A stretch of DNA of 64,000 nucleotides, from assembly GCA_021297985.1 (NCBI GenBank), contig JAJTGU010000015.1, positions 1,083 through 65,082 on the forward strand, read 5' to 3'. Origin of the DNA: Rubrivivax sp. (GTDB taxonomy: Bacteria > Pseudomonadota > Gammaproteobacteria > Burkholderiales > Burkholderiaceae_C). The notes below the pieces were generated by a model. That model had not been told where the DNA came from. It did no database searches and saw only the letters and a list, made by a program, of their open reading frames with translations. How positions within the stretch are numbered: the first letter of the stretch is position 1; every line of letters starts with the position of its first letter. Positions 1 to 64,000 of the stretch are shown here, piece by piece. Made by a program: the position numbers and the translations under genes.

Positions 1-156
1 GAAGCTCCAGTCGGTGTTGGCGACAAAGACGCCCAGCGCCGCGCCGGCCAGGCCGGTGGCGCCTCCGGCCCAATGCGGCTCGACCCGCGCAAGCAGAAGG
101 ACGGGCTCGGCCTGGGCCTGGTGCAGCAGTTCGACGGCGGGGTTGGCAGCCAGCAT
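1..156 (-). CDS. hypothetical protein, N-terminal part only (runs off the window start)
   Basis: An ATG at 156, 13 nt past the trpD stop, opens a frame with G/C-rich third positions: MLAANPAVELLHQAQAEPVLLLARVEPHWAGGATGLAGAALGVFVANTDWSF. No stop occurs before position 1. It does not look like a TrpC N-terminus. It is under 60 aa in the window, so it is absent from the ORF track. Confidence 0.3.
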   Translation of the reverse strand, partial: MLAANPAVELLHQAQAEPVLLLARVEPHWAGGATGLAGAALGVFVANTDWSF

Positions 157-169
157 GACGAGCGCCGAA

Positions 170-1213
170 TCAGCCGGCCGGCTTCATTTGCTGCGTCAGC
201 GCCACGAACTGCGCCAGCTTGGCCGCCGCCGCGCCCGTCGCCACGGCTTCGCGGGCGCGCTTGACGCCTTCGCCGACGCTCGCCGCGACACCGGCGCAGT
301 ACAGCGCCGCTCCGGCGTTGAGCAGCACCACGTCCCGCACCGGGCCGTCGTCGTTGGCCAAGGCCTGGCGGATGCGCTCGACCGACTCTTCCTTGTTCGC
401 GACCTTCAGCGCGCGGCTGTCGTAGACCGGCAAACCGAAATCGCTGGGGTGCACGGTGTATTCGCGCACCTCGCCGTCCTTCAATTCGCCGACCAGGGTC
501 TCGCCGGACAGCGAGATCTCGTCCATGCCGTTCATGCCGTAGACGACCATCACGTGCTCGGAGCCCAGGCGTTGCAGCACGCGGACCTGGATGCCCACCA
601 GATCGGGATGGAAGACACCGAGCAGTTGGTTGGGGGCACCGGCTGGGTTGGTGAGCGGGCCCAGGATGTTGAAGATCGTGCGCACGCCGAGTTCCTTGCG
701 CACCGGGGCGGCGTGCTTCATCGCCGCATGGTGGTTGGGTGCGAACATGTAGCCGATGCCGGTGGCCGCCAGACATTCGGCGACCTGGGTCGGCGACAGG
801 CCGATGAAGGCGCCCAGCGCTTCCATGACGTCGGCACTGCCGCTGGTCGACGAGACGCTGCGCCCGGCATGCTTGGCCACCCGTGCACCGGCGGCAGCGG
901 CGACGAAGGTCGCCGCGGTCGAGATGTTGAAGGTGTGGCTGGCATCGCCCCCGGTGCCGACGATGTCGACCAGATGCGTCTTGTCGGCCACTTCCACCGG
1001 CGTCGCGAACTCGCGCATCACCTGGGCCGCGGCGGCGATCTCGCCGATCGTCTCCTTCTTGACGCGCAGGCCCATCGCGAAGGCCGCGATCATCACCGGC
1101 GACATCTCGCCGCTCATGATGCGCCGCATCAGCGCCAGCATCTCGTCGTGGAAGATCTCGCGGTGCTCGACGCAGCGCACCAGGGCTTCGGTGTTGGTGA
1201 TGGACATGGGCAT
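170..1213 (-). CDS. trpD: anthranilate phosphoribosyltransferase
   Basis: Family-typical sequence: [71 protein letters not shown]. The start is ATG 1213 (MPMSITN) or 1207; the ORF-track start at 1267 gives an implausible Arg/Pro-rich extension. Confidence 0.95.
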
Positions 1214-1232
1214 TCGGGGTCTCGGTCGGGGG

Positions 1233-2255
1233 TTACAGCACGCGCCGCAGGGCGGCGATCGCGGCATCGATCTGCGCCGCGGAGACGTCGAGATGGGTCA
1301 CGAGCCGAAGCTTGTACAGCCCGGTGACGAGCACGCCGGCCTCGCGCAGCCGCTGCACCGCACCCGTGGCCTTCTCGGGGGCCAGGTCGACGAACACGAT
1401 GTTGGTCTGCGGCGCCAGCACCGCGACGCCGGGCAGCCCGGCCAGGCCATCGGCCAGGCGGCGGGCATGGAGGTGGTCGTCGGTCAGGCGGTCGACGTGG
1501 TGCTCCAGCGCGTGAAGCGCCGCCGCGGCCAGCACGCCGGCCTGGCGCATCCCGCCGCCGAGCATCTTGCGGATCCGGTGGGCACGGGCGATGAGTTCGC
1601 GGCTGCCGACCAGGGCCGAGCCGGCCGGGGCGCCCAGGCCCTTGCTGAAGCAGACCGAGACCGAATTGAAGGGCGCGGCGAGACGGCGCGCCGCGGCAAG
1701 GGCGGATTCGCCGTCGGCGGCGCTGGCGACGGCGGCATTGAACAGCCGTGCGCCGTCCAGATGCGTCGCCAGCCCGCGGCGGTGGGCCAGTGCGCAGGCT
1801 TGATCGACATAGTCCTGCGGCAGGACCTGGCCGCCCCAGGTGTTCTCGAGCGCCAGCAGCCGGCTGCGCGCGAAGTGCGCGTCGTCGGGCTTGATCGCGG
1901 CCTCGATCTCGGCCAGCGCCATGCTGCCGTCGGCGGCCTGTGGCAGGGGCTGCGGCTGGATGCTGCCCAGGACCGCGGCGCCGCCCCCTTCCCAGCGGTA
2001 GGTGTGGGCCATCTGGCCGACCAGGTACTCGTCGCCGCGCTGGCAGTGCGCCATCAGCCCGCACAGGTTGCTCTGCGTTCCGGTGGGCACGAAGATCGCG
2101 GCTTCCTTGCCGAGCAACGCCGCGATGCGTTCCTGCAGCGCATTGACCGTCGGGTCGTCGCCGAAAACGTCATCGCCCAGCGGTGCCGCCAGCATCGCCG
2201 CGCGCATGGCCGGCGTCGGCTGGGTGACGGTGTCGCTGCGAAGGTCGATGATCAT
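1233..2255 (-). CDS. ltaE: low-specificity L-threonine aldolase (PLP-dependent)
   Basis: [36 protein letters not shown]..., LALENTWGG and [14 protein letters not shown] (PLP-Lys region) are typical of beta-eliminating lyase/threonine aldolase. ATG 2255 overlaps the trpG stop (ATGA, 2252-2255). Confidence 0.9.
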
Positions 2256-2851
2256 GGCCGGACCGCCGGGCGGGTGAGGTCGAGGAAGTTCCGCAGCATC
2301 GCGTGGCCGTGTTCGCTGTGGATCGATTCGGGGTGGAACTGCACGCCTTCCATGGGCGCCGCGCTGCCCGCCAGACCGCGGTGGCGCACGCCCATGATCT
2401 CGCCGTCTTCGCTGCGGGCGCTGACCTCGAGCTCGGCCGGCCTGCTCGCCTCTTCGATGACCAGCGAGTGGTAGCGCACGACCGTGAACTTCTGCGGCAG
2501 CCCGGCAAACACACCCGCGCCGTCGTGCTCCAGCGTCGAGGTCTTGCCGTGCATTTGCGTCTTCGCGCGCACGATGCGCCCGCCGAGCGCGGCACCAATG
2601 GCCTGGTGGCCCAGGCACACACCGAGGATCGGCAGCCTGCCGGCAAAGTGCCGGATGGCCGACACGCAGACCCCCGCCTCCGCCGGTGAACACGGCCCGG
2701 GCGACAGCACCAGGCGCTCCGGCGCCAGCGCGGCGATGCCGGGCACGTCGATCTCGTCGTTGCGCAGCACCTTGACCTGCTCGCCGAGCTCGCCGAAGTA
2801 CTGCACGAGGTTGAAGGTGAAGCTGTCGTAGTTGTCGATCATCAGCAGCAT
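2252..2851 (-). CDS. trpG: anthranilate synthase component II (glutamine amidotransferase)
   Basis: [19 protein letters not shown]..., active-site [10 protein letters not shown], and FHPESI. ATG at 2851 lies one nt after the trpE stop. Confidence 0.95.
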
Positions 2852-2852
2852 C

Positions 2853-4349
2853 TCAGAACCCCTCCTCGACCAGTTCGGCAGCGCGGATGAGTGCGCGCGC
2901 CTTGGCTTCGGTTTCCTGCCATTCGAGCTCGGGGACGCTGTCGGCGACGATGCCTGCCGCAGCCTGCACGTACAAGGTGTTGTCCTTGACGATGCCGGTG
3001 CGGATGGCAATGGCGAGATCCATGTCACCGGCGAAGCTGACGTAGCCACAGGCGCCCCCGTAGATGCCGCGCTGCACCGGCTCGAGCTCGTCGATGATCT
3101 CCATCGCCCGCACCTTGGGCGCGCCGCTCAGCGTGCCGGCCGGGAAGGTGGCCCGCAACACGTCGAGCTGCCCCACGCCGGGCTTGAGGATGCCCTCGAC
3201 GTTGCTGACGATGTGCATGACGTGCGAGTAGCGCTCGATCTGGAAAGCCTCCGTCACCCTGACGCTGCCGGTGACGGCGATGCGCCCGATGTCGTTGCGG
3301 GCCAGGTCGATCAGCATCAGGTGCTCGGCGCGCTCCTTCTGATCGGCACGCAGATCGGCTTCGAGCCGCGCGTCGGCTTCGGGCGTGGCGCCGCGCGGGC
3401 GCGTGCCGGCCAGCGGGCGGATGGTCACCTTGCGGCCGCCGCCGGCCAGGTCATCCGAGGGCGGCACACGTTCCTCGCGCACCAGGATCTCGGGGCTGGC
3501 GCCAACGATGTGGAAGTCGCCCATGTCGTAGTAGTACATGTAGGGCGACGGATTCAGCGAACGCAGCGCGCGGTACAGCGACAGCGGGCTTTCGGTGAAG
3601 CGCTTCTTCAGCCGCTGGCCGATGACGACCTGCATGCAGTCGCCGGCGGCGATGTAGTCCTTGGCGCGCTCCACCGCCTGCATCAGCTGGGCCTGCGAGG
3701 TCTCGCGCTCCACGGCGTACGAGACGCCGCGCTTCACGCTGGGCGCGGTGACGCTGTAGCGCAGCCGGTCGGCCAGCTCGCCCAGGCGGCGGCGTGCGCG
3801 GTGGTAGGCCTCGGCCGTGGCCGGGTCGGCCCAGACGATCAGGTACAGCCGGCCCGACAGGTTGTCGATGACGGCGACTTCCTCCGTCAGCAGAAGCTGC
3901 AGGTCGGGCGTGCCGATGCCGCCGGGCTTGCCCACGCGCGCCAGTTTGGGCTCGATGTGACGCACGGTCTCGTAGCCGAAGTACCCGGCCAGCCCGCCGC
4001 AGAAGCGCGGAAGACCGGCGGCGACGGCTGGTTTCAGCCGATCCTGCCAGCGCGCGAGGAAGTCCAGCGGGTTGCCTTCGTCCCGTTCCACCACGACGCC
4101 GTCGGTGACGACCTCGCTGACACGGCCGGTGGCGCGCAGCAGCGTGCGCGCGGGCAGGCCGATGAAGCTGTAGCGGCCGAATCGCTCGCCGCCGACCACG
4201 CTTTCGAGCAGGAAGCTGTGTGCGGCGCCGCCGGCCAGCTTGAGGTACAGCGACAGTGGCGTTTCGAGGTCGGCAAAGGCCTCGGCGATGAGTGGGATTC
4301 GGTTGAAGCCCTCGGCGGCGAGGCTCTTGAACTCAAGTTCCGTGATCAC
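2853..4349 (-). CDS. trpE: anthranilate synthase component I
   Basis: 498 aa from a GTG start. [51 protein letters not shown] and [15 protein letters not shown] are chorismate-binding signatures. Confidence 0.95.
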
Positions 4350-4503
4350 GTGGCGGTCCCGTTCAGGGGGCCGGCGGCGCTGGATCTGGGGTCTGTGCGC
4401 GGCGGGCCGGGTTCAGTCGGCGGGCCTGGGGCGAGCATCGGAGGATCGATGCCGATGCCGTTTGAGGCCAGTGGTAGCGCAAGGACGCGAAGGTGCGTTG
4501 CGC

Positions 4504-4632
4504 TCAGCGTTCGACAGGCCAGCGACGCCAGGGCCAGGCTCCCCGCGCCGACACCGGGGACGGCGCGGCCTTGCACGTCGAAGACGGCGTCTTCACGTTG
4601 CGGGCCACAGGTTGGATGCTTGGGTGCGACAT
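4504..4632 (-). promoter_or_regulatory. candidate trp operon leader peptide ORF (42 aa) with clustered Trp codons
   Basis: Read from the sequence: MSHPSIQPVARNVKTPSSTCKAAPSPVSARGAWPWRRWPVER*. Three TGG codons fall within seven codons near the stop, 154 nt upstream of the trpE start. Hairpins follow at about 4477-4503 and 4435-4458. There is no clear SD and no U-tract. Confidence 0.35.
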
Positions 4633-4793
4633 TTCGGAGCCGAGTTTAGCGTCAGGCCCCATGAACCCGGGCAGGGTTGACGCTGTGGGCAGCGCGCACG
4701 CGTGGCGCGAGACTCGCGCGCCGAAGTTCCCCGTGCCCCGATGTCGCCGTGCCCGCCAGGCCATGCCGCTGGCGACGGCTGAGGAATCCCATC

Positions 4794-5450
4794 ATGTTGC
4801 GCCGAAGTCAAGTCGCTTGCGTCTGCCTCCTGGGCCTCCTGGGCCTCCTGGGCCTCCAGGCCGGTTTCCTGGTCTCTGCGCGTGCCCAGCCGGCGGCCGC
4901 CGGGGTGGAGCTGGCGGGCATCAAATACCCGCCCAGCGTGCGGGTCGGAAACCAGGCCTTGCGCCTGAATGGCGCTGGCATCCGGTACCGCTTCGTCGTC
5001 AAGGTCTACACCGCCGGGCTGTACCTGGCGGCACCGGCCACCACGCCCGAGGCGGTGCTTGCCGCACCCGGGCCGAAGCGCTTGCACGTGGTGATGCTGC
5101 GCGACATCGACGCTTCTGAACTGGGCCGGCTGTTCACCCGCGGCATGCAGGACAACTCGCCGCGCGAGGAGTTCGCCAAGTCGATCCCCGGCACGCTGCG
5201 CATGGCCGACATCTTTTCGGCCAAGAAACGCCTGAAGGAAGGGGAGAACTTTTCAGTCGACTGGGTGCCGGGCGAGGGGACGCAAGTGCTCGTCAACGGC
5301 CGGCCGCAAGGCGAGCCGATCAAGGAGCCTGAGTTCTTCCAGGCCCTGATGCGCATCTGGCTGGGGGCGAACCCGGCGGACAGCGCACTGAAGGAATCGC
5401 TGCTGGGCGCCCCGCCCGCCCGGCCGGTGACCAATCCCGGCCAGCAGTGA
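4794..5450 (+). CDS. chalcone isomerase-like family protein (secreted)
   Basis: ATG 4794 follows GAGGAA at an 8-nt spacing. Signal peptide MLRRSQVACVCLLGLLGLLGLQAGFLVSARA. LRLNGAGIRYRFVVKVYTAGLYL matches the bacterial chalcone-isomerase-like fold family. Confidence 0.8.
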   Translation: MLRRSQVACVCLLGLLGLLGLQAGFLVSARAQPAAAGVELAGIKYPPSVRVGNQALRLNGAGIRYRFVVKVYTAGLYLAAPATTPEAVLAAPGPKRLHVVMLRDIDASELGRLFTRGMQDNSPREEFAKSIPGTLRMADIFSAKKRLKEGENFSVDWVPGEGTQVLVNGRPQGEPIKEPEFFQALMRIWLGANPADSALKESLLGAPPARPVTNPGQQ

Positions 5451-5463
5451 CCGGCTGCCGATT

Positions 5464-6162
5464 TCAGCCGCCCGGGCCGACGCGATCAAGCACGGCGCCG
5501 ATCTCATCAAGCCGGTCCAGGATCGCCAGTGCCCCCAGGCCGGTGAGCGGCGCGCCATGGTTGTAGCCATGGCTGAGCAACACGCAAGCGCAGCCGGCGG
5601 CACCTGAGGCCTCGGCGTCGTTGGCCGAGTCGCCGATGGCCAGCGCTTCGTGCGGCGTGACGCCCAGTGCGGCGCAGGTTTCGAGCATCGGCAGCGGGTC
5701 GGGCTTGCTGCGCGCGAAGCTGTCACCGCCGAACACGGGGCCAAAGCAGTCGCGCAGGCCCTTGGCTTCCAGCAACGGGAGCGCGAAGGCCAGCGGCTTG
5801 TTGGTCAGGCACGCCAGGCGCAGCCCGCGATCGCGCAGTTGTGCCAGCCCTTCGACCACGCCCGGGTAGACGCTGGAGTACCGGCCGTTGATGCGCAGGT
5901 ATTCGCGCTGGTACGCCTGCCACAACGGTTCGAACAACGGCTCGATGCGATCCGCTGCGCCGACTTCGCGCAGGGTCTGGGTCAGCAGGTGGCGCGAACC
6001 CTTGCCCACGGTGCGGGCAATGAAGGCGCGGTCGACCGGCGGCAGGCCGATCTCGCCCAGGGCCGCACCGATCGCGGCCTCGAAGTCGCCGAGCGTTTCG
6101 ACCATCGTGCCGTCGAGGTCGACGATGGCGGCGCGCCAGCGCGTGGAGTGCGTACAGGACAT
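5464..6162 (-). CDS. gph: phosphoglycolate phosphatase (HAD superfamily)
   Basis: HAD motif I IVDLDGTMVET, LTNKP, and GDSANDAEA (motif IV). It sits next to trpE, as in many proteobacteria. ATG at 6162. Confidence 0.85.
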   Translation of the reverse strand: MSCTHSTRWRAAIVDLDGTMVETLGDFEAAIGAALGEIGLPPVDRAFIARTVGKGSRHLLTQTLREVGAADRIEPLFEPLWQAYQREYLRINGRYSSVYPGVVEGLAQLRDRGLRLACLTNKPLAFALPLLEAKGLRDCFGPVFGGDSFARSKPDPLPMLETCAALGVTPHEALAIGDSANDAEASGAAGCACVLLSHGYNHGAPLTGLGALAILDRLDEIGAVLDRVGPGG

Positions 6163-6216
6163 GGCCCACGACTCTATGCGCTGGTGCAGGAGCGTCGCCG
6201 AAGGCACAATAACTGT

Positions 6217-6230
6217 ACAGAACGTTCTGT
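6217..6230. promoter_or_regulatory. perfect 14-bp palindrome ACAGAACGTTCTGT, candidate TetR operator
   Basis: Seen in the 86-nt divergent gph/tetR intergenic region, 19 nt upstream of the tetR ATG. Confidence 0.4.
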
Positions 6231-6248
6231 CAAGTCACTCGCGCCGCC

Positions 6249-6878
6249 ATGCCCCGCCCACCCCACGCCCGCCAGGCCGTGCTCGAAGCCGCCGAAGCCA
6301 TCGTCAAGGAGCTCGGCGCGGCCCACCTGACCTTCGATGCCATCGTGAAGCGCAGCGGCATCACGCGCGGCGGCGTGACCTACCACTTCCCGACCAAGGA
6401 CGCGCTGCTGGCCGCCCTGGTCGAGCACGACATCGGCCGCTGGCAGGAGTGCATCGCCAGGCAGCGCGCACGACGCGCCGCCACGTCGCCGGCCAATGCC
6501 GAGCTTGTGGCCTATCTGGAGTCCGGCTGCGAGCCCGACGAGGAGGTCTCGCGCCTGTGCGCCGGACTGCTTTCGGCGACGAGCACACAAAAGGAGCTGA
6601 CGCAGCGCTGGCGCGCGTTCTTCTCCGAACACCTGGCGCACGCGCGGGCGAGTGGCGATCCGGCACTGGCGATGCTGTTGATGCTGGCGGTGGACGGGCT
6701 GTTCTGGCTCGAGACGCTGGGGCTGTCGACACTCGACACGGGCGAGCGGCAGGCACTGGTCGGGCGCATCGTCGCGTTGGGCGAGGACTTGCCGGTGGCC
6801 ACGACGCCCCGTGTGTCCGACCGTGTGCCAGACCGTGGGCCAGCGCCGCGCCGCAGAGCCCGGGGGACGCGGCCATGA
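6249..6878 (+). CDS. TetR/AcrR family transcriptional regulator
   Basis: N-terminal HTH LTFDAIVKRSGITRGGVTYHFPTKDALLAAL. The stop overlaps the MFS start (ATGA). Confidence 0.9.
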   Translation: MPRPPHARQAVLEAAEAIVKELGAAHLTFDAIVKRSGITRGGVTYHFPTKDALLAALVEHDIGRWQECIARQRARRAATSPANAELVAYLESGCEPDEEVSRLCAGLLSATSTQKELTQRWRAFFSEHLAHARASGDPALAMLLMLAVDGLFWLETLGLSTLDTGERQALVGRIVALGEDLPVATTPRVSDRVPDRGPAPRRRARGTRP

Positions 6879-8116
6879 ACCCCGCCGCCCGCGGTCTCGC
6901 GCCCCCGGCCTCGCGCGTGCTGTGGCTGATCCCGGCGGTCTACTTCCTGTTTGTGACCGGCGAGTTCCTGGCGCTCACGACGCTGGTGCTGACGATCACC
7001 GATCAGGGCGCCAGTGGGCTGCGTGTGGGCGTGCTTGCCTCAGCGCTGTGGCTGGGCATCCTGGGCACCAGCATGGTGGCGCACCGGGTCGTCGCGCGTT
7101 TCGGCCATGCGAGGGTCTTTGTCGCCGGCTCCGTGGTGGCGACGCTGGCCCTGTCCTGCCTGCCTTGGACCGCGGCTTACGCCGTCTGGCTCGCGGCCGC
7201 GGCCGTGCTGGGCATGGCCGGTGGGCTGGTCTGGGTGGCGGGCGAGAGCTGGCTGGCCGAAGCCGCGCCGGCGGCTCGGCGCGGCTTTTATGTCGGCCTC
7301 TTCGAGACCTCGGTCGGCCTGGCGCTGATGACCGGCCCGGCGCTGCTGCCGTTGGCGCTGGCCCTGGGCCTGCCACCCTTGTGGCTGGCGGTGTTGCTGC
7401 TCGCCGCCGGCACCGCCTGCAGCGCACTCCTGCTGGCCGAAGTCCCCCTGGGCGCGGCGGACACGGTGCCGCCTGCTTCCGACCCGCCACCTTTACCGCC
7501 GGCGGCGACTTCGCCGGCAGGCGTCGCGGCCCGCAGCACCGCCGATGCGACCCCGATATGGCGCGTCGTCTGGCCGCTGGTGGCCGTCGCAGCGGCCAGC
7601 GGGGTGCTGGAATCGGGCATCTCGTCGATGCTGCCGTCGATCTCGATGCGGCTGGGCTTCGAGATGCAGCTCGCGGCCTGGCTGGGGGTCGTGATCGGTG
7701 CTGGCAGCGCGCTTCTGCAGCCGCCCTTCGGCGCACTGGCGGACCGCATCGGCATGCCGCGCACGATGGCGCTGGCCTGGGCGCTGGTGCTGGCGACGCT
7801 GGGCTGGCTGTGGCTCGTCGCCGCAGCGCCGCAGGGCAGCCTTTGGGCGGTCGGCTTTGTGCTGGGCGGCGTCGGTGGCGCGGTCTACACCCTGGTCGTG
7901 ATCGAACTCGGCCACCGCTTCACCGGGTCCCGCCTGGTGCAGGCCATGGGAGCGCTCGTCACCGGCTACACCCTCGGGACCGCCGGCGCGCCGATGGCCG
8001 GCGGCTGGCTGTTCGACCATTTCGGCCTCGCCGGCCTCAGCGCTGCGCTGTGGTGCGTGGCTGCCGCCGGCGCGTTTGTTGCCTGGCGGGCGCTGCGCCC
8101 GGCCGGCAGGAACTAG
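6875..8116 (+). CDS. MFS transporter
   Basis: About 12 hydrophobic segments in 413 aa from ATG 6875. The upstream part of ORF 5888..8116 is out-of-context read-through. Confidence 0.9.
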   Translation: MNPAARGLAPPASRVLWLIPAVYFLFVTGEFLALTTLVLTITDQGASGLRVGVLASALWLGILGTSMVAHRVVARFGHARVFVAGSVVATLALSCLPWTAAYAVWLAAAAVLGMAGGLVWVAGESWLAEAAPAARRGFYVGLFETSVGLALMTGPALLPLALALGLPPLWLAVLLLAAGTACSALLLAEVPLGAADTVPPASDPPPLPPAATSPAGVAARSTADATPIWRVVWPLVAVAAASGVLESGISSMLPSISMRLGFEMQLAAWLGVVIGAGSALLQPPFGALADRIGMPRTMALAWALVLATLGWLWLVAAAPQGSLWAVGFVLGGVGGAVYTLVVIELGHRFTGSRLVQAMGALVTGYTLGTAGAPMAGGWLFDHFGLAGLSAALWCVAAAGAFVAWRALRPAGRN

Positions 8117-9207
8117 GAAATGCTCTCCACCTGCCGGCTCTGCTGGTAGGCGCGTCCGAAGCGGTTGGCCAGGAACTCGGGCAGTGCCACCTGCTCCTGT
8201 CGCACGAAGCCGCGCTGCGGCAGCCGGCCCTCGCGGAACAGATCGACCGCGGCGCAGATGCCGGCGGCGGTGGTGATCTGGATCGCCGAGAGCGGCCGCG
8301 GCGCATCACGGTCGGCAAAGATCTTCCGGGCGAAGACCTCCTGCACCAGGCTGCCCTTCTTCATGCCCGAGACGGTCACGAAGACCAGCACCACGTCCTG
8401 CATCGTGCTGGGGATGCTCTTGCGCATGATGTCCTTGAGCGTCTCCTGGTCGTGCTTGAGCTGCAGCTCCTCGAGCAGCAGCTTCATCAGGTTGCGGTGG
8501 CCGGGATAGCGCACGCTCTTGTAGTCCAGGCTTTGCACCCGACCGGCCAGGGTCTCGCACAGGGTGCCCAGGCCGCCGCTGGTGTTGAAGGCCTCGTACT
8601 CGGTGCCGTCCAGGCTGAAGTGCTCCAGGCCCTCGAGCGGCAGGGCCTCGATGGCGTGGCCGTCGCGGATCGCCTCGCAAGGGTGGCAGTACTCGTTGAT
8701 CAGGCCGTCGACGCTCCAGGTCAGGTTGTATTTCAGCGCGTTGGTCGGGAAGGCCGGCAGCGCGCCGACGCGCATCTTCACTTCCTGCAGCGACTCGAAG
8801 CCTTGGGCCAGATGGTGGGCGACGATGCCGATGAAGCCTGGCGCCAGGCCGCACTGCGGCATGAAGGCCGTCGACGCGCCTTCGGCCAGCTGCTTGATGG
8901 CGCGTGTCGCGGCAACGTCCTCGGTCAGGTCGAAGTAATGCACGCCCGCCTCGCGGGCCTGGGTCGCGGCCAGCGTGGCCAGGTGGTAGGGCAGGGCGTT
9001 GACGACGATGTCCTGGCCGCGGAGCACAGCCAGCAGCGAGGCCGCCTCGCCCGTGTCGGCCTGGCGGATGGCGATGCCCGGGCCTGCGGCGTGTTCGAGT
9101 GCCGTGGCGCTCTTGTCGACGACGGTGACTTCGTAGTCGCCGGTGTCGGCGAGCAGCCGGGCGATGGTTTGGCCGATGTGGCCGGCTCCCAGGAGGGCGA
9201 TGCGCAT
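8113..9207 (-). CDS. saccharopine dehydrogenase family protein
   Basis: Rossmann N-terminus MRIALLGAGHIGQTIARLL, plus FMPQCGLAPGF and YNLTWSVDGLINEY, typical of the saccharopine dehydrogenase NADP-binding and C-terminal domains. Confidence 0.85.
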   Translation of the reverse strand: MRIALLGAGHIGQTIARLLADTGDYEVTVVDKSATALEHAAGPGIAIRQADTGEAASLLAVLRGQDIVVNALPYHLATLAATQAREAGVHYFDLTEDVAATRAIKQLAEGASTAFMPQCGLAPGFIGIVAHHLAQGFESLQEVKMRVGALPAFPTNALKYNLTWSVDGLINEYCHPCEAIRDGHAIEALPLEGLEHFSLDGTEYEAFNTSGGLGTLCETLAGRVQSLDYKSVRYPGHRNLMKLLLEELQLKHDQETLKDIMRKSIPSTMQDVVLVFVTVSGMKKGSLVQEVFARKIFADRDAPRPLSAIQITTAAGICAAVDLFREGRLPQRGFVRQEQVALPEFLANRFGRAYQQSRQVESIS

Positions 9208-9329
9208 GAAGAGGACCCCGGTGTGAAAACGATGCTGCGATTGTTCGAGCCGCGACTGTCAGATTCAACGCAAGGTTTGACGAAACAGATGCCTGGATCG
9301 CCGATATGACGCCCCGATCCTGCGAACCG

Positions 9330-9929
9330 TCATCCGCCAGGCTTGGAAACGTCTTCCGGCCCGGCGATCAGCAGCTGGTTCCGAACCGCCCGCAGCTCGC
9401 GACCGGCACGGCGCTTGGCTGCGGTCGCCGCCTTCTCGTACGCCAGCACCGCGGCGTCGCGCAGCGCCACGGCGCGGGCCAGCGCCTGGGCATACCTTTC
9501 CGGCGTGTAGGTGTTTTCAGTGCCGATGTAGACCGTGCGCCGCTGCGGCTTGTCGCCAAACCGCGGCACCAGCACGGTGAAGCTGCAGTCGCGCACCACG
9601 CCGCTGGCGCGCTGGCGCACCACGGGCCCGCTGATCCCGGCCGGAAGCGCGTTCTTCTTGTGTCGGCTCGGGGCCTTTTGCAGCAGCGACGGCGCCGGCT
9701 CGGTGGCAATGCGATGAAGCAGCTCCCGGGTCGCGAGGGTCAACGCGGCGTGCGCCCCGCTGCCGTCCACGCTGTGGTCCGAGAACAGCCGGGTGCCGCG
9801 CCCGTAGCGCAGCTGCCAGCCGTGGGTGCCTCGGTGGTCGATGCGCTGGATGCCTTGCGGCACTCGGAAGCGGTAACCGCAGGGGAGTTCGACCTCGCGG
9901 AACTTCATCGTCGTGGATGAGGATGCCAT
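9330..9929 (-). CDS. hypothetical protein with two AP2/integrase-type-like DNA-binding repeats
   Basis: ATG 9929 has GGAG 9 nt upstream and good GC3 bias. The two repeats are GIQRIDHRGTHGWQLRYGRGTRLFSD... and ...FTVLVPRFGDKPQRRTVYIGTENTYTPERYAQALARAVALRDAAVLAYEKA. The domain call is by eye only. Confidence 0.55.
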   Translation of the reverse strand: MASSSTTMKFREVELPCGYRFRVPQGIQRIDHRGTHGWQLRYGRGTRLFSDHSVDGSGAHAALTLATRELLHRIATEPAPSLLQKAPSRHKKNALPAGISGPVVRQRASGVVRDCSFTVLVPRFGDKPQRRTVYIGTENTYTPERYAQALARAVALRDAAVLAYEKAATAAKRRAGRELRAVRNQLLIAGPEDVSKPGG

Positions 9930-10036
9930 GGCACGGATCTCCAAAGCGGTGGGCCCGGGGCGACGCACTGTAGGCCTGCCGCGGCGCCACGACAATCCTG
10001 CAGCCCTGACCACCGTGAACGGGAGTGAGCGCCAAG

Positions 10037-10474
10037 ATGCCCCGCGACGACCTTGACCGCCGCCTGATCGCGTTGTTGCAAGCCAATGCGCGGCGCAGTA
10101 CCGCCGACCTTGCCCGCGCGCTGGGCGTCGCACGCACGACCGTGCTGGCCCGGCTGAACCGGCTGGAGCACGACGGCGCCATTGCCGGCTACACCGTGCG
10201 GCTGGGGGCCGACGCCGCGCCGGCCGGGGTCGAGGCCTTTGTCGGCATTGCGGTCGAGCCCAAGCAGGCGCGAGCCGCCACCCAGCGCCTGGCCACCTTG
10301 CCGGAGCTGCGCCTGCTGTGCTCGGTCAGCGGTGAATTCGACTGCATCGCGCTCCTGAGGGCGGAGTCGCCGGCGCGGCTGGACGCCCTGCTCGACGAGA
10401 TCGGCGGCTTTGCCGGGGTCCTGAAGACGACGACCTCGGTCGTGCTCGCCCGGCGGATCGACCGCACCACCTGA
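10037..10474 (+). CDS. Lrp/AsnC family transcriptional regulator
   Basis: LDRRLIALLQANARRSTADLARALGVARTTVLARLNRLEHDGAIAGYTV followed by an AsnC-type ligand domain. Start is ATG 10037, or possibly GTG 10025. Confidence 0.9.
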   Translation: MPRDDLDRRLIALLQANARRSTADLARALGVARTTVLARLNRLEHDGAIAGYTVRLGADAAPAGVEAFVGIAVEPKQARAATQRLATLPELRLLCSVSGEFDCIALLRAESPARLDALLDEIGGFAGVLKTTTSVVLARRIDRTT

Positions 10475-10572
10475 ATCGCGGGGTGAGACACCGGGACCCC
10501 CGGGCCGATCTGGAGAGGCCGCCCAGGGAGTACGGTCTATCGTGAGGGTTTCCGATCCACCTCCGACCGACC

Positions 10573-11610
10573 ATGCCCAACCGATTGAAGTCCCTCGTTG
10601 CCGCCGCTCTGCTGCTGGCCGGCGTGGCCCACGCGCAGCAGGTGCTGCTGGGTGTCGACACCCGCTTGAACCGGATCTGGCAGTTGAGCCCGACCGACGG
10701 CTCGGTGCTGAACAACGCCTTCATCGTCGACGCCAACAGCGCCGCGAGCTACGACTTCCAGACCCCGCGCGCCGCGATCCAGGTCGGCAGCCAGATCTGG
10801 GTCAGCGACCAGAGTCCCAGCATCAACGCGATCTACCGCTTCGACCTCACCGGCGCCTATGTCGGCAAGATCGGCGGCAACGTGCCCGGCGGCGGGCTCT
10901 CGAACGTGCGCGGCATGCGCCTGATCGGCGACACGGTCTACGTCGCCAACGCCGGCAACACCAATGGCGCGACCGGGCCGTCGATCGTCAAGTTCGATCT
11001 GTCCGGCAATCTGCTGGGCTCGTTCAGCACCGTCGCCGCCGGTGGCGCGATCGGCAATTCGCCGTGGGACGTGGTGTCCTACGGCGGCCGGCTGCTGGTC
11101 AGCGACGGCACCTCGCGCGCGCTGCAGCTGTACAACCTGGACGGCAGCTACCACGGCGCCTTCAGCGGTGCGATCAACAACATCCCGCAGCAGATGTTCG
11201 TTCGCACCAACGGCAACGTGCTCGTCAGCGCCAACGGGTCGCAGCCCGGTGGCAGCTTCGGCCTGTACGAGCTGAACGGCAACGGCTCGGTCGCCAAGAG
11301 CTGGACCAACACGCCCGGTCTGGGCGTGCGCGGCGTCTACGAGCTGGCCAACGGCCGCTACCTGATCAGCGAGGCCGGCGGCAGCAGTGCCGTGCGCGGC
11401 CTGGGCACGATCAATCCCGACGGTGTTCAGAACAACACCAATTTCAGCCTGATCGCCGGCAACTACAACGGCGGTTGGCTCAGCGTCGCCGTGATTCCCG
11501 AACCCGCCACCGTGCTGCTGTTCGGCGCCGGCCTGGGGCTGGTGGTGCTCCGTCGGCGTCAGGCCGTCCGGGCCAGTTCGGCGCGCATGGCCGAGATCAC
11601 GGCGCGGTAG
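10573..11610 (+). CDS. PEP-CTERM sorting domain-containing protein (beta-propeller-like repeats)
   Basis: Signal peptide [22 protein letters not shown]-terminal [23 protein letters not shown] is a PEP-CTERM anchor. The 3' end overlaps the convergent rpe by about 52 nt. Confidence 0.85.
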
Positions 11611-12269
11611 TCGGGCTGGCCGAAGATCGCGCTGCCGGCGACAAACGCGTCGGCGCCGGCGCTGGCGGCAGCGCGAATGTTGTCGACCTTGATGCCGCCA
11701 TCGACCTGCAACCGGATGCGGCGGCCGGTCTCGCGTTCGTGGGTGTCGATGCGGGCGCGGGCGGCGGCGAGCTTGCGCAGCGCCGCCGGGATGAAGCTCT
11801 GGCCACCGAAGCCGGGGTTGACGCTCATCACCAGGATCAGGTCGACCTTGTCGATGACCCAGTCCAGCACGTCCAGCGGCGTCGCCGGGTTGAAGACCAG
11901 CCCCGGCCGCGCGCCGGCGTCGCGGATCACCTGCAGCGTGCGGTCGACGTGCGTGCTGGCGTCGGGGTGGAAGCTGATCCAGTCGGCGCCGGCCTTGGCG
12001 AACGCGGTCGCCAGGGCATCGACCGGCTGAACCATCAGGTGGACGTCGATCGGCGCGGTGGTGTGCGGCCGCAACGCCTGGCAGATCATCGGGCCGAAGG
12101 TCAGGTTCGGCACGTAATGGTTGTCCATCACGTCGAAGTGGATCCAGTCGGCGCCTGCGGCGACGACGTTGCGGACCTCATCGCCCAGCCGTGCAAAGTC
12201 GGCCGACAGGAGGCTGGGGGCGATGACGAATTCGGCGGCGTTGGCGGTGTCGGTTTCGAGGCTCGGCAC
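11559..12269 (-). CDS. rpe: ribulose-phosphate 3-epimerase
   Basis: [45 protein letters not shown]. No ATG lies upstream. GTG 12269 is chosen as start, because the TTG at 12371 would overlap the divergent apaG. The start is uncertain. Confidence 0.88.
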
Positions 12270-12339
12270 GGTGTTCGACGTGGGGGGGGTGTAGGGAAGC
12301 CGGTCAGTGTAGGCTGCACGGAAACTCCGGAACCCGCCG

Positions 12340-12714
12340 ATGTCCCAGCCCGCCTTTGAGTCCAAGGTCAAGGTCCAGTACCTGCCCGAGCAGTCGCAAC
12401 CGCCCGAAGGCCCGTTTGCCTTTGCCTACACGGTGACCATCGTCAACCGCGGCGACGTCGTCGCGCAGTTGATCGCCCGCCAGTGGCTGGTCAGCAACTC
12501 CCACGGCCAGACCGAAGAGGTACGCGGCCTGGCGGTCGTCGGCCACCAGCCGCTGTTGCAGCCGGGTGAGAGCTTCGAATACACGAGCTGGACCCGCATC
12601 GACACCCCCACCGGGCAGATGCGCGGCACCTTCTTCTGCATGACCGAGGACGCCCGGCCCTTCGAGGCCGAGGTGGCGCCGTTCGAGCTGGTCTATCCGG
12701 GCGCGCTGCACTGA
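12340..12714 (+). CDS. apaG: Co2+/Mg2+ efflux protein ApaG (DUF525)
   Basis: 124 aa with [31 protein letters not shown] and GESFEYTS, typical of ApaG. Confidence 0.9.
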
Positions 12715-12763
12715 GGCGCCGCAAGGCCTCGCTGCATGCCCGCAGCGAGGCTGCGCAGCGCGG

Positions 12764-12877
12764 TCAGCGATCTTCGTCCTGGCGCTCGCCCTTCTTTCGG
12801 CCCGAGAACATCGTCCACCAGACCAGGAAGACCAAAAGCCCCAGCGCCGCAAGCGCCTCGAGGATCAGCAGCCACAT
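12764..12877 (-). CDS. small membrane protein (37 aa), unannotated candidate
   Basis: Read from the sequence: MWLLILEALAALGLLVFLVWWTMFSGRKKGERQDEDR*. GGAG lies 10 nt upstream. The ATG is 7 nt after the EamA stop. One TM helix plus a charged tail. Confidence 0.4.
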   Translation of the reverse strand: MWLLILEALAALGLLVFLVWWTMFSGRKKGERQDEDR

Positions 12878-12884
12878 CGTCGTG

Positions 12885-13817
12885 TCACTCCATCGGCCGA
12901 GCGCTGGCACGCGCCACACGGGCCTGCCAGCGGGGCCACAGCAGGTTCAGGGTCAGGCCTGCGATCACGAGCCCTGCGGCGGCCAGCTTCCAGGTCGGCA
13001 GCGGCTCGCCCCACCAGAGCGCGGCCGACGCCATGCCGAACACCGGCACGCCCAGCGCCAACGGTGCCACGCTGGCCGCGGGGTGGCGCGCCAGCAGCCA
13101 GCCCCAGGCGGCATAGCCGAACAAGGTGTTGCCCACCGCCTGCCAGACCACGGCGGCCCAGGTCGTGGCGTCGGCAGCGGCCAGGCCTTCGGCGATGCGC
13201 GCCGGGCCTTCGAGCCAGAGGCTGAGCAGCAGCAAGGGTGGCAGCGCAAACGCACTGGACCAGACGACGAAGGCCAGCATGTCGACCCGTCCGGCGGCAC
13301 GCGCGGTGTGGTTGCCGGCGGCCCATGACAGGGCGGCGCCGAGCACCATCAGCACGCCGAGCGGCGTCAGTTCGGCCTCGCCGAGCCGCCATGCCATGAA
13401 ACCGATGAACGCGATGCCGCTGCCGGCCAGTGCCAAGGCCAGCCACTGGAACGGCCGCGGCCGCTCGCCCAACGCCAGCATGGCAAAGCCGATCGTGAAG
13501 AAGACCTGCGTCTGCACCACGAGCGACGCCAGACCAGGTGTGATGTGCCCGTCCATCGCGGTGTAGAGCAGCGCAAACTGGCCGGATCCGATGAGCATGC
13601 CGTAACCCGCCAGCACGCTCCACGGCACGGCCGGGCGCTTCAGGAAGAGTGCCGCCGGGACAAAGGCCAGCGCAAACCTCAGCACCGCCAGCGTCAATGG
13701 GGGCAAGGACGTCAGCGCCTGCTTGATGACGACGAAATTGCTGCCCCAGATCGCCACCACCGCCAGTCCGAGCAACAGGTGGCGCAGCGGCAGCGCCGGC
13801 GGCACAGTGGCCGTCAA
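12885..13817 (-). CDS. EamA/DMT family transporter
   Basis: Ten hydrophobic segments with two EamA repeats (AIWGSNFVVIK...). The TTG start overlaps the upstream stop (TTGA); GTG 13805 is an alternative. Confidence 0.9.
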   Translation of the reverse strand: MTATVPPALPLRHLLLGLAVVAIWGSNFVVIKQALTSLPPLTLAVLRFALAFVPAALFLKRPAVPWSVLAGYGMLIGSGQFALLYTAMDGHITPGLASLVVQTQVFFTIGFAMLALGERPRPFQWLALALAGSGIAFIGFMAWRLGEAELTPLGVLMVLGAALSWAAGNHTARAAGRVDMLAFVVWSSAFALPPLLLLSLWLEGPARIAEGLAAADATTWAAVVWQAVGNTLFGYAAWGWLLARHPAASVAPLALGVPVFGMASAALWWGEPLPTWKLAAAGLVIAGLTLNLLWPRWQARVARASARPME

Positions 13818-14920
13818 GCCGACACCACCACCCGGGCGCCACCTTGGGCCTTGGCCTCCAGCAGGGCCCGACGGGCGCGGTCCAGGGTTGCGGCCACGGA
13901 CTCTCCGGCGTGGTGCTCGGCGAGCCCCGCTGACACGGTCACCGCAACCATCGTTTCGCCCTGCACGATGCGCAAACCGCTGACCCGCTGGTGCATGCGC
14001 TCCAGCCCGCCGCGCGCCAGCACCGCGCGGGTGTCGGCCAGCATCAGCACGAACTGTTGGCCGCTCCAGCGCCCCAGCGCGTCCGACACCCGGACGTGAC
14101 GCAGCGCTTCGGCGGAAAAAGCCCGCAGCACCTGGTCCCCGACAGCGTAGCCGTGAGCCTGGTTCACCGGCTTGAGGTGGTCGAGGTCGAGCAGCGCGAG
14201 GCAGAAGCTGTGGCCCGAGCGGATGCAGCGCTGATGCTCCTGCTCCATCAACTCCTGCATGTGGCGGCGATTGGCCAGACCGGTCAACTCGTCGTGGGTC
14301 GCCAGTTCACGGATGTGGGCCAGGGCCTGGGCGAGTTCGGCCCGCTGCAGACGCGCCCGCTGGCGCAACTTGGACAGCCGCCCAGCCAGCACCGACACCG
14401 CCGGCACCATCGTCGCGATCATCAGGAAGTGTCCGACCTCGACCGACCAGGGGTAGGCGTCAGGGTCGTGCCAGGCCATGGCCGCCATGGTGGCGCCAAA
14501 GATCGCGACGCAGAAGATGCTGACGCCGCGCATCTGCGCCGGTGTTGCGACGAACATGCCGAACATCAGGATCGTCATCACGATGGGGAACGCGCCGCCG
14601 CGGCCGGCCCCGAGGATGGCGTATGCCACGGCGCCGCAGGTGATCGCATACAGCATCTGCGGCACTGTCAGCGAAGGCTCCTTGAACCGGCGCGAGAAGC
14701 CGCTGCGGATCAGCGCGAAGAACGCCGCCATGCCGCCCAGCGAGAAGGCCGTCCACAGCAGGACCGGCTGCGCCGGCGCCACGCCGGCCCAGACGAAGAA
14801 GTGCATCGTCAGCACCCCGATGGCGAGCAGCGCCATCGCAAGGCTCGCCTGCGCCAGCCGCACGCGCTGCACGGCGTCGGTCGTCAGGAGCAGGTCAACG
14901 ATGCGGCGGGATGGCGACAC
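13814..14920 (-). CDS. membrane-anchored degenerate GGDEF domain protein (SGQQF instead of GG[DE]EF)
   Basis: A five-to-six TM N-terminal domain is followed by DELTGLANRRHM...LLDLDHLKPVNQAHGYAVGD...RVSDALGRWSGQQFVLML. The start is uncertain: GTG 14920, or TTG 14986. The ORF-track start at 15124 overlaps the lrp gene. Confidence 0.85.
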   Translation of the reverse strand: MSPSRRIVDLLLTTDAVQRVRLAQASLAMALLAIGVLTMHFFVWAGVAPAQPVLLWTAFSLGGMAAFFALIRSGFSRRFKEPSLTVPQMLYAITCGAVAYAILGAGRGGAFPIVMTILMFGMFVATPAQMRGVSIFCVAIFGATMAAMAWHDPDAYPWSVEVGHFLMIATMVPAVSVLAGRLSKLRQRARLQRAELAQALAHIRELATHDELTGLANRRHMQELMEQEHQRCIRSGHSFCLALLDLDHLKPVNQAHGYAVGDQVLRAFSAEALRHVRVSDALGRWSGQQFVLMLADTRAVLARGGLERMHQRVSGLRIVQGETMVAVTVSAGLAEHHAGESVAATLDRARRALLEAKAQGGARVVVSA

Positions 14921-15056
14921 GGCGGCGGCGGTTGAAGCGGCGGCAGGGCGCAGGGCAGGGGCAGGGCGTACAAGTGAAGAAGCCAAGCCGTGGACACCTT
15001 CGGGCAACAAAGGTCCGGACAAATTCGGGACCAAATGCTTAGGGTAACACCGTAGA

Positions 15057-15662
15057 TCAGCGAGCCGACCCCCGTGACCGCAGGTGTCCCAATGGCAAGG
15101 CGCCGCCTGCCTTGACCTCGCCAAGCGAAAAGCTGGTGTGCAGGTCCTTGACGTTCGGCAGCTTGAACAGGGTCTGCATCAGCCAGCGCGAAAACGCATC
15201 GAGGTCGGTGGCGACGACATGCAGTTCCACCGTCCCGGCGCCGCTGATGTAGTGACACGCGACGACCTCGGGCAGGGCGCGGATGGCCGCCTCCAGTGCT
15301 GAGGTGGCATCGGCGTTGTTGCGCTCGGCATCCACACGCACGAAGGCCAGCACCCCCAGGCCGAGCTTCTTGCGGTCGATCTCGGCGCGGTAGCCGGTGA
15401 TGTAGCCCTGTTCCTCGAGCCACTTCACGCGCCGCCAGGTCGGTGCAGCCGACAGGCCGATGCGCGCCGCAAGGTCGGTGTTGCTCAGCCGGGCATCGGC
15501 CTGCAGCGCGTCCAGGATCGCCAGGTCGTAGCGGTCGAGTGCCACGCCTGCCGCCGGCTCGCCGGCCATGACCGGGTCGGTGGCGGGGGCATGGGCCGGC
15601 GGTGGGGCAGCCCCGTCGCGTGAGGTCGAGGTTTTCCCTGATGTCGGCTTCTTCAGCGCCAT
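15057..15662 (-). CDS. Lrp/AsnC family transcriptional regulator
   Basis: LDRYDLAILDALQADARLSNTDLAARIGLSAAPTWRRVKWLEEQGYITGY. ATG 15662 has AAGGA upstream. It is divergent from the IOR gene. Confidence 0.9.
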   Translation of the reverse strand: MALKKPTSGKTSTSRDGAAPPPAHAPATDPVMAGEPAAGVALDRYDLAILDALQADARLSNTDLAARIGLSAAPTWRRVKWLEEQGYITGYRAEIDRKKLGLGVLAFVRVDAERNNADATSALEAAIRALPEVVACHYISGAGTVELHVVATDLDAFSRWLMQTLFKLPNVKDLHTSFSLGEVKAGGALPLGHLRSRGSAR

Positions 15663-15767
15663 TTGATTTCCTTGTGGTTATTTCGAGAAAGGATCATGCG
15701 TCAAGCATGCCGAATCGGGCATCGAAAGAAAAGACATGCGCGGGCGCTTTTCCTACACTGCCCGGCC

Positions 15768-18700
15768 ATGAACGCACCCCTGCCTGAACACATCCGCCGC
15801 GCCCTCGAGACGGTCACGCTCGACGACAAGTACCGACTCGATCGCGGCCGCGCCTTCATGTCGGGCGTCCAGGCCCTGGTCCGCCTGCCGATGCTGCAGC
15901 GCCAACGCGATGCGCTCGCGGGGCTCAACACCGCCGGTTTCATCAGTGGCTACCGCGGCAGCCCTCTGGGCGGTTACGACCAGGCACTGTGGGCGGCGAA
16001 GAAGCATCTGGCGGCCAACCACGTCGTCTTCCAGCCCGGCGTGAACGAGGAACTCGGCGCCACCGCCGTCTGGGGCACGCAGCAGCTCGACCTCTATCCC
16101 AAGGAGGCGAAGTACGACGGCGTCTTCGGCATCTGGTACGGCAAGGGCCCGGGTGTGGACCGCTGTTCCGACGTCTTCAAGCACGCCAACATGGCCGGCA
16201 CCAGCCGCCACGGCGGCGTGATCGCGATCGCCGGTGACGACCACGTCTCCAAGAGCAGCACCGCGCCGCACCAGAGCGACCACATCTTCAAGGCCTGCGG
16301 GTTGCCGGTTTTCTTCCCGAGCGACGTGCAGGGCATCCTGGACATGGGCCTGCACGCGCTGGCGCTGTCGCGCTATTCAGGCGTGTGGGCGGGCATGAAG
16401 ACGATCCAGGAAGTCGTCGAGTCCTCGTCGTCGGTGCTGGTCGACCCGGACCGCGTGAAGATCGTGCTGCCCGAGGACTTCCAGATGCCTCCGGGCGGCC
16501 TGCACATCCGCTGGCCCGACGCCCCGCTGGAGCAGGAAGCGCGGCTGATGGACTACAAGTGGTACGCGGCCCTGGCTTACGTGCGCGCCAACCGCCTGAA
16601 CCACAACGTCATCGAGGGCCCGAACGACCGCTTCGGCATCGTCGCCAGCGGCAAGGCCTTCAACGACACGCGCCAGGCGCTGGCCGATCTGGGCCTGGAC
16701 GACGACACCTGCCGCGCCATCGGCCTGCGGCTGCACAAGGTCAACGTCGTCTGGCCGCTCGAGGCCACGATCACACGCGAGTTCGCGCAGGGGCTGACCG
16801 AGATCCTGGTCGTCGAGGAAAAGCGCCAGGTCATCGAGTACCAGCTGAAGGAAGAGCTCTACAACTGGCGCCCGGACGTGCGGCCCAACGTGCTGGGCAA
16901 GTTCGACGAGCCCGAGGGTGACAACAATGGCGGCGAGTGGAGCCGGCCGAACCCGAGCGAGAACTGGCTGCTGCGCGCCAAGGCCGACCTGACGCCGGCG
17001 ATCATCGGCAAGGCCATCGCCAAGCGGCTGAAGAAGCTCGGCGTGGACCGCGACATCGCGGCCCGCATGGACCAGCGCATTGCCACCATCGAGGCGCGCG
17101 AGCGCCAGCTCGCCGAGCTGAAGACCGACACCGGAGAGCGTGCCCCGTGGTTCTGCTCGGGCTGCCCGCACAACACCAGCACCCGCGTGCCCGAAGGCAG
17201 CCGTGCCGTCGCCGGCATCGGCTGCCACTACATGACCGTGTGGATGGACCGCAGCACCAGCACCTTCACCCAGATGGGCGGCGAGGGCGTGCCCTGGGTC
17301 GGCCAGGCGCCGTTCACGAACGAGAAGCACATCTTCACCAACCTCGGCGACGGCACCTACTTCCACAGCGGCCTGCTCGCGATCCGCCAGAGCATCGCCG
17401 CGGGCGTGAACATCACCTACAAGGTGCTCTACAACGACGCGGTGGCGATGACCGGCGGTCAGCAGGTCGGCGAGCGGCCCGAGGGCCATTCGGTCCTGCA
17501 GATCATGAAGAGCCTGGTCAGCGAGGGCGTCAGAAAGCTGGTCATCGTGACCGACGAGCCCCAGAAGTACGACGGCGTGCCGCTGGAGCCGGGTGTCACG
17601 GTGCATCACCGCGACGAGCTGGACACGATCCAGCGCGGGTTCCGCGAGCTGCCGGGCACCACGGCCATCATCTACGACCAGACCTGCGCCACCGAGAAGC
17701 GCCGGCGGAGGAAGCGCGGCACCATGGCCGTGCCGACCAAGACCGTGGTCATCAACGAGCTGGTCTGCGAAGGCTGCGGCGACTGCGGCGTTCAGAGCAA
17801 CTGCCTGTCGGTCGAGCCGGTGGAAACCGAGTTCGGGCGCAAGCGCCGCATCAACCAGAACACCTGCAACAAGGACTACTCCTGCGTCAAGGGCTTCTGC
17901 CCGAGCTTCGTCACCGTCGAGGGCGGCGTGCTGAAGAAGCCCAAGAAGGCCGAGAAGGGATCGCTGGCGGCGCTGCCGCCGCTGCCCGAGCCGGTGCTGC
18001 CGGTGGCCGAAGAGGCCTGGGGCATCGTCGTCGGCGGGGTCGGTGGCACCGGGGTCATCACCATCGGCCAGCTTCTGGGCATGGCCGCGCACCTCGAGGG
18101 CAAGGGCGTCGTCACGCAGGACGCCGGCGGCCTGGCGCAAAAGGGTGGCGCGACCTGGAGCCACATCCAGATCGCCAACCGGCCCGAGGCCATCCACACC
18201 ACGAAGGTCGACACCGCCAAGGCCGACCTCGTGATCGCCTGCGACTCCATCGTCGGCGCCGCCAAGTACACGTTGACCGTGATGCAGCAGGGCCGTACCT
18301 ACGTCGCGCTGAACACCCATGGCACACCGACCGCGGCCTTCGTGCGGAACGCGGACTGGCAGTTCCCCGGGGGCAACTGCGACACCGTGATCCGCGGCAG
18401 TGTCGGCAGCGAGCTGGTCGGCGCCTTCGACGCCGAGGAAGTGGCCGTGCAGATGCTCGGCGACAGCATCTACACCAACCCGCTGATGATGGGCTTCGCC
18501 TGGCAGCAGGGCCGCGTGCCGCTGTCGTACGCCGCGATCATGCGGGCCATCGAGCTCAACGCGGTGCAGGTCGACAACAACAAGACGGCCTTCGAATGGG
18601 GCCGGCGCTGTGCCCACGACCTGTCCGCAGTGCGGGCGATGTTCAAGGCCCAGCAGGTCATCCAGATCGTCAAGAAGCCGGGCGTGGCCGAATTGGTGTC

Positions 18701-19325
18701 ACGGCGTGTCGAGTTCCTCACCGCCTACCAGGACGGCGCCTACGCCCAGCGCTACAAGGCCTTCGTCGACCAGGTCCAGGCGGCCGAAGGCGCACTCGGC
18801 GGCAGTGGTTCGCCGCTGACCGAGGCCGTCGCCCGATACCTCTTCAAGCTGATGGCCTACAAGGACGAGTACGAGGTCGCCCGCCTGCACACCGACCCCG
18901 GCTTCACGGCCAAGGTCTCGGCGATGTTCGAAGGCGAGGCCGGCCGCGACTACACGCTGGTGCACCACCTGGCGCCACCCGCGATCGCCAGGAAGAACGA
19001 CAAGGGCGAGTTGATCAAGCAGCCTTTCGGCCCCTGGGTCCGCACCGGATTTGCACTGCTCGCGAAGATGAAGGGCCTGCGTGGCGGTGCGTTCGACATC
19101 TTCGGCCGCACCGAGGAGCGGCGCATGGAGCGCGCGTTGATCGACGAGTACCGCAGCTGCATCGCCGAGCTGCTGAAGACCTTGAGCGCCGACAACCGCA
19201 CGCTGGCCGCCGAGATCGCGCGCATCCCTGAAGAGATCCGCGGCTACGGCCACGTCAAGGAGCGCCATGTCAAGGCCGCACGCGCCAAGTGGGATGTCTT
19301 GATGCAGCGCTGGCGCGAAGCCTGA
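15768..19325 (+). CDS. indolepyruvate ferredoxin oxidoreductase family protein (fused alpha/beta)
   Basis: MNAPLPEHIRRALETVTLDDKYRL..., TPP motif GDGTYFHSG, and ferredoxin-type CEGCGDCGVQSNC. 1185 aa from ATG 15768. Confidence 0.95.
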   Translation: MNAPLPEHIRRALETVTLDDKYRLDRGRAFMSGVQALVRLPMLQRQRDALAGLNTAGFISGYRGSPLGGYDQALWAAKKHLAANHVVFQPGVNEELGATAVWGTQQLDLYPKEAKYDGVFGIWYGKGPGVDRCSDVFKHANMAGTSRHGGVIAIAGDDHVSKSSTAPHQSDHIFKACGLPVFFPSDVQGILDMGLHALALSRYSGVWAGMKTIQEVVESSSSVLVDPDRVKIVLPEDFQMPPGGLHIRWPDAPLEQEARLMDYKWYAALAYVRANRLNHNVIEGPNDRFGIVASGKAFNDTRQALADLGLDDDTCRAIGLRLHKVNVVWPLEATITREFAQGLTEILVVEEKRQVIEYQLKEELYNWRPDVRPNVLGKFDEPEGDNNGGEWSRPNPSENWLLRAKADLTPAIIGKAIAKRLKKLGVDRDIAARMDQRIATIEARERQLAELKTDTGERAPWFCSGCPHNTSTRVPEGSRAVAGIGCHYMTVWMDRSTSTFTQMGGEGVPWVGQAPFTNEKHIFTNLGDGTYFHSGLLAIRQSIAAGVNITYKVLYNDAVAMTGGQQVGERPEGHSVLQIMKSLVSEGVRKLVIVTDEPQKYDGVPLEPGVTVHHRDELDTIQRGFRELPGTTAIIYDQTCATEKRRRRKRGTMAVPTKTVVINELVCEGCGDCGVQSNCLSVEPVETEFGRKRRINQNTCNKDYSCVKGFCPSFVTVEGGVLKKPKKAEKGSLAALPPLPEPVLPVAEEAWGIVVGGVGGTGVITIGQLLGMAAHLEGKGVVTQDAGGLAQKGGATWSHIQIANRPEAIHTTKVDTAKADLVIACDSIVGAAKYTLTVMQQGRTYVALNTHGTPTAAFVRNADWQFPGGNCDTVIRGSVGSELVGAFDAEEVAVQMLGDSIYTNPLMMGFAWQQGRVPLSYAAIMRAIELNAVQVDNNKTAFEWGRRCAHDLSAVRAMFKAQQVIQIVKKPGVAELVSRRVEFLTAYQDGAYAQRYKAFVDQVQAAEGALGGSGSPLTEAVARYLFKLMAYKDEYEVARLHTDPGFTAKVSAMFEGEAGRDYTLVHHLAPPAIARKNDKGELIKQPFGPWVRTGFALLAKMKGLRGGAFDIFGRTEERRMERALIDEYRSCIAELLKTLSADNRTLAAEIARIPEEIRGYGHVKERHVKAARAKWDVLMQRWREA

Positions 19326-19352
19326 TCTGCGCTTCCCAAGCGGACCCGCCCC

Positions 19353-19811
19353 ATGTCCCACCCCACCGCGCCCACGGCCTGGCCCGGCCTGGCGCGCCAC
19401 CACCAGATCCACGGCGTGCAGCCGGTGCTGCCGGTGCCCGATGTGCCCGCTGCGGCCGAGTGGTTCTGCCGCGTGCTCGGCTTCGAGCTCGACTTCTTCC
19501 ATGGTGAGCCGGTTTACTACGGCCGCGTCAAGCTCGGTCTGCGGGGCGAGGGCAACTGGGGCGACCCGGTGTTCATCCACCTGCAGCAGACCTGCGAGGC
19601 CATCGTCCCGTGCGGCGAGGTTCGGCTGCACATCGGACACGACATCGATGGCCTGCACGCCCATGCGCTGGCACAAGGCGCCGAGGTGCTGGAGCCGCCC
19701 GCCGACCAGCCCTGGGGCCTGCGCGACATGACGCTTCGGGCTCCGGGAGGACACCTGCTTGTCCTCGGCGCCGAAATCGTCGGAGAAGGCGACGGAGAAG
19801 GCGAGGCTTGA
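19353..19811 (+). CDS. VOC (glyoxalase/bleomycin-resistance) family protein
   Basis: 152 aa with WFCRVLGFELDFFHGEPVYYGRV and QPWGLRDMTLRAPGGHLLVLG, typical of the VOC fold. Confidence 0.8.
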   Translation: MSHPTAPTAWPGLARHHQIHGVQPVLPVPDVPAAAEWFCRVLGFELDFFHGEPVYYGRVKLGLRGEGNWGDPVFIHLQQTCEAIVPCGEVRLHIGHDIDGLHAHALAQGAEVLEPPADQPWGLRDMTLRAPGGHLLVLGAEIVGEGDGEGEA

Positions 19812-20623
19812 GCGCTGCGGCCATTTTTGCCGCGGCGAGCCGGCGCGACCCGGCGCTGCGGGTGCCGCTGTTCTGCCGGGGCCATCCGGTCGGCTCGGTG
19901 GCGCGCGCGCACCTGCCTGTGCTCGAGTCCTGGCCCCGGGCCATCGCGTTGCGCGACGACGGCGTGCACTGGATCGCTGCCGATCTTGAGGCGGCTTTGG
20001 TCGGCATCGATGCCGCGCTTCGCGACCTGGGACACATCCACGGTTGGCGCGACGAGTGGTTTGCGGTGCACTCGCTGGTGGACGGCAGTCGCGCCGTGCG
20101 CATCGAACGCGCCGCGGCGCGCTTCTGGGGCACGCTGACCCTGGGGGCGCATTGCAATGGTTTTGTTGCCGACGGTTCCGGCCGCCCGGTGCGGCTGTGG
20201 ATCGCCCGCCGGGCAATGAGCAAAGCCACCGACCCTGGGCGGCTGGACAACCTGATCGGCGGAGGCGTGCCCGACGGCCAGACCCCGCATGAGACGGTCG
20301 TGCGGGAAGGTCTCGAAGAAGCCGGCCTTCGTCCCAGCCAGATGCGCGGGCTGAAGTCCGCCCGCGTGCTGCGCCTGCACCGTGACATCCCCGAGGGCCT
20401 GCAGCTCGAGGACCTTCACAGCTTCGACCTGGAATTGCCGTCCGATTGGCAGCCCCAGAACCAGGACGGCGAGGTCGCCGGTTTCGACTGCCTGCCACTG
20501 GACGACGCGGTCCAGCTGGCGTTGGGTGGCGCGATGACACTGGACGCCGCGTTGGTGACGCTGGACTTCGCGGCCCGTCATGGCCGCCTCGGGCCGATCG
20601 AGACGGCTGCTCACAATTTCTGA
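19808..20623 (+). CDS. NUDIX hydrolase
   Basis: Nudix box GGGVPDGQTPHETVVREGLEEAGL. The TTG start overlaps the VOC stop (TTGA). The upstream part of ORF 19610..20623 is Arg-rich shadow. Confidence 0.75.
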   Translation: MSAAAIFAAASRRDPALRVPLFCRGHPVGSVARAHLPVLESWPRAIALRDDGVHWIAADLEAALVGIDAALRDLGHIHGWRDEWFAVHSLVDGSRAVRIERAAARFWGTLTLGAHCNGFVADGSGRPVRLWIARRAMSKATDPGRLDNLIGGGVPDGQTPHETVVREGLEEAGLRPSQMRGLKSARVLRLHRDIPEGLQLEDLHSFDLELPSDWQPQNQDGEVAGFDCLPLDDAVQLALGGAMTLDAALVTLDFAARHGRLGPIETAAHNF

Positions 20624-20680
20624 ACCTGATCGTCAAGCGACTTCAATCGCGACCGCTGGCCGGTGGACAGAATTCCTTGC

Positions 20681-21226
20681 ATGACGACCCGCGAGCGCTA
20701 CACCACCCCGGCCATTGCGTTGCACTGGCTGCTGGCGCTGATGATCCTTGGTGCCCTGGGCATGGGGCTCTACATGACCGGACTGCCGTTTTCGATGCAG
20801 CGGCTCAAGCTCTACAACTGGCACAAATGGGCCGGTGTCACGATCCTGGTGTTGTCCGCCGCCCGGTTGCTGTGGCGACTGACCCACCGTCCGCCGACCG
20901 ACCCGCCGGGCATGCCGGCCTGGCAGGTGCGGGTGGCGCACGCCGTCCACATCGCGCTTTATGGCGTCTTCTTTGCCGTTCCGCTCTCGGGCTGGGCCTA
21001 CAGCTCGGCTTCGGGCTTTCCCATCGTGTGGTTTGCGGTGCTGCCCTTGCCTGACTTTGTGCCGGTGGACCGTGATCTGGCCGATACGCTGAAGCTTGTC
21101 CACCACTGGCTGGCCTACGCACTGGCAGCGCTGGTGGCACTGCACGTGGCGGCGGCGCTGAAGCATCAGTTCATCGACCGCGATGGCCTTCTGCGCCGCA
21201 TGTGGCCACAACCCCACCGAACCTGA
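20681..21226 (+). CDS. cytochrome b561 family protein
   Basis: MTTRERYTTPAIALHWLLALMILG... with four TM helices and conserved His residues (HW, HKW, HxxLY, HxxxAL). Confidence 0.9.
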   Translation: MTTRERYTTPAIALHWLLALMILGALGMGLYMTGLPFSMQRLKLYNWHKWAGVTILVLSAARLLWRLTHRPPTDPPGMPAWQVRVAHAVHIALYGVFFAVPLSGWAYSSASGFPIVWFAVLPLPDFVPVDRDLADTLKLVHHWLAYALAALVALHVAAALKHQFIDRDGLLRRMWPQPHRT

Positions 21227-21247
21227 GCCCCCGAAAGGCTGCCTGCC

Positions 21248-21862
21248 ATGACCATCTTCCGATTCACCGGCCTGGCGCTTGTCTGCGGCGCGATGGGCCT
21301 GTGGGCCGGCGTCTGCCTGGCCCAGGCCAAGCCCGCCGCGTCGCCCCCTGCGGCGCTGCCCGTGGCCCAGCTGGTCAGCGCGGGCAGCGAGATCGTCTTC
21401 ACCACGCGCCAGCTCGGCGTTCCGGTGGAAGGCAAGTTCCAGCGCTTCACGGCGCAGATCGCGCTCGACCCGAAGAAGCCCGAGACCGGCAGCGTCGCCT
21501 TTGCCATCGACACCACCAGCACGCGCTTCGGCAGCGCCGAACTCGATGCCGAGGTGCCCAAGGCGATCTGGCTCGACACCAAGCGTTTCCCGCAGGCGAG
21601 CTTTGCCAGCAAGTCCGTCAAGGGCCTCGGGGGCGGCCGGTTCGAGGTCGCCGGTGCATTGACGATCAAGGGCAACACCCGAGATCTGCTGGTGCCGGTG
21701 CAACTCGTGCAGGCCGGCGGCAGCAGCACGGCCAGCGGCAGCTTCACGATCAAGCGCATCGACTTCAAGGTCGGCGAAGGCGAGTGGACCGACACCTCGA
21801 TGCTCGCCAACGACGTTGTCGTGCGCTTCAAGCTCCAGCTCACCGGAGTACCCGCGCTCTGA
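21248..21862 (+). CDS. YceI family periplasmic protein
   Basis: Signal peptide, then SEIVFTTRQLGVPVEGKFQRF and LTIKGNTRDL, typical of YceI. Confidence 0.9.
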   Translation: MTIFRFTGLALVCGAMGLWAGVCLAQAKPAASPPAALPVAQLVSAGSEIVFTTRQLGVPVEGKFQRFTAQIALDPKKPETGSVAFAIDTTSTRFGSAELDAEVPKAIWLDTKRFPQASFASKSVKGLGGGRFEVAGALTIKGNTRDLLVPVQLVQAGGSSTASGSFTIKRIDFKVGEGEWTDTSMLANDVVVRFKLQLTGVPAL

Positions 21863-21911
21863 CGGCGCAATCCCCTCGACCCGATCCTTCTTCTCCACCT
21901 CACCCATCGAC

Positions 21912-22493
21912 ATGAACAAGTCCCTCATTGCCGCGGCGCTCGTTTCGTCCACCCTGCTCGTCGCCACCGGCGCAGCCCAGGCCCAGCCCACGACCTACGC
22001 CATCGACCCGACGCACACCTTCGTCACCTGGGAGGCGATGCACTTCGGCACCAGCACCAGCCGTGGCCGCTTCGACAAGAAGGAAGGCACGGTGCAGTTC
22101 GACCGTGCCGGCAAGTCGGCCAAGGTCGACATCACCATCGACATGGCCAGTATCAGCACCGGCGTCGCACCGTTCGACCGCCACCTGCGCAGCGCCGATT
22201 TCTTCGACGCCGAGAAGAACCCGCAGGCCCGCTTCGTTGGCGAACAGGCCACGTTCAATGGCAACAACGTCGCCGCCATCGCCGGCACGCTGACCTTGCG
22301 CGGTGTCGCCCGACCGGTGACGCTGACCGCCACCCGCTTCAACTGCTACGACAACCCGATCCTCAAGCGCGAGGTCTGCGGCGGCGACTTCGAAGCGACG
22401 ATCCAGCGCAGCCAGTTCGGCATGACCTACGGCCTGCCCGGCATCCCGGACAACATCCGGCTGCTGATCCAGGTCGAAGCCGTCAAGCAGTAA
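21912..22493 (+). CDS. YceI family periplasmic protein
   Basis: MNKSLIAAALVSSTLLVATGAAQA signal, then YAIDPTHTFVTWEAMHFGTSTSRGRF and LTLRGVARPVTL. Confidence 0.9.
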   Translation: MNKSLIAAALVSSTLLVATGAAQAQPTTYAIDPTHTFVTWEAMHFGTSTSRGRFDKKEGTVQFDRAGKSAKVDITIDMASISTGVAPFDRHLRSADFFDAEKNPQARFVGEQATFNGNNVAAIAGTLTLRGVARPVTLTATRFNCYDNPILKREVCGGDFEATIQRSQFGMTYGLPGIPDNIRLLIQVEAVKQ

Positions 22494-22497
22494 ACCG

Positions 22498-23079
22498 GTG
22501 AGGCTTTCCGCCTGGGCGTGGCTCGCGGCTTGCGCCGCGGCATGGTCGGCCCAGGCGGCGGAGCTGCCGCGCTACACGCTCGACAGCGAACGCAGCTTCG
22601 TCCACTGGGAGGTCGTGCACTTCTCGACTTCGACGATGCGCGGGCGTTTCGGCCCGCTGGCCGGAGAGGTCCGCTACGACCCCGCCAGCGGGCGCGGCAG
22701 CCTCGGCCTCGTCATCGACACCACGACGCTGAGCACGGGCTTTCGCATCTTCGACAGCCGTCTGCGCCAGCCGGATCTCTTTTCGACCGAGGCCTATCCA
22801 CAGGCGTTTTTCAGCGCCGGGGCCTTTCGCCTCGTCCCGGGCGCGGCCGCGCCACAAGAGCTGCGCGGCGAGGTGACGATCAAGGGCAGCAGTGCGCCGC
22901 TGGCCCTGCGTGCGATCCGCTTCTCGTGTCGGCCCGCGACCGCCACGACCGCTGAAGTCTGTGGCGGTGACTTCGAGGCCCAGCTGCTGCGCAGCGACTT
23001 CGGCATGAGCTTCGGCCTGCCGTTCATCGCCGACGCGGTGCGACTGGTGATCCAGGTCGAGGCGCGGCGCGAGCCCTGA
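22498..23079 (+). CDS. YceI family periplasmic protein
   Basis: GTG start. YTLDSERSFVHWEVVHFSTSTMRGRF and VTIKGSSAPLAL. It is a paralogue of the preceding gene. Confidence 0.85.
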   Translation: MRLSAWAWLAACAAAWSAQAAELPRYTLDSERSFVHWEVVHFSTSTMRGRFGPLAGEVRYDPASGRGSLGLVIDTTTLSTGFRIFDSRLRQPDLFSTEAYPQAFFSAGAFRLVPGAAAPQELRGEVTIKGSSAPLALRAIRFSCRPATATTAEVCGGDFEAQLLRSDFGMSFGLPFIADAVRLVIQVEARREP

Positions 23080-23265
23080 TTGGCATCCGGATTCGCACAA
23101 CGGCTTTGCCCCGGGTTGACCCGAGTTGCCTGATCAAACAACGCTCGCGATAGTTGTCCTGTTGTATCTGCCCGGGCTTTGTCCTGGACATATCCACTGA
23201 TGCCAAGGGGCCAATCGAGCCTCGGAGCCCTTTCTTTCGCTCAGCCCTACAGGAGACAAATCCAC

Positions 23266-24408
23266 ATGTCCAAGACTCCGTCCGTTCCTGGCGCGCCTGC
23301 CGTTCGCCGCCGATTCCTGAAGTCCGCCGCCGCTGCCGGCGTCGGCACCGCGGCGATGACCGCACCGATGGTGTCGATGGCCCAGACCACGACCTTCCGG
23401 TTCCAGAGCACCTGGCCGGCCAAGGACATCTTCCACGAGTACGCCAACGACTTCGCCAAGAAGGTCAACGACATGGCGGGCAACCGCCTGAAGATCGAAG
23501 TCCTGCCTTCGGGCTCGGTCGTGCCGGCCTTCCAGTTGCTGGACGCGGTCAACAAGGGCACGCTCGACGGCGGCCACGGGGTCGTCGCCTACCACTACGG
23601 CAAGGCCAACTCCCTCGCGCTGTGGGGGTCCGGCCCGGCCTTCGGCATGGACCCGAACATGGTGCTGGCCTGGCACTACTACGGTGGCGGCAAGGCGCTG
23701 CTCGAAGAGATCTACAAGTCGCTGAACATCGACGTCGTGTCGTTCCTCTACGGTCCGATGCCGACCCAGCCGCTGGGCTGGTTCAAGAAGCCGATCGCCA
23801 AGGCCGACGACCTGAAGGGCCTGAAGTTCCGGACCGTGGGCCTCGCCGTCGACGTGTTCAAGGAACTCGGCGCCGCCGTCAACCCGCTGCCTGGCGGCGA
23901 GATCGTTCCGGCCCTGGACCGTGGCCTGATCGACGCGGCGGAGTTCAACAACGCCTCCAGCGACCGCCTGCTCGGCTTCCCGGACGTGGTCAAGAACTGC
24001 ATGCTGCAGAGCTTCCACCAGAGCGGCGAGCAGTTCGAGATCCTGTTCAACAAGGACAAGTACAACGCGCTGCCGGGTGAACTCAAGTCGGTGATCGATT
24101 ACGCGGTTCAGGCGGCCAGTGCCGACATGTCCTGGAAGGCGATCCAGCGCAACAGCGCCGACTACATCGAACTGAAGACCAAGGACAAGGTCAACTTCTA
24201 CAAGACGCCCGACAGCGTGTTGCGCGCGCAGTTGGCCGCCTGGGACAAGGTCACCAAGGCGAAATCGGCCGAGCAGCCGCTGTTCGCCAAGGTCATGGAC
24301 AGCCAGCGTGCCTTCGCCCAGCGCGCCGGCGCCTGGCAGAACGACTACATGGTCGACTTCAAGATGGCCTGGAACCACTACTTCCGCGCGCCGGCCAAGA
24401 GGGCCTGA
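23266..24408 (+). CDS. TRAP transporter substrate-binding protein (Tat signal)
   Basis: AGGAGA lies 9 nt upstream of ATG 23266. Twin-arginine signal VRRRFLKSAAAAGVGTAAMTAPMVSMA. Body is DctP-like (FRFQSTWPAKDIFHE...). Confidence 0.9.
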   Translation: MSKTPSVPGAPAVRRRFLKSAAAAGVGTAAMTAPMVSMAQTTTFRFQSTWPAKDIFHEYANDFAKKVNDMAGNRLKIEVLPSGSVVPAFQLLDAVNKGTLDGGHGVVAYHYGKANSLALWGSGPAFGMDPNMVLAWHYYGGGKALLEEIYKSLNIDVVSFLYGPMPTQPLGWFKKPIAKADDLKGLKFRTVGLAVDVFKELGAAVNPLPGGEIVPALDRGLIDAAEFNNASSDRLLGFPDVVKNCMLQSFHQSGEQFEILFNKDKYNALPGELKSVIDYAVQAASADMSWKAIQRNSADYIELKTKDKVNFYKTPDSVLRAQLAAWDKVTKAKSAEQPLFAKVMDSQRAFAQRAGAWQNDYMVDFKMAWNHYFRAPAKRA

Positions 24409-24430
24409 CCCCCGAACCGCCCTTGTGCCA

Positions 24431-24466
24431 GGGCCACCGCTGCCGAAAGGCCGGTGGCCCTTTTTG
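24431..24466 (+). terminator. intrinsic terminator-like hairpin between the TRAP SBP and permease genes
   Basis: GGGCCACCG-12 nt loop-CGGTGGCCC followed by TTTTT, starting 23 nt after the SBP stop. Confidence 0.5.
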
Positions 24467-24505
24467 CGCACCGATCGCCCTGTTTTCGTTCTGGAGATTG
24501 CTGCG

Positions 24506-25126
24506 ATGCAAAGCCTGCTGTTGCGGGTAGACCGCCTGTCCACCTGGCTGGGCCAGCTTTTCTCCTGGCTCATCGTGGCACTGACGCTGATGATCACCTG
24601 GGAGGTGTTCTCGCGCTACGTCCTGAACACCCCACACGACTGGGCGCTCGACGTGCAGATCATCCTGTACGGCACCATCTTCATGATGGCCGGCGCCTAC
24701 ACGCTGGCCAAGAATGGCCATGTGCGCGGCGACGTGCTCTACAGCTTCTTCAAGCCGAGCACGCAGGCCAAATGGGACCTGCTGTTGTACTTCGTCTTCT
24801 TCATGCCCGGCGTGGTGGCCATGACCTGGGCCGGCTGGACCTTCGCCAACGAGTCGATGGCGATCCGCGAGAACACCTTCAGCGCCACGCCGATCCCCAT
24901 CTACCCCTTCAAGTTCGTGATCCCGCTGGCAGGCGGCATGCTGCTGCTGCAGGGCATCGTCGAAATCGTGCGCTGCATCGTGTGCATCCGCGACGGCGCC
25001 TGGCCCTCGCGCGAACAAGACGTGGAAGAAGTCGACGTCGAGAAACTCAAGGCCCTGGTGCATGTCAAGGACGAAGACATCGCCAAACTCGACCAGTTGC
25101 TGGTCAAGCAGGAGTCGGCCAAATGA
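24506..25126 (+). CDS. TRAP transporter small permease subunit
   Basis: GGAG upstream of ATG 24506. Four TM helices, DctQ-like, 206 aa. Confidence 0.9.
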   Translation: MQSLLLRVDRLSTWLGQLFSWLIVALTLMITWEVFSRYVLNTPHDWALDVQIILYGTIFMMAGAYTLAKNGHVRGDVLYSFFKPSTQAKWDLLLYFVFFMPGVVAMTWAGWTFANESMAIRENTFSATPIPIYPFKFVIPLAGGMLLLQGIVEIVRCIVCIRDGAWPSREQDVEEVDVEKLKALVHVKDEDIAKLDQLLVKQESAK

Positions 25127-27132
25127 AGGTCCGCAAGGAACTCTGGTTCGGCTTCATCATCATGGGGCTGATCATCGCCGGCACGCTGTTCATGCTTCTG
25201 TCGGCGCCCAAGATCACCAACGGCCACCTCGGCCTGATGATGCTGGGGCTGGTGGTGGTGGCCATCATGCTGGGCTTCCCGACGGCGTTCACGCTGATGG
25301 GCATGGGCATGATCTTCACCTGGGTCGCCTATGAGGAAGACACCTCCAAGACGCTGACCCTGATGGTGCAGAGCGCCTTCAAGGTGATGGGCAACGACGT
25401 GCTCATCTCGATCCCGCTGTTCGTGTTCATGGGCTACCTGGTCGAACGCGCCAACCTGATCGAGAAACTGTTCAAGAGCCTGCACCTGGCGATGGCGCGC
25501 GTGCCGGGGTCCTTGGCCGTGGCCACCATCTTCACCTGCGCGGTGTTCGCCACCGCCACCGGCATCGTCGGCGCGGTGGTCACGCTGATGGGCCTGCTGG
25601 CCTTCCCGCAGATGATCAAGGGCGGCTACGACGTGCGCGTCGGCGCCGGCGCCATCACGGCCGGCGGCTGCCTGGGCATCCTGATCCCGCCCTCGGTGAT
25701 GTTGATCGTGTATGGCGCCACCGCCGGGGTGTCCGTGGTGCAGCTCTATGCGGGCGCCCTGTTTCCCGGCTTGATGCTGGCCGGGCTTTACGTCATCTAC
25801 ATCGTCCTGCTGGCCAAGCTCAAGCCCAACCTGATGCCGCCGCTGTCGATGGCAGACCGCTTCGTGCCGCTGCCCAGCGGCACGGCACAAGTCTCGCAGC
25901 AGATCTCCAACACCGCGCTGCCGGCGTTGCTGCGGGCGCTGACGGGCGGCCTGAAGGGCCCTGCGAACCAGGCCGTGCCCACGGGCTACCTGCTGCAGCA
26001 GTTGGGCGTCGCGCTGCTGCCGCTGCTGGTGTTTGCTGCGGTGAGTGCATTCAGCTGGCACCTGAACACGCGCGCCCCGGAGCCTTTGGCGACGATGGCC
26101 CCCATCGGCAGCGAGATGGCCGAGCCGGCTGGCGCCGAGGCAGCCGAGAGCTCGTCGGGTGGTGGCTTGCAGGAGCCCCCGTCGGGCGGCTTGCAGGAAC
26201 CTCCCGCCACCAGTGGCGGCCTGCAGGAGCCGCCCACCGCTGGCGGCAGCCTGCAGGAGCCCCCGGCCAGCGGCTTGCAGGAACCTGGCGCCGCCTCGGC
26301 ACCACCGCCCAGTGGCCTGCAGGAGCCCGCGGCGGCGATCGCCAGCGCCACGCCAGACGCGGCCGTTGCAGAGCGCACGCCGCCCACCCGCGGCTTCTGG
26401 ATCGGCCTGGGTGTCGGCGCGCTGGCGATGGTCGCGTTCTACGCGATGCTCAGTTTCCAGCGGCTCGAGATCTTCAAGATGCTTCTGGCGAGCTTTTTCC
26501 CGCTGGTCGTGCTGATCCTGTCCGTGCTGGGCAGCATCGTGCTGGGCCTGGCCACGCCGACCGAGGCGGCGGCGGTGGGGGCCTTCGGCGGCTTCCTGCT
26601 GGCGGTGGCTTACCGGCAGTTCAATCTGGCGATGCTGAAGGAAAGTGTCTTTCTCACCGCCAAGACCAGCGCCATGGTGTGCTGGCTGTTCGTGGGCAGC
26701 GCCATCTTCTCGGCGGCGTTTGCGTTGCTCGGCGGACAGGAACTGGTCGAGACCTGGGTCATGTCGATGAACCTGACCAAGACCGAGTTCCTGGTCTTGA
26801 GCCAGGTGATCATCTTCATCCTGGGGTGGCCGCTGGAGTGGACCGAGATCATCGTGATCTTCATGCCCATCTTCATTCCGCTGCTCGACAACTTCGGCGT
26901 CGACCCGCTGTTCTTCGGCCTGCTGGTGGCGTTGAACCTGCAGACCGCCTTCCTGAGCCCGCCGGTGGCGATGGCGGCCTTCTACCTGAAGGGTGTGAGC
27001 CCACCGCATGTGACGCTGAATCAGATCTTCGCTGGCATGCTGCCCTTCATGGGCATCCAGGACATTGCCATCGTGCTGCTCTTCAACTTCCCGGCGATCG
27101 GCCTTTGGCTTCCCGAAGTGCTCTACAAATAG
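25123..27132 (+). CDS. TRAP transporter large permease subunit with a repeat-containing insertion
   Basis: ATGA overlap with the small permease gene. DctM-like polytopic protein of 669 aa, carrying a roughly 190-aa non-membrane insertion (about residues 235-425). Confidence 0.9.
   Translation: MKVRKELWFGFIIMGLIIAGTLFMLLSAPKITNGHLGLMMLGLVVVAIMLGFPTAFTLMGMGMIFTWVAYEEDTSKTLTLMVQSAFKVMGNDVLISIPLFVFMGYLVERANLIEKLFKSLHLAMARVPGSLAVATIFTCAVFATATGIVGAVVTLMGLLAFPQMIKGGYDVRVGAGAITAGGCLGILIPPSVMLIVYGATAGVSVVQLYAGALFPGLMLAGLYVIYIVLLAKLKPNLMPPLSMADRFVPLPSGTAQVSQQISNTALPALLRALTGGLKGPANQAVPTGYLLQQLGVALLPLLVFAAVSAFSWHLNTRAPEPLATMAPIGSEMAEPAGAEAAESSSGGGLQEPPSGGLQEPPATSGGLQEPPTAGGSLQEPPASGLQEPGAASAPPPSGLQEPAAAIASATPDAAVAERTPPTRGFWIGLGVGALAMVAFYAMLSFQRLEIFKMLLASFFPLVVLILSVLGSIVLGLATPTEAAAVGAFGGFLLAVAYRQFNLAMLKESVFLTAKTSAMVCWLFVGSAIFSAAFALLGGQELVETWVMSMNLTKTEFLVLSQVIIFILGWPLEWTEIIVIFMPIFIPLLDNFGVDPLFFGLLVALNLQTAFLSPPVAMAAFYLKGVSPPHVTLNQIFAGMLPFMGIQDIAIVLLFNFPAIGLWLPEVLYK
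26161..26328 (+). repeat. six imperfect in-frame repeats encoding (S)GGLQEP(P) inside the DctM gene
   Basis: The core GGCYTGCAGGARCC recurs six times at variable spacing. Translation: GGLQEPPSGGLQEPPATSGGLQEPPTAGGSLQEPPASGLQEPGAASAPPPSGLQEP. Confidence 0.85.
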
Positions 27133-27142
27133 CCGAATCGTC

Positions 27143-27180
27143 GAAAAAAAAGAGCCGGCTCGGGTCTGACCCGGCCGGCC
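27143..27180 (-). terminator. intrinsic terminator for the minus-strand Rrf2 gene
   Basis: GCCGGCTCGGG-TCTGA-CCCGGCCGGC hairpin (10 bp with one bulge). It is preceded on the plus strand by A8, which is a U-run after the hairpin on the minus strand. Confidence 0.55.
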
Positions 27181-27227
27181 GATGAAGCACAGAGAGAGAG
27201 AAAAAGGATCGAAATCGCGCCCGGGAT

Positions 27228-27746
27228 TCAGCCCGCGAAGCTTCGGCCGAAGGCAAACACCGAGTTCGGCGCCGTGGTCCGCAGCGGCTTGACCACCGGC
27301 TGGTTGGTGATGGCGCGTCGTGTCGGCTTGGCCTCGACGGTCACGCCCTTGGCAACTTGTTCGTCGACCAGCGACTTCAGCGAAATCGTGCCCATGTGGG
27401 CCAGCATCACGGCGTTCAGACGCTGCCAGAGCTCCCGGCTCATCCCGTCGGCGGCGGCGCTGCCCTCGGCGTCCCCGGCTTCATCCAGCGGTTCGTCGAC
27501 GGCGCTGACGATGTCCGCCACCGAGATGTCGGTCGCCTGGCGACCCAGCGTGTAGCCGCCTCCCGGGCCCCGGGTGGAGGCCACCACGCCGTTGCGGCGC
27601 AGCCGGGAGAACATCTGCTCCAGGTACGACAGCGAGATCTGCTGGCGGGCACTGATGCTGGCCAGCGCGACAGGGCCGGCCGGCTCGCGCAGGGCGAGGT
27701 CGATCATCGCGTTGACCGCAAAGCGGCCTTTGGTGCTCATGCGCAT
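27228..27746 (-). CDS. Rrf2 family transcriptional regulator (no cysteines)
   Basis: MRMSTKGRFAVNAMIDLALREPAGPVALASISARQQISLSYLEQMFSRLRRNGVVASTRGPGGGYTL is an IscR-like wHTH. The usual Cys-rich loop is replaced by DEAGDAEGSAAADG. No isc genes are adjacent. Confidence 0.9.
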   Translation of the reverse strand: MRMSTKGRFAVNAMIDLALREPAGPVALASISARQQISLSYLEQMFSRLRRNGVVASTRGPGGGYTLGRQATDISVADIVSAVDEPLDEAGDAEGSAAADGMSRELWQRLNAVMLAHMGTISLKSLVDEQVAKGVTVEAKPTRRAITNQPVVKPLRTTAPNSVFAFGRSFAG

Positions 27747-27830
27747 GGTGTCCGGACTCCGAAGACGAAAGTGGGCCAAAAGGGAAGCAACAACACCGTG
27801 CAGTCTAGGGACGAATTCACTTCGCGTAAA

Positions 27831-27843
27831 TTCGATAATCGAA
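27831..27843. promoter_or_regulatory. 13-bp palindrome TTCGATAATCGAA (T-N11-A), candidate LysR-type box
   Basis: It lies in the AT-rich divergent rrf2/lysR intergenic region and is flanked by direct repeats TCACTTCGCGTAAA (27817-27830) and TCACTTCGGTAAAA (27849-27862). Confidence 0.35.
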
Positions 27844-27890
27844 CAATCTCACTTCGGTAAAAACTTACGGTCAAGGAATATGCCGCGGCC

Positions 27891-28790
27891 ATGAACTTCA
27901 AGCACCTGCACTATTTCTGGGTCACCGCCAAGGCCGGCGGCGTGATGCGTGCGGGTGAACAGCTGCACACGACGCCCCAGACGCTGTCGGCGCAGATCAA
28001 GCTGCTCGAAGACCGGCTGGGCCGGAAGCTGTTCCGCAAGGCCGGGCGCGGCCTGGAGCTGACCGACGACGGCCGTGTCGCGCTGACCTACGCCGACGAG
28101 ATCTTCAACCTCGGCAGTGAGCTCGAAACGGCCATGCGCGCCCACCGCGTGGGTGGAGAAAAAGTTCTCGAATTCCGGGTCGGCGTGGCCGATTCGGTGG
28201 CCAAGTCGGTGGCCTACCGGCTGCTCGAGCCGGCACTGAACCTGCCCGACCGGGTGCGCATGATCTGCAGCGAAGGCAAGTTCGCCGACCATCTGGCCGA
28301 CTTGGCGCTGCACCGGCTGGACCTCGTGATCGCCGACGAGCCGCTGTCCAAGCGGGTCAGCGTCAAGGCCTTCAACCATGCGCTGGGCAGCTCGACCATG
28401 AGCTTCTACTGCGCGCCGTCGCTGCGGCCGCGGCTCCGGGGCCCGTTTCCGCAGTGCCTCAACGACGTGCCCATGCTCGTCCATGGCAGCGCCTCGCCCG
28501 TGCGCTTGCAGTTCGAGGCCTGGCTGACCCGCCACCAGCTCAGCCCGCGCATCGTCGGCGAGTTCGACGACGGTGCCCTGATGAAGGCCTTCGGCCGCGA
28601 AGGCCGTGGCGTCTTCCTCGGCCCGCAGGTGCTGGAGGCAGAAACCGCGCAGCAATACGCGGTGCAGGTCATCGGCCACAGCGACGAGATCGTCGAGGAC
28701 TTTTTCGCCATCTCGGTCGAACGGCGCCTGACGCACCCCTGCGTCGTGGCCATCACCCACGCGGCGCGCGGCGCGCTCTTCGGTGCCTGA
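27891..28790 (+). CDS. LysR family transcriptional regulator (NhaR-like)
   Basis: MNFKHLHYFWVTAKAGGVMRAGEQLHTTPQTLSAQIKLLEDRLGRKLF followed by a LysR substrate-binding domain. Confidence 0.9.
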   Translation: MNFKHLHYFWVTAKAGGVMRAGEQLHTTPQTLSAQIKLLEDRLGRKLFRKAGRGLELTDDGRVALTYADEIFNLGSELETAMRAHRVGGEKVLEFRVGVADSVAKSVAYRLLEPALNLPDRVRMICSEGKFADHLADLALHRLDLVIADEPLSKRVSVKAFNHALGSSTMSFYCAPSLRPRLRGPFPQCLNDVPMLVHGSASPVRLQFEAWLTRHQLSPRIVGEFDDGALMKAFGREGRGVFLGPQVLEAETAQQYAVQVIGHSDEIVEDFFAISVERRLTHPCVVAITHAARGALFGA

Positions 28791-31700
28791 GCCCGTGCCG
28801 CCGCCTGCAGGCGTCGTCAGGCTGGGCCTGACTGCGGCACCGCACTGGCAGCTCGGCGACGGGCCGGTGCACGCGCTGGCGCCTGTCGATGCCTTGCTGC
28901 TTGCCTGGCTGGCGATCGAAGGCCCGACGCCCCGCGAGCAGATGGCGTCACTGCTCTGGCCCGACAGCCCGGCGGCTGCGGCGCGCAACACCCTGCGCCA
29001 GCGCCTGTTCCGGATGCGTCGCGCCGCCGGGCTGGACCTCGTGGCCGGCAGCGCGGTCCTGTCGCTGGCTGACGGCCTGCAGCATGACCTGGTGGCCGAC
29101 TCCGGCGTGCTTTCGGGCCTGGGCAGCGGTGCCGAGGCGGCCTCGGCGCCGCTGGGTGGGTGGTTGGCCCAGCAGCGTCGGCAACGCGCCGCACACCGCC
29201 GTCAAGGGCTGCTCGAACGGCTGGATGCGCTGGAATCCGGTGGGGACCTGGCCTCGGCGCTGCCGCTGGCGCAGGATCTGCTGGCGCTCGATCCGCTGGC
29301 CGAGGACAGCCACCGTCGTGTCATGCGCCTTCACTACCTGCAAGGCGACCGCGCTGCGGCGCTGCTGTCCTTTGACCGCCTGGAGCAGCAGCTCAAGCAC
29401 GAGGTCGGCACCCGGCCATCGGCCGAGACGCTGGCCCTGCTGGCGACGATCGAGGCCGCCGGCGACCCCTTGGCCGCATCCGGACTCGCGCTCGATGCCG
29501 TGGCCGAGCCGGCTTTCATGCGTCAGCGCCCGCTGCCGGTGGCGGTCCTGCGGCCACCCCGCCTGGTCGGGCGCGACGGCGAGCTGGCACTGCTGCGCGA
29601 GTCCTGGTGGCTGGCGCCACCGGGGCTGGCCCTGGTGGTCGGCGAGGCCGGGATGGGCAAGTCGCGCCTGCTGGGAACGCTGCTGACCCGTCTGGTCGGT
29701 GCCGCGCCGGATGCCCATGCGGCGGTGCTGGCGTCGGCACGGCCGGGTGACACCCTGGTTCCATACGCCAGTTTTGCGCGACTGCTGCGTGCCTGGTGGC
29801 CGCAAGCCGGCACCGAGCTGGCTGCGCTGGCCCCGGAGCACCGCTCGGCGCTGGCCCCTCTGGTGCCTGAGTGGGTCGCGGCTCCGGGTGCGGCACCGAC
29901 ACGGGCCAGCGAATCGCCTGCTGCCGCCTTGCGGGCGCTGTTCCTGGCCGCCGCAGCGTCCGGGGGTCAGACGCCCAGCCTGCTTCTCGACGATCTGCAC
30001 TTTGCCGATGCGGCGACCCTGGCCTTGCTGCCGGGCCTGGTGAGCGGCTCCGAGCCGGCGCTGCGCCTGGCGCTGGGCAGCCGGCCGGCCTCGCCGGGCA
30101 GTGCGCTTGATGCTGCCCTGACCGCGCTGCGTACCGCCGCCCCCGAGGCGCTGATCGTCGAGCTGCAACCGCTGAGCCCGGCGCAACTGGCGGAGTTGGT
30201 CGATTCGCTGGGACTGCCCCAGGCGCGTGGTGTGGAGCTGGCACCGCTGCTGCGCCAGCACAGCGGCGGCAACCCGCTGTTTGCGCTGGAAACCCTGAAG
30301 GCGGCGCTGAAGGCCGGCCTGGGCGGTGCCGCCTGGACGCTGGCCACCGCCTTGCCCAAGCCCGAGTCCTTGCGCCAGCTCATCGCGCAGCAGCTCGCGC
30401 GGCTGAGCCCGGGCGCCGCCATGCTCGCCCGGCTGGCGGCACTGGCGGGCGTCGACTTCGACCTGCACCTGGCCTGCGCCGTGCTCGGCCAGCACGCGCT
30501 GCAACTGGCCGACCCCTGGGCCGAGCTGGAAGCGCAGCAGGTGCTGCTGGACGATGGCTCGTTTGCCCACGACCTGGTCTTCGAAGCCGTGCTCGCGGCG
30601 GTGCCGGGGGCGATCGCACGCCACCTGCATGGCCGCATCGCCGAGGTGCTGGAGGCCGGCGACACCGAGCCGGCGCGCCTGGCCCACCACTGGGAGGCCG
30701 CCGGCCAGCCACAACGCGCGCTGCGCCACTGGCGGGCCGCGGCGGAGCGCGCGCACCGCGCCTGGCGCGAGGACGAGCGCATCGCCTGTCTGCTCCGGGC
30801 GGCCGATATCGCCGAGGCTGCGGGGGACCGCGACAGCGCCTTCGACAGCGTTGCGCGCGCCGTCGACGCCCACATGGACGTGCTGCGCGACGACCGCGGC
30901 TACGCCTTGCTCGACCGCCTGGACCGTCTGGCCGAAGGCCCGCACCCGCGGGCGATCGCCCTGGGCAAACGCGCCTGGTACCTCAGCCAGCTGCCCGACC
31001 ATGGTCAGGCGGTGCAGGTTGGCCAGGCCGCGCTGGCCCTGGCCGAGGCCGGCAGCGATCGCGCGCTGACCGAGCTGATCCGCCAGCGCCTGGCGACGTC
31101 GCTGTCGCTTCTGGGCCGCTTCGACGAGGCGCTGGCGCACCTGGACGCCACGCGGCCCTGGGCCGAGTCCCACCTGCGTGACGACGACCTGGCCTCGTAC
31201 CACGGCAACACCGCGGTCGTCCTCGACAACCTGGGCCGGCCCGAACCCGCGCTGGAGCACCACCGCCGAGCCCAGGCGGCATCGCTGGCCATCGGCGACC
31301 ACTCGCAACTCGTCACCCACCTGAGCAACCACGCGGTCAACCGCCTCAATGCCGGCGACGCCGGTGCGGCTCTGGCCTTGGCAGAAGAGGGCCAGCGCCA
31401 GGTCGCCCAATGGGGACTCACGGGTGGCAGTGTCGCGTTCTTGTGCCTGGTGCAATCCCAGGCGGCGCGGGCCCTCGGAGCCTGGCGTCTGGCGCGACAA
31501 GGCGCCGAACATGCGCTGGCACTGCTGGAGCAGAGCAACCCCGCGCGCCGTCCCATGGTCTGGCTGCATCGAGCACTGATCGAGCTCGAACTCGGCCAGC
31601 ACCAGGCCGCGATGCAGGACCTTCAGCGCGTCGCCGATGTCGCCCCCGGCCTGCCACCGCACCTGCGTGCCCGCCACGCCACACTGCTGGCGCGCTGGCA

Positions 31701-32235
31701 GCATGAACGTGGCCTGGACAGCCGGGCTGCCGCCACCGAAGCCGTGGCCCTTGCACCGCGCAACGGCTGGCCCGAGGTCCTGATGACCGCCGAGCTGCAG
31801 GCCGCCGTGGCCAGCGGCGACGACACCGAGCGCACCGCCGTGGCGGCACGGGTGCGCGAGACCGCCGCGTCCATGGGCCTGGCGGGCTCGGTGCTGGCCG
31901 CCGCGGTGCTCGAAGCCGAGGTGCTGCATCGTCATGCCGCCGACGCCGGGCGCACCGGATCGGCAATCGCACTGTTGCCGAGCCTGCTCCGCCACATGGA
32001 CCGCACCGTGCCGACGCTGCGTCCGCGGGCCGAGGCCTGGCTGGCGTTGGCTCGTCTGCACCTGGCGGCTGGCAACCCGGCGGCAGCCGCCGTCGCGGCC
32101 TCGGCCGGCCGGAACTGGCTCCTGCAACGCCTGGCCGACGATCTCGATGGCGACGCCGAACGCGAATCAGCGCTGCACCGCGTGCCGTCCCACCGCGCCT
32201 TGTGCGAACTGGCCGAGCGACTGGCCGCGGCGTGA
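28783..32235 (+). CDS. large BTAD (SARP-like) / AAA ATPase / TPR-rich regulatory protein (STAND-type)
   Basis: Winged-helix-like N-terminus. BTAD signature HRRVMRLHYLQGDRAAALLSFDRLEQQLKHEVGTRPSAETLALLATIE. Walker A LVVGEAGMGKSRLLG. Long Ala/Leu-rich helical-repeat C-terminus. The GTG start overlaps the lysR 3' end by 8 nt. Confidence 0.85.
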   Translation: MPEPVPPPAGVVRLGLTAAPHWQLGDGPVHALAPVDALLLAWLAIEGPTPREQMASLLWPDSPAAAARNTLRQRLFRMRRAAGLDLVAGSAVLSLADGLQHDLVADSGVLSGLGSGAEAASAPLGGWLAQQRRQRAAHRRQGLLERLDALESGGDLASALPLAQDLLALDPLAEDSHRRVMRLHYLQGDRAAALLSFDRLEQQLKHEVGTRPSAETLALLATIEAAGDPLAASGLALDAVAEPAFMRQRPLPVAVLRPPRLVGRDGELALLRESWWLAPPGLALVVGEAGMGKSRLLGTLLTRLVGAAPDAHAAVLASARPGDTLVPYASFARLLRAWWPQAGTELAALAPEHRSALAPLVPEWVAAPGAAPTRASESPAAALRALFLAAAASGGQTPSLLLDDLHFADAATLALLPGLVSGSEPALRLALGSRPASPGSALDAALTALRTAAPEALIVELQPLSPAQLAELVDSLGLPQARGVELAPLLRQHSGGNPLFALETLKAALKAGLGGAAWTLATALPKPESLRQLIAQQLARLSPGAAMLARLAALAGVDFDLHLACAVLGQHALQLADPWAELEAQQVLLDDGSFAHDLVFEAVLAAVPGAIARHLHGRIAEVLEAGDTEPARLAHHWEAAGQPQRALRHWRAAAERAHRAWREDERIACLLRAADIAEAAGDRDSAFDSVARAVDAHMDVLRDDRGYALLDRLDRLAEGPHPRAIALGKRAWYLSQLPDHGQAVQVGQAALALAEAGSDRALTELIRQRLATSLSLLGRFDEALAHLDATRPWAESHLRDDDLASYHGNTAVVLDNLGRPEPALEHHRRAQAASLAIGDHSQLVTHLSNHAVNRLNAGDAGAALALAEEGQRQVAQWGLTGGSVAFLCLVQSQAARALGAWRLARQGAEHALALLEQSNPARRPMVWLHRALIELELGQHQAAMQDLQRVADVAPGLPPHLRARHATLLARWQHERGLDSRAAATEAVALAPRNGWPEVLMTAELQAAVASGDDTERTAVAARVRETAASMGLAGSVLAAAVLEAEVLHRHAADAGRTGSAIALLPSLLRHMDRTVPTLRPRAEAWLALARLHLAAGNPAAAAVAASAGRNWLLQRLADDLDGDAERESALHRVPSHRALCELAERLAAA

Positions 32236-32338
32236 CAGCGTCGGCGCGACCCGATGCGGCCGCGTAACGCGGGCATAACGGGGGTCTGTCTAAAACCTCG
32301 CTCCAGCAGCCCCCGTGTCGGGGGCCAGGAGCAAGACA

Positions 32339-32545
32339 ATGAACTGGACTGCAAACCACTCCGACGCCTCGGCGGCCGTGTCGACCTTCGGTTCCTCGGC
32401 CTTGGCGGCACCCGGAGATTCGCTTCAAGAACTGCTGGAAGACCTCGCCGAAGCCGACCGCGCCGACAACCGCCTGCTCAGCCTGGTGCTGAGCGCGGCA
32501 GCGGCAACGCTGCTGCTGGCGGCGGCGAGCAGCCTGGGCCTGTGA
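32339..32545 (+). CDS. small hypothetical protein (68 aa) with a hydrophobic C-terminal tail
   Basis: GGAG lies 7 nt upstream of the ATG. Sequence: MNWTANHSDASAAVSTFGSSALAAPGDSLQELLEDLAEADRADNRLLSLVLSAAAATLLLAAASSLGL. A GCCCCC-GTGTC-GGGGGC hairpin sits just upstream. Confidence 0.4.
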   Translation: MNWTANHSDASAAVSTFGSSALAAPGDSLQELLEDLAEADRADNRLLSLVLSAAAATLLLAAASSLGL

Positions 32546-32570
32546 GGCCGGCGTTCGAGGCCGGCGCGGG

Positions 32571-33629
32571 TCACCCCCGGCCCGGCTCGCGGCGCTCCTC
32601 GCGCCGCTCGTGCATCCGCTCTTCGATGCGCCCGATCTGGCGATAGTCCGCCGGCACCTTGAACAGCGCCGCATCCGGCTCGCTGCGCTGGACGTTGCGC
32701 AGTCGGTAGAGGGTCTCGCAACTGCGCGGATCAAAGTCGCGGCTTTGCACCGTGAGCATCAGATCCGGCGAGGTCCAGACCTCGCGCACGATCTGGAACG
32801 GTTTTTCGTTGCCGAAGCGCCCGGCCTCGATCGGCCAGACCGTGCGTTCGCCGTTGACTCTCAGGCCCTCGATGTCGCGTGGCGGCAGCGCCGACACCTG
32901 GCCCGGGCCGCGTGGAGCCAGGTTCAGCGAATTCAGCATGACCGGGGCCGAGGCGTCGCCCAGCGCCATCGCCCAGGAGGCCTGGGCCTCCTGGCCCAGG
33001 CGCAGCAGGGTGACTTCGGACTCGCCGCTGCGCACGCTGACGTTGCCGTCATCGCCGCGGCTGATCAGCACCGCAGTCGGCGCGGGTGCCGCCGGCGGGA
33101 CGGCTGTGGGGTGCGCTGGGGGCGGTCCCGGCGGGGTCGGCGCCACGGGTGGCGCGGCAGAGTGGCCCGTGCGCACACGCTCGCCCAGCTGGCGGGCCCA
33201 GTCGCGCATGCGTTCGGCGTAGTCCCGCCAGGCCGCCTGGTCGGTCTCGCTCCAGCCCCCGTGCGAGGTCCAGCCGATCTGGCGCGTCCGGATTGCCAAC
33301 CGGGTGGCGGTCTTGCGGCTGGTGTCGAGCATCCAGCTTTCGCCGGCTACCGGGTCGCGCAGAAAGACGCGCTTGACCCCGCCGCGTTCGATCTCCTGTC
33401 GCGTGCGGCCTTCGCTGTCGCGGCACAGGCGCGAGACCTGCTGGCGCACGATGCGGTTGCCACCCGCGCCGCCCGGGTCGGCCAGCCACTGCACGGTCTC
33501 GTGCACGGACTCGGCGCAGTAGGGCGCGCCCTTCACCGTGCGCTCGGGCGCGGCCTGGGCCCCGGCCACGGTAGACGCAGGGACCAGCGACAGCGCGGCG
33601 ATGGCCAGCACGAAAGGGTTCGGTTTCAT
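32571..33629 (-). CDS. secreted hypothetical protein (third gene of the ECF operon)
   Basis: AGGAGA lies 6 nt upstream of ATG 33629. Signal peptide MKPNPFVLAIAALSLVPASTVAGAQA. Two domains are joined by a Pro/Ala linker. I recognise no family. Confidence 0.75.
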   Translation of the reverse strand: MKPNPFVLAIAALSLVPASTVAGAQAAPERTVKGAPYCAESVHETVQWLADPGGAGGNRIVRQQVSRLCRDSEGRTRQEIERGGVKRVFLRDPVAGESWMLDTSRKTATRLAIRTRQIGWTSHGGWSETDQAAWRDYAERMRDWARQLGERVRTGHSAAPPVAPTPPGPPPAHPTAVPPAAPAPTAVLISRGDDGNVSVRSGESEVTLLRLGQEAQASWAMALGDASAPVMLNSLNLAPRGPGQVSALPPRDIEGLRVNGERTVWPIEAGRFGNEKPFQIVREVWTSPDLMLTVQSRDFDPRSCETLYRLRNVQRSEPDAALFKVPADYRQIGRIEERMHERREERREPGRG

Positions 33630-33663
33630 CAGGGGTCTCCTGTGGGCTCGAGGGCCACGGGTT

Positions 33664-34155
33664 TCAGGGCAGGACACGCACGGCCAGCACCTCGCCGCTG
33701 GCATCCATCAGCAGTTCGGCCGGCACTCGCGCCGCAGCGCGCCCGGGGTCGTAGGGAAGGCCCAGGCTGACCAGGCGTTCGGCCGGCAACTCGGTGCGCA
33801 CCAGCCAGCCGCGGCTGACGCCCTGGTCGGGCTGGACCCAGCGCTCGGCGCTGGCGACCGGCACGAAACCGACCGGTGCCAGCTCGGCCAGGGCCGGTTG
33901 CGAAGGACCGGGGCGCCAGGGCTGCAGCGTCAGCGTCAACGACAGCAGCACCACGCCCAGGCAGGCGGCCAGTCGCCAGCGGCCACCGCCGGTGTTGGCC
34001 GAGACGCCTCGGGAAACGGGTCGACCGGGGTGGGGTGCAGCCGCGGGCCAAAAGCTCTGGAAGGGGGGTGGCGACTGGCGCCTGAGGTCGTCGCCGACCT
34101 GTTGCAGCGCGTCGGCGAGCGTGCGGCTTTCGCCCGCTTGCGGTTCATGTGTCAT
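33664..34155 (-). CDS. putative membrane-anchored anti-sigma factor
   Basis: The call rests on position: its start overlaps the ECF sigma stop (ATGA). It has one TM helix (WRLAACLGVVLLSLTLTL). No HxxxCxxC zinc motif was seen. Confidence 0.55.
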   Translation of the reverse strand: MTHEPQAGESRTLADALQQVGDDLRRQSPPPFQSFWPAAAPHPGRPVSRGVSANTGGGRWRLAACLGVVLLSLTLTLQPWRPGPSQPALAELAPVGFVPVASAERWVQPDQGVSRGWLVRTELPAERLVSLGLPYDPGRAAARVPAELLMDASGEVLAVRVLP

Positions 34156-34763
34156 CGGTCATGGTCCTGCAACAAGGCGGCCAACCGTTGCCGGCCGCGG
34201 TGCAATCGGGTGCGCAGGGTGTTCAGCGGCACGCCGGCGATGGCGGCGGCCTCTTCATAGCTGCGGTCCTGCAGGTCGACCAGGACCACGGCTTCACCGA
34301 ACGGAAGGGGCAGGCGACGCAGCGCGGCCCACACCTGCTCGGTGCTCTGGGCGCGGACCATCAACAGGGCCGGGTCAGGCATTGCCTCGAAAGCCTGCGG
34401 GCGGCTTGTCAGCTCGGAGACGTCCCCGTCCGGGTGGTCGTCGTCCAGGCCGGTCTCGTGACGCGACTGATGCCAGCGCCGCAACAGGCTGTGGCGCGCA
34501 ACACCGGCCAGCCAGGCGCCCAGGCTTCCAAGGGCGAGGTTCACGCCTTCGGGGCGTTGAACCAGCGCCAGAAAGGCGTCCTGTGTCGCATCGGCGGCCC
34601 AGGCGGTGTTGCCGCACAAGGCCAGCGCGTAGCGATAGACCGGTCCGGATTCACGCCGGTAGAGCGGCTCCAGCGCTGACCGGTCGCCGCCCACGAGTTG
34701 CGCCAGCAACTGCGGCGTCGCAGGCTCGGAGGCGCCTGGGCGCCAGGGCAGGAACGACAGCAT
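34152..34763 (-). CDS. ECF-type RNA polymerase sigma-70 family factor
   Basis: Region 2 (VYRYALALCGNTAWAADATQDAFLAL) and region 4 HTH (SYEEAAAIAGVPLNTLRTRLHRGRQRL). ATG at 34763. Confidence 0.9.
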   Translation of the reverse strand: MLSFLPWRPGASEPATPQLLAQLVGGDRSALEPLYRRESGPVYRYALALCGNTAWAADATQDAFLALVQRPEGVNLALGSLGAWLAGVARHSLLRRWHQSRHETGLDDDHPDGDVSELTSRPQAFEAMPDPALLMVRAQSTEQVWAALRRLPLPFGEAVVLVDLQDRSYEEAAAIAGVPLNTLRTRLHRGRQRLAALLQDHDR

Positions 34764-34933
34764 CGGCGACAGCAGCGTGGTGGGGCTCGTGGGCAGAAGA
34801 GGCTTGTGATCGGGTCTCACGTCCAAGGTGATTGCCGCCAGGCCGCTTCGAGTTCCCAACGGTGTGACCTTCAAGGCCCCGGACAAACCCGCAGACGGCG
34901 TGCGGTGCGGCTCGGCCAGCCTGTCCGGATTCG

Positions 34934-36487
34934 ATGCAGCCTGTCCGTACCACCGGGCGTTGCGTCGCGTTCGGTTGGCGGCCGCCGAAGGGGGCTGCGT
35001 ACAGTGCAGACTCGACAACACCGAAGCCCCCCGCTGTGAGTCCCGCCGTGCCGCCATCGCCCCCCGTCTTGCCAACCGCCGAGCGCTGGCGCCAGCGCTG
35101 GCAATGGTTTTCCGGGGCCAGCGTGCGCACGTTCAATGCCTATGCCAACTGGCTGCTGACGATCAGCTGGCGGCGCTTCATCGTCTACGGCATCCTGCTC
35201 ATCGTCGGCGTTGCGATCGTTCACGATTCGCCGCCATTGACCTGGCGCACGACCGAGGTCATCCAGCACGAGCGACCCAAGGTCGTGATGGTGCAGCGCC
35301 CGCCGGCACCGCCGGCAGCACCTGCGCCGCCAGCCAACCGCAGCCGCGACATCCCGATCCGCATCGAGGGTGGCAAGGACGGCGAGGGCGTGCAGATCAG
35401 CATCGGCAAGGACGGCATCAAGATCAACGCCGGGCGGCCCGCCAGTGCGGCCGAAGGCGCCGAGGCGGCGGTCCCGGCATCGCCGGCCGCGTCAGCCGCG
35501 GTCCCGGCAGGACTCAGCGCCGAGTTGCGGATCGCGATCGAGCAGGTCAAGCGCGAGTACGAAGCCGCGGCCGAGCAGGCACGGGCCGACGCCGCCGAAG
35601 CGTTGCGCGACGCCGAGGAGGCCCGGCGCGACGCCGAGCATGCGCTCGAGAAGCTCACCGAAGCGAGCGAGCCCCATACCGAGTTCCGCGAGACGCGCTG
35701 GGGCATCGGCGACGCGCTGCTGCAGTTCGTGTCGGTGTTTGTCGTCGCGTCGGCGGTGCTGAAGTACACCTGGAAGGGCACCCAGCAGGCCACGGTCAAG
35801 GCGGCCAAGGCCACACAGACGGCCGAGGCCGAATCACTGAAGCGCCAGGTCGTCGAGGCGCGAATGGCGGCGATGCAGGCGCAGATCGAGCCGCACTTCC
35901 TGTTCAACACGCTGGCCTCGATCGACCACTTGATCGAGACCGATCCGCCACGGGCCAGCCTGATGCAGAAGAACCTGATCGCGCTGCTGCGCGCCAGCAT
36001 GCCGACGATGCGCGAGGCCAGTGGCAACGGCGGCAACGGGGGCAATGCCGGCGTGCGCGAACTGGGGCGCGAGATCGCCGTGATCCGGCCCTACCTCGAG
36101 ATCCTGAAGGTCCGGATGGAAGAACGCCTGACGACCGAGATCGCGGTGCCCGAGGGCCTGAACTCGGCCGAGTTCCCGCCGATGATGATCCAGACCCTGG
36201 TCGAAAACGCGATCAAGCATGGCCTGGAACCCAAGGCCGAAGGTGGTCATCTGCGTGTGGTGGCCGAGGTCGTGCACGGCAAGCTGCAGGTGACCGTGGC
36301 CGACACCGGACTGGGCTTCGGCAAGGCCGCGACCGCCGGCACCGGCGTCGGCCTGGCCAACGTGCGCGAGCGCCTGCAGATGCTGTATGGGCCGCGGGCC
36401 GTCTTGACGGTCGCCGAAAACTCCCCGAGCGGCACCGTCGTGTCGATCACCGTCCCCTACAAGAGCCTGGAAGGAGCCGCCGCATGA
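34934..36487 (+). CDS. sensor histidine kinase, LytS/YehU-type (His_kinase + HATPase_c) with an atypical N-terminal region
   Basis: QIEPHFLFNTLASIDHLIETDP, LVENAIKHGL, DTGLGF..GVGLANVRERL. Two TM helices flank about 190 aa of Pro/Ala-rich and charged coiled-coil sequence. The start is uncertain: ATG 34934, or GTG 35036/35048. Confidence 0.85.
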   Translation: MQPVRTTGRCVAFGWRPPKGAAYSADSTTPKPPAVSPAVPPSPPVLPTAERWRQRWQWFSGASVRTFNAYANWLLTISWRRFIVYGILLIVGVAIVHDSPPLTWRTTEVIQHERPKVVMVQRPPAPPAAPAPPANRSRDIPIRIEGGKDGEGVQISIGKDGIKINAGRPASAAEGAEAAVPASPAASAAVPAGLSAELRIAIEQVKREYEAAAEQARADAAEALRDAEEARRDAEHALEKLTEASEPHTEFRETRWGIGDALLQFVSVFVVASAVLKYTWKGTQQATVKAAKATQTAEAESLKRQVVEARMAAMQAQIEPHFLFNTLASIDHLIETDPPRASLMQKNLIALLRASMPTMREASGNGGNGGNAGVRELGREIAVIRPYLEILKVRMEERLTTEIAVPEGLNSAEFPPMMIQTLVENAIKHGLEPKAEGGHLRVVAEVVHGKLQVTVADTGLGFGKAATAGTGVGLANVRERLQMLYGPRAVLTVAENSPSGTVVSITVPYKSLEGAAA

Positions 36488-36960
36488 GCAATCCCGCACT
36501 GACCCTGGACGGCGCAGAACGGTCGGCGCCCCTGCCGCCCGCGCCTGCGCCACGCCGGCCTCGCCGCTGGGCACGCTGGCTGCTGGCGGCGGCCGTGCTT
36601 TCGGTCTTGCTGCTGGTGGCCTTGGGCCTCGGTCTCGCGGCCCTGGTCGACGGAGCGCGCGACGGGCTGCACCTGTCGGTGGACGACGCGCATGGGCAGC
36701 TGTCGGAGTTCGGCTGGGCCGAGTGGGGCATCTCGACCGGGGTCATGATGGCGGTTGGCGGCGTGCTGCTGGCGGTGGTGCTGGGCGTGCTGGCCCTGGG
36801 CGCGCTGCTGCTGGTGGGCGTGCCGCTGCTGGTCGGCTTCGTGCTCGTCGTCGTGCTCGGCAGTCTGGCGCTGTCGCTGGGTGTCGTCGGGCTCGTGCTG
36901 CTGCTGGTGACGCTGCCGCTGTGGCTGCCCTTGCTGCTTCTGTTCAAGCTGCTGGCCTGA
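36484..36960 (+). CDS. polytopic membrane protein (158 aa) between the HK and RR genes
   Basis: ATGA overlap with the HK stop. A very Leu/Val/Gly-rich protein with four or five TM segments. No family recognised. Confidence 0.7.
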   Translation: MSNPALTLDGAERSAPLPPAPAPRRPRRWARWLLAAAVLSVLLLVALGLGLAALVDGARDGLHLSVDDAHGQLSEFGWAEWGISTGVMMAVGGVLLAVVLGVLALGALLLVGVPLLVGFVLVVVLGSLALSLGVVGLVLLLVTLPLWLPLLLLFKLLA

Positions 36961-36997
36961 GCCCCGGCGACAAGCCCAAGCCGTAGCATCACCGACG

Positions 36998-37855
36998 ATG
37001 AACACCGCCACCGCCCCCCGCGCCATCCTCGCCGACGACGAGCGCCTGATGCGCGAGCAACTGCGTGCCCGGCTGGCCGAAGTCTGGCCCGAGCTCCAGA
37101 TCGTCGCCGAGGCCAAGAACGGTCTTGAAGCGGTCGAGCTGGTCAAGGCCCACCGGCCCGACATCGTGTTCCTGGACATCCGCATGCCCGGACTCACCGG
37201 CGTCGAGGCGGCGCGCCAGATCGCGCAGCTGGCGTTGGACGATGACTCGGATGGCGAGGGGGATGGCGAGCACGACGAGGTGCTTCTGCCGGAGATCGTG
37301 TTCATCACCGCCTACGACCAGTACGCGGTCGAGGCCTTCGAGCAAGGGGTTGCCGACTATGTGCTCAAGCCGGCCGAACGGGCACGGCTCGAAGTCACGG
37401 TCGGCCGCATCAAGAAGCGCTTGGCAGCGCGCGCCGAAGGACGCGATGCGCCGGCCGACGTCGCACCCGCGCAGCCGCTGCAGCAGATCCTGCACCAGCT
37501 GCAGGCGCGGATGAGCGGCCAGGCACCGCAGTACCTGAAGTGGATCCAGGCCAACGTCGGCAGCACGATCCAGATGATCGCCACCGACGAGGTGCTGTTC
37601 TTCGTCAGCGACGAGAAGTACACCCGGGTCCAGACCGCAGGCGTCGAAGCGCTGATCCGCAAGCCGATCAAGGAACTCGTCGACGAGCTCGACCCGGCCA
37701 GGTTCTGGCAGATCCACCGCAGCACCCTGGTCAACGTCAACGCCGTGGCCAGCGTCGTGCGCGACTACCGCGGCCGCCAGATCGTCAGCGTCAAGGGCAG
37801 CAACGAGAAGCTTGAAGTCAGCCGCAGCTACACGGGCCTGTTCAAGGGCATGTGA
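36998..37855 (+). CDS. LytR/AlgR (LytTR) family response regulator
   Basis: Receiver domain (ILADDERLMREQL...DIVFLDIRMPGLTG) plus LytTR domain (EVLFFVSDEKYTRVQT...FWQIHRSTLVNVNAV). The receiver carries an acidic insert, LALDDDSDGEGDGEHDE. Confidence 0.92.
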   Translation: MNTATAPRAILADDERLMREQLRARLAEVWPELQIVAEAKNGLEAVELVKAHRPDIVFLDIRMPGLTGVEAARQIAQLALDDDSDGEGDGEHDEVLLPEIVFITAYDQYAVEAFEQGVADYVLKPAERARLEVTVGRIKKRLAARAEGRDAPADVAPAQPLQQILHQLQARMSGQAPQYLKWIQANVGSTIQMIATDEVLFFVSDEKYTRVQTAGVEALIRKPIKELVDELDPARFWQIHRSTLVNVNAVASVVRDYRGRQIVSVKGSNEKLEVSRSYTGLFKGM

Positions 37856-38124
37856 GGCGTGCGCCGTCATGGCGCCGGTCTGTCGTGGGCGACGGGCCCC
37901 TGAACATCGGGGCGGCCAAAGCGTGACGAATTACCGGTCTTCGGCCGAGTTGTAACAGCGGCGGGTCCTCCCCTCTACAACTGAAGCAACTGCATGCAGA
38001 CGGGCACCAAGGCTCACTGCGACAGTTCACCGAGCCGGCTACCGTCGGTTCCCAGATGCTGAAAGGTCGTGTGCCCCAGGGCCTGCCGCTCAGCCCCAAG
38101 AACGAATCCGCTCCTCGCCCCGCC

Positions 38125-39243
38125 ATGTTCTTTTCCCGTCCACGAGATCCGGCCCAGCGCCGCCTGCCGTTGTTCGGATCGGCCAAGGCGCCTCCCTGCG
38201 TCGGCGGCTGGCTCGAACGCGAAGGCGTGTGCATGGGCACCGCGATCGTGCTGAAGTGGTGGAGCGCGCTGCCCTCCCGCACCGCGCACGACATCGCCCA
38301 GGCCGACGCCGCCTGGGCGCTGACGATGGCCGAGATGCGGCGCATCGACGAGTTGCTGTCGCCGCACAAGGCCACCAGCGAGCTGTCGCGCATCAACCGC
38401 GAGGCCGGCAGCCACGCGGTCGCGCTGAGCGAAGAGGTCTGCGGCCTGCTGGCCCAGGCGCTGGCGTTTTCAGCCGCCACGGACGGCGCCTTCGACATCA
38501 GCTATGCCGCTGCCGGTCAGCACTACGACTACCGGGCCGGCATCGCACCCGACATGGTGACGCTGCGCCGTGCCCGCGAATCCATCGGCTGGCGCGAATT
38601 GCATCTCGACCCGGTGCGCGGCACCTTGCGTTTTGGCCGCCCGGGCATGCGCATCGACCTCGGCGGTTTTGCCAAGGGTCATGCGGTGGACTGCGCCGCG
38701 GCTGCCCTGCAGCGTCACGGCGTGCAGCACGCCTGGTTGTCCGCAGGGGGCGACAGCCGCGTCATCGGCGACCGCCGAGGACGGCCCTGGAGCGTTGCCG
38801 TGCGCGACCCCAGGGTCGAGGGCGCGGCCGCAACCGCCGCGACCGCCGAACCCATTGCCGTGCTGCCGTTGGTGGACTGCGCGGTGTCGACCTCGGGCGA
38901 CTACGAGCGTGCCTTCGTCAAGGACGGCGTGCGCCACCACCACCTGCTGGACCCCGCAACCGGCAGTGCCGCCATCGGCGCGCGCAGCGTGACGACGATC
39001 GCCGATGCGTCGGCCCACGCCGGCCTCGCCACCGAGGCCTGGAGCAAGGCGCTGTTCGTGCTCGGGCCACAGCGCGGCATGCCGCTGCTGGCGCACAACG
39101 CGCCTGGACTCGACGCCGTGCTGGTCGACGCGGCTGGCAGGCTGCATTACTCGCGGGGCCTGGCGCAGGCGCTGCGGCCAGCGGTCGCCCTTCCCGAATC
39201 GAGCTCACCGCTGGTCTCGCGACCTGCCGCCGCGGTGGCCTGA
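38125..39243 (+). CDS. apbE: FAD:protein FMN transferase (ApbE family)
   Basis: CMGTAIVL..., SELSRINREAG, AFDISY, IDLGGFAKGHAVD, VSTSGDYERAF..HHHLLDP. The start is uncertain: ATG 38125 or ATG 38056. Neither gives a convincing signal peptide. Confidence 0.85.
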   Translation: MFFSRPRDPAQRRLPLFGSAKAPPCVGGWLEREGVCMGTAIVLKWWSALPSRTAHDIAQADAAWALTMAEMRRIDELLSPHKATSELSRINREAGSHAVALSEEVCGLLAQALAFSAATDGAFDISYAAAGQHYDYRAGIAPDMVTLRRARESIGWRELHLDPVRGTLRFGRPGMRIDLGGFAKGHAVDCAAAALQRHGVQHAWLSAGGDSRVIGDRRGRPWSVAVRDPRVEGAAATAATAEPIAVLPLVDCAVSTSGDYERAFVKDGVRHHHLLDPATGSAAIGARSVTTIADASAHAGLATEAWSKALFVLGPQRGMPLLAHNAPGLDAVLVDAAGRLHYSRGLAQALRPAVALPESSSPLVSRPAAAVA

Positions 39244-39285
39244 GCCGGCACCGTGTCCCAGAACGAACCCCAGAAAGTCTCCGGC

Positions 39286-42200
39286 ATGTCCATGACCTCA
39301 GGTTTGAATCGCACGCTGATCGCCGCGCTGGGCGGCCTGGCCGTGGCGGCCACCATCGCCGGCTGCCTGGGCGGCAGCGGAGATGGCGATACGCGCGACA
39401 CGGTCGTCGTGCAGGGCGACGTGCCCATCGTCTATGCCAAGCGCGCCACCACGCTGGGCATGAACCCCACCGACGGCACGCCCACCGCACCGGGCGGCGA
39501 CCTGCTGCTGCGCGAGAAGAGCAGCCCCAGCGCCCGCGAGCACAACCTGACGGCGCGCTTCACGCAGGGCGTCGGCGATGTGTCCGACCCCGAGGCCAGC
39601 CCGGACGGCAGGAAGGTCGTCTTCGCGATGCGCTGCCCGGCGAGCAACACCGCCACCGTGGACGGCACGGCCACGGGCGCGCGGGCCTGCACGGGTCGCT
39701 GGAACCTCTGGGAGTACGAAATGCGCGCGCTCGAAGGCGACGCGCTGATCCAGGGCACGTTCCGCCGTCTCACGGCAAGCAACCAGCACGATGACGTCGA
39801 CCCGGCCTACCTGCCGGCCAACCGGGGCGTGGTCTTCGCGAGCAACCGACAGCACTTCAGCAGCACCGACACCCGCTTCGGTCGCGCGTACCACACGCTG
39901 GACGAGTACGAACGCGAGCGGGTGCTGAACCTGCACACCATCAACGCCACGGGCGGCGACCTGAAGCAGATCAGCTTCAACATGAGCCATGAGCGCAACC
40001 CGGTCGTGCGCGCCAACGGCGACATCCTGTTCTCGCGCTGGGAGCACGTCGGCGACCGCAACCGCTTCGCGATCTTCAAGGCCAAGCCCGACGGCACCGA
40101 CATGTTCGTGCTCTACGGCGCACACAGCCCGGGCAACAGCTACCTGCACCCGCGCGAGATGGACCCGCGTGGCAAGTACAAGGGCTTCCTGGCCAGCACG
40201 CTGATGTCGCTGTCGGGCACCCAGGAAGGCGGCTCGCTGGAGTTCATCGACGCCGCGAACTACAGCGAGTTCAACACCCCGGCCTCGCGCAACGTGCCTG
40301 CCGCCGGCGGCCAGCGCCAGGGCACCGACCGGCAACTGTCCGACGGTCGCGGGCTGTCGACCTTCGGCCGCGTGACGACGCCGTTCCCGCTGTGGGACGG
40401 CACGGATCGCATCCTGCTGTCGTACCGCCCCTGCGAGGTGACCCGCAACGGCGTCGTCACCGCCTGCGCCAACCTCACCACCGACGAGATCGCGCGCGTT
40501 CAGACCGCCAACCGCTCGATGGCCGACCGTGCTGCCGATCCGATCCAGGACAACGCGCCGGCGGCCTACGCGGTGTGGATGTTCGACCCCGGCCCCCAGA
40601 CCTGGACCCTGGTCGCGGCGCCGCCACCGGGCTTCATGTACGTCGACCCGATCGCGCTGCAACCGCGCACCGAGCCCAGCGCCGCCCAGCCGACGACGGT
40701 GGACGATGCGCTGGCCGCGCGCGGCATGGCGCTGATCGAGGTCCGCAGCGTCTACGACACCGACGGCCTGAACCGGATGTCCGAGAACATGCTCGTCGCG
40801 GCCGACCGCCGCGCCGGCTGTGACCGCGCCATCGCGATGCGGGCGGTCGCCAACGCCGACCCGACCGAGACGCGCAGCCAGGTCGCCGATCTGGTGCGCA
40901 TGAAGGACCCGGCCGACCCGGCCTATGGCTGCGCGCCGGTGCGCTTCGTGCGGGCCATCCGCGCCGTCGGGCCGCCCTCCGGCATGACCGGCACCCGTGG
41001 CGCCATCGGCGAGACCGATTTCGAGCAGCAGCAGATCATCGGTTATGCGCCGATCGAACCCGACGGTTCGTTCAAGCTCGAGGTGCCGGCCGACATTCCG
41101 CTGGCGCTGTCCGTGGTCGACGAACAGGGCCGCGCGTTCCAGACCCACACCAACTGGATCCAGGTCCGCCCCGGCGAGCGTCGCACCTGTGATGGCTGCC
41201 ACAGCCCGCGTCGCGGTGCGGCGCTGAATGCCGGTTCGGTCGTCAACACCATGCCCGCGGCGCTGATGCCGTCGATGGCCTCGCAGCACCAGAGCGGCGA
41301 GACGCTCGCCAGCCTGCGCACCCGGCTCGACCCGGCGGCGCTGCTGCTGGCCGCCAGCCCGGTGTTCAGCGACGTGTGGGCCGACACCACCCGGGCCGGC
41401 GTGCAGGCCCGGCCGACCCTCGCGTTGCGCTACGCCGGCAACGTCGACCCGGCCGACGACCTGACGACGCCCGTGCCGCAGCGCGGCTACGTCAACTACC
41501 CGGACCACATCCAGCCGATCTGGGAAAAGGTGCGCGGACCTGGCGGCAGCCACACCTGCGTCGCCTGCCACGGCGAGACGGCGCGCACCAACCTGCTGGG
41601 CACGGTCTCGGGCACCGGTCGCATCGTCAGCTACGAAGAGCTGCTGATGGGCGAGCCGCAACTCGACGCGGCCACGGGCCAGCCTCGCATCCGGGTCGTC
41701 AACGGCGTGCCGGAAGTCATCCGCGGCCCGGCCCTGGTCAACACCAGTTCGGGCGCCATGAGCACCGCCGGCCAGACGCGCAAGAGCCGGCTCGGCGAGA
41801 TCCTGTTCGGCCAGAGCCTGCTCGCCGGCGCCGACAGCCGCGTCGCGTATCCGGCGCCACCGGCCTCGACGCCGACGCTGGTTTCGGTGCCCGACCACTC
41901 GATGCTGCTGAACAAGGCGGAGAAGCGCCTGGTGTCGGAATGGATGGATCTGGGCGGCCAGTACGTCAACGACCCGTTCACCGCTGCCGGCAACCTGCGC
42001 ACGGTGACCGCGCTGTCGCAGACCAGCTTCGAGGCCGAGGTGCAGCCGACGCTGCGTGCGCTGTGCGTCAACTGTCACACCCCGGGTGCCGGGTTCCAGC
42101 GCAATCGCTTCGTGCTCACCGGCAGTCCCGAGGGCGACTACGGTGCGACGCTGTCGATGGTCAGCGACACTTGCCGCCCTGAACGCAACCCGCTGCTTGC

Positions 42201-42324
42201 GCGGCCCTCGACCATTCCGCACCCCAATGGGGCCCTGACGCAGACCGAAGCCCTGCTGCCGGCGACCGGTGACGCCTACCGCCGCATCTCGCAGTGGATC
42301 GCGCGCGGCTGCAGCAACAACTGA
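39286..42324 (+). CDS. lipoprotein with TolB/PD40-like beta-propeller and three CXXCH heme-binding motifs (hydrazine-synthase-alpha-like architecture)
   Basis: Signal plus lipobox MSMTSGLNRTLIAALGGLAVAATIAGC. Propeller-like repeats (SPDGRKVVFA, ANRGVVFASNR, ANGDILFSRWE). CDGCH at 41188-41202, CVACH at 41557-41571, CVNCH at 42064-42078. Confidence 0.85.
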   Translation: MSMTSGLNRTLIAALGGLAVAATIAGCLGGSGDGDTRDTVVVQGDVPIVYAKRATTLGMNPTDGTPTAPGGDLLLREKSSPSAREHNLTARFTQGVGDVSDPEASPDGRKVVFAMRCPASNTATVDGTATGARACTGRWNLWEYEMRALEGDALIQGTFRRLTASNQHDDVDPAYLPANRGVVFASNRQHFSSTDTRFGRAYHTLDEYERERVLNLHTINATGGDLKQISFNMSHERNPVVRANGDILFSRWEHVGDRNRFAIFKAKPDGTDMFVLYGAHSPGNSYLHPREMDPRGKYKGFLASTLMSLSGTQEGGSLEFIDAANYSEFNTPASRNVPAAGGQRQGTDRQLSDGRGLSTFGRVTTPFPLWDGTDRILLSYRPCEVTRNGVVTACANLTTDEIARVQTANRSMADRAADPIQDNAPAAYAVWMFDPGPQTWTLVAAPPPGFMYVDPIALQPRTEPSAAQPTTVDDALAARGMALIEVRSVYDTDGLNRMSENMLVAADRRAGCDRAIAMRAVANADPTETRSQVADLVRMKDPADPAYGCAPVRFVRAIRAVGPPSGMTGTRGAIGETDFEQQQIIGYAPIEPDGSFKLEVPADIPLALSVVDEQGRAFQTHTNWIQVRPGERRTCDGCHSPRRGAALNAGSVVNTMPAALMPSMASQHQSGETLASLRTRLDPAALLLAASPVFSDVWADTTRAGVQARPTLALRYAGNVDPADDLTTPVPQRGYVNYPDHIQPIWEKVRGPGGSHTCVACHGETARTNLLGTVSGTGRIVSYEELLMGEPQLDAATGQPRIRVVNGVPEVIRGPALVNTSSGAMSTAGQTRKSRLGEILFGQSLLAGADSRVAYPAPPASTPTLVSVPDHSMLLNKAEKRLVSEWMDLGGQYVNDPFTAAGNLRTVTALSQTSFEAEVQPTLRALCVNCHTPGAGFQRNRFVLTGSPEGDYGATLSMVSDTCRPERNPLLARPSTIPHPNGALTQTEALLPATGDAYRRISQWIARGCSNN

Positions 42325-42326
42325 CG

Positions 42327-42950
42327 ATGCCACGACGATCTTCGATCCCTTCCGCGCTGTGGCCTGCGCTGCTGGCCCTGGCCCTGGCCCTTGGCCTGTC
42401 GGCCTGCGGCGGTGGTGACAGCGCGCTGGACAACCCGCCGCAGGTCGCCAACCCGCCGGTGGCGGACAACAACGCCGGCCGGCTGTCGTTCGTCTACTTC
42501 CAGCGCTGCATCCAGCCGGTGCTGAACACGCCGCTGCGGGTCGTGATCAACGGCGTTCCGTCGATCAACACCTGCGCCAGTGCGGGGTGCCACGACAACG
42601 CGAGCGGCACCGGCGGTGCCCTGCGCCTGGTGGGCAGCGCGCTGCCGGCCGATCTGACGCTGACCCCGGCGCAGATCCGCAACACCGAGATGTACCGCAA
42701 CTACTTCTCGTCGGCCGGCGAGGTGGCCATCGGCCAGCCGCTGCAGAGCCGGCTGCTGAACAAGCCCCTGGTGCGCAACGTGCTTCACGGCGGCGGCCTG
42801 ATCTTCGAGTCGCCTGACGATCCCGCGGCCCGGCTGATCCGATACTGGATCGAACGGCCGATGCCGCAGGGCCAGGACGAGTTCAGCCCCGCCGCAGCGG
42901 CCTTGTTCACACCGGCAGATCTGAACACGGGGGCTTGCAACACCCAATGA
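42327..42950 (+). CDS. lipoprotein with a cytochrome-c-like module carrying CX4CH (CASAGCH)
   Basis: The ATG lies 2 nt after the upstream stop. Lipobox LALGLSAC. FVYFQRCIQPVLNTPL...CASAGCHDNASGTGGALRL resembles the F..V.P.L...C..CH modules in the upstream protein. Confidence 0.75.
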   Translation: MPRRSSIPSALWPALLALALALGLSACGGGDSALDNPPQVANPPVADNNAGRLSFVYFQRCIQPVLNTPLRVVINGVPSINTCASAGCHDNASGTGGALRLVGSALPADLTLTPAQIRNTEMYRNYFSSAGEVAIGQPLQSRLLNKPLVRNVLHGGGLIFESPDDPAARLIRYWIERPMPQGQDEFSPAAAALFTPADLNTGACNTQ

Positions 42951-42960
42951 CCCCGACCCA

Positions 42961-43045
42961 GGGCCCGCATGAGCGGGCCGTGACGGCTCTATCGCCCGCA
43001 TGAGTGGGCCACAAGACAACACCACGAGGGCGCGCATGACGCGAG
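42961..43045 (+). repeat. three tandem small hairpins with CATGA-containing loops in an intergenic spacer
   Basis: GGCCCGC-ATGA-GCGGGCC (about 42962-42979), GCCCGC-ATGA-GTGGGC (about 42993-43008) and CGCG-CATGA-CGCG (about 43030-43042). The CCCGCATG core recurs at the 43081 start codon. Confidence 0.45.
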
Positions 43046-43080
43046 GGACACAGAGGACAGGCACGACGGCGACAGCCCGC

Positions 43081-43851
43081 ATGGCGCCAGCACACGGTGG
43101 CGTGGCGGCGTTGCTGTTGCTGCTGCTGGCCCTGCCCAGCCAGGCGCAGATCCTGCCGGCCACGCCGGGCGTGGACCGCCCGGTGCCGGACGGCCACCTG
43201 ACCGTCGAGGACCCCTTCCTGGAACTGCACAGCGGCCCGGGGCGTGGCTTCCCGGTGTTCTTTGTCGTCGAACGCGGGCGTTGGATTGCCATCGAGATGC
43301 GGCGCACGGACTGGTTCCTGGTCCGCACGCAGGAAGGTGCTCGCGGCTGGGTGCCGCGGGCGCAGATCGAACGCACGCTGGCCGGGGGTGCCACTTCGTT
43401 GCGTGATCTGATGGTCGACGGCCTGCTCGCCCGTCGTGTCGAGATGGGGGGCAGCTGGGGACGTTTCGACGGCGAGAGCATGCTCAAGCTCTGGGCCCAT
43501 GTGCGCGCGAGCGAGATCTTCGGTGTCGAACTCGCCACCGGTCAGGTCCAGGGCGTGTTCTCGGGGACCGATTTCTGGCACGCCTCGCTGGTCGCCGAGC
43601 CCTGGGGCCAGGCGGCGTGGTCGCCCTTTGCCAGTGTCGGCCTCGGGCAGTTCCGCAACTTCCCGAACACGAGCCTCGTCGGCGCGAAGTTCACCGACGC
43701 GCGGCTCGCCAGCGCCAGCATCGGCCTGCGCTGGCGCGCCGGCCCCCGCCTGATCGTGCGCGCCGACTGGACCCTGTACACCGCCTTCGTGGCCGACGAC
43801 CGCAGCCCCGAGTACCGGGCGCTCACCGCCGGCCTGGCGTTTTCGTTCTGA
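43081..43851 (+). CDS. SH3-like domain + outer-membrane beta-barrel protein
   Basis: Signal MAPAHGGVAALLLLLLALPSQAQ. SH3_3-like GPGRGFPVFFVVERGRWIAIEMRRTDWFLVRTQEGARGWVPRAQI. C-terminal OMP signature YRALTAGLAFSF. Confidence 0.75.
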   Translation: MAPAHGGVAALLLLLLALPSQAQILPATPGVDRPVPDGHLTVEDPFLELHSGPGRGFPVFFVVERGRWIAIEMRRTDWFLVRTQEGARGWVPRAQIERTLAGGATSLRDLMVDGLLARRVEMGGSWGRFDGESMLKLWAHVRASEIFGVELATGQVQGVFSGTDFWHASLVAEPWGQAAWSPFASVGLGQFRNFPNTSLVGAKFTDARLASASIGLRWRAGPRLIVRADWTLYTAFVADDRSPEYRALTAGLAFSF

Positions 43852-43869
43852 TCCTCCTCGAACACCTCC

Positions 43870-44520
43870 ATGTCATCGATCCGCCTGTTCGCTGCCCTCG
43901 CCCTGATGGCGACCGTTTCGGCTCACGGCCAGACGGCGGCGTCTTCGCCAGTACCCGCCGCCGCCTCGCCCCAGCCCATCGAACCGCGGGTCGTGCGGCG
44001 CGAGGTCAAGCTGCCGCGGTTCCCGAGCCGCGACTTCGAGGTCTCGGCCTTTGCCGGTAGCTATTCGACACAGAACTTTGGCAATGGCAACGTTTCCGGC
44101 TTCAAGCTGGGCTACCACATCACCGAAGACTTCTTCGTGCTCGCGACGGTCGGCCAGACCACCGTCAGCGACGAAAACTTCCGCCGCGTGCTGCCGGGCG
44201 GCCTGTTCGCCAAACCGGAGCAGAAACTGGACTACGCCAACGTCGCGGCCGGCTGGAACATCCTGCCCGGCGAGGTGTTCCTCGGCGGCAAGCGCGCGAT
44301 GCCGGCAGCGCTGTATCTCCTGGGCGGAATCGGCACGACCAAGTTCGCCGACCAGCGCAAGCAGACCGTGCACTACGGCTTCGGCTACCGCGTCTTCGTC
44401 TGGAATCGCTTTGCGATCAGCGCCGACGTTCGCCAGCACCACTTCGCGCTCGACCTGCTGGGTCGGCGCGAGACCACCCGCAATCCCGAGCTGAGCCTGA
44501 CCGCCAGCGTCTTCTTCTGA
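43870..44520 (+). CDS. outer-membrane beta-barrel protein
   Basis: Signal MSSIRLFAALALMATVSAHG. Alternating-hydrophobicity strands. Terminal ...LSLTASVFF. Confidence 0.8.
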   Translation: MSSIRLFAALALMATVSAHGQTAASSPVPAAASPQPIEPRVVRREVKLPRFPSRDFEVSAFAGSYSTQNFGNGNVSGFKLGYHITEDFFVLATVGQTTVSDENFRRVLPGGLFAKPEQKLDYANVAAGWNILPGEVFLGGKRAMPAALYLLGGIGTTKFADQRKQTVHYGFGYRVFVWNRFAISADVRQHHFALDLLGRRETTRNPELSLTASVFF

Positions 44521-44530
44521 CCCTGCCGCC

Positions 44531-45076
44531 ATGATGTCGACGCCCGATCTCGACCCGGCCCGCCGCACCTTTGCCGGCACCGTCGCCGCTGGCCTCACCG
44601 CCAGCCTGGTGGCGCCCTGGTTTGCCGGCGTGGCCCACGCCACAAGCGTCAAGCCCAAGGCGCTGCCGCCGGACTTCACGCTGCCCAGCAGCCTGGGGGG
44701 CAACCTGCGCCTGGCCGAGCAGCGCGGCCAGGTCGTGCTCGTGAACTTCTGGGCCACCTGGTGCGGCCCGTGCCTGATCGAGTTGCCGCACCTGAACCGG
44801 CTGCACGACAAGTACCGCAGCGCCGGCGTGCTGCTGCTGGGCGTTTCGGTGGACAACGACGCCAAGGCCGCCGCGGCGATGGCCAAGAAGCTCGACCTGC
44901 GCTTTGCCACGCTGTTCGACACCGCCAAGACCGTGAGCCGGGCCTGGGACCTGGACGCCATGCCCTCGACCGTGCTGCTGGACCGCGACGGCCGTGTCCG
45001 CCACATCCACCTCGGCTACCGCGACGGCCTGGAGAAGACCTACGAAGCCCAGCTCCGCGAGCTGGTCAAGGAGTGA
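44531..45076 (+). CDS. TlpA family thiol:disulfide oxidoreductase (Tat-like signal)
   Basis: ARRTFAG twin-arginine-like signal. Thioredoxin fold with VLVNFWATWCGPCLIELP. Confidence 0.9.
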   Translation: MMSTPDLDPARRTFAGTVAAGLTASLVAPWFAGVAHATSVKPKALPPDFTLPSSLGGNLRLAEQRGQVVLVNFWATWCGPCLIELPHLNRLHDKYRSAGVLLLGVSVDNDAKAAAAMAKKLDLRFATLFDTAKTVSRAWDLDAMPSTVLLDRDGRVRHIHLGYRDGLEKTYEAQLRELVKE

Positions 45077-45081
45077 GCGCG

Positions 45082-45327
45082 ATGCGACCAGAACGCGGCT
45101 TCGTCGGCACCTCGTTGGCGCTCGTGCTGGCGCTGCTCGGCAGCGGCTGCGCGATCAAGCCCATCGAGCCCTGGGTCAAGCCCTACGAGCGGGAGCGGCT
45201 CACCGACCCGGTGATGCAGTGGTCGCGCGCCAGCCTGGCCGACCGCCACCGCGAGCACATCCATTCGGTGCGCGAGGGCGCCCGCGGCGCGGTGGGCGTG
45301 CAAGGGGGCGGCTGTGGCTGCAACTGA
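45082..45327 (+). CDS. DUF4266 family small lipoprotein
   Basis: 81 aa. LALLGSGCAIKPIEPWVKPYERERL... ending in GGGCGCN, which I recall as the DUF4266 hallmark. The ATG lies 5 nt after the tlpA stop. Confidence 0.8.
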   Translation: MRPERGFVGTSLALVLALLGSGCAIKPIEPWVKPYERERLTDPVMQWSRASLADRHREHIHSVREGARGAVGVQGGGCGCN

Positions 45328-45340
45328 AGCCGGGACTTCT

Positions 45341-45487
45341 CCCACCCTCACCCCAGCCCTCTCCCGCCCTGCGGGAGAGGGGGCCGGAGAGCTTTCCCCA
45401 GAATTGGCAGGAGAGGGGGCCGTGGGACTGTGGCGCTGGCTGTCGAACTCCCTCTCCCGCTGGCGGGAGAGGGCAGGGGTGAGGGGG
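45341..45487. repeat. inverted pair of REP-like palindromic elements plus one partial copy
   Basis: Copy A is CCCTCACCCCAG + CCCTCTCCCGC-CCT-GCGGGAGAGGG (about 45345-45381). Copy B is CCCTCTCCCGC-TG-GCGGGAGAGGG + CAGGGGTGAGGG (about 45450-45485), the inverse of A. A partial copy GGCAGGAGAGGGGGCCG lies at about 45407-45422. Confidence 0.75.
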
Positions 45488-46561
45488 CTGTTCAGCGGAT
45501 TGGCGGCCGCTGGCGCGGCAACTGTCGCCCCGGCCGCGGTGCTGCCCGACGACAAGGCCGAGGCGATGTTCCACGTCTACGACGGCGGCGGGGTCAAGGC
45601 CGACGGCCCGGCTTTCCTGGTGCGCAAGAAGCTCGGCGAGCGGGTGTCGCTGTCGGCGGGCTACTACATCGACGCGGTCAGCAATGCCTCGATCGACGTC
45701 GTCACCACGGCCAGTCCGTTCAAGGAGAAGCGCACCGCCTGGGATTTCGGCGCCGACTGGCTGGTCGGCAACAGCGTGCTGACGCTGTCGGGCTCGACCA
45801 GCCGCGAGCCCGACTACGAGGCCAACGCCGTCAATGCCGATGTCGCGGCCGATGTCTTCGGTGGCATGACGACGCTCTCGCTCGGCTTCACGCGCGGCAG
45901 CGACCGGGTCGGACGGACCGACCGCCGCGAGGTGTTCTTCGACGACGTGCGGCGCTGGCAGTACCGCGCCGGCGTGACCCAGATCCTGTCGCCGCGCTGG
46001 CTGATGAGCCTGAACGCCGAGGCGATCTCCGAAGACGGCTACCTCGGCAGTCCGTATCGCGCGGCGCGCGTGTTCGGCGCCTTCGTGCCCGAACGGCTGC
46101 CACGCACGCGCACCGGCCGGGCCGTCAAGCTGCGCAGCCTGGCCGAGGTGCTGCCCGACACCGCGCTGCGGATCGAGGCGCGCGCCTACTGGGACACGTG
46201 GGATGTTCGCGGCCGCACGATCGAGATCGCCGGCACGCGAAAGTTCGGCCCGCAGTGGCTGCTCGACGTCTCGCTGCGCAGCCACAAGCAGACGGCGGCG
46301 CTGTTCTACGCCGACAACGCCCAGGTCGACACCGTCTTCGTGACACGCAACCGGCAGTTGTCGGCCTTCAACTCGCTGGGCCTGGGCGCCAAGCTGACCT
46401 GGAAGCCGGCCGCCGCCTGGGCCGAGCGCTACGGCGTGCAGGTCACCGGCGTGTTCGAGCGCAAGCGTTTCCGCTTCCCCGAGTTCATCGACCTGCGCAA
46501 CCAGCGACCCTACGCGTACGACGCCAACGTCATGCAAGTGGTGCTGGCCGGCCGCTTCTAG
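45479..46561 (+). CDS. DUF3570 family protein (putative OM beta-barrel)
   Basis: FHVYDGGGVKADGPAFLVRKKL...YYIDAVSNASIDVVTTASP..., with terminal ...VVLAGRF. GTG 45479 gives signal MRGLFSGLAAAGAATVAPAA. The ORF-track GTG 45314 would add a repeat-encoded N-terminus. The start is uncertain. Confidence 0.8.
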   Translation: MRGLFSGLAAAGAATVAPAAVLPDDKAEAMFHVYDGGGVKADGPAFLVRKKLGERVSLSAGYYIDAVSNASIDVVTTASPFKEKRTAWDFGADWLVGNSVLTLSGSTSREPDYEANAVNADVAADVFGGMTTLSLGFTRGSDRVGRTDRREVFFDDVRRWQYRAGVTQILSPRWLMSLNAEAISEDGYLGSPYRAARVFGAFVPERLPRTRTGRAVKLRSLAEVLPDTALRIEARAYWDTWDVRGRTIEIAGTRKFGPQWLLDVSLRSHKQTAALFYADNAQVDTVFVTRNRQLSAFNSLGLGAKLTWKPAAAWAERYGVQVTGVFERKRFRFPEFIDLRNQRPYAYDANVMQVVLAGRF

Positions 46562-46585
46562 ATTTCGCACCCCGAGGACCTTGCC

Positions 46586-47341
46586 ATGCATGGCCTGCTC
46601 GACACCTCGTTCGACACCACGATCGGCGAGCCGCCCGAAAGCGGTCGCCGCCGAACCCACTGGCTGAGCCGGCTGCTGGGCGTTGCCCTCGCGGTGGCGA
46701 TGCTGCTGCCGCTGCTGCTGGCGCTCTGGGCCTTGCCGGCCGGTGCGCAGGACAAGCCCGTGGCGCCCGCGGCCCCTGCCGCTGCCGCCGCGTCTGCTCC
46801 TGCAAGCGCGGCCTCCGCGCCGGAAGTCGCGGCGAGCGTGGCGAGTGCCGCGAGCGTTGCGAGCGCTGCCGCACCCGCAACGCCGCCCCCACCCCCAGCG
46901 CCGCTGGAAACCCGCATCCAGCAGCTCAAGGCCGATCTGATCCAGCTCAACCGCGACCTGCTGATCCTCGAAGAGGAGCTGCTGTTCCCGGCCGGCACCC
47001 AGGTCGCGATCTTCGTGTCGATGGACGTCGGCCGGCTGTTCGAGCTGGAGTCGGTGCGGGTCGTGCTCGACGACAAGGTCGTCGCCCAGCATCTGTACTC
47101 ACCGCTCGAGGTTCAGGCCCTGCACCGCGGTGGCGTGCAGCGCCTGGTGCTGGCCAACGTGAAGAGCGGCGAGCACCGGATCGATGCGTTCTTCACCGGC
47201 CGCGGCCCGCACGAGCGCGACTACAAGCGCGGCACCACGGTCAAGTTCGACAAGGGCAGCGAGCCGCGCTACATCGAGCTGCGCATCCGCGACGTGCAGG
47301 CCAAGCTGCAGCCCGAGTTCGAGGTCAAGGTTTGGCAGTGA
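46586..47341 (+). CDS. membrane-anchored or secreted coiled-coil protein, unknown function
   Basis: TM or signal segment WLSRLLGVALAVAMLLPLLLALWALPAGA. Ala/Pro/Ser-rich linker. Coiled coil LETRIQQLKADLIQLNRDLLILEEELL. Beta-rich C-terminal domain. Confidence 0.75.
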   Translation: MHGLLDTSFDTTIGEPPESGRRRTHWLSRLLGVALAVAMLLPLLLALWALPAGAQDKPVAPAAPAAAAASAPASAASAPEVAASVASAASVASAAAPATPPPPPAPLETRIQQLKADLIQLNRDLLILEEELLFPAGTQVAIFVSMDVGRLFELESVRVVLDDKVVAQHLYSPLEVQALHRGGVQRLVLANVKSGEHRIDAFFTGRGPHERDYKRGTTVKFDKGSEPRYIELRIRDVQAKLQPEFEVKVWQ

Positions 47342-49260
47342 TGCGCATCTGGCGCTGTTCTCGCGGGTTCATCGTCGCGGCCATGGGGTCGCTGGCGAGC
47401 CTGGCCGGCGCGCAGACGCTGCCGGCGGTGGAAGTGCGCGCGCCGCACTGGGGCGAGGTGCTGTTCCAGCACCACCAGGAACGCACGCTGGACACGCTGA
47501 TGGCGATCGGCGTGTCGCAGAACTTCGCCCGCCTGGCGCCGCACGCCGCCGAGGCCGAGCTGCTGCGGGGCGGCGTGCTGCTGGCCTGGGGCCAGCACGA
47601 CGACGCGGCCGCGGTCTTCGAGCGTGTGCTCGCCGATCCGGCCCTTCAGGCGGTGCACGACCGCGCCTGGTACCACCTCGCGCGGGTGCGTCACGAGCGC
47701 GGCGAGACGGCGGCGGCCGAAGCCGCGCTCGCGCGCATCGGCAGCCGCGAGCTGGCCAAGCCGCTGCAGATCGAACGGGTGCTGCTCGGCGCGCAATTGC
47801 GGCTCCTGCAGGGCGACGCCACCGGTTCGGCCGCGATCCTGAACACCTTGCCGCCCGGCGCTCCGACCGAAGCGACGCTGACGGCGCGCTTCAACCTCGG
47901 CGTCGCGCTGCTGCGCCAAGGTGACCGCGAAGGCGCGATCCGCTGGCTGCAGCTGGTGGGGCTGCACGGCCCGGCGCGCAACGACGAAGAGAAGGCCCTG
48001 CGCGACCGCGCCAACCTGGCGCTTGGCCTCGTTGCGCTGCGGGCCGGCGAGGGCACTGCGGCGGAGCTGGCGCTGAACCGAATCCGGCTGCAGGGGCCCG
48101 AGGCCGGGCGCGCGCTGCTGGCCCTGGGCTGGGCGCAGACGGTCGCCGGCCGGCCGCGCCAGGCGCTGGTGGCCTGGCGCACGCTGCTGTCGCCGGCGGG
48201 CTCGCCGGCCGTCGGCGACGGTGCCGTGCTCGAGGCCCACATCGCGCTGCCGCACGCACTGGCCGACCTGGGCGCGCCGACCCAGGCGCTGTCCGCCTAC
48301 GAGCAGGCCATCGCGCACTACGACCGCGAGCAGGGCGCACTGGCCAGCGCCGCCAAGGCGGTGGCCGACGGCAGCTTCATTCAGGCGCTGCTGGCGGCCA
48401 ACGCCGCGCCCGCGCTGCACGCCTGGGCCAGCGCGAGTGCATTGCCCGCGTCGCCGCCGCCGTACGCCGCGCAGCTGGCGCCGCTGATCGCCGAACACGC
48501 CTTCCAGGCCGGCTGGCGCCACCTGCGCGACCTGCGCCACTTCGATGGCCGCCTGGTCGATGCAAAAGCCCAACTCCAGATCTACGTGACCATGCTCGAC
48601 GAGCGGCGCGGCGCCTTCGAGCGCAAGCTGTCGCCCACGCGCGAGGCCGCCGCAGCGCGCTCGCCGGCACCGCTGCGCGAACGGCTCGCCGCGCTGAAGG
48701 TTGAACTCGACCGCGCCCAGGCCGAAGGCGACTGGGCCATGCTCGCCGACGCGCCGCTGCGTGCCTATGGCGAGCGCATCGAACGGTCACGCCGCACGCT
48801 GGCCGCGGCCGAACTGCCGCTGGACGCCGCGGCGCGGGACGAACTCACCGAGCGGCTGCGCCGAGCCGAAGGCGCGTGGACCTTTGCGCTGGCGCAGGGC
48901 CATGCCGATCGCGCCTGGCAGGCCACGAAGGCGCTGCGCGACGGCGAGCGCCAGCTCGTCGAGGCCGAGCGTCGCGACGCGTCTCTGGCGGCGGCCCAGG
49001 TCGACGAGCCCCGGCGGCTGGCCGCGCTGGCCGCGCGCATTGCCGCGCTGCAAACCCGCATCGACGGCCTTCAACCGAGGCTGGTCGCGCTGGCCAGCGA
49101 GCAGCAGGCGGTGCTGCAGACGGCACTCGGCGCCGAGATCGCGCAGCTCCAGGACAAGCTCGGTGGCTGGGCGCTGCAAGCCCGGTTTGCCAGCGCCCAG
49201 CTGCTCGACCAGGCGCAGCAGGCGCAGGCGGCCGGCAGCCCTGCGGGGAGCTTGCGGTGA
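47341..49260 (+). CDS. secreted TPR + long coiled-coil protein
   Basis: The ATG shares one nt with the upstream TGA. Signal MRIWRCSRGFIVAAMGSLASLAGAQ. TPR-like helical pairs are followed by an Ala/Leu/Arg/Gln-rich coiled coil. The 5' 1.9 kb of ORF 45430..49260 is shadow. Confidence 0.8.
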   Translation: MRIWRCSRGFIVAAMGSLASLAGAQTLPAVEVRAPHWGEVLFQHHQERTLDTLMAIGVSQNFARLAPHAAEAELLRGGVLLAWGQHDDAAAVFERVLADPALQAVHDRAWYHLARVRHERGETAAAEAALARIGSRELAKPLQIERVLLGAQLRLLQGDATGSAAILNTLPPGAPTEATLTARFNLGVALLRQGDREGAIRWLQLVGLHGPARNDEEKALRDRANLALGLVALRAGEGTAAELALNRIRLQGPEAGRALLALGWAQTVAGRPRQALVAWRTLLSPAGSPAVGDGAVLEAHIALPHALADLGAPTQALSAYEQAIAHYDREQGALASAAKAVADGSFIQALLAANAAPALHAWASASALPASPPPYAAQLAPLIAEHAFQAGWRHLRDLRHFDGRLVDAKAQLQIYVTMLDERRGAFERKLSPTREAAAARSPAPLRERLAALKVELDRAQAEGDWAMLADAPLRAYGERIERSRRTLAAAELPLDAAARDELTERLRRAEGAWTFALAQGHADRAWQATKALRDGERQLVEAERRDASLAAAQVDEPRRLAALAARIAALQTRIDGLQPRLVALASEQQAVLQTALGAEIAQLQDKLGGWALQARFASAQLLDQAQQAQAAGSPAGSLR

Positions 49261-52200
49261 CCCGTCGGCCCTTTGCTGCGCGGCGCACGCCGGCTCTTCT
49301 GGTCCTGGCCGCCACGGTGGCGGCGCTGCCCGGCTGCGGCCTGTTTCGCAGCAGCGAGCTCAAGCGGGCCGAGGCCACCGACACCGCGCCGACGCTGGCC
49401 TCGCTGGGCCAGCATGGCTCGACGGTGCTGCCCGACACGCGACTGCCGGTCACGCCGGCCAGCGAGGCCGCCGCCATCGCCGCCTGGCAGTCCTACCTGA
49501 AGGCCGCACCGGCCACCCCGGCAGAAGCTGCACGCCGCGCCGAGGCGCTGCGCCGCCTGGGCGACCTGGGCATGCTGCAGGCCGATCGCAAGGCGGCCGA
49601 GGCGCCGACGGTGGCCGCCGCCCCGGCCGCGTCACCCAGCCCCAGCCCTGCCGTGGTCGCAGCCGCCGCCGGGCCTGCAGCCGACGAACCCGACTACCGC
49701 GCCGCCGCCGCGCGCTACGAGGAGCGGCTGCGCCTGTTCCCTGGCGCGCCAGGTGAAGACACCGTGTTGTACCAGCTGGCGCGGGCCCAGGAGCAGGCGG
49801 CGTCGCTGCCCGGTGCGCCGGCCAATGCCCTGGACGTGCCGCTGGCCACGCTGACCCGCCTGGTCCAGCAGCACCCCGGCAGCGTGCATGCCGAAGAGGC
49901 GCAGTTCCGCCGTGGCGAGATCCTGTTCTCCAGCAGCCGCTGGGCGCAGGCCGAACGTGCTTACGCCGCGGTGCTGGCAACCACCGCGACGCAGCCGACC
50001 CGCGAGCCGTCGCCCCTGCGCGAACGGGCGCTCTACATGCAGGGCTGGTCGCTCTACAAGAGCAACCGCAGCGAAGAAGGCCTGCAGCCCTTCATGACCG
50101 TACTCGACCGGCTGATCGGCAGCGCGCCCGAGGCCGGCCGCGACCCGAGCCAGGACCCGGTGGCCGCCGCGCTGCCGGCACCGGCCAGTGCCGCGGCCGA
50201 CCCCTTGTCGCGTGCCGAGCGCGAGTTGCTGGCCGACACGCTGCGCATCGTCGGCATCACCCTGGCCGGGCTGCAGGGCACGAACAGCATCGCGCCTCTG
50301 GTGACGACGCCGATGCGCCGCGGCTACGAACACCGCCTGCACCAGGAGCTTGCGGCCTTGTACCTGCGCCAGGAGCGTGTCAAGGACGCGACCGACACCT
50401 TGACCGCCTTTGCCGCCGCGCAGCCGCTGCACCCGCAAGCGCCGGCGATGCTGTCGCAGAGCATCGCGGTGCTCGAGGCGGCGGGCTTCCAGACCCCGGC
50501 GCTGGCGGCCAAGCGCGACTTCGTGGCCCGCTACGGCGCCGGCAGCGCACTGCGCCAGCCGCACCCGGAGGTCTGGACCCAGGCCCAGCCGCTGGTCAAG
50601 GCGCACCTGCTGACGCTGGCCCGCCACCACCACGCCACGGCGCAGCAGACCGCGGGGGGGCCGAAGGCCGCCGCCGCAGCCGACGATGTCGCCCAGGCAC
50701 GGCGCTGGTACGGCGAGTTCATCGCGTCGTACCCGCAGGATGCGGCCACCCCGGGTCAGCACTTCCTGCTGGCCGAGCTGCTGCAGGACGCCGGCGCGGC
50801 GGCCGAGGCGGCGGTCGCGTTCGAGCAGGTCGCCTACCGCTACCCCAGCCATGCCCGCAGTGCCGATGCCGGCTACGCCGCGCTGCTGCTCGCACCGGCT
50901 GGCGACGCCGCCGGCCAGCGCCGTTTCGCCGAGCAGGCGGACCGCTTCGCCCAGACCTTCGAGCGCGACGGCCGCGCCGCCAGCGTGCTGGTCCGTGCCG
51001 CCGAGCTGCGCCTGGGCCTGGGCGACGCCACTGCGGCCACCACCACCGCCAAGGCGGCACTGGCCCGCGGTGGTGCCAGCGCAGCCGAGCAGCGCACCGC
51101 CTGGACGACCATCGCCCAGGCCGCGTTCGACGGCCGCGCCTACGCCGACGCCGAGGCCGCCTACACCGCGGCGCTGGCGGTCAATGTCACCGCCGTTGCG
51201 GGTGCTGCGGGTGCTGCCGGCGCTGCCGCTGCCGCGGGTCCCACCGCCTTGGGCGAACGCCGCGCGGCTGCCGTCTACCAGCAGGGCGACGAGGCCCGCC
51301 GCGCCAACCGCCTGAACGACGCGCTGGTGCACTTCGAGCGCCTGGCCGGCCTGACGCAGGACAGCACGCTGCTGGCGACCGCGGCCTTCGACGCCGCCAG
51401 CACCCGCGTCGCCTTGCGCGACTGGCCGGGCGCGGCCACGGCGCTGGTGGCCTTCCGCGAGCGTCACCGTGGCTCGCCCCTGGTGGCGCGCGTCACACCG
51501 CTGCTGGCCAATGCCTGGCTGCAGCAGGAGCGCTGGCTGCCCGCGGCGCAGGAGTTCGAGCGCCTGGCCGCTGAAGCCAGCGGCCCCGACGGCCCCGATC
51601 AGCGCCGGGCCGCGTTGTTCCAGGCCGCGACGCTGCACCAGCGCACGCTCGACGGCCTGAGCCGCCGCGGCCTGCTGCTGAGTTCGCAGACTGCGGTGAC
51701 GCAGCGCGCCTGGGAGCGTGTCCTGCGCGAGCCCGGCACGCCGGCGACGACCGCGACCCAGGTGCGCTGGGCACTGGCCGATCTGGCCGCCCGGCAAGGC
51801 GATGCGCCGCGTGAGCAGCAACTGCTGCAGGCGCTGCGTCGCGCCGAGGCTGCTGCGCCCGAGGCCGAGCGCAGCAGCGTCAGTCGCGATCTGGCGGCGC
51901 TGGCCACCATCCGCCTGGCCGAACCGCTGGCCGCCAGCTACCGACGCATCCCGCTGTCCGAACCGCTGCAACGCCAGTTCAAGCGCAAGAAGGCGGCACT
52001 GGACGAGGTGCTGGCGGCGTACCGACAAGCCGCCGACCTGGGCAGCAGTGGCGCGGTCAGCGCGGCCACCTTCCACACCGCGGCGCTGGTGCAGGACTTC
52101 GGCCAGGCCTTGATCAAGAGCGAGCGCCCGCGCCAGCTGAAGGGTGCAGCCCTGGAGCAGTACACCGTGATGCTGGAGGAACAGGCCTTCCCGTTCGAGG

Positions 52201-52358
52201 AACAGGCCATCGGCCTGCACGAGGCCAACGCCGCCCGTGCCCGCCAGGCCGGTGCCGACGAGTGGATGCGCAGGAGCCTGACCGAGCTCGCGCGGCTGAA
52301 GCCCGGCCGCTGGGCGCGCAACGAGATCGTCGAGGAGGTGATCGATGTCGCGCGCTGA
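49257..52358 (+). CDS. large TPR-repeat lipoprotein (1033 aa)
   Basis: The GTG start overlaps the upstream stop (GTGA). Lipobox LAATVAALPGC. TPR-like repeats run throughout. Confidence 0.8.
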   Translation: MTRRPFAARRTPALLVLAATVAALPGCGLFRSSELKRAEATDTAPTLASLGQHGSTVLPDTRLPVTPASEAAAIAAWQSYLKAAPATPAEAARRAEALRRLGDLGMLQADRKAAEAPTVAAAPAASPSPSPAVVAAAAGPAADEPDYRAAAARYEERLRLFPGAPGEDTVLYQLARAQEQAASLPGAPANALDVPLATLTRLVQQHPGSVHAEEAQFRRGEILFSSSRWAQAERAYAAVLATTATQPTREPSPLRERALYMQGWSLYKSNRSEEGLQPFMTVLDRLIGSAPEAGRDPSQDPVAAALPAPASAAADPLSRAERELLADTLRIVGITLAGLQGTNSIAPLVTTPMRRGYEHRLHQELAALYLRQERVKDATDTLTAFAAAQPLHPQAPAMLSQSIAVLEAAGFQTPALAAKRDFVARYGAGSALRQPHPEVWTQAQPLVKAHLLTLARHHHATAQQTAGGPKAAAAADDVAQARRWYGEFIASYPQDAATPGQHFLLAELLQDAGAAAEAAVAFEQVAYRYPSHARSADAGYAALLLAPAGDAAGQRRFAEQADRFAQTFERDGRAASVLVRAAELRLGLGDATAATTTAKAALARGGASAAEQRTAWTTIAQAAFDGRAYADAEAAYTAALAVNVTAVAGAAGAAGAAAAAGPTALGERRAAAVYQQGDEARRANRLNDALVHFERLAGLTQDSTLLATAAFDAASTRVALRDWPGAATALVAFRERHRGSPLVARVTPLLANAWLQQERWLPAAQEFERLAAEASGPDGPDQRRAALFQAATLHQRTLDGLSRRGLLLSSQTAVTQRAWERVLREPGTPATTATQVRWALADLAARQGDAPREQQLLQALRRAEAAAPEAERSSVSRDLAALATIRLAEPLAASYRRIPLSEPLQRQFKRKKAALDEVLAAYRQAADLGSSGAVSAATFHTAALVQDFGQALIKSERPRQLKGAALEQYTVMLEEQAFPFEEQAIGLHEANAARARQAGADEWMRRSLTELARLKPGRWARNEIVEEVIDVAR

Positions 52359-52398
52359 TTCGCCCTCGCAGGCCATCGCGCAGGCCATCGCTCAGGTG

Positions 52399-53157
52399 AT
52401 GCGCCGCGGCATCGTCGCTTTCGCGGTGGGCATGCTGGGCCTGTTCGCGGGTTGCGCGATGTTCGCCAAGCCGGCTGCGCCGCCGCCGGCCGCGGTGGCG
52501 GCAGTCTCGGCTCCCGCGCCCGCGGCATCGGCGCCGGACATCGCCCGCATCGTCGCGGCCTTGCCCGAGCCCGAACCCCGCGCAGCACCGGCGCAGGCCA
52601 GCCCCGGCGCCGAGCCCCAGCAGCCACCGCCGGCGCCGCCATTGCCACCGTTGCCGGCGGCCGTGCAGCAGGCCTTTGCTGCGGCCGTGACGTTGCAACG
52701 TGCCGGCCGTGCCGACGAGGCCGCATCGGCCTGGAAGGCCCTGCTGCGCGAGCAACCCGAGTTGGCCGGCGCACACGCCAACCTCGGCCTGCTGCACCGC
52801 AAGGCCGGACGCCTCGACGAGGCCATCGTGGCGCTCGAGCGCGCGGTGCAACTGAGCCCGCGGCAGGCGGCTTTCAGCAACCAGTTCGGCATCGCGCTGC
52901 GCCAGGCCGGTCGGTTCGCCCAGGCCCGCCAGGCCTATGAACAAGGCCTGGCGGCGCAGCCCGAGCACGCGGCCAGCCACTTCAATCTGGCGATCCTGCT
53001 GGACCTGTACCTCGGCGACCGCGACGCGGCACTGACGCACTACCAGCGGGCCCAGGTCCTGCTGCCCGAGCAGGCGCCGCAGGTCCAGCGCTGGGTCGCG
53101 GAGCTGAAGAACCGCAAACCCGACGCGCCGCTCGCGTTGCGCAAGGAGAAGGAGTGA
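52399..53157 (+). CDS. TPR-repeat lipoprotein
   Basis: MRRGIVAFAVGMLGLFAGC signal plus lipobox; ATG 52345 is an alternative start. Pro-rich linker. Three or four TPRs (AGRADEAASAWKALL..., AGRLDEAIVALERAV..., AGRFAQARQAYEQGL...). Confidence 0.8.
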   Translation: MRRGIVAFAVGMLGLFAGCAMFAKPAAPPPAAVAAVSAPAPAASAPDIARIVAALPEPEPRAAPAQASPGAEPQQPPPAPPLPPLPAAVQQAFAAAVTLQRAGRADEAASAWKALLREQPELAGAHANLGLLHRKAGRLDEAIVALERAVQLSPRQAAFSNQFGIALRQAGRFAQARQAYEQGLAAQPEHAASHFNLAILLDLYLGDRDAALTHYQRAQVLLPEQAPQVQRWVAELKNRKPDAPLALRKEKE

Positions 53158-53555
53158 TGGTGTCGCTGCCCTTCACCCCACACGCCCTCGGTGTGGCCTG
53201 TCTGGTGTTCGCGACCGGTGCATTGGCACAGACGCGGACCGCGCGTCCTGCCGCCGCCGCGCCGTCGGCTCCTGTGGCGGCCGTGGCTGGGGCCGCGTCC
53301 GCTGCCGAACCCGCGTCGCCCGACCGCGCCGAGCTCGAACGCACCCAGATCACCGGCAGCCGCGAGCTGCCCAAGGTGCTGTACATCGTGCCCTGGAAGA
53401 AGCCGCCACCCGGCCAGCCCATCGCGCGGCCCGAGCGCAGCGTGATCGATGACGCGTTGTTGCCCATCGAGCGCGCGGTGCTGCAACGCCAGATCGGATA
53501 TCACCGGCAACTCGCCACACCGGCCGCCGGCGGCACCGCTGCACTGCGGCCCTGA
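53154..53555 (+). CDS. small secreted protein, unknown function
   Basis: ATGA overlap. Signal MMVSLPFTPHALGVACLVFATGALA. Conserved-looking ELPKVLYIVPWKKP block. Confidence 0.7.
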   Translation: MMVSLPFTPHALGVACLVFATGALAQTRTARPAAAAPSAPVAAVAGAASAAEPASPDRAELERTQITGSRELPKVLYIVPWKKPPPGQPIARPERSVIDDALLPIERAVLQRQIGYHRQLATPAAGGTAALRP

Positions 53556-53620
53556 GTCCACGTTCCGCCCCATTCCGAACCTCTACCAAACGCTGCCCGA
53601 AAGCCCATCGAAAGCCTGCC

Positions 53621-54280
53621 ATGAACACGCTGCAAACCGTCATCAAGTTCTTCCAGGACTGCGGACCCTTTCTCTACCCCAGCCTGATCCTGATGACCCT
53701 GGGCCTGGCGATCGCCATCGAGCGCTGGATCTTCCTGCGCCGCGCGCGCAGCGAGAACCGCGAGCTGTGGGACCGCATGCTGCCGCTGCTGCAAGGGGGC
53801 AAGCTCGACGAGGTCGGCAAGCTCGCGTCGGCCAGCCCGGCCGCGGTCGGCCGCATCGTCGCCAACGGCCTCGAGCGGCTGCCCAGCGCCCGCAAGCGCG
53901 AGGACATCGACGCCGCGATGGAAGAAGGAATGATGGAGATCGTGCCGCGCCTTGAGAAGCGCACCCACTACATCGCCACCTTCGCCAACGTCGTCACCCT
54001 GGTCGGCCTGCTGGGCACCATCATCGGGCTGATCAAGGGCTTCACGGCGGTGGCGTCGGTCAACCCGGCCGAAAAGGCCGAGATGCTGTCGGCCAGCATC
54101 TCGATCGCGATGAACAACACCGCGTTTGCGCTGATGGTCGCGATCCCCTTCCTGCTGATACACGCCTTCCTGCAGGCCCGCGCGAGCGAGATCGTCGACA
54201 GCCTCGAAGCCGCCAAGATCACCTTCCTGAACCTGGTGCAGCGCCTGGCGGCGGAGCGTCAGCAGCCGACCGCCCGTTGA
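53621..54280 (+). CDS. MotA/TolQ/ExbB proton-channel family protein
   Basis: Three TM helices and TLVGLLGTIIGLIKGF...AMNNTAFALMVAIPFLLIH, typical of ExbB/TolQ. Confidence 0.92.
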   Translation: MNTLQTVIKFFQDCGPFLYPSLILMTLGLAIAIERWIFLRRARSENRELWDRMLPLLQGGKLDEVGKLASASPAAVGRIVANGLERLPSARKREDIDAAMEEGMMEIVPRLEKRTHYIATFANVVTLVGLLGTIIGLIKGFTAVASVNPAEKAEMLSASISIAMNNTAFALMVAIPFLLIHAFLQARASEIVDSLEAAKITFLNLVQRLAAERQQPTAR

Positions 54281-54317
54281 TCGGCGTGTCGACCGCCCAC
54301 CCGAACCGACCCGCGCC

Positions 54318-54821
54318 ATGAAACGCAGACGCTTGAAGCGAACCGCCGCGCATCTGGAGATCACGGCGTTCATCAACCTGATCGTCGTGCTCGTGCCCTT
54401 CTTGCTGTCCACCGCGGTGTTCTCGCGCCTGGCGGTGATGGAGCTGAAGCTGCCCGCACCCAGCACCGCCGAAGGCCCGCTCGCGGCCGAAGACCTGAAG
54501 CTCGAGGTCGTGATCCGCAAGAACAGCTTTGAAGTCGGCGACCGCATCGGCGGCCTGTTCGCGACCGTGCAGCGCACGGCCACGGGCGGCGATGCCGCGG
54601 CGTTGAAGGAGCTGAACGGCGTGCTCGTGCAGGTCAAGGCGCGCTGGCCGCAGGCCCGCGAGGCGACCGTGCTGTCCGAGCCCGACACGCCTTACGACCA
54701 CGTCGTGCAGGTGATGGAGCAGCTGCGCAGCACCGTCACCGTGCACGAGGGTAAGCCGATGCGGGCCGAGCTGTTCCCGCTGATCGCGGTCGGCGACGCG
54801 CCGCTGCGCGCCAGGAGCTGA
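54318..54821 (+). CDS. ExbD/TolR family biopolymer transport protein (paralogue 1)
   Basis: N-terminal basic segment plus TM (LEITAFINLIVVLVPFLL). Periplasmic ExbD-like domain. Confidence 0.9.
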   Translation: MKRRRLKRTAAHLEITAFINLIVVLVPFLLSTAVFSRLAVMELKLPAPSTAEGPLAAEDLKLEVVIRKNSFEVGDRIGGLFATVQRTATGGDAAALKELNGVLVQVKARWPQAREATVLSEPDTPYDHVVQVMEQLRSTVTVHEGKPMRAELFPLIAVGDAPLRARS

Positions 54822-54826
54822 TCGCC

Positions 54827-55315
54827 ATGCTGACGCCCCGCCAACGTCGCAGCGAACACAAGAAGCGCCATGGCGACATGGTCGACATGAACCTGGTGTC
54901 GCTGATCGACGTGTTCACGATCCTGATCTTCTTCCTGCTGTTCAGCGCCAGCGGTGTCGAGGTGCTGACCACGCCCAAGGCGGTGAAGCTGCCGGTCGCC
55001 GAGAGCGAGGAGGTCCCCAAGCCGACACTGGTGCTGGTCATCTCCAACGAGGACATCCTGGTCGACGGCCGGCTCGTGATGTCGCTGCGCGACGCGATGG
55101 CCGCCGAGGGCGACGTGCTCGCGCCGCTGAAGGCCGCGCTCGACGTGCAGTCCCAGCGCGTGGCCATCAAGGCCGATGCCTCGCCGACCCAGGCCATCAC
55201 GATCATGGGTGACCGCAGCATCCCCTGGGCGGTGCTCAAGCGCGTGATGGCCAGCTGCGCCGCGGCGAACTACGCCGATGTGTCGCTGGCCCTCAGCAAG
55301 CGGGACGGCGTATGA
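54827..55315 (+). CDS. ExbD/TolR family biopolymer transport protein (paralogue 2)
   Basis: DMNLVSLIDVFTILIFFLL carries the conserved Asp in the TM helix. Periplasmic ExbD-like domain. Confidence 0.9.
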   Translation: MLTPRQRRSEHKKRHGDMVDMNLVSLIDVFTILIFFLLFSASGVEVLTTPKAVKLPVAESEEVPKPTLVLVISNEDILVDGRLVMSLRDAMAAEGDVLAPLKAALDVQSQRVAIKADASPTQAITIMGDRSIPWAVLKRVMASCAAANYADVSLALSKRDGV

Positions 55316-56466
55316 CGGCCGCCAGCATCTCCATGGGTGAGGGCTTCGGTGGCCGGGCCCGGCGCGAGCGTGCCGGCGAGTTCTCGAGCCGCGTGCTGCC
55401 CTGGGCGACCTCGGCCGCCGACGAACAGCGCTTCTGGCGCATCGCCCGCCGCATCGGCATCCTGATGCTGGTGCTCGGCGTGGCGCTGCCCTTCCTGCCG
55501 CGGCCTGAGAAGTCGCTGGACCGCATCGAGCCATTGCCGGCACCGATGGCGCGGCTGCTGCTCGAAGGCCAGAAACCGCCGCCTCCGCCACCGCCCAAGC
55601 CGGTGGCCGAGACCCCGCCGCCGCCGCAAGCGACGGCCGCCGCCAAGCCCGAGCCGCGTGCCACGCGGCCCGAGGACCGCAAGGCCGCGCGCGTGCCCGA
55701 GGCGCGCAACCCGGTCGAAGGCAAGCCCCCGGGCGAGGCCGCGATCGAAGTCGCGCGTCGCCAGGCCATGGGCGTCGGCCTGCTCGCCATGAAGGCCGAG
55801 CTGTCGCAGATGGCCGCCGGCGCGCCGCTGGCCGCGCAGCTGAAGAAGGACATCCCCCCCGGGCCGGGCGTCGGCACCGGCCAGGGACCCGGCGTGGGCA
55901 TGGGCAGCGACCCGGGCCTGCCGGCGCGTGCGCTGCTGACCGCGGCCGGAGGCCGGCCCTCGGGCAGCGGCGGCATCAACACCGCCGCCTACAGCCGCGA
56001 CACCGGCGGCGGAGGCCTGGCCGGGCGCAGCAGCACGCTGGTCGAAGGTGTCGCCTCGGGCGGTGGTGGGGGCGGCCCGGGCGGCGGCGGTGGCGGGCGA
56101 ACCGGCGGCACCGGGGTCGGCGGCGGCAGTGCGGGGGCCGCCAACACCGCGGTCGCCAAGGGCGGCAGTGGCAAGGCGAGCCGCTCGATCGAGGAGATCA
56201 AGCTCGTCTTCGAACGCCACAAGGGCGCGATCTACGCGCTGTACCAGCGCGCGCTGCGCGACGATCCGGCCTTGCAGGGCAAGGTCGTGCTCGAACTCAA
56301 GATCGCCCCCAGCGGCGAGGTGCTGGCCTGCCGCGTGCTGTCCAGCGAGCTGAAGTCACCGGAGCTGGAGAACAAGCTGCGCGCCCGCGTGCAGGGCTTC
56401 GACTTCGGCGCCAAGGACGTTGCCGAGATCGTGGTCTCGTGGCCGGTGGACTTCTTGCCGAGCTGA
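55312..56466 (+). CDS. TonB-like energy-transducer protein with an AgmX/PglI-type C-terminal domain
   Basis: ATGA overlap. One TM (IARRIGILMLVLGVALPFL). Pro-rich (KPPPPPPPKP) and Gly-rich (GGGGGGPGGGGGG) linkers. C-terminal IKLVFERHKGAIYALYQRALRDDPALQGKVVLELKIAPSGEVLACRVL. Confidence 0.85.
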   Translation: MTAASISMGEGFGGRARRERAGEFSSRVLPWATSAADEQRFWRIARRIGILMLVLGVALPFLPRPEKSLDRIEPLPAPMARLLLEGQKPPPPPPPKPVAETPPPPQATAAAKPEPRATRPEDRKAARVPEARNPVEGKPPGEAAIEVARRQAMGVGLLAMKAELSQMAAGAPLAAQLKKDIPPGPGVGTGQGPGVGMGSDPGLPARALLTAAGGRPSGSGGINTAAYSRDTGGGGLAGRSSTLVEGVASGGGGGGPGGGGGGRTGGTGVGGGSAGAANTAVAKGGSGKASRSIEEIKLVFERHKGAIYALYQRALRDDPALQGKVVLELKIAPSGEVLACRVLSSELKSPELENKLRARVQGFDFGAKDVAEIVVSWPVDFLPS

Positions 56467-56495
56467 GCGATCGACGCGCGCCATCCCGCACGCCG

Positions 56496-58574
56496 TCACC
56501 ACACCGCGATCGGCTCGCTGGCCATCATCGGCTCGCCGGGCTTGCAGCCGAAGGCCTGGCCGAAAGCGGGCAGGTTGGACAGCGGGCCGCGGACGCGGAA
56601 CGGCCCCGGCGAGTGCTGGCCGGTGCGGATCTGGCTGATCAGCGCCTCGTCGCGGTAACGGGTGCGCCAGATCGCGGCGTTGGCGACGAAGAACCGCTGC
56701 TCCGGCGACAGGCCGTCGATCGGCGCCACCGGCTTGCCCTGCGCCCGCTGGCGCGCCAGCAGCAGCTGCAGGCCGTCGTAGGCGATGCGGATGCCGGCGA
56801 CGTCGGAGATGTTCTCGCCCAGCGTCTGGCGGCCGTTCAGGAACTGTCCGGGCAGTGGCTGATAACTGCCATACAAGGTGGCCACACGGTCGGCGCGGGC
56901 GCGGTAGGCGGCGGCGTCCTCCGGGGTCCACCAGTCCTTGAGGTTGCCGTCGGCGTCGAACTGGCGCCCGCGGTCGTCGAAGTGGTGCGTGATCTCGTGG
57001 CCGATGACGCTGCCGATGGCGCCGTAGTTCACCGCGTCGTCGGCACGCTCATCGAAAAGCGGCGGCTGCAGGATGCCGGCCGGGAAGACGATGCGGTTCG
57101 GGGATCCGGCAAAGGCGTTGACGATGTGCGGCGCCGTGGTCCAGCGGTTTCGGTCCACCGGGCGGTCGAGGTCGGCGATGCGCCGGGCCTGGTCCCAGGC
57201 CGACAGGCGAAGCTGGTTGCCGGCGTAGTCGTCGGCCTTCAGCTCCAGCCCCGGGTAGCGTGGCCATTCCGACGGGCCGCCGATCTGCAAAGCCATCGCG
57301 TCGAGCTTGGCCAGCGCCTTGGTGCGCGTGGCCGGGGCCATCCAGTCCAGGCCGCGGATTCGCTGGCGCATCGCTTCCTTGACGTCGTCCACCATCGCAC
57401 TGGCCTTGGCCTGGGCGGTGGCCGAAAACGCGCGGCTGACGTAGAGCTCGCCGATCGCCAGGCCCAGCGGCTCGCCGCCGGTGCGCCCACCCAGCTCCCA
57501 GACGACCTGCTCGGACCGCGGTGGTGCCCGCCGGATGCCGCGCACCGCGGTCTCGTGGTACGCGAAGTGGCTGCCGGCCAGAGCCTTGGGCAACTGCGGC
57601 GCCAGGTCGTCGAGCAGGCGCACCCGCAGGTAGCGCTGCCAGTCCGCCAGCGGTGCCTGCTGCACCAGCCGGGCCATCGCGGTCGCGAACGCGGGTTGCG
57701 ACAGCACGAAGCGGCGCTGATCCGGCGGCGTGTTGGCGCTCGTGCCTTGCAGAACCGCGCCCAGGTAGGCCGACCAGTCGAAGCCCGGGGCGCGTTCTGC
57801 CAGCGCCTTCAGGTCGCTGCGGTTGTTGGTGGCCTGCGGGTCGCGCCGTTGCACGCGCGTCAGGGTTGCGTCGGCGAGCTGTCGTTCGAAGGCCAGCAGT
57901 GCGTCGATCGCGGCCTCGTCGTGCGCGGCACCGGCGGCACGCAGCAGGTTCGCGGCGTGCACACGGTAGGCGGCCGTCACGCGCTGCGTCGTCGTGTCGG
58001 TCTTGAAGTAGTCGTCACGGTCGGGCAGGCCCAGGCCTTCGTTGCCCAGATAAAGCTCATGGCGACGCGTGTCTTCGGTGTCCGGGCTGACCCACGCCGT
58101 CAGCGGCGCGGCGATGCGGTGGCGGGCCAGGTCCGCCAGCAGCGCCGGCAGCTCGGCCGTGCTCTTCAGCGCCGCGATGCGCGCCAGCCAGGGTGCCACT
58201 GCGGCCAGGCCCGCGCGTTCGATGCCGGCTTCGTCCATCGCGGCGCGGTAGGCGCTGGCAAGCAGCTTGAGCCCCGGCGACGTGGCGCGGGCCGGGTCGG
58301 CCAGCAGCTCGGCCAGAGCCGTTTCGAGCAGGCGGCTGTTGGCGATGCGCAGCTCGTCGAAGCTGCCGATGCGGCCGCGGTCTTCGGGCAGCACGGTGCG
58401 CGCCAGCCAGCCGGCGTTGACGTGGGTGTAGAAGTCCTGGCAGGCGCTGGTGGCCAGGTCGCGTCCGGCGAGGTCGAGCACCGGTGCCTGCGCCGGTGCA
58501 GCGGCTGCACTGCACGCGGCGGCCAGCGCCAAGGCCGCGAAGGCGGCGTGGGGGTTGCGGTCAGACATGGGCAC
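56496..58574 (-). CDS. M13 family zinc metallopeptidase (PepO/endothelin-converting-enzyme-like)
   Basis: HEITHHFD zinc motif, ENISDVAG, and an N-terminal signal/lipobox-like ALALAAAC. Start is ATG 58574 or 58568. Confidence 0.92.
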   Translation of the reverse strand: MPMSDRNPHAAFAALALAAACSAAAAPAQAPVLDLAGRDLATSACQDFYTHVNAGWLARTVLPEDRGRIGSFDELRIANSRLLETALAELLADPARATSPGLKLLASAYRAAMDEAGIERAGLAAVAPWLARIAALKSTAELPALLADLARHRIAAPLTAWVSPDTEDTRRHELYLGNEGLGLPDRDDYFKTDTTTQRVTAAYRVHAANLLRAAGAAHDEAAIDALLAFERQLADATLTRVQRRDPQATNNRSDLKALAERAPGFDWSAYLGAVLQGTSANTPPDQRRFVLSQPAFATAMARLVQQAPLADWQRYLRVRLLDDLAPQLPKALAGSHFAYHETAVRGIRRAPPRSEQVVWELGGRTGGEPLGLAIGELYVSRAFSATAQAKASAMVDDVKEAMRQRIRGLDWMAPATRTKALAKLDAMALQIGGPSEWPRYPGLELKADDYAGNQLRLSAWDQARRIADLDRPVDRNRWTTAPHIVNAFAGSPNRIVFPAGILQPPLFDERADDAVNYGAIGSVIGHEITHHFDDRGRQFDADGNLKDWWTPEDAAAYRARADRVATLYGSYQPLPGQFLNGRQTLGENISDVAGIRIAYDGLQLLLARQRAQGKPVAPIDGLSPEQRFFVANAAIWRTRYRDEALISQIRTGQHSPGPFRVRGPLSNLPAFGQAFGCKPGEPMMASEPIAVW

Positions 58575-60705
58575 GGTGGTCTCCGGTGTTTGGCGCGCCG
58601 GGGCTCGACTCGGCCGGCGCGGAAGGCGCGGAAGGCGCAGAGGAGGCGCCGAGGGCGGCCTTCAGGCGCTTGATGCGGTCGAGCGGATTCTCCTTGGGCA
58701 CCTGCTCTTCGAGCTTCATCTCGGCGATGAAGCGGCTCGGCGTCGCGGCGACAAAACCGTCGCGCCCACGCTTGCGCCGCTTGAGCGTGCTGACCAGCAG
58801 GGTTTTCTGCGCGCGTGTGATGCCGACGTACATCAGCCGCCGTTCTTCGGCCAGGCGCTCGGCGGTCATCGCCTCGTCGTCGCTCTTGAACGGCAGCACG
58901 CCCTCGTTGACGCCGACCAGCATCACGTGCGGCCACTCCAGGCCCTTGGCCGCGTGCAGGGTCGACAGGGTCACGACATCGGTGTCCTCGCCGCGTTCGG
59001 CCAGGCTGATGATGACGCTGATGGTCTGCGCCACCTGCCAGACGCTCTGGCGCTCGGTCTCGAAGGTGGCGGTGTCCTGCTCGATCTCGCCGCCGCAGCG
59101 CCGTGCGATCCAGTCGCAGAAGTCGAGCACGTTCTTCCAGCGCGCCGCGGCGAGCTTGTCGCTGTCTTCGCTGTCGTAGAGGTGCTGCTCGTAGGCGATG
59201 TCCTTGAGCCAGCCCATCAGCAGCGCGTGCGCATCCTCGCGGCCGGTGGTGGTGCGGGCGCGGTGTTCGAGCTCGTTGACCTCGCGTGCAAACTGCTCCA
59301 GGCCGTCGAGCGCGCGACCCTTGAGCACCGCACCGACGCTGGGCGCGAAGATGGCGTCGAACAGGCTCAGCCGGCCCTTGGACGCGAACTCGCCGAGTGT
59401 CGCCAGCGTCGTCGCGCCGATGCCGCGCTTGGGCGTGGCGATGGCGCGCATGAAGGCCGGATCGTCGTCGGCGTTGACCAGCAGGCGCAGCCAGGCGCAG
59501 AGGTCGCGGATCTCGGTGCGGTCGAAGAAGCTGGTGCCACCCGACACCTTGTACGGGATCTGTGCCGCACGCAGCTTCTGCTCGAGCACGCGCGACTGGT
59601 GGTTGGCGCGGTACAGGACGGCCACGTCCTTGAAGCTCGCGCCGGCGTTTCCGCGCAGTGCCTGCACGCGCGCGACCGCACGTTCGGCCTCGTGCTCCTC
59701 GCTGTCGGCCTCAAGCACGCGCACGGGCTCGCCCTCGCCGAGTTCGCTCCAGAGCTTCTTCTCGAACAGCTTGGGGTTGTGCGCGATCACCGCATTGGCC
59801 GCGCGCAGGATGTGGCCGGTCGAGCGGTAGTTCTGCTCCAGCGCGATGACCTTCAGCTCCGGGAAGTCCGCCGGCAGCTGCTTGAGGTTGTCCAGCGTCG
59901 CGCCGCGCCAGCCGTAGATGCTCTGGTCGTCGTCGCCCACGGCCGTGAAGCGGCGGTGCCGGCCGACCAGTTCCTTCAGCAAGGCGTACTGCACGGCGTT
60001 GGTGTCCTGCACCTCGTCGACCAGCACGTGCTCGAACTGCGCCTGCCACTTGGCGCGCGACTCGGCGTCGCGCTGCAACAGCTTCAGCGGCAGCACCAGC
60101 AGGTCGTCGAAGTCCACCGCCTGGAAGGCCGCCAGGCGCTCGTGGTACAGGCGCATCACCCGCGCGGCGACGCGCCCTTCGTCGTCGCCTGCAGCGCGTT
60201 CGGCGGCATCGGCATCCAGCCCCTGGTTCTTCCAGAGGCTGATCGCCCACTGGCTGCGCCGCGCCGCGGCGTTGTCGCTGTGGCCTCCGACCTCACGCAG
60301 CACGCCGAGCACGTCGTCGCTGTCGAGGATGCTGAAGTTCGGCTTCAGGCCGATGCGCTCGCCATCCTCGCGCAGCATGCGCACGCCCAGCGAGTGGAAG
60401 GTGCTGACGACCAGCGCCTTGGCCGCGCGCGGCCCGCAGACCGTGCGCGAACGCTCGCGCATCTCGGCCGCGGCCTTGTTGGTGAACGTGATCGCCGCGA
60501 TGCGCGCCGGCGCCAGCCCGTGCTGCAGCAGCCGCGCGATCTTGTGCACGATGACGCGCGTCTTGCCCGACCCGGCACCGGCGAGCACCAGGCAAGGCCC
60601 GCCCAGGTGGTGCACCGCTTCCATCTGGGCGCGGTTCAGGGTCGTGGCAGCAGGGTCGGGCAGGCTCAAGGGCGGCAGTCGGCGGGCAGCGGAACCCGCG
60701 ATCAT
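58561..60705 (-). CDS. ATP-dependent DNA helicase, UvrD/Rep family
   Basis: LNRAQMEAVHHLGGPCLVLAGAGSGKTRV (Walker A), ITFTNKAAAEMRER, LVDEVQDTN, and the VTLSTLHAAKGLEWPHV..GITRA motifs. The 3' end overlaps the peptidase start by 14 nt. Confidence 0.92.
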   Translation of the reverse strand: MIAGSAARRLPPLSLPDPAATTLNRAQMEAVHHLGGPCLVLAGAGSGKTRVIVHKIARLLQHGLAPARIAAITFTNKAAAEMRERSRTVCGPRAAKALVVSTFHSLGVRMLREDGERIGLKPNFSILDSDDVLGVLREVGGHSDNAAARRSQWAISLWKNQGLDADAAERAAGDDEGRVAARVMRLYHERLAAFQAVDFDDLLVLPLKLLQRDAESRAKWQAQFEHVLVDEVQDTNAVQYALLKELVGRHRRFTAVGDDDQSIYGWRGATLDNLKQLPADFPELKVIALEQNYRSTGHILRAANAVIAHNPKLFEKKLWSELGEGEPVRVLEADSEEHEAERAVARVQALRGNAGASFKDVAVLYRANHQSRVLEQKLRAAQIPYKVSGGTSFFDRTEIRDLCAWLRLLVNADDDPAFMRAIATPKRGIGATTLATLGEFASKGRLSLFDAIFAPSVGAVLKGRALDGLEQFAREVNELEHRARTTTGREDAHALLMGWLKDIAYEQHLYDSEDSDKLAAARWKNVLDFCDWIARRCGGEIEQDTATFETERQSVWQVAQTISVIISLAERGEDTDVVTLSTLHAAKGLEWPHVMLVGVNEGVLPFKSDDEAMTAERLAEERRLMYVGITRAQKTLLVSTLKRRKRGRDGFVAATPSRFIAEMKLEEQVPKENPLDRIKRLKAALGASSAPSAPSAPAESSPGAPNTGDHRAHV

Positions 60706-60762
60706 CGCCCAGCAGCGCGGCAGAATCCGGGCGATCCACAACACCCGGACAGGGGGAGCACG

Positions 60763-61920
60763 ATGAAGCGGAGATCGTGGTGGCGTGCGGGAGCCGTGCT
60801 GGCCCTCGCCTTCTTTGGTGTCTCGGGCACGGGCCGTGCCAGCCCGGAAACGGAGAGCGCCGTTTCCTGGGCTCACGATTGGATGAAGTCGCGCTACCAG
60901 CTGCAGCAGGGCTGGCCACTGTCGCCCGGGCTGCGCGAAGCCGGCGAAGCCATGGCCAGGCAGCATCTTGAGCGCATTCGGCCGGTGCTGCATCGCTGGG
61001 TCCACGACGAATACGCACGCATCACCGCGGACGCGACCATCGCGGCCAACTCAAGAGCCGGTCCCCTCAGGGCGGCCTTGTACCTGCGAATGCAAAACGA
61101 ACAGGCGCTGGCCCTGATGGATGCTGCCAGTCCCGAACATGACGCCTGGCGCCTGCGTGTTGTGTCCCAGCCCGGGGTCTGCCGATACTTCTGGAATGCC
61201 CACTTCTGGGGCGAGGCGCTGTTGTGGATCGAGCGTCTGCCGGAGTCGGAACGGGCTGCGGCCCTGGCCCATGAACGCACATTGCTCGAGCGCTGGGGCG
61301 CGACCCGGCCCGCGGTGCCGGGGCGGCCAGCTTTCGACCTCGACGCCTACGGCCAGGTCTTGGTCGACCGTTTGCGCGCCGACCCACCCGGCGCGAGGCC
61401 GCCGCATGCGATGGTGCCCGCGGTGGCCCAGAAGCTCCTGGTCGAGGAACCCCGGCCGCTGGCCGGCAGCGAGGCGAAGGCCCCACCGGCCCGCAACTTC
61501 CGTTGCGCGGCACTGCAATGGGCCTTGGCGAATGCACGCGAGGAGCGGGCAGCCGAGCCCGCGGTGCTGTGGTCGGCGTTCCGTCACGCGCTGATCGAGC
61601 GCGCCGAAGACGCTGCCGGGTACCGGTGGCGACAGAGCAATGATTGGGTTCCGGCGAAAATCGAAGACGGCGAATACCCTCGCGTCGCGCAACGCCTTGA
61701 AGTGACTGGAACGGTGCGCGTCGAGGTTCGTTTCGACGCGGCGGGCAAAGTCGTCGCGGCCAAGGTCGTCGGGCGCAAGCTGGGTGCTCCGGGGCTTTCG
61801 GGCGTGCGTCCTCTCTTTGTCGAGACGACACTGGACGAGGGCTCGTTGATGCGCGCCCGCGGTCTCAAGAACGAGGGTGCTGGCACCCGGATCGTGGAGT
61901 TCGTATGGAAACTCTCGTGA
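60763..61920 (+). CDS. secreted protein with a TonB_C-like C-terminal domain
   Basis: GGGGGAG lies upstream of ATG 60763. Signal MKRRSWWRAGAVLALAFFGVSGTGRA. C-terminal YPRVAQRLEVTGTVRVEVRFDAAGKVVAAKVV. The rest of ORF 58450..61920 is the antisense shadow of the helicase. Confidence 0.7.
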   Translation: MKRRSWWRAGAVLALAFFGVSGTGRASPETESAVSWAHDWMKSRYQLQQGWPLSPGLREAGEAMARQHLERIRPVLHRWVHDEYARITADATIAANSRAGPLRAALYLRMQNEQALALMDAASPEHDAWRLRVVSQPGVCRYFWNAHFWGEALLWIERLPESERAAALAHERTLLERWGATRPAVPGRPAFDLDAYGQVLVDRLRADPPGARPPHAMVPAVAQKLLVEEPRPLAGSEAKAPPARNFRCAALQWALANAREERAAEPAVLWSAFRHALIERAEDAAGYRWRQSNDWVPAKIEDGEYPRVAQRLEVTGTVRVEVRFDAAGKVVAAKVVGRKLGAPGLSGVRPLFVETTLDEGSLMRARGLKNEGAGTRIVEFVWKLS

Positions 61921-62948
61921 ACGTCTGTCCATGGCTACGCGATGGGTTCTGGCGTACAGCCTGTGGGCTGGCGTTTGCGTTTGCCACCGTATCGGCCTTT
62001 GCCCAGGCCCCAGCGGCCCCGGCGCCCACGCTTGACGACCAGGCGGCCACCCATCTCTGGTGGGGCGATTTCGAGGCGCTGGAAAAGCTCCGCCGCGAGA
62101 TCGACGGTCCCGGCAAGCGCGACGCCAACGGTTTGGCGCTGATCCAGACCTTTCGGTCAGGCGTGGGCCGCGTGATCGCCGATCAGGAGGGCAGCGGCGA
62201 CCGCTATCTGATCGAACTGGACGCGCTGACCTTGCAATGGGCCACCGAGCGGCCGATGTCGCCGCTGGCGCACGTGCTGCACGCCAGGACTTTGGCGGCG
62301 CGGGCCTGGGCCTATCGCGGCGATGGTTTCGCCAACACAGTGGCGCCCGAGAACTTGAAGCTGTTTCGTCTTTACCTTGAGCGCGCGGCGCAGCACCTCT
62401 CGTCGGTTGACGCTGTGATTCAAGGGGACTCGTCCGGCCATCGTGAACTCCTGGTGGTGGCACGCGGCCTGAGCCTGGACCTCGAACAGCAGTGGCGCAT
62501 CGCCGAACGCGGCTTGCGCGCCAATCCCGACGACATCGGCCTGTGGAGCCAGTTGCTCACTGCAACGTTGCCCAAGTGGCTGGGCGACGCCGACGAGGTC
62601 GACCGTCTGATCAAGCGTGCGGTGCAGGCCACCCGGGCCCAGCGCGGCGAAGATCTGTATGCGCGCCTGTATGCCGACGCTGCCGACGAGGAGTTTTCGC
62701 GTGGGTTGTTCGAAGACTCCCGCGCCGATTGGACACGCATGAAGAAGGGCTTCCGCGACATGCTCGAGCGGTGGCCGAGTTCGGCCTACAACTGGAATCG
62801 ATTCGCGTACATGGCCTGCCTCGCGCAGGACCGCGAGGCCTTGTCCGAAGCGCTGGACAAGGTCGGCGACAAACCGCAACTGGGTGCCTGGGGCAGCAAC
62901 GCCCGTCGCACCTTCGAAGGCTGTCAGAAGCTGGCGCGTCGGACTTGA
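61905..62948 (+). CDS. secreted helical-repeat hypothetical protein
   Basis: Signal-like ...GLAFAFATVSAFAQA. Alpha-helical composition. No family recognised with confidence. Confidence 0.65.
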   Translation: METLVNVCPWLRDGFWRTACGLAFAFATVSAFAQAPAAPAPTLDDQAATHLWWGDFEALEKLRREIDGPGKRDANGLALIQTFRSGVGRVIADQEGSGDRYLIELDALTLQWATERPMSPLAHVLHARTLAARAWAYRGDGFANTVAPENLKLFRLYLERAAQHLSSVDAVIQGDSSGHRELLVVARGLSLDLEQQWRIAERGLRANPDDIGLWSQLLTATLPKWLGDADEVDRLIKRAVQATRAQRGEDLYARLYADAADEEFSRGLFEDSRADWTRMKKGFRDMLERWPSSAYNWNRFAYMACLAQDREALSEALDKVGDKPQLGAWGSNARRTFEGCQKLARRT

Positions 62949-62973
62949 ACCCGACGCGTTGCCTGCGCCCGCC

Positions 62974-64000
62974 TCAGGCGTTCATGAACCCCAGGTTGCG
63001 CCGGCCCGCGTCGAATTGCGCCAGCGCGGGGAAGATCTCCAGCAGCTGGCTGTCGGTCAGGCCGAACCAGCGGCCCATCGTCGCCGCGAACTGATCGACC
63101 GAGGTCTCGGGCAGCAGGGCGCCGTTGCCGAGCTGGTCGGGGCTGGAGTCGAAGTTGTTGTTGTTGGCGTTCTTGGTGCCCAGGGTCGGGAAGCGGCCGT
63201 ACAGGTCGCGTCCGCGCACGGCGCCGCCCATCACGAAATGGTGCGCGCCCCAGCCGTGATCGGTGCCGTCGCCGTTGCTCGTGAAGGTGCGTCCGAAGTC
63301 GCTCGCGGTGAAGGTGGTGACGTTGTTGCGCGCGCCGATCGCGCCGAGCGCGGTGTCGAAGTAGCGCATCGCCTGCGCCATCTGGGCCATCAGCCGGCCG
63401 TGGTTGCGGTTCTGCAGGTCGTGGGTGTCGAAGCCGCCGAGGCTGACGAAGAACACCTGCCGACGCGCTCCGGTGGCACCGGTCATGCCGGCGTCGACCA
63501 TGCGGGCGACCACCTGGAGCTGCTGCGCCAGCGGGTTGAAGGCGTTGCTGCCGGTCAGCGGGTTCAGGTACTGCAGCTTGGGGTCGTTGTTCGCGTTGTA
63601 GTTGCCGGTCGGCGGCGCGGTGCCGAAGGCCGCGTCGCTGGGCGCGCGCAAGGCCGTGCGCAGGGTTGTTTCGGCGTCGATCGAGCGCTGGCCGATGGCG
63701 GCCAGGTCGGCTTCGAGCACATGGGTGCCACGGCTGCTGCCGATGATGCGCTGCAGCGCAGACGCCACGGTGGTGGAGTTGTAGACGCGGCCATTGGCGT
63801 CGGCACCGGCGCGGATCGCGCCGTTGGGACCGACCTGGTACTGCTGCACGTTGCGGCCGGCCAGCCAGACCGCGTTGCCCGCCGCGGACACCGAGGTGAA
63901 CACCGCGCGTCCGTTGGCCGCGACCATCGCGTCGCCCATGCGTCCACCCCAGCCGGTGGTCGCACCTTCCGGCGCCAGCGCCATCCAGGTGTTCTGCTGG
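62974..64000 (-). CDS. DUF1501 domain-containing protein (sulfatase-like), 5' end outside the window
   Basis: VFFVSLGGFDTHD, TASDFGRT..SNGDGTDHGWGAHHFVMGGAVRG, and a C-terminal ...FDAGRRNLGFMNA. The frame stays open to position 64000. Confidence 0.85.
   Translation of the reverse strand, partial: QQNTWMALAPEGATTGWGGRMGDAMVAANGRAVFTSVSAAGNAVWLAGRNVQQYQVGPNGAIRAGADANGRVYNSTTVASALQRIIGSSRGTHVLEADLAAIGQRSIDAETTLRTALRAPSDAAFGTAPPTGNYNANNDPKLQYLNPLTGSNAFNPLAQQLQVVARMVDAGMTGATGARRQVFFVSLGGFDTHDLQNRNHGRLMAQMAQAMRYFDTALGAIGARNNVTTFTASDFGRTFTSNGDGTDHGWGAHHFVMGGAVRGRDLYGRFPTLGTKNANNNNFDSSPDQLGNGALLPETSVDQFAATMGRWFGLTDSQLLEIFPALAQFDAGRRNLGFMNA

What the first reader, a model, noticed from the sequence alone, without database searches (positions are those of the whole stretch)
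38125..56466. 17-gene co-directional envelope supercluster joining a flavin/heme/thiol redox module to a Ton/Agl-like proton-driven motor
Seventeen genes on one strand span 18.3 kb with very short gaps or overlapping start/stop codons (2, 18, 10, 5, 24 nt; TGATG, GTGA, ATGA, ATGA). In order they are: ApbE flavin transferase; a propeller lipoprotein with three CXXCH; a lipoprotein with CX4CH; an SH3+OMP; an OMP; Tat-TlpA; the DUF4266 lipoprotein (GGGCGCN tail); DUF3570; a coiled-coil protein; a TPR/coiled-coil protein; a 1033-aa TPR lipoprotein; a TPR lipoprotein; a small secreted protein; ExbB; ExbD; ExbD; and a TonB-like protein. Nearly every product has a signal peptide, lipobox or TM anchor. 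Three end in an OMP-type aromatic residue (..AFSF, ..SVFF, ..AGRF). Individual families are known, but I know of no characterised system that combines cofactor-handling redox proteins with a one-ExbB/two-ExbD motor and TPR scaffolds. Hypothesis only: a PMF-energised trans-envelope machine that positions or drives a periplasmic or surface redox module. A LytS/LytTR system sits directly upstream on the same strand.
Basis: partly seen in the sequence, partly recalled or inferred. Interest (0 to 1): 0.85.

Follow-up and report, generated by a model that had tools for sequence, protein, structure and literature searches.

The report
Glt-type envelope motor with redox module
A proton-driven envelope motor related to the one that powers myxobacterial gliding (function unknown in non-gliders) has flavin, thiol and heme proteins built into its operon in several bacterial lineages, which gives a first clue to what two orphan systems do.

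Summary

Both halves correspond to systems already described bioinformatically. Genes 47338-56466 are the Agl-Glt "core complex" of Luciano et al. 2011: GltC-GltD-GltE-extra gene-AglR-AglQ-AglS-GltG. Its function outside gliding bacteria is unknown, and the window's relative Methylibium was in their list. ApbE, TlpA, DUF4266 and DUF3570 form the flavinylation cluster of Méheust et al. 2021, also of unknown function.

The new point is the linkage between them.
- In 52 of 52 related Burkholderiales loci, TlpA-DUF4266-DUF3570 lies between an outer-membrane protein pair and a conserved secreted protein. Both of these belong to the Glt cluster in Cellvibrionaceae, which lack the redox genes.
- Among about 12 divergent lineages, 7 keep ApbE, TlpA or DUF3570 beside the core, in at least five arrangements.
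- I found no paper reporting this.

Best reading: the AglRQS/GltG motor acts on an outer-membrane platform that here includes a thiol-flavin-heme relay. That the two work together rests on conserved linkage. The mechanism itself is inferred.

Verdict: new variant of a known kind, interest about 0.6.

The parts
38125..39243 (+). ApbE-family FAD:protein FMN transferase (alternative start 38056). No clear signal peptide in this genome.
   Evidence: PF02424 1.3e-68. N-terminus compared with homologues that carry signal peptides.
39286..42324 (+). HzsA-like lipoprotein: N-terminal PD40/TolB-like propeller, HZS_alpha middle heme domain (CDGCH), two more CXXCH (CVACH, CVNCH), conserved C-terminal ...GC-x-x-x end.
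   Evidence: PF18582 7e-19. PDB 5c2v_A hydrazine synthase alpha 4.5e-11, with heme motifs aligned. C-terminus conserved in 5 relatives. Present upstream in 5/5 Burkholderiales loci that reach far enough.
42327..42950 (+). Small lipoprotein with conserved CX4CH (C-x-x-x-G-C-H), a putative monoheme cytochrome, and a conserved C-terminal ...G-x-C-N-x-x end.
   Evidence: No family. Motif and tail conserved in Burkholderiales relatives and in the distant locus L168. Present in 20/20 loci with room.
43081..43851 (+). SH3 domain + small outer-membrane beta-barrel (ends AFSF). Occupies a GltA/B-like position in the outer-membrane platform.
   Evidence: SH3_3/SH3_4 and OMP_b-brl weak hits. Orthologues sit next to the Glt core in Saccharophagus and Marinimicrobium, which have no redox genes. 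Alignment.
43870..44520 (+). OMP_myx_plus outer-membrane beta-barrel (ends SVFF) with a conserved N-terminal extension motif E-x-V-I-x-P-x-V-[DE]-R-R-[DE]-V-K.
   Evidence: TIGR04565 1.7e-34, above cut-off. Alignment across lineages.
44531..45076 (+). TlpA/ResA-type periplasmic thiol:disulfide oxidoreductase (CGPC) with a twin-arginine-like signal.
   Evidence: Redoxin 1.2e-26, ResA subfamily 2.7e-27. Lies directly upstream of the cc gene in 18/23 divergent metagenome loci and in L181-L183.
45082..45327 (+). DUF4266 small lipoprotein ending GGGCGCN (CXC).
   Evidence: PF14086 3e-21. Tail conserved in all lineages. Described by Méheust et al. 2021.
45314..46561 (+). DUF3570, a known ApbE substrate family. 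Probable outer-membrane beta-barrel (ends AGRF, no Cys). Start may be 45422. Conserved block YIDAVSNASIDVVTTASP carries two D-x-x-[ST]-x-A-[ST] sites.
   Evidence: PF12094 1e-26. Motif conservation. Flavinylation of the family shown for Chlorobium luteolum. Beta-barrel nature is inferred.
46586..47341 (+). 'cc' protein: signal peptide, variable Ala/Pro linker, one conserved helix (LNRDLxVLEEELLFP), about 120-aa beta-rich domain ending in W. No family. Present in every Glt core locus examined.
   Evidence: Alignment A4 of 38 sequences from all lineages. Found upstream of GltC in all clades. No Pfam, NCBIfam or PDB match.
47338..49260 (+). GltC-like TPR/coiled-coil periplasmic protein (640 aa).
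   Evidence: TPR hits. Weak GltC hit 0.0037. Position and size match the GltC homologues in Luciano Table S3 (550-692 aa).
49257..52358 (+). GltD-like 1033-aa TPR lipoprotein.
   Evidence: YbgF, BamD and PorW-like TPR hits. Position and size match the GltD homologues (930-1108 aa). HMM-detected orthologue of Sde_2960 in L093.
52345..53157 (+). GltE-like TPR lipoprotein (270 aa).
   Evidence: NF033758 GltE 2.7e-9, below the equivalog cut-off. Position and size as in Table S3.
53154..53555 (+). 'X': small secreted protein with conserved Y-[IF]-[IV]-P-W-K motif. This is the extra core-complex gene that has no myxobacterial homologue.
   Evidence: No family. Present between GltE and AglR in nearly all loci (not called in L169 and L171). 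Luciano et al. mention such a gene. Motif shared with Saccharophagus.
53621..54280 (+). AglR-like ExbB/TolQ proton channel.
   Evidence: PF01618 2e-26. 74-84% identical orthologues in 80 Burkholderiales genomes. Only 110 clusters at E<=1e-30 among 1.8 billion representatives.
54318..54821 (+). AglQ-like ExbD/TolR paralogue. Has Asn at the position of the transmembrane Asp.
   Evidence: PF02472 1e-13. N-terminal comparison across lineages.
54827..55315 (+). AglS-like ExbD/TolR paralogue. Keeps the transmembrane Asp (LIDVF).
   Evidence: PF02472 1.3e-14..
55312..56466 (+). GltG-like TonB/TolA-type transducer: N-terminal transmembrane anchor, Pro-rich then Gly-rich linker, AgmX/PglI C-terminal domain.
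   Evidence: NF033768 8.7e-17 (61 bits against cut-off 40), GltG 3.6e-10, TonB_C 3e-5.
34934..37855 (+). Context only: LytS-type histidine kinase (34934-36487) and LytTR response regulator (36998-37855) directly upstream. Link to the cluster not tested outside this species.
   Evidence: PF06580 + HATPase_c, and Response_reg + LytTR. Same order in three assemblies of the same species.

Best explanation
**What it is.** The region is one envelope-spanning system: an Agl-Glt-type 'core complex' with a thiol-flavin-heme module built into its operon.

**Shown by homology**
- AglR (ExbB-like) with AglQ and AglS (two ExbD-like paralogues, only AglS keeping the transmembrane Asp) is a proton-driven stator.
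- GltG is its TonB/TolA-like output arm.
- GltC, GltD and GltE are periplasmic or lipoprotein TPR scaffolds.
- 'X' and 'cc' are two further conserved secreted subunits.
- The SH3-OMP and the OMP_myx_plus barrel are outer-membrane partners found next to the core even where no redox genes exist.

**Shown by comparative genomics**
- In this Burkholderiales lineage, and in several others, TlpA, the DUF4266 CXC lipoprotein and the ApbE substrate DUF3570 are kept inside or beside this cluster. ApbE is kept beside the core in several other lineages; in Burkholderiales it could be seen only in this species.
- In the window-type arrangement, an HzsA-like triheme lipoprotein and a CX4CH lipoprotein are kept there too.

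**Inferred**
- DUF3570 (a probable beta-barrel) and DUF4266 join the two small OMPs in the outer-membrane platform.
- Reducing equivalents pass from TlpA (fed by a DsbD/CcdA encoded elsewhere) to the CXC and C-terminal Cys tails. From there they pass to FMN on DUF3570 (installed by ApbE) and to the lipoprotein hemes.
- The GltG arm, docking on the conserved N-terminal extension of the OMP, uses proton-motive force to assemble, gate or surface-expose this redox platform. The myxobacterial homologue controls surface exposure of the lipoprotein CglB in a comparable way.
For: **Identity of the motor half**
- Gene order and sizes equal those in Luciano Table S3. For example, Sde_2961 to Sde_2954 are 570-952-230--242-169-185-325 aa, and Mpe_A1224-1226 are 634/941/243 aa.
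- HMMs built from the window's proteins detect every gene of that Saccharophagus cluster in the same order.
- The AgmX/PglI domain scores above its cut-off, with GltE and GltG hits.

**Identity of the redox half**
- Pfam hits and Méheust et al..

**Linkage**
- Burkholderiales: 52/52 loci with DUF3570, DUF4266 and the OMPs, and 50/52 with TlpA.
- lipC in 20/20 and the HzsA-like protein in 5/5 loci where the sequence reaches.
- Divergent metagenome loci (ExbB about 52-58% identical to the window's in the sampled relatives): TlpA 18/23, ApbE 16/23, DUF3570 6/23.
- Additional arrangements: L181, DUF3570-LemA-ApbE-TlpA-cc-core. L183, DUF3570-DUF4266-OMP-SH3omp transcribed divergently from TlpA-cc-core. 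L130 and L140, TlpA-DUF4266-DUF3570-ApbE-TlpA-cc-core.

**Insertion inside the Glt cluster**
- Cellvibrionaceae have SH3omp-OMP-(OMP)-cc-core with no redox genes.

**Co-divergence**
- DUF3570 pairwise identities track GltD and AglR (Spearman 0.88 and 0.88) as well as GltD tracks AglR (0.80).

**Other**
- Conserved Cys tails and CX4CH. Conserved OMP N-terminal motif.
- No terminator-like site in any junction.
- Precedent for motor-controlled lipoprotein exposure, and for a TonB-box-like N-terminus in GltB.
Against: - No experiment bears on any step.
- Five of about 12 lineages have the core without redox genes within reach (Cellvibrionaceae, L131, L139, L149, L164). The motor therefore does not need them.
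- In the commonest metagenome arrangement, ApbE is followed by a conserved terminator-like hairpin. A separate promoter-like region precedes TlpA, and no cluster protein there carries a flavinylation motif.
- The window's ApbE lacks a recognisable export signal.
- Its DUF3570 has SNAS/TTAS rather than the canonical [ST]GA[ST].
- No conserved Cys pair exists in the core proteins.
- Several of the 'lineages' share LemA/M48 synteny and so are not fully independent.
- The beta-barrel nature of DUF3570 and the homology of the OMP pair to GltA/GltB were not shown. The structure models failed.
- Many DUF3570 clusters elsewhere exist without any reported motor.
Confidence: 0.5

Rival explanations
1. 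These are two independent envelope systems that are neighbours and perhaps co-regulated, for example under the upstream LytS/LytTR pair. The Glt-type core does its own unknown job. The ApbE/TlpA/DUF4266/DUF3570/heme set is a separate periplasmic electron-transfer system. There is no mechanical or physical coupling.
For: - Both sets occur alone. The core occurs without redox genes in five lineages. DUF3570 clusters were described in hundreds of genomes with no motor mentioned.
- In type I loci ApbE appears to be its own transcription unit.
- Part of the linkage could be inherited synteny.
Against: - TlpA-DUF4266-DUF3570 sits between genes that belong to the Glt cluster (OMP pair and cc), with 2-24 nt junctions.
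- Linkage survives at least five different rearrangements, including a divergent-operon form that groups DUF3570 and DUF4266 with the two OMPs.
- TlpA is the first gene of the core operon in most divergent loci.
- The Méheust survey looked only five genes either side. It would have seen only unannotated and TPR genes downstream of DUF3570.
Confidence: 0.25
2. The redox genes are maturation or maintenance factors for the machine rather than an electron conduit. TlpA keeps cysteines reduced (heme-attachment CXXCH, or the C-terminal Cys tails). ApbE modifies a structural subunit. The heme and flavin proteins are structural or sensory parts of the outer-membrane platform.
For: - TlpA/ResA-type proteins are known reductants for cytochrome c and copper-protein maturation (established knowledge; NCBIfam hits).
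- TlpA is the redox gene most consistently attached to the core.
- Three lipoproteins share a conserved C-terminal Cys box that could need reduction or modification.
Against: - Loci with TlpA but no nearby heme or Cys-tail proteins are common (type I).
- The core proteins have no conserved Cys pair.
- DUF3570 is a demonstrated flavin carrier. Flavin carriers of this kind mediate electron transfer in all characterised cases.
Confidence: 0.15
3. It is a TonB-type, energy-dependent uptake system, for example reductive iron or metal acquisition. ExbB/ExbD/TonB-like proteins energise an outer-membrane barrel (DUF3570 or the OMPs), and the flavin/heme/thiol proteins reduce the substrate in the periplasm.
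For: - ExbB/ExbD/TonB_C-like composition.
- 25 DUF3570 clusters contain a VIT1 iron transporter, and flavinylated systems are often tied to iron reduction.
Against: - No TonB-dependent receptor (Plug/TonB_dep_Rec), no inner-membrane transporter and no binding protein in the cluster.
- The TonB-like protein carries the AgmX/PglI (Glt-type) C-terminal domain.
- The large TPR scaffolds are typical of Glt/Nfs machines, not of Ton systems.
Confidence: 0.07
4. It is a gliding-motility or spore-coat (Nfs-like) surface-transport machine, as in Myxococcus.
For: Homology to AglRQS and GltC/D/E/G.
Against: - The genes Luciano et al. found necessary for gliding and restricted to Myxococcales/Bdellovibrionales (gltF, H, I, J, K) gave no equivalog-level hit here.
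- The authors themselves argue that the core alone does not drive motility, and that its hosts are not gliders.
Confidence: 0.03

Closest known systems
Agl-Glt 'core complex' (gltC, gltD, gltE, one extra gene, aglR, aglQ, aglS, gltG) of Gamma- and Betaproteobacteria, Geobacter and Fibrobacter. Luciano et al. 2011, PLoS Genet 7:e1002268.
   Same: - Same eight genes in the same order with the same sizes.
- One ExbB-like and two ExbD-like proteins.
- TonB-like protein with the AgmX/PglI C-terminal domain.
- Three TPR proteins.
- The only betaproteobacterium in that study, Methylibium petroleiphilum PM1, belongs to the same Burkholderiales group as the window.
   Different: - The published core stops at gltC.
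- Here the conserved unit also contains the 'cc' protein (all lineages) and an SH3-OMP/OMP pair.
- In 7 of about 12 lineages it also carries TlpA, ApbE or DUF4266/DUF3570, and in some also the CX4CH lipoprotein (with the HzsA-like heme lipoprotein in Burkholderiales).
- None of these additions is mentioned in the paper's text that I read.
DUF3570 flavinylation system (ApbE + DUF3570 + thioredoxin-like + DUF4266, with or without DsbD). Méheust et al. 2021, eLife 10:e66878.
   Same: All four families are present. DUF4266 has the CXC end. The DUF3570 family is an experimentally shown ApbE substrate.
   Different: - No DsbD in the cluster.
- The thioredoxin-fold protein is TlpA/Redoxin type rather than PF13899.
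- The two predicted flavinylation sites read SNAS and TTAS, not [ST]GA[ST].
- ApbE here lacks a clear signal peptide.
- The set is embedded in a motor operon and accompanied by heme lipoproteins.
Myxococcus xanthus Agl-Glt gliding machine and its outer-membrane platform (GltA, GltB, GltH barrels, GltK lipoprotein, CglB cargo).
   Same: - Motor (AglRQS), TonB-like arm and TPR periplasmic proteins.
- An outer-membrane platform of small beta-barrels plus a lipoprotein.
- N-terminal extensions on the barrels as possible TonB boxes.
   Different: - No GltF/H/I/J/K, AglZ or MglA here.
- Homology of the two OMPs to GltA/GltB was not tested.
- The putative cargo or partner is redox proteins, not an adhesin.
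Tol-Pal and ExbB-ExbD-TonB systems.
   Same: A stator of the same superfamily. An elongated Pro-rich transducer with a TonB_C-like end. YbgF/CpoB-like TPR modules. A TolB-like propeller at the N-terminus of the HzsA-like protein (weak).
   Different: No Pal, no TolB orthologue and no TonB-dependent receptor. Two ExbD paralogues, one without the Asp. Very large TPR lipoproteins.
Hydrazine synthase alpha subunit (HzsA, PDB 5c2v).
   Same: Propeller, then a middle heme domain, then a C-terminal heme domain. The heme motifs align.
   Different: - Only domain-level similarity (45 bits).
- No HzsB or HzsC.
- It is a lipoprotein, with an extra CXXCH.
- The host is not an anammox bacterium.

Membership tests
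Agl-Glt core complex (Luciano et al. 2011) | One TolQ/ExbB-like (AglR) followed by two TolR/ExbD-like genes (AglQ, AglS) in one cluster. | tested here: met
   PF01618 at 53621-54280; PF02472 at 54318-54821 and 54827-55315.
Agl-Glt core complex (Luciano et al. 2011) | TonB/TolA-like GltG downstream of the motor, with a Glt-type C-terminal domain. | tested here: met
   NF033768 AgmX/PglI C-terminal domain, 61 bits against cut-off 40. GltG model 3.6e-10, far below its equivalog cut-off.
Agl-Glt core complex (Luciano et al. 2011) | gltC-gltD-gltE homologues (about 550-690, 930-1100 and 160-260 aa TPR proteins) directly upstream, with one extra small gene before aglR. | tested here: met
   - Window sizes are 640, 1033, 270 and 133 aa in that order.
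- Table S3 sizes.
- Window-derived HMMs find each gene of the Saccharophagus Sde_2954-2961 cluster in order.
- GltE model 2.7e-9 and GltC model 0.0037.
Agl-Glt core complex (Luciano et al. 2011) | Monophyly with the M. xanthus Agl/Glt proteins in gene trees. | not tested
   No M. xanthus sequences could be fetched. Membership rests on the Saccharophagus and Methylibium clusters that the authors placed in that clade.
DUF3570 flavinylation system (Méheust et al. 2021) | Co-located ApbE, DUF3570, thioredoxin-like protein and DUF4266 with a C-terminal CXC. | tested here: met
   PF02424, PF12094, PF08534 and PF14086. Tail GGGCGCN.
DUF3570 flavinylation system (Méheust et al. 2021) | Two [S/T]GA[S/T] flavinylation motifs in DUF3570. 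| tested here: inconclusive
   - The only strict-like match is SGST, which is not conserved.
- The most conserved block, YIDAVSNASIDVVTTASP, holds two D-x-x-[ST]-x-A-[ST] sites with Gly replaced.
- One distant relative (L154) has SGAS at the first site.
- Flavinylation was not tested.
DUF3570 flavinylation system (Méheust et al. 2021) | Extracytosolic ApbE (signal peptide or lipobox). | tested here: not met
   - The window's ApbE N-terminus has no hydrophobic signal in any frame.
- Homologues next to Glt cores in other lineages have clear Sec signals.
- This may be an atypical signal or a degenerate gene.
DUF3570 flavinylation system (Méheust et al. 2021) | DsbD as the membrane electron donor (present in 227 of 543 clusters). 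| tested here: not met
   No DsbD family among the 17 genes or the flanking genes scanned. The rest of the window was not scanned exhaustively.
TonB-dependent transport system | Outer-membrane receptor with Plug and TonB_dep_Rec domains. | tested here: not met
   No such domain in any of the 17 products.
Tol-Pal system | TolB and the peptidoglycan-binding lipoprotein Pal next to TolQRA. | tested here: not met
   Only a marginal TolB-propeller hit (E 0.0025, 17 bits against cut-off 343) in the HzsA-like protein. No OmpA_C/Pal domain.
Myxobacterial gliding (Agl-Glt) or Nfs machinery | [quoted passage not shown] | tested here: inconclusive
   - No equivalog-level NCBIfam hit. GltJ matches only over the Pro-rich region.
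- The two OMPs could be distant GltA/B relatives. TIGR04565 matches one of them, but no GltA/B sequence was available for comparison.
Hydrazine synthase | HzsA together with HzsB and HzsC. Full-length HzsA equivalog. | tested here: not met
   NF052339 scores 52 bits against cut-off 800. No beta or gamma subunit genes.

The most novel reading that the evidence does not exclude
The ancestral, non-gliding Glt core complex may be a proton-driven mechanical device that operates an outer-membrane redox conduit. The GltG arm would gate, or push to the surface, a platform made of DUF3570 (a flavinylated barrel), the DUF4266 CXC lipoprotein and heme lipoproteins with C-terminal Cys boxes. Electron transfer across the outer membrane, or surface display of the redox lipoproteins, would then depend on proton-motive force. 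This would assign a first function both to the Glt core (open since 2011) and to the DUF3570 system (open since 2021).
Probability: 0.2. Interest if true: 0.85.

Novelty: new variant of a known kind. Interest (0 to 1): 0.62.

Why it matters
Two widespread envelope systems have had no assigned function since they were described. One is the Agl-Glt core complex, from which myxobacterial gliding and spore-coat machines evolved. The other is the DUF3570/DUF4266/ApbE flavinylation system.

Their genes are interleaved, and the linkage has been kept through several rearrangements in divergent lineages. Each system therefore gets a concrete partner, and a testable idea follows: that a TonB-like motor works on a flavin/thiol/heme outer-membrane platform.

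The cluster is present in cultivable Burkholderiales. Methylibium petroleiphilum PM1 carries the core genes listed by Luciano et al., and isolate genomes of Ideonella, Aquabacterium and Rubrivivax carry the redox genes next to the core. The tests can therefore be done with ordinary genetics and biochemistry.

The comparison also enlarges the published core complex by one universal subunit ('cc') and by an outer-membrane protein pair seen in several lineages.

Tried and rejected
- **Structure prediction.** Single-sequence AlphaFold models of cc (pLDDT 52) and DUF3570 (pLDDT 31) were too poor to search with. No fold search was run.
- **Profile searches of cc and DUF3570 against PDB sequences.** Nothing meaningful.
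- **Looking for the ApbE substrate in loci that have ApbE and TlpA but no adjacent DUF3570.** No conserved [ST]GA[ST] or D-x-x-[ST]-x-A-[ST] in any cluster protein. The SGAS in the AglR-like protein lies in the cytoplasmic loop and was dismissed.
- **Looking for a TlpA target among the core proteins.** No conserved Cys pair.
- **Small ORF or RNA in the ApbE-TlpA gap.** The apparent conserved peptide (MFRQDWSIVTIITAL) is the translation of a conserved DNA element: a hairpin plus T-run, then a TGTGA-N6-TCAC palindrome. No Rfam family matched there or in the window.
- **HzsA-like hits downstream of GltG in Cellvibrionaceae.** Only the N-terminal propeller is similar (25% over 196 residues) and there is no CXXCH. 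Not counted as the same protein.
- **Supplementary table of Méheust et al.** Cut before the DUF3570 sheet, so I could not count ExbB near their clusters.
- **Direct look-ups of 50%-cluster representatives.** P0123, P0141 and P0138 landed on contigs too short to show context.
- **NCBIfam at E<=10.** No GltD, GltA or GltB-type hit.

Full report
**1. What is in the window**

The window has about 70% G+C. Third-position G+C and the ORF tables give 17 + strand genes between 38125 and 56466. Junctions run from a 14-nt overlap to a 130-nt gap.

- ApbE.
- A 1012-aa lipoprotein with the hydrazine-synthase-alpha middle domain and three CXXCH.
- A 207-aa lipoprotein with CASAGCH.
- An SH3 + beta-barrel protein.
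- An OMP_myx_plus barrel.
- A TlpA/ResA-type redoxin with an RR signal.
- DUF4266 ending GGGCGCN.
- DUF3570.
- A protein with no family match.
- Three TPR proteins of 640, 1033 and 270 aa.
- A 133-aa secreted protein.
- One ExbB-like and two ExbD-like proteins.
- A TonB-like protein whose C-terminus matches the AgmX/PglI domain above its curated cut-off.

A LytS-type kinase and a LytTR regulator lie upstream. An M13 peptidase on the other strand ends the cluster. A consensus scan finds no more terminator-like sites than in shuffled sequence, and none in a junction. Three independent metagenome assemblies of the same species carry the same order, from the kinase gene through the first ExbD gene, where the 10-kb flank ends. 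Earlier loci from the same contigs continue through GltG. The joint is therefore not an assembly artefact. The organism is an uncultured Rubrivivax-like member of the Burkholderiales.

**2. The motor half is a described system**

Luciano et al. 2011 (PMC3169522) defined an Agl-Glt 'core complex': gltC, gltD, gltE, one extra gene without myxobacterial homologues, aglR, aglQ, aglS and gltG. It is clustered in several Gammaproteobacteria, one betaproteobacterium, Geobacter and Fibrobacter, and its function is unknown.

Their Table S3 gives sizes of 550-692, 930-1108 and 160-263 aa, then a skipped locus tag, then 217-245, 169-188, 162-185 and 321-334 aa. The window has 640, 1033, 270, [133], 219, 167, 162 and 384 aa in the same order. 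Their betaproteobacterium is Methylibium petroleiphilum PM1 (Mpe_A1224-1226: 634, 941 and 243 aa), from the same Burkholderiales group.

I fetched the Saccharophagus degradans cluster through its AglR homologue. Its gene sizes identify it as Sde_2954-2961 of that table. HMMs built from the window's proteins find each of its genes in order. A 2020 preprint from the same school still calls the function of the core unknown and suggests protein secretion.

**3. Part of the redox half is also described**

Méheust et al. 2021 (PMC8238504) showed that DUF3570 is flavinylated by ApbE at two [S/T]GA[S/T] sites. They described clusters of ApbE, DUF3570, a thioredoxin-like protein and DUF4266 (CXC end), with DsbD (227 clusters) or without it (316 clusters). 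The function is unknown. Haft's 2023 preprint also notes DUF4266, DUF3570 and TlpA as neighbours.

The Méheust survey looked five genes either side. Downstream of DUF3570 in the window-type arrangement, that reach covers only unannotated and TPR genes. This may be why a motor was never noted.

**4. The linkage is conserved**

*Burkholderiales.* A genome-collection scan seeded with the AglR-like protein returned 80 Burkholderiales loci: Rubrivivax, Ideonella, Aquabacterium, Piscinibacter, Caldimonas and Hydrogenophaga MAGs and isolates, with ExbB 74-84% identical.
- Every locus with at least 2.5 kb upstream of the cc gene has DUF3570, DUF4266 and the OMPs (52/52). TlpA is present in 50/52.
- The CX4CH lipoprotein is present in 20/20 loci, and the end of the HzsA-like gene in 5/5, where the sequence reaches.
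- Protein identities fall to about 40% for the TPR proteins while the order is unchanged.

*Cellvibrionaceae.* In Saccharophagus and Marinimicrobium the cluster reads SH3-OMP, OMP, a third OMP on the other strand, cc, then the core, with no redox gene. The OMP pair and cc therefore belong to the Glt side. In the window TlpA-DUF4266-DUF3570 lies between them.

*Divergent metagenome and ENA loci.* These came from a metagenome scan and contig look-ups of more divergent AglR relatives; those sampled are 52-58% identical to the window's. They show further arrangements:
- ApbE-TlpA-cc-core, the commonest.
- TlpA-DUF4266-DUF3570-ApbE-TlpA-cc-core.
- DUF3570-LemA(-)-ApbE-TlpA-cc-core.
- The window-like order, with the CX4CH lipoprotein upstream.
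- DUF3570-DUF4266-OMP-SH3-OMP transcribed divergently from TlpA-cc-core.

Of 23 such loci with enough upstream sequence, 18 have TlpA, 16 ApbE and 6 DUF3570.

*Lineage count.* I grouped loci by GltD identity below about 50%. Redox genes accompany the core in 7 of about 12 lineages. They are absent in Cellvibrionaceae and in four single loci whose upstream genes are unrelated: phosphoribulokinase, a lectin-domain protein, and AAA/VWA proteins. Some of the seven share LemA/M48 synteny and are not fully independent.

*Co-divergence.* DUF3570 pairwise identities correlate with those of GltD and AglR (Spearman 0.88 and 0.88) as well as GltD correlates with AglR (0.80).

*Literature.* Full-text searches found no paper that links Agl-Glt with ApbE, or that describes such a cluster.

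**5. Details that bear on mechanism**

- *Stator.* The AglQ-like paralogue has Asn where the AglS-like paralogue keeps the transmembrane Asp, in every lineage.
- *OMP.* The OMP_myx_plus barrel has a conserved N-terminal extension (E-x-V-I-x-P-x-V-D/E-R-R-D/E-V-K). GltB of Myxococcus is reported to have an extended N-terminus with a TonB-box-like sequence.
- *cc.* This is a secreted protein with one conserved helix and a beta-rich domain, found in all lineages.
- *DUF3570.* The window's family lacks the canonical Gly. Its most conserved block, YIDAVSNASIDVVTTASP, contains two D-x-x-[ST]-x-A-[ST] sites. One distant relative has SGAS at the first site.
- *HzsA-like protein.* It aligns with hydrazine synthase alpha at the middle heme motif and the C-terminal heme motif.
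- *Cys tails.* The CX4CH motif of the small lipoprotein is conserved in distant lineages. The HzsA-like protein, the CX4CH lipoprotein and DUF4266 all end in a conserved Cys, usually fourth from the C-terminus.
- *Points against a simple picture.*
  - The window's ApbE has no recognisable signal peptide, while homologues elsewhere do.
  - In the commonest metagenome arrangement ApbE is followed by a conserved hairpin plus T-run. A TGTGA-N6-TCAC palindrome precedes TlpA.
  - No flavinylation motif or Cys pair is conserved in the core proteins.

**6. Interpretation**

*Shown.* The region combines two described but uncharacterised systems, and their linkage is evolutionarily maintained.

*Inferred.* They work together.
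- AglRQS converts proton flow into movement of GltG.
- GltG acts through the TPR scaffold on an outer-membrane platform (SH3-OMP, OMP).
- In these lineages the platform includes DUF3570 and DUF4266.
- TlpA, fed by a DsbD/CcdA encoded elsewhere, supplies reducing equivalents to the Cys motifs.
- ApbE loads FMN on DUF3570.
- The heme lipoproteins extend the relay.
- By analogy with control of CglB exposure by the Myxococcus Glt platform, the motor may assemble, gate or surface-expose the redox proteins.

I put 0.5 on functional coupling of this general kind, and about 0.2 on a proton-motive-force-gated outer-membrane redox conduit specifically.

*Rivals.*
- Independent neighbours: 0.25.
- Redox genes as maturation factors: 0.15.
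- TonB-type reductive uptake: 0.07.
- Gliding or spore-coat transport: 0.03.

**7. Verdict**

The finding is a new variant of a known kind: a Glt-type core complex with an embedded thiol-flavin-heme module. Its value is a concrete, testable lead to the function of two orphan systems in cultivable Burkholderiales. Interest 0.62.

Noticed in passing
window 42310-42324, 42936-42950, 45313-45327; relatives in L019-L090, L097, L130, L140, L154, L168: Three lipoproteins of the cluster end in a conserved C-terminal Cys box, usually Cys + 3 residues:
- HzsA-like protein: ...ARGCSNN (relatives GCPTP, GCPAQ).
- CX4CH lipoprotein: ...TGACNTQ (about 35 relatives, mostly G-x-C-N-x-[DEQ]).
- DUF4266: ...GGGCGCN.

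This recalls CAAX boxes and the GCGC of MYXO-CTERM signals, but no transmembrane segment follows. Meaning unknown.
   Followed up: partly
window 38056-38240: The ApbE gene has no recognisable Sec, Tat or lipoprotein signal in any frame. ApbE homologues next to Glt cores in other lineages have clear signal peptides ending A-x-A before E-W.
   Followed up: partly
L107:2652-2990 and the equivalent ApbE-TlpA gaps of L110-L173: The intergenic region is conserved. A hairpin GTCGCCGAAAGGCGAC followed by a T-run lies right after ApbE. Then comes TTTAACGTAATC, and then a CRP/FNR-like palindrome TGTGACGATCATCACG about 100-150 nt before TlpA. No Rfam family matches.
   Followed up: partly
window 54318-54440 and 54827-54960; all lineages: The first ExbD paralogue (AglQ-like) has Asn (ITAFxNLxV) where the second (AglS-like) keeps the transmembrane Asp (LVSLxDxF). 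This holds in every lineage examined, Cellvibrionaceae included.
   Followed up: partly
window 43930-44020; L013, L097, L168, L093, L095: The OMP_myx_plus barrels carry a conserved N-terminal periplasmic extension, E-x-V-I-x-P-x-V-[DE]-R-R-[DE]-V-K. It could be a TonB-box-like docking strand.
   Followed up: no
L093:13037-15819, L095:13157-17656: In Cellvibrionaceae a large PD40-propeller protein (up to 1499 aa, no CXXCH) follows GltG. Its propeller is 25% identical to the N-terminus of the window's HzsA-like protein. A third OMP on the opposite strand occupies the place where Burkholderiales have TlpA-DUF4266-DUF3570.
   Followed up: partly
L183:6390-9551: In this lineage a single 1053-aa TPR gene is followed directly by the X gene. 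GltD and GltE appear fused, or GltE is lost.
   Followed up: no
L107, L110-L128, L163, L165 (AglR-like proteins, residue about 39-50): The AglR-like protein of one metagenome clade has a conserved SGAS right after TM1, in 11 of 14 sequences. By ExbB topology this loop is cytoplasmic, so it is probably not an ApbE site.
   Followed up: partly
window about 36490-36966 (L184:2621-3097): Other assemblies call a 158-aa gene with no Pfam hit between the LytS-type kinase and the LytTR regulator.
   Followed up: no
window 28732-32235: A 1167-aa BTAD + AAA_16 + TPR regulator (SARP/LuxR-like architecture) and a LysR regulator lie a few kb upstream of the two-component system.
   Followed up: no
L096, L107, L120, L163, L173, L181: An M48 peptidase and/or LemA gene on the opposite strand sits immediately upstream of ApbE in several divergent Glt-core loci. 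This is a further conserved neighbour of unknown relevance.
   Followed up: no

What the first reader, a model, noticed from the sequence alone, without database searches (positions are those of the whole stretch)
39286..42950. Beta-propeller lipoprotein with three c-type heme motifs plus a partner lipoprotein with a CX4CH variant
The 1013-aa lipoprotein has TolB/PD40-like propeller repeats, then a middle region containing ...VRPGERRTCDGCH, then two modules of the form F/I-x-P-x-(W/L)...C-x-x-C-H (CVACH, CVNCH). This propeller + heme middle domain + heme C-domain layout resembles what I recall for the hydrazine synthase alpha subunit. It is unexpected in an aerobic-type Burkholderiales context. 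The next gene, 2 nt downstream, encodes a 207-aa lipoprotein with the same F..CIQPVL...C....CH module, but the motif is C-ASAG-CH (CX4CH), a rare heme-attachment spacing. If both lipoproteins are OM-facing, this could be a surface or periplasmic redox enzyme.
Basis: partly seen in the sequence, partly recalled or inferred. Interest (0 to 1): 0.7.

Follow-up and report, generated by a model that had tools for sequence, protein, structure and literature searches.

The report
HzsA-like cytochrome pair in envelope cluster
Two adjacent lipoprotein genes encode a three-haem relative of the anammox hydrazine-synthase alpha subunit and a small partner with a rare but strictly conserved CX4CH motif; they are not a hydrazine synthase, but fixed parts of a widespread, uncharacterised cell-envelope gene cluster of about 17 genes that also carries flavin, thiol and Tol/Glt-like motor proteins.

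Summary
Gene A (39286-42324, 1012 aa) is a lipoprotein with three CXXCH motifs. Gene B (42327-42950, 207 aa) starts 2 nt later and has one CASAGCH.

- **A is a true HzsA homologue.** It hits Pfam HZS_alpha at 69 bits and its only PDB sequence hit is 5C2V chain A. It keeps the bis-His pair of haem alphaII (His762/His871).
- **A is not a hydrazine synthase.** It lacks Tyr591 and Cys303, has no beta/gamma partner, and scores 52 bits against an 800-bit cut-off on the HzsA equivalog model.
- **B is a stand-alone paralogue of A's last haem module** (hhalign 93.6%). It founds a small Pfam-less family in which CX4CH is conserved down to about 30% identity.
- **Haem site 3 of A switches spacing among orthologues:** 47 CX2CH and 33 CX3CH.
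- **A and B never occur alone.** In 80 of 80 Burkholderiales loci and 7 of 7 distant loci they sit in one cluster: ApbE, A, B, two OM barrels, TlpA-like redoxin, DUF4266, DUF3570, TPR proteins, TolQ/TolR/TolR and a GltG-like protein.

This joins the ApbE/DUF3570 flavinylation cluster, whose function is uncertain, to a Glt-core-like module resembling the myxobacterial core complex of unknown function.

My best reading is that A and B form the haem branch of an envelope redox machine. The substrate is unknown and haem attachment is inferred, not shown.

The parts
34934..36487 (+). LytS-type sensor histidine kinase. It lies upstream and is conserved next to the cluster in only some relatives.
   Evidence: Pfam His_kinase and HATPase_c. 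Found upstream in 31 of 80 related loci.
36998..37855 (+). LytTR-family response regulator.
   Evidence: Pfam Response_reg and LytTR. Found in 34 of 80 related loci.
38056..39243 (+). ApbE-family FAD:protein FMN transferase, the first gene of the conserved cluster. The true start may lie downstream of 38056.
   Evidence: Pfam ApbE, 231.6 bits. Lies directly upstream of gene A in 77 of 80 loci (absences explained by contig ends) and in distant loci L081, L082, L089 and L090.
39286..42324 (+). Gene A: a 1012-aa lipoprotein. It has an N-terminal TolB/HzsA-like beta-propeller (about aa 45-560), an HZS_alpha middle domain with haem site 1, and two C-terminal haem modules (sites 2 and 3).
40996..41202 (+). 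HZS_alpha middle domain (aa 571-639), ending in haem motif 1, CDGCH (aa 635-639, nt 41188-41202).
   Evidence: PF18582 at E 7e-19. Aligns to 5c2v_A residues 495-568. C635, C638 and H639 are invariant down to 31% identity.
41557..41571 (+). Haem motif 2, CVACH (aa 758-762). The predicted distal ligand is His871 (nt 41896-41898).
   Evidence: His871 aligns with 5c2v_A chain His745, which is alphaHis772, the distal ligand of haem alphaII. Chain numbering equals paper numbering minus 27. His871 is invariant in all orthologues compared.
42064..42078 (+). Haem motif 3, CVNCH (aa 927-931), in the extra C-terminal module that HzsA lacks.
   Evidence: Among 80 orthologues this site is CX2CH in 47 and CX3CH in 33.
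42327..42950 (+). Gene B: a 207-aa lipoprotein and stand-alone paralogue of A's module 3. It carries CASAGCH (aa 83-89, nt 42573-42593). Its only other histidine is His154 (nt 42786-42788).
43000..43851 (+). SH3 domain fused to an outer-membrane beta-barrel.
   Evidence: Weak Pfam SH3_3/SH3_4 and OMP_b-brl hits. Holds the same position in 77 of 80 loci (absences explained by contig ends) and in all distant loci.
43870..44520 (+). Outer-membrane beta-barrel of the OMP_myx_plus type.
   Evidence: NCBIfam TIGR04565, 119 bits against a cut-off of 60.
44531..45076 (+). TlpA/ResA-like periplasmic thiol:disulfide oxidoreductase with a CGPC motif.
   Evidence: Pfam Redoxin/AhpC-TSA. NCBIfam ResA and TlpA hits fall below their cut-offs. 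The CxxC motif is conserved in the loci.
45082..45327 (+). DUF4266 small lipoprotein ending in GGCGCN (a CXC motif).
   Evidence: Pfam DUF4266, 76.5 bits. The C-terminal CGC is conserved in 69 of 69 loci.
45314..46561 (+). DUF3570 protein, a family shown to be an ApbE flavinylation substrate in Chlorobium. The mechanical ORF start at 45314 overlaps a palindromic repeat, so the true start is probably later.
   Evidence: Pfam DUF3570, 94 bits. Flavinylation reported in PMC8238504. Repeat element found.
46586..47341 (+). Conserved 251-aa protein of unknown function with a signal anchor.
   Evidence: No family hit. Present in 57 of 80 loci; absences are explained by contig ends.
47341..49260 (+). 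TPR protein of 639 aa.
   Evidence: Pfam TPR hits. Frame-wise GC3 supports the gene boundaries. An equivalent gene is present in the distant loci.
49257..52358 (+). Large TPR/YfiO-like protein of about 1033 aa. The GTG start at 49257 is inferred.
52345..53157 (+). TPR lipoprotein-like protein of 270 aa.
   Evidence: Pfam TPR_1, TPR_2 and TPR_11. A weak GltE hit.
53157..53555 (+). Small secreted protein of 132 aa, just upstream of the motor genes.
   Evidence: A gene of 92-110 aa sits at the same position in L081, L085, L089 and L090.
53621..54280 (+). MotA/TolQ/ExbB-family proton channel (AglR-like).
   Evidence: Pfam MotA_ExbB. NCBIfam TolQ at E 6e-17, below its cut-off.
54318..55315 (+). Two ExbD/TolR-family genes, 54318-54821 and 54827-55315 (AglQ/AglS-like).
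   Evidence: Pfam ExbD twice.
55312..56466 (+). TonB/TolA-like transducer with an AgmX/PglI C-terminal domain (GltG-like).
   Evidence: NCBIfam NF033768, 61 bits against a cut-off of 40. GltG at E 3.6e-10 and TonB_Cterm at E 3e-5.

Best explanation
A and B are two c-type cytochrome lipoproteins carrying 3 + 1 haems. By the E. coli +2 rule they are probably anchored to the periplasmic face of the outer membrane.

**What A is.** A is a non-anammox homologue of the hydrazine synthase alpha subunit. It has:
- a TolB-like propeller packed against a middle domain, whose haem 1 has an ordinary His proximal ligand and is the likely substrate-facing haem;
- a bis-His electron-transfer haem equivalent to HZS haem alphaII;
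- an extra C-terminal haem module.

**What B is.** B is a free-standing copy of that extra module. Its two attachment cysteines are four residues apart (CX4CH), and its only two histidines (His89, His154) would be the axial ligands.

**Proposed role.** The pair works as the haem branch of an extracytoplasmic redox assembly encoded by the same operon. The other members are:
- ApbE, which supplies FMN to the DUF3570 protein;
- the TlpA-like redoxin and the CXC lipoprotein DUF4266, which supply thiol-based electron transfer;
- two small OM barrels, three TPR proteins and a TolQ/TolR/TolR/GltG-like motor, which form the envelope-spanning scaffold.

Electrons would pass between the thiol/flavin components and the four haems, to or from a still unknown substrate bound at the propeller/haem-1 pocket.

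**Shown:** homology, motifs, their conservation, and the synteny.
**Inferred:** covalent haem, the axial ligands, localisation, physical association with the other products, and the direction of electron flow.
**Unknown:** the substrate.
For: **Homology to HzsA**
- PF18582 scores 68.6 bits.
- The only PDB sequence hit is 5c2v_A, at E 4.5e-11 with the single sequence and 3.4e-19 with a profile. The pieces fall in the propeller, the middle domain and the C-terminal domain.
- Foldseek ranks 5c2v_A first at E 1e-15, then TolB propellers.

**Haem ligands**
- His871 aligns to alphaHis772 and is invariant.
- B has only two His, both invariant.

**Motif conservation**
- Three CXXCH persist in A down to 31% identity.
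- CX4CH is kept in every B-family member with the region intact: 120 of 120, 78 of 78, and the distant members.

**B is homologous to A module 3:** hhalign probability 93.6%.

**Precedent for the motif.** The B profile's only PDB matches, though not significant (E 0.07-0.7), are the CX4CH haem-2 site of Desulfovibrio cytochrome c3...CATAGCHDN. CX3CH and CX4CH are accepted haem-c motifs (and established knowledge of c3).

**Synteny**
- The order ApbE-A-B-SH3OMP-OMP-Tlp-DUF4266-DUF3570-X is identical in 80 of 80 loci.
- The same cluster, with TPR and ExbB/ExbD genes, appears in 7 of 7 distant loci with GC 42-67%.

**Function of the neighbours**
- DUF3570 is an experimentally shown ApbE substrate, and the ApbE/DUF3570/thioredoxin/DUF4266 set is a recognised flavinylation cluster (PMC8238504).
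- The transducer gene passes the AgmX/PglI-domain cut-off.
Against: - No experiment shows haem in either protein.
- The AF2 model of A is poor (pLDDT 49).
- The model of B (pLDDT 65) has no structural neighbour in the PDB (all E>2). B's fold therefore gives no independent support for a cytochrome.
- No cytochrome c maturation genes were seen among the window ORFs scanned. The rest of the genome could not be examined.
- The DUF3570 protein of this clade lacks the canonical [S/T]GA[S/T] flavinylation motifs. It has SNAS/TTAS instead. The flavin link is therefore weaker here than in the published clusters.
- No DsbD or other inner-membrane electron entry point is encoded in the cluster.
- Gene clustering shows functional linkage, not a physical electron path.
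- Pfam PSCyt1 and PD40 do not match.
Confidence: 0.6

Rival explanations
1. A, with or without B, is a genuine hydrazine synthase or performs HZS-like N-N bond chemistry on hydroxylamine, NO or ammonia. That would be an anammox-type reaction in a Burkholderiales bacterium.
For: A shares with HzsA the middle domain, the propeller and a bis-His C-terminal haem.
Against: - The NCBIfam HzsA equivalog scores 51.9 bits against a cut-off of 800 and matches only aa 576-640.
- Tyr591, the haem alphaI ligand, is Arg642 here.
- There is no cysteine between aa 136 and 382 to stand in for the Zn ligand Cys303.
- No beta-propeller or dihaem-peroxidase (beta/gamma) gene is present in the cluster or among the window ORFs scanned.
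- Hagglund et al. 2025 reach the same conclusion for other HzsA homologues.
Confidence: 0.02
2. A is mainly a structural, TolB-like component of a Tol/Glt-type envelope machine. Its haems, and B, act as a redox sensor or regulator of that machine rather than as a catalytic electron-transfer chain.
For: - TolB is the next-best structural match after HzsA.
- The cluster has TolQ/TolR/TolA-like genes, YbgF-like TPR proteins and OM barrels.
- In one distant locus the motor genes lie directly upstream of the HZS_alpha gene.
Against: - Four conserved haem sites, an ApbE, a flavoprotein family, a redoxin and a CXC protein make a large investment for sensing alone.
- Conserved propeller histidines (H217, H235, H254) and the invariant SPRRG segment after haem 1 suggest a pocket rather than a passive scaffold.
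Confidence: 0.15
3. The cluster is a small porin-cytochrome-type conduit that moves electrons across the outer membrane, for metal oxidation/reduction or extracellular electron uptake. A and B would be the periplasmic or surface cytochromes, and the barrels or DUF3570 the porin.
For: - Lipoprotein cytochromes sit next to two OM barrel genes and DUF3570.
- The host group (Rubrivivax/Leptothrix relatives) includes metal oxidisers.
- Meheust et al. note iron-transporter links for some DUF3570 clusters.
Against: - There are only four haems in total, and known porin-cytochrome conduits use deca-haem or larger cytochromes.
- The two barrels are small (216-283 aa).
- The cluster also occurs in lineages of 42-46% GC of unknown physiology.
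- Surface exposure of A or B has not been tested.
Confidence: 0.1
4. The CX4CH of B, and perhaps the CX2-3CH at site 3 of A, is not a haem attachment site. It would be a disulfide or metal-binding loop, and the adjacent TlpA-like redoxin and DUF4266 would act on those cysteines.
For: - The cysteine spacing is variable: 2 or 3 at A site 3, 4 in B, and 6-7 in three B-family members.
- B has no Pfam cytochrome hit.
- B has no structural match to a cytochrome.
- A thiol oxidoreductase is always encoded nearby.
Against: - The His directly after the second Cys is invariant everywhere.
- The lead-in F..[VI]xP[IV]L and the downstream conserved His reproduce the arrangement of the crystallographically proven haem alphaII site.
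- CX4CH with small residues and a Gly before the second Cys is exactly the cytochrome c3 haem-2 pattern.
- ResA/CcmG/TlpA-type redoxins are themselves part of normal cytochrome c maturation (established knowledge).
Confidence: 0.1

Closest known systems
Hydrazine synthase alpha subunit (HzsA, Kuenenia stuttgartiensis, PDB 5C2V chain A)
   Same: - Same domain order: beta-propeller, middle domain with a CXXCH haem, and a C-terminal domain with a bis-His haem.
- The middle domain aligns at E 1e-16 conditional.
- The distal His772 of haem alphaII is conserved as His871.
   Different: - Tyr591 and Cys303, which give haem alphaI its unusual Tyr ligation and Zn site, are absent.
- There is no beta or gamma subunit gene.
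- A has an extra C-terminal haem module and a lipoprotein anchor.
- The HzsA equivalog score is far below its cut-off.
- The organism and gene context are unrelated to anammox.
Non-anammox HzsA homologues of clades I-IV (Hagglund et al. 2025, PMC12758564), also annotated 'HZS_alpha domain-containing' or 'HzsA-related' proteins
   Same: [quoted passage not shown]
- 66%-identical homologues already carry these database names.
   Different: - Those clades were selected for co-location with fused beta-gamma homologues, often with FG-GAP/CRTAC1 and ABC-transporter genes. Where they have haem alphaII at all, they lack His772.
- The family here has no beta-gamma neighbour, keeps the His772 equivalent, adds a third haem module and a CX4CH partner, and sits in an ApbE/DUF3570/Glt-like cluster.
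Tetrahaem cytochrome c3 of Desulfovibrio (CX4CH haem sites)
   Same: The local motif is the same, C-A-x-A-G-C-H-D-N, with small residues and a Gly before the second Cys. This gives a precedent for covalent bis-His haem on a CX4CH.
   Different: There is no significant sequence similarity (E 0.07-0.7) and no fold similarity. B is monohaem, a lipoprotein, and from a different family.
ApbE / DUF3570 / thioredoxin-like / DUF4266 flavinylation-associated cluster (Meheust et al. 2021, PMC8238504)
   Same: All four components are present, in one operon with A and B. DUF4266 has its CXC tail.
   Different: - The published description mentions no HZS_alpha cytochrome, CX4CH protein, OM barrels, TPR proteins or Tol-like motor.
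- Here DUF3570 lacks the [S/T]GA[S/T] motifs.
- No DsbD is adjacent.
Agl/Glt 'core complex of unknown function' (aglRQS with gltC/D/E/G; Luciano et al. 2011, PMC3169522) and the Tol-Pal system
   Same: - One TolQ-like and two TolR-like genes.
- A TonB/TolA-like transducer with the AgmX/PglI C-terminal domain.
- Three TPR proteins.
- An OMP_myx_plus barrel.
- All lie in one cluster in a non-gliding proteobacterium.
   Different: - The TPR genes match GltC/GltE only weakly.
- Phylogenetic membership of the Glt clade was not tested.
- No redox components are described for the myxobacterial machinery or for Tol-Pal.

Membership tests
Hydrazine synthase alpha subunit (HzsA proper) | Full-length match to the HzsA equivalog model (NCBIfam NF052339, cut-off 800 bits). 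| tested here: not met
   The score is 51.9 bits, covering only aa 576-640.
Hydrazine synthase alpha subunit (HzsA proper) | Haem alphaI with Tyr591 as the iron ligand, and the CXXCH His587 diverted to a Zn site shared with Cys303. | tested here: not met
   Tyr591 aligns with Arg642: CSGCHYGSYRG in HzsA against CDGCHS-PRRG here (with residue roles). A has no Cys between aa 136 and 382.
Hydrazine synthase alpha subunit (HzsA proper) | Co-located beta (7-bladed propeller) and gamma (dihaem CCP/MauG-like) subunit genes. | tested here: not met
   None was found among the cluster genes or the other window ORFs scanned with Pfam/NCBIfam. None was found in the related loci either.
Hydrazine synthase alpha subunit (HzsA proper) | C-terminal bis-His haem alphaII (CXXCH plus distal His772). 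| tested here: met
   A has CVACH (His762). His871 aligns to chain His745, which is His772, and is invariant in orthologues down to 31% identity.
HZS_alpha domain-containing / HzsA-related proteins (uncharacterised superfamily) | Pfam PF18582 middle domain above the gathering score, including its CXXCH. | tested here: met
   68.6 bits against 26.6, at aa 571-639. Homologues are named this way by NCBI and UniRef.
HZS_alpha domain-containing / HzsA-related proteins (uncharacterised superfamily) | N-terminal TolB/PD40-like beta-propeller. | tested here: inconclusive
   - No Pfam PD40 hit, even at E<=10.
- A weak NCBIfam TolB hit.
- Faint PD40/Tricorn_N hits in orthologues.
- Foldseek hits to 5c2v_A and TolB, but from a model with pLDDT 49.
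c-type cytochromes (covalent haem on CXnCH) | A conserved Cys-Xn-Cys-His motif in an exported protein. | tested here: met
   Both proteins have lipoprotein signal peptides. Motifs are conserved in all orthologues. Presence by chance is excluded.
c-type cytochromes (covalent haem on CXnCH) | Haem covalently attached, and a maturation system (System I or II) present in the genome. | not testable with these tools
   This needs biochemistry and the whole genome. No ccm/ccs genes were seen among the window ORFs scanned.
Planctomycete cytochrome C domain (PSCyt1, PF07635) | A match to the Pfam model. | tested here: not met
   No hit for A's modules or for B at E<=10. Only a pattern-level resemblance exists, recalled from memory.
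Cytochrome c3 family | Significant sequence or fold similarity to tetrahaem c3. | tested here: not met
   Only motif-length matches at E 0.07-0.7. No Foldseek match.
ApbE/DUF3570 flavinylation-associated cluster (Meheust 2021) | Co-located ApbE, DUF3570, a thioredoxin-like protein, and DUF4266 with a C-terminal CXC. | tested here: met
   All four are above the Pfam cut-offs. DUF4266 ends in CGCN.
ApbE/DUF3570 flavinylation-associated cluster (Meheust 2021) | Two [S/T]GA[S/T] flavinylation motifs in DUF3570. | tested here: not met
   The window protein has DAVSNASIDVVTTAS. 60 of 65 orthologues have no [ST]GA[ST]. Whether SNAS can be flavinylated is unknown.
Agl/Glt core complex (Luciano 2011) | A TolQ-like gene, two TolR-like genes, and a TonB-like GltG-type transducer in one cluster. 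| tested here: met
   Pfam MotA_ExbB, and ExbD twice. NF033768 AgmX/PglI C-terminal domain scores 61 bits against 40, and GltG gives E 3.6e-10.
Agl/Glt core complex (Luciano 2011) | GltC/GltD/GltE orthologues, and placement inside the Glt clade in gene trees. | tested here: inconclusive
   Three TPR proteins are present, but they hit the GltC/GltE models only weakly and far below cut-off. No phylogeny was made.

The most novel reading that the evidence does not exclude
The cluster encodes a previously unrecognised proton-motive-force-coupled redox machine spanning the envelope. A Tol/Glt-type motor and TPR scaffold would position a HzsA-like catalytic cytochrome (A), its CX4CH partner (B), a flavinylated DUF3570 barrel and a thiol relay at the outer membrane.

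If so, three things follow:
- The 'ancestral core complex of unknown function' from which myxobacterial gliding and spore-coat machines evolved was originally a redox device.
- The DUF3570 flavinylation system has a haem terminus.
- The alpha subunit of hydrazine synthase descends from the catalytic subunit of such machines.
Probability: 0.2. Interest if true: 0.8.

Novelty: new variant of a known kind. Interest (0 to 1): 0.55.

Why it matters
Three separate literatures each end in 'function unknown':
- the non-anammox relatives of hydrazine synthase alpha;
- the ApbE/DUF3570/DUF4266 flavinylation cluster;
- the Agl/Glt-like core complex found in non-gliding proteobacteria.

This locus and its relatives show that, in one widespread lineage of clusters, all three are parts of one conserved operon. 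I found no paper that makes this connection.

**Tractable hosts.** Hosts with cultured isolates exist: Rubrivivax, Methylibium, Caldimonas, Aquabacterium and Rivibacter isolates were among the hits. A knockout or pull-down could address all three questions at once.

**A new cytochrome family.** B defines a small, Pfam-less protein family whose hallmark is a CX4CH site.

**A natural experiment in haem attachment.** An orthologous site in A toggles between CX2CH and CX3CH. This is useful for studying how haem-attachment systems tolerate spacing variants.

**Relevance to anammox evolution.** This is an HzsA homologue that keeps the bis-His alphaII site (His772 equivalent), which the published clade I homologues lack.

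Tried and rejected
- **AlphaFold2 of A** with a 23-sequence alignment gave pLDDT 49. It was used only for a coarse Foldseek ranking, not for any residue-level claim.
- **AlphaFold2 of B** gave pLDDT 65, pTM 0.62. Foldseek against the PDB returned nothing below E 2, so there is no structural assignment for B.
- **hhalign with shallow alignments** (Neff about 2) gave only P about 0.003 between B and A's modules. It became convincing only with diverse profiles. The module 2 relationships remain weak (15-20%).
- **Pfam scans for PD40 and PSCyt domains at E<=10** found nothing.
- **Supplementary tables of Meheust et al.** were searched for HZS_alpha/PF18582, with no occurrences in the text held.
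- **Cluster-member look-up** to name the organisms of the distant loci gave no taxon names. Those lineages are characterised only by GC content (42-67%) and 31-43% identity.
- **Hydrazine synthase proper** was considered and rejected; see the membership tests.
- **A dedicated apocytochrome reductase role for the TlpA-like gene** was considered. It is less likely because the same redoxin accompanies DUF3570/DUF4266 in published clusters that do not mention cytochromes. It is not excluded.

Full report
**1. What is at the coordinates**

The window is about 70% GC. Its genes can be recognised by third-position GC.

Gene A:
- The ORF at 39253-42324 (+) has an ATG at 39286, giving a 1012-aa product identical to a database protein.
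- It begins with a lipoprotein signal peptide (…AATIAGC, Cys27).
- It contains CDGCH (aa 635), CVACH (aa 758) and CVNCH (aa 927).

Gene B:
- It starts two nucleotides after A's stop, at 42327-42950, and encodes 207 aa.
- Its lipobox is LSAC.
- It has a single CASAGCH at aa 83-89.

Shuffling A's residues gives 0.0037 CXXCH on average, and three are never reached in 20000 trials. A CX2-4CH appears in 52 of 20000 shuffles of B. B has only two histidines, His89 in the motif and His154, and both are invariant among 115 homologues.

**2. Relationship of A to hydrazine synthase alpha**

- Pfam places aa 571-639 in HZS_alpha (PF18582, 68.6 bits against a cut-off of 26.6).
- The only PDB sequence match is 5c2v chain A. 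It scores E 4.5e-11 with the single sequence and 3.4e-19 with a 23-sequence profile. Further weak pieces fall in a propeller blade, at the haem alphaII CXXCH, and at the end of the C-terminal domain.
- The AF2 model of A is poor (pLDDT 49). Foldseek still ranks 5c2v_A first (E 1e-15, 717 columns), followed by TolB and S9-peptidase propellers at E about 1e-7.

The numbering used by Hagglund et al. is the PDB chain numbering plus 27: chain His560 is His587, and chain Tyr564 is Tyr591. On that basis:
- Tyr591, which ligates haem alphaI in HzsA, corresponds to Arg642 here. The segment SPRRG after the motif is invariant in the family.
- No cysteine exists between aa 136 and 382 to play Cys303.
- Chain His745, which is His772, the distal ligand of haem alphaII, aligns with His871. 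His871 is invariant even in orthologues of 31% identity.

The HzsA equivalog model of NCBIfam scores 51.9 bits against a cut-off of 800. No beta or gamma subunit homologue is encoded anywhere nearby.

So A is a real homologue of HzsA with the same domain order plus one extra C-terminal haem module. It fails the features that define the enzyme.

**3. The partner B**

B has no Pfam or NCBIfam family.

A profile search of 1.84 billion 50%-identity cluster representatives finds only 165 relatives at E<=0.001. Wherever the region is present, the motif is C-[AS]-x-x-G-C-H. Three members carry longer loops. Two long proteins carry three or four tandem copies of the domain, each with CX4CH.

Family-wide conserved features:
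- the lipobox;
- L[SC]FxYFxxC[VI]xP[IV];
- the CX4CH;
- GxGGx[FL][RK];
- SxLLxxP;
- H-G-G-G (His154);
- a Trp near the C-terminus.

With diverse profiles, hhalign aligns the B family to A's module 3 over 92 columns (probability 93.6%, E 2e-7). It matches the lead-in helix, the Cys-Cys-His, the LLx[KR]P…H segment (His154 to His979) and the WI motif. Shallow profiles had failed to show this.

B is therefore a stand-alone paralogue of A's last module, with two insertions and a longer Cys-Cys loop.

The B profile's only PDB matches are statistically insignificant. They are the CX4CH haem-2 sites of Desulfovibrio cytochrome c3 (KCATAGCHDN), which is a motif-level precedent only. B's AF2 model (pLDDT 65) has no structural neighbour in the PDB.

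**4. Spacing plasticity**

At haem site 3 of A, 47 of 80 orthologues have CX2CH and 33 have CX3CH, for example CASSCHQ and CMGACHQ. Site 1 (C[DNK]GCH) and site 2 (CXXCH) keep the standard spacing. Together with B's CX4CH, this shows that this module type tolerates two to four residues between the cysteines while always keeping the histidine.

**5. Distribution**

A has more than 1480 and B more than 1680 90%-identity clusters in the protein collection. Named hits are Rubrivivax, Leptothrix and Caldimonas. Some are annotated 'HzsA-related protein' or 'HZS_alpha domain-containing protein'.

In one genome per GTDB species, 343 stretches encode a relative. The best 80 (60-70% identity) are all Burkholderiales of the Rubrivivax/Methylibium/Rhizobacter/Piscinibacter/Caldimonas/Aquabacterium group. 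The window's nearest named relatives are Rubrivivax sp. MAGs. The protein is thus normal for this group, not an oddity.

**6. Gene context, the main new finding**

In all 80 loci the order is ApbE, A, B, SH3-OMP barrel, OMP_myx_plus barrel, TlpA-like redoxin, DUF4266, DUF3570, and a 251-aa unknown. Absences are explained by contig ends.

Downstream in the window lie:
- three TPR proteins;
- a small secreted protein;
- a TolQ/ExbB-like gene and two TolR/ExbD-like genes;
- a TonB-like gene that passes the NCBIfam cut-off for the AgmX/PglI C-terminal domain and weakly matches GltG.

I then used distant B-family members (about 30-36% identical to each other and to B) to fetch contigs. In 7 of 7 lineages, with GC 42-67% and A orthologues 31-43% identical, an HZS_alpha gene lies immediately upstream of the B-like gene. 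Wherever the contig extends far enough, the SH3/OMP, redoxin, DUF3570, TPR and ExbB/ExbD genes follow. DUF4266 is annotated in some of these lineages. In one lineage the TPR-motor block lies directly upstream instead.

The association is therefore ancient and obligatory.

**7. What the neighbours are known to do**

Meheust et al. 2021 defined the ApbE/DUF3570/thioredoxin-like/DUF4266 set as a flavinylation-associated cluster. They showed that Chlorobium DUF3570 is flavinylated by ApbE at two [S/T]GA[S/T] sites. They noted the CXC tail of DUF4266, suggested electron input from DsbD, and left the function uncertain.

Luciano et al. 2011 described a 'core complex' of aglRQS (one TolQ-like, two TolR-like) with gltC/D/E/G (TPR proteins and a TonB-like transducer). 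It is clustered in gamma-proteobacteria, one beta-proteobacterium, Geobacter and Fibrobacter, its function is unknown, and the Myxococcus gliding and spore-coat machines evolved from it.

The present cluster contains both sets plus A and B. I found no paper that links them.

Two departures from the published flavinylation cluster:
- DUF3570 here has YYxDxVSNASIDVVTTAS instead of [S/T]GA[S/T] (60 of 65 orthologues lack the canonical motif).
- No DsbD is adjacent.

**8. Most likely mechanism**

A and B are haem-c lipoproteins. Neither has Asp at +2 after the lipid cysteine, so by the E. coli rule they are sorted to the outer membrane. This is an inference.

- Haem 2 of A, haem 3 of A, and the haem of B each have a conserved candidate distal histidine (His871, His979, His154). 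They are probably low-spin electron-transfer centres.
- Haem 1 sits where HzsA has its proposed catalytic haem, at the propeller/middle-domain junction. It has a canonical proximal His and an invariant surrounding (His621, SPRRG, and three invariant propeller histidines His217/235/254). It is the best candidate for substrate contact.

I propose that the four haems connect to the thiol (TlpA-like, DUF4266) and flavin (ApbE, DUF3570) components within a scaffold built by the barrels, TPR proteins and the Tol/Glt-like motor. Neither the substrate nor the direction of electron flow can be deduced. I put 0.6 on this general reading.

Rivals:
- a mainly structural TolB-like role with regulatory haems (0.15);
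- a small outer-membrane electron conduit (0.1);
- non-haem use of the variant Cys motifs (0.1);
- a true hydrazine synthase (0.02).

**9. Verdict**

The HzsA resemblance is real homology, but the enzyme identity is excluded and the taxonomic surprise is unfounded.

The value lies in two points:
- a Pfam-less CX4CH cytochrome-like family that is a paralogue of A's last module;
- the obligatory embedding of the HzsA-like pair in a cluster that unites two 'function unknown' systems.

I classify it as a new variant of a known kind, with interest 0.55.

Noticed in passing
window 45314-46561 (DUF3570), about aa 125-142 of the mechanical ORF: The DUF3570 protein of this clade lacks the published [S/T]GA[S/T] flavinylation motifs. 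It has a very conserved YY[VI]DxVSNASIDVVTTAS segment instead. 60 of 65 orthologues have no canonical motif. Either ApbE accepts S-N-A-S/T-T-A-S, or this subfamily is not flavinylated.
   Followed up: partly
window 45345-45485, between DUF4266 and the conserved part of DUF3570: A REP-like palindromic element. It has 24-nt arms that are 96% complementary (CCCTCACCCCAGCCCTCTCCCGCC / GGCGGGAGAGGGCAGGGGTGAGGG) and an inner palindrome, CTCTCCCGCCAGCGGGAGAGGG. It sits inside the operon and inside the mechanically called 5' end of the DUF3570 ORF, so the true start of that gene is probably downstream of it.
   Followed up: partly
related loci L001-L080, C-terminal module of gene A orthologues (window equivalent 42064-42078): The orthologous haem site 3 is CX2CH in 47 loci and CX3CH in 33. 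This is a natural spacing polymorphism at one site.
   Followed up: yes
proteins P0363 (720 aa) and P0387 (721 aa) from the representative search: Long proteins with three or four tandem B-like domains, each with its own CX4CH at roughly 120-130 aa spacing. They would be multi-CX4CH cytochrome-like proteins. Their gene context was not examined.
   Followed up: no
window 39286-42324, aa 217, 235 and 254 of gene A: Three histidines in the propeller (His217, S-H235-E-R, W-E-H254) are invariant down to 31% identity but are not conserved in HzsA. They could form a metal or substrate site near haem 1.
   Followed up: no
window 44531-45076: The TlpA/ResA-like redoxin begins with …DPARRTFAGTVAAG…, which looks like a twin-arginine (Tat) signal rather than a Sec signal or lipobox.
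   Followed up: no
window 55312-56466 and 43870-44520: Two myxobacterial-type signatures in a Burkholderiales genome. The AgmX/PglI C-terminal domain scores 61 bits against a cut-off of 40. The OMP_myx_plus barrel scores 119 bits against 60. Both tie the downstream half of the cluster to the Agl/Glt core complex.
   Followed up: partly
locus L085 (metagenome contig, GC 46%): The TPR, TPR, small protein, ExbB, ExbD, ExbD and transducer block lies directly upstream of the HZS_alpha gene instead of downstream. The same modules are present in a permuted order, and DUF4266 is not annotated there.
   Followed up: partly
window 62974-63984 (-): A DUF1501 protein sits at the window edge. From memory, this family often pairs with DUF1800 or PSCyt-type proteins. 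It is probably unrelated to the cluster.
   Followed up: no
window 21248-23079 (+): Two YceI-like periplasmic proteins flank a 225-aa ORF (21816-22493). The ORF was not scanned here.
   Followed up: no
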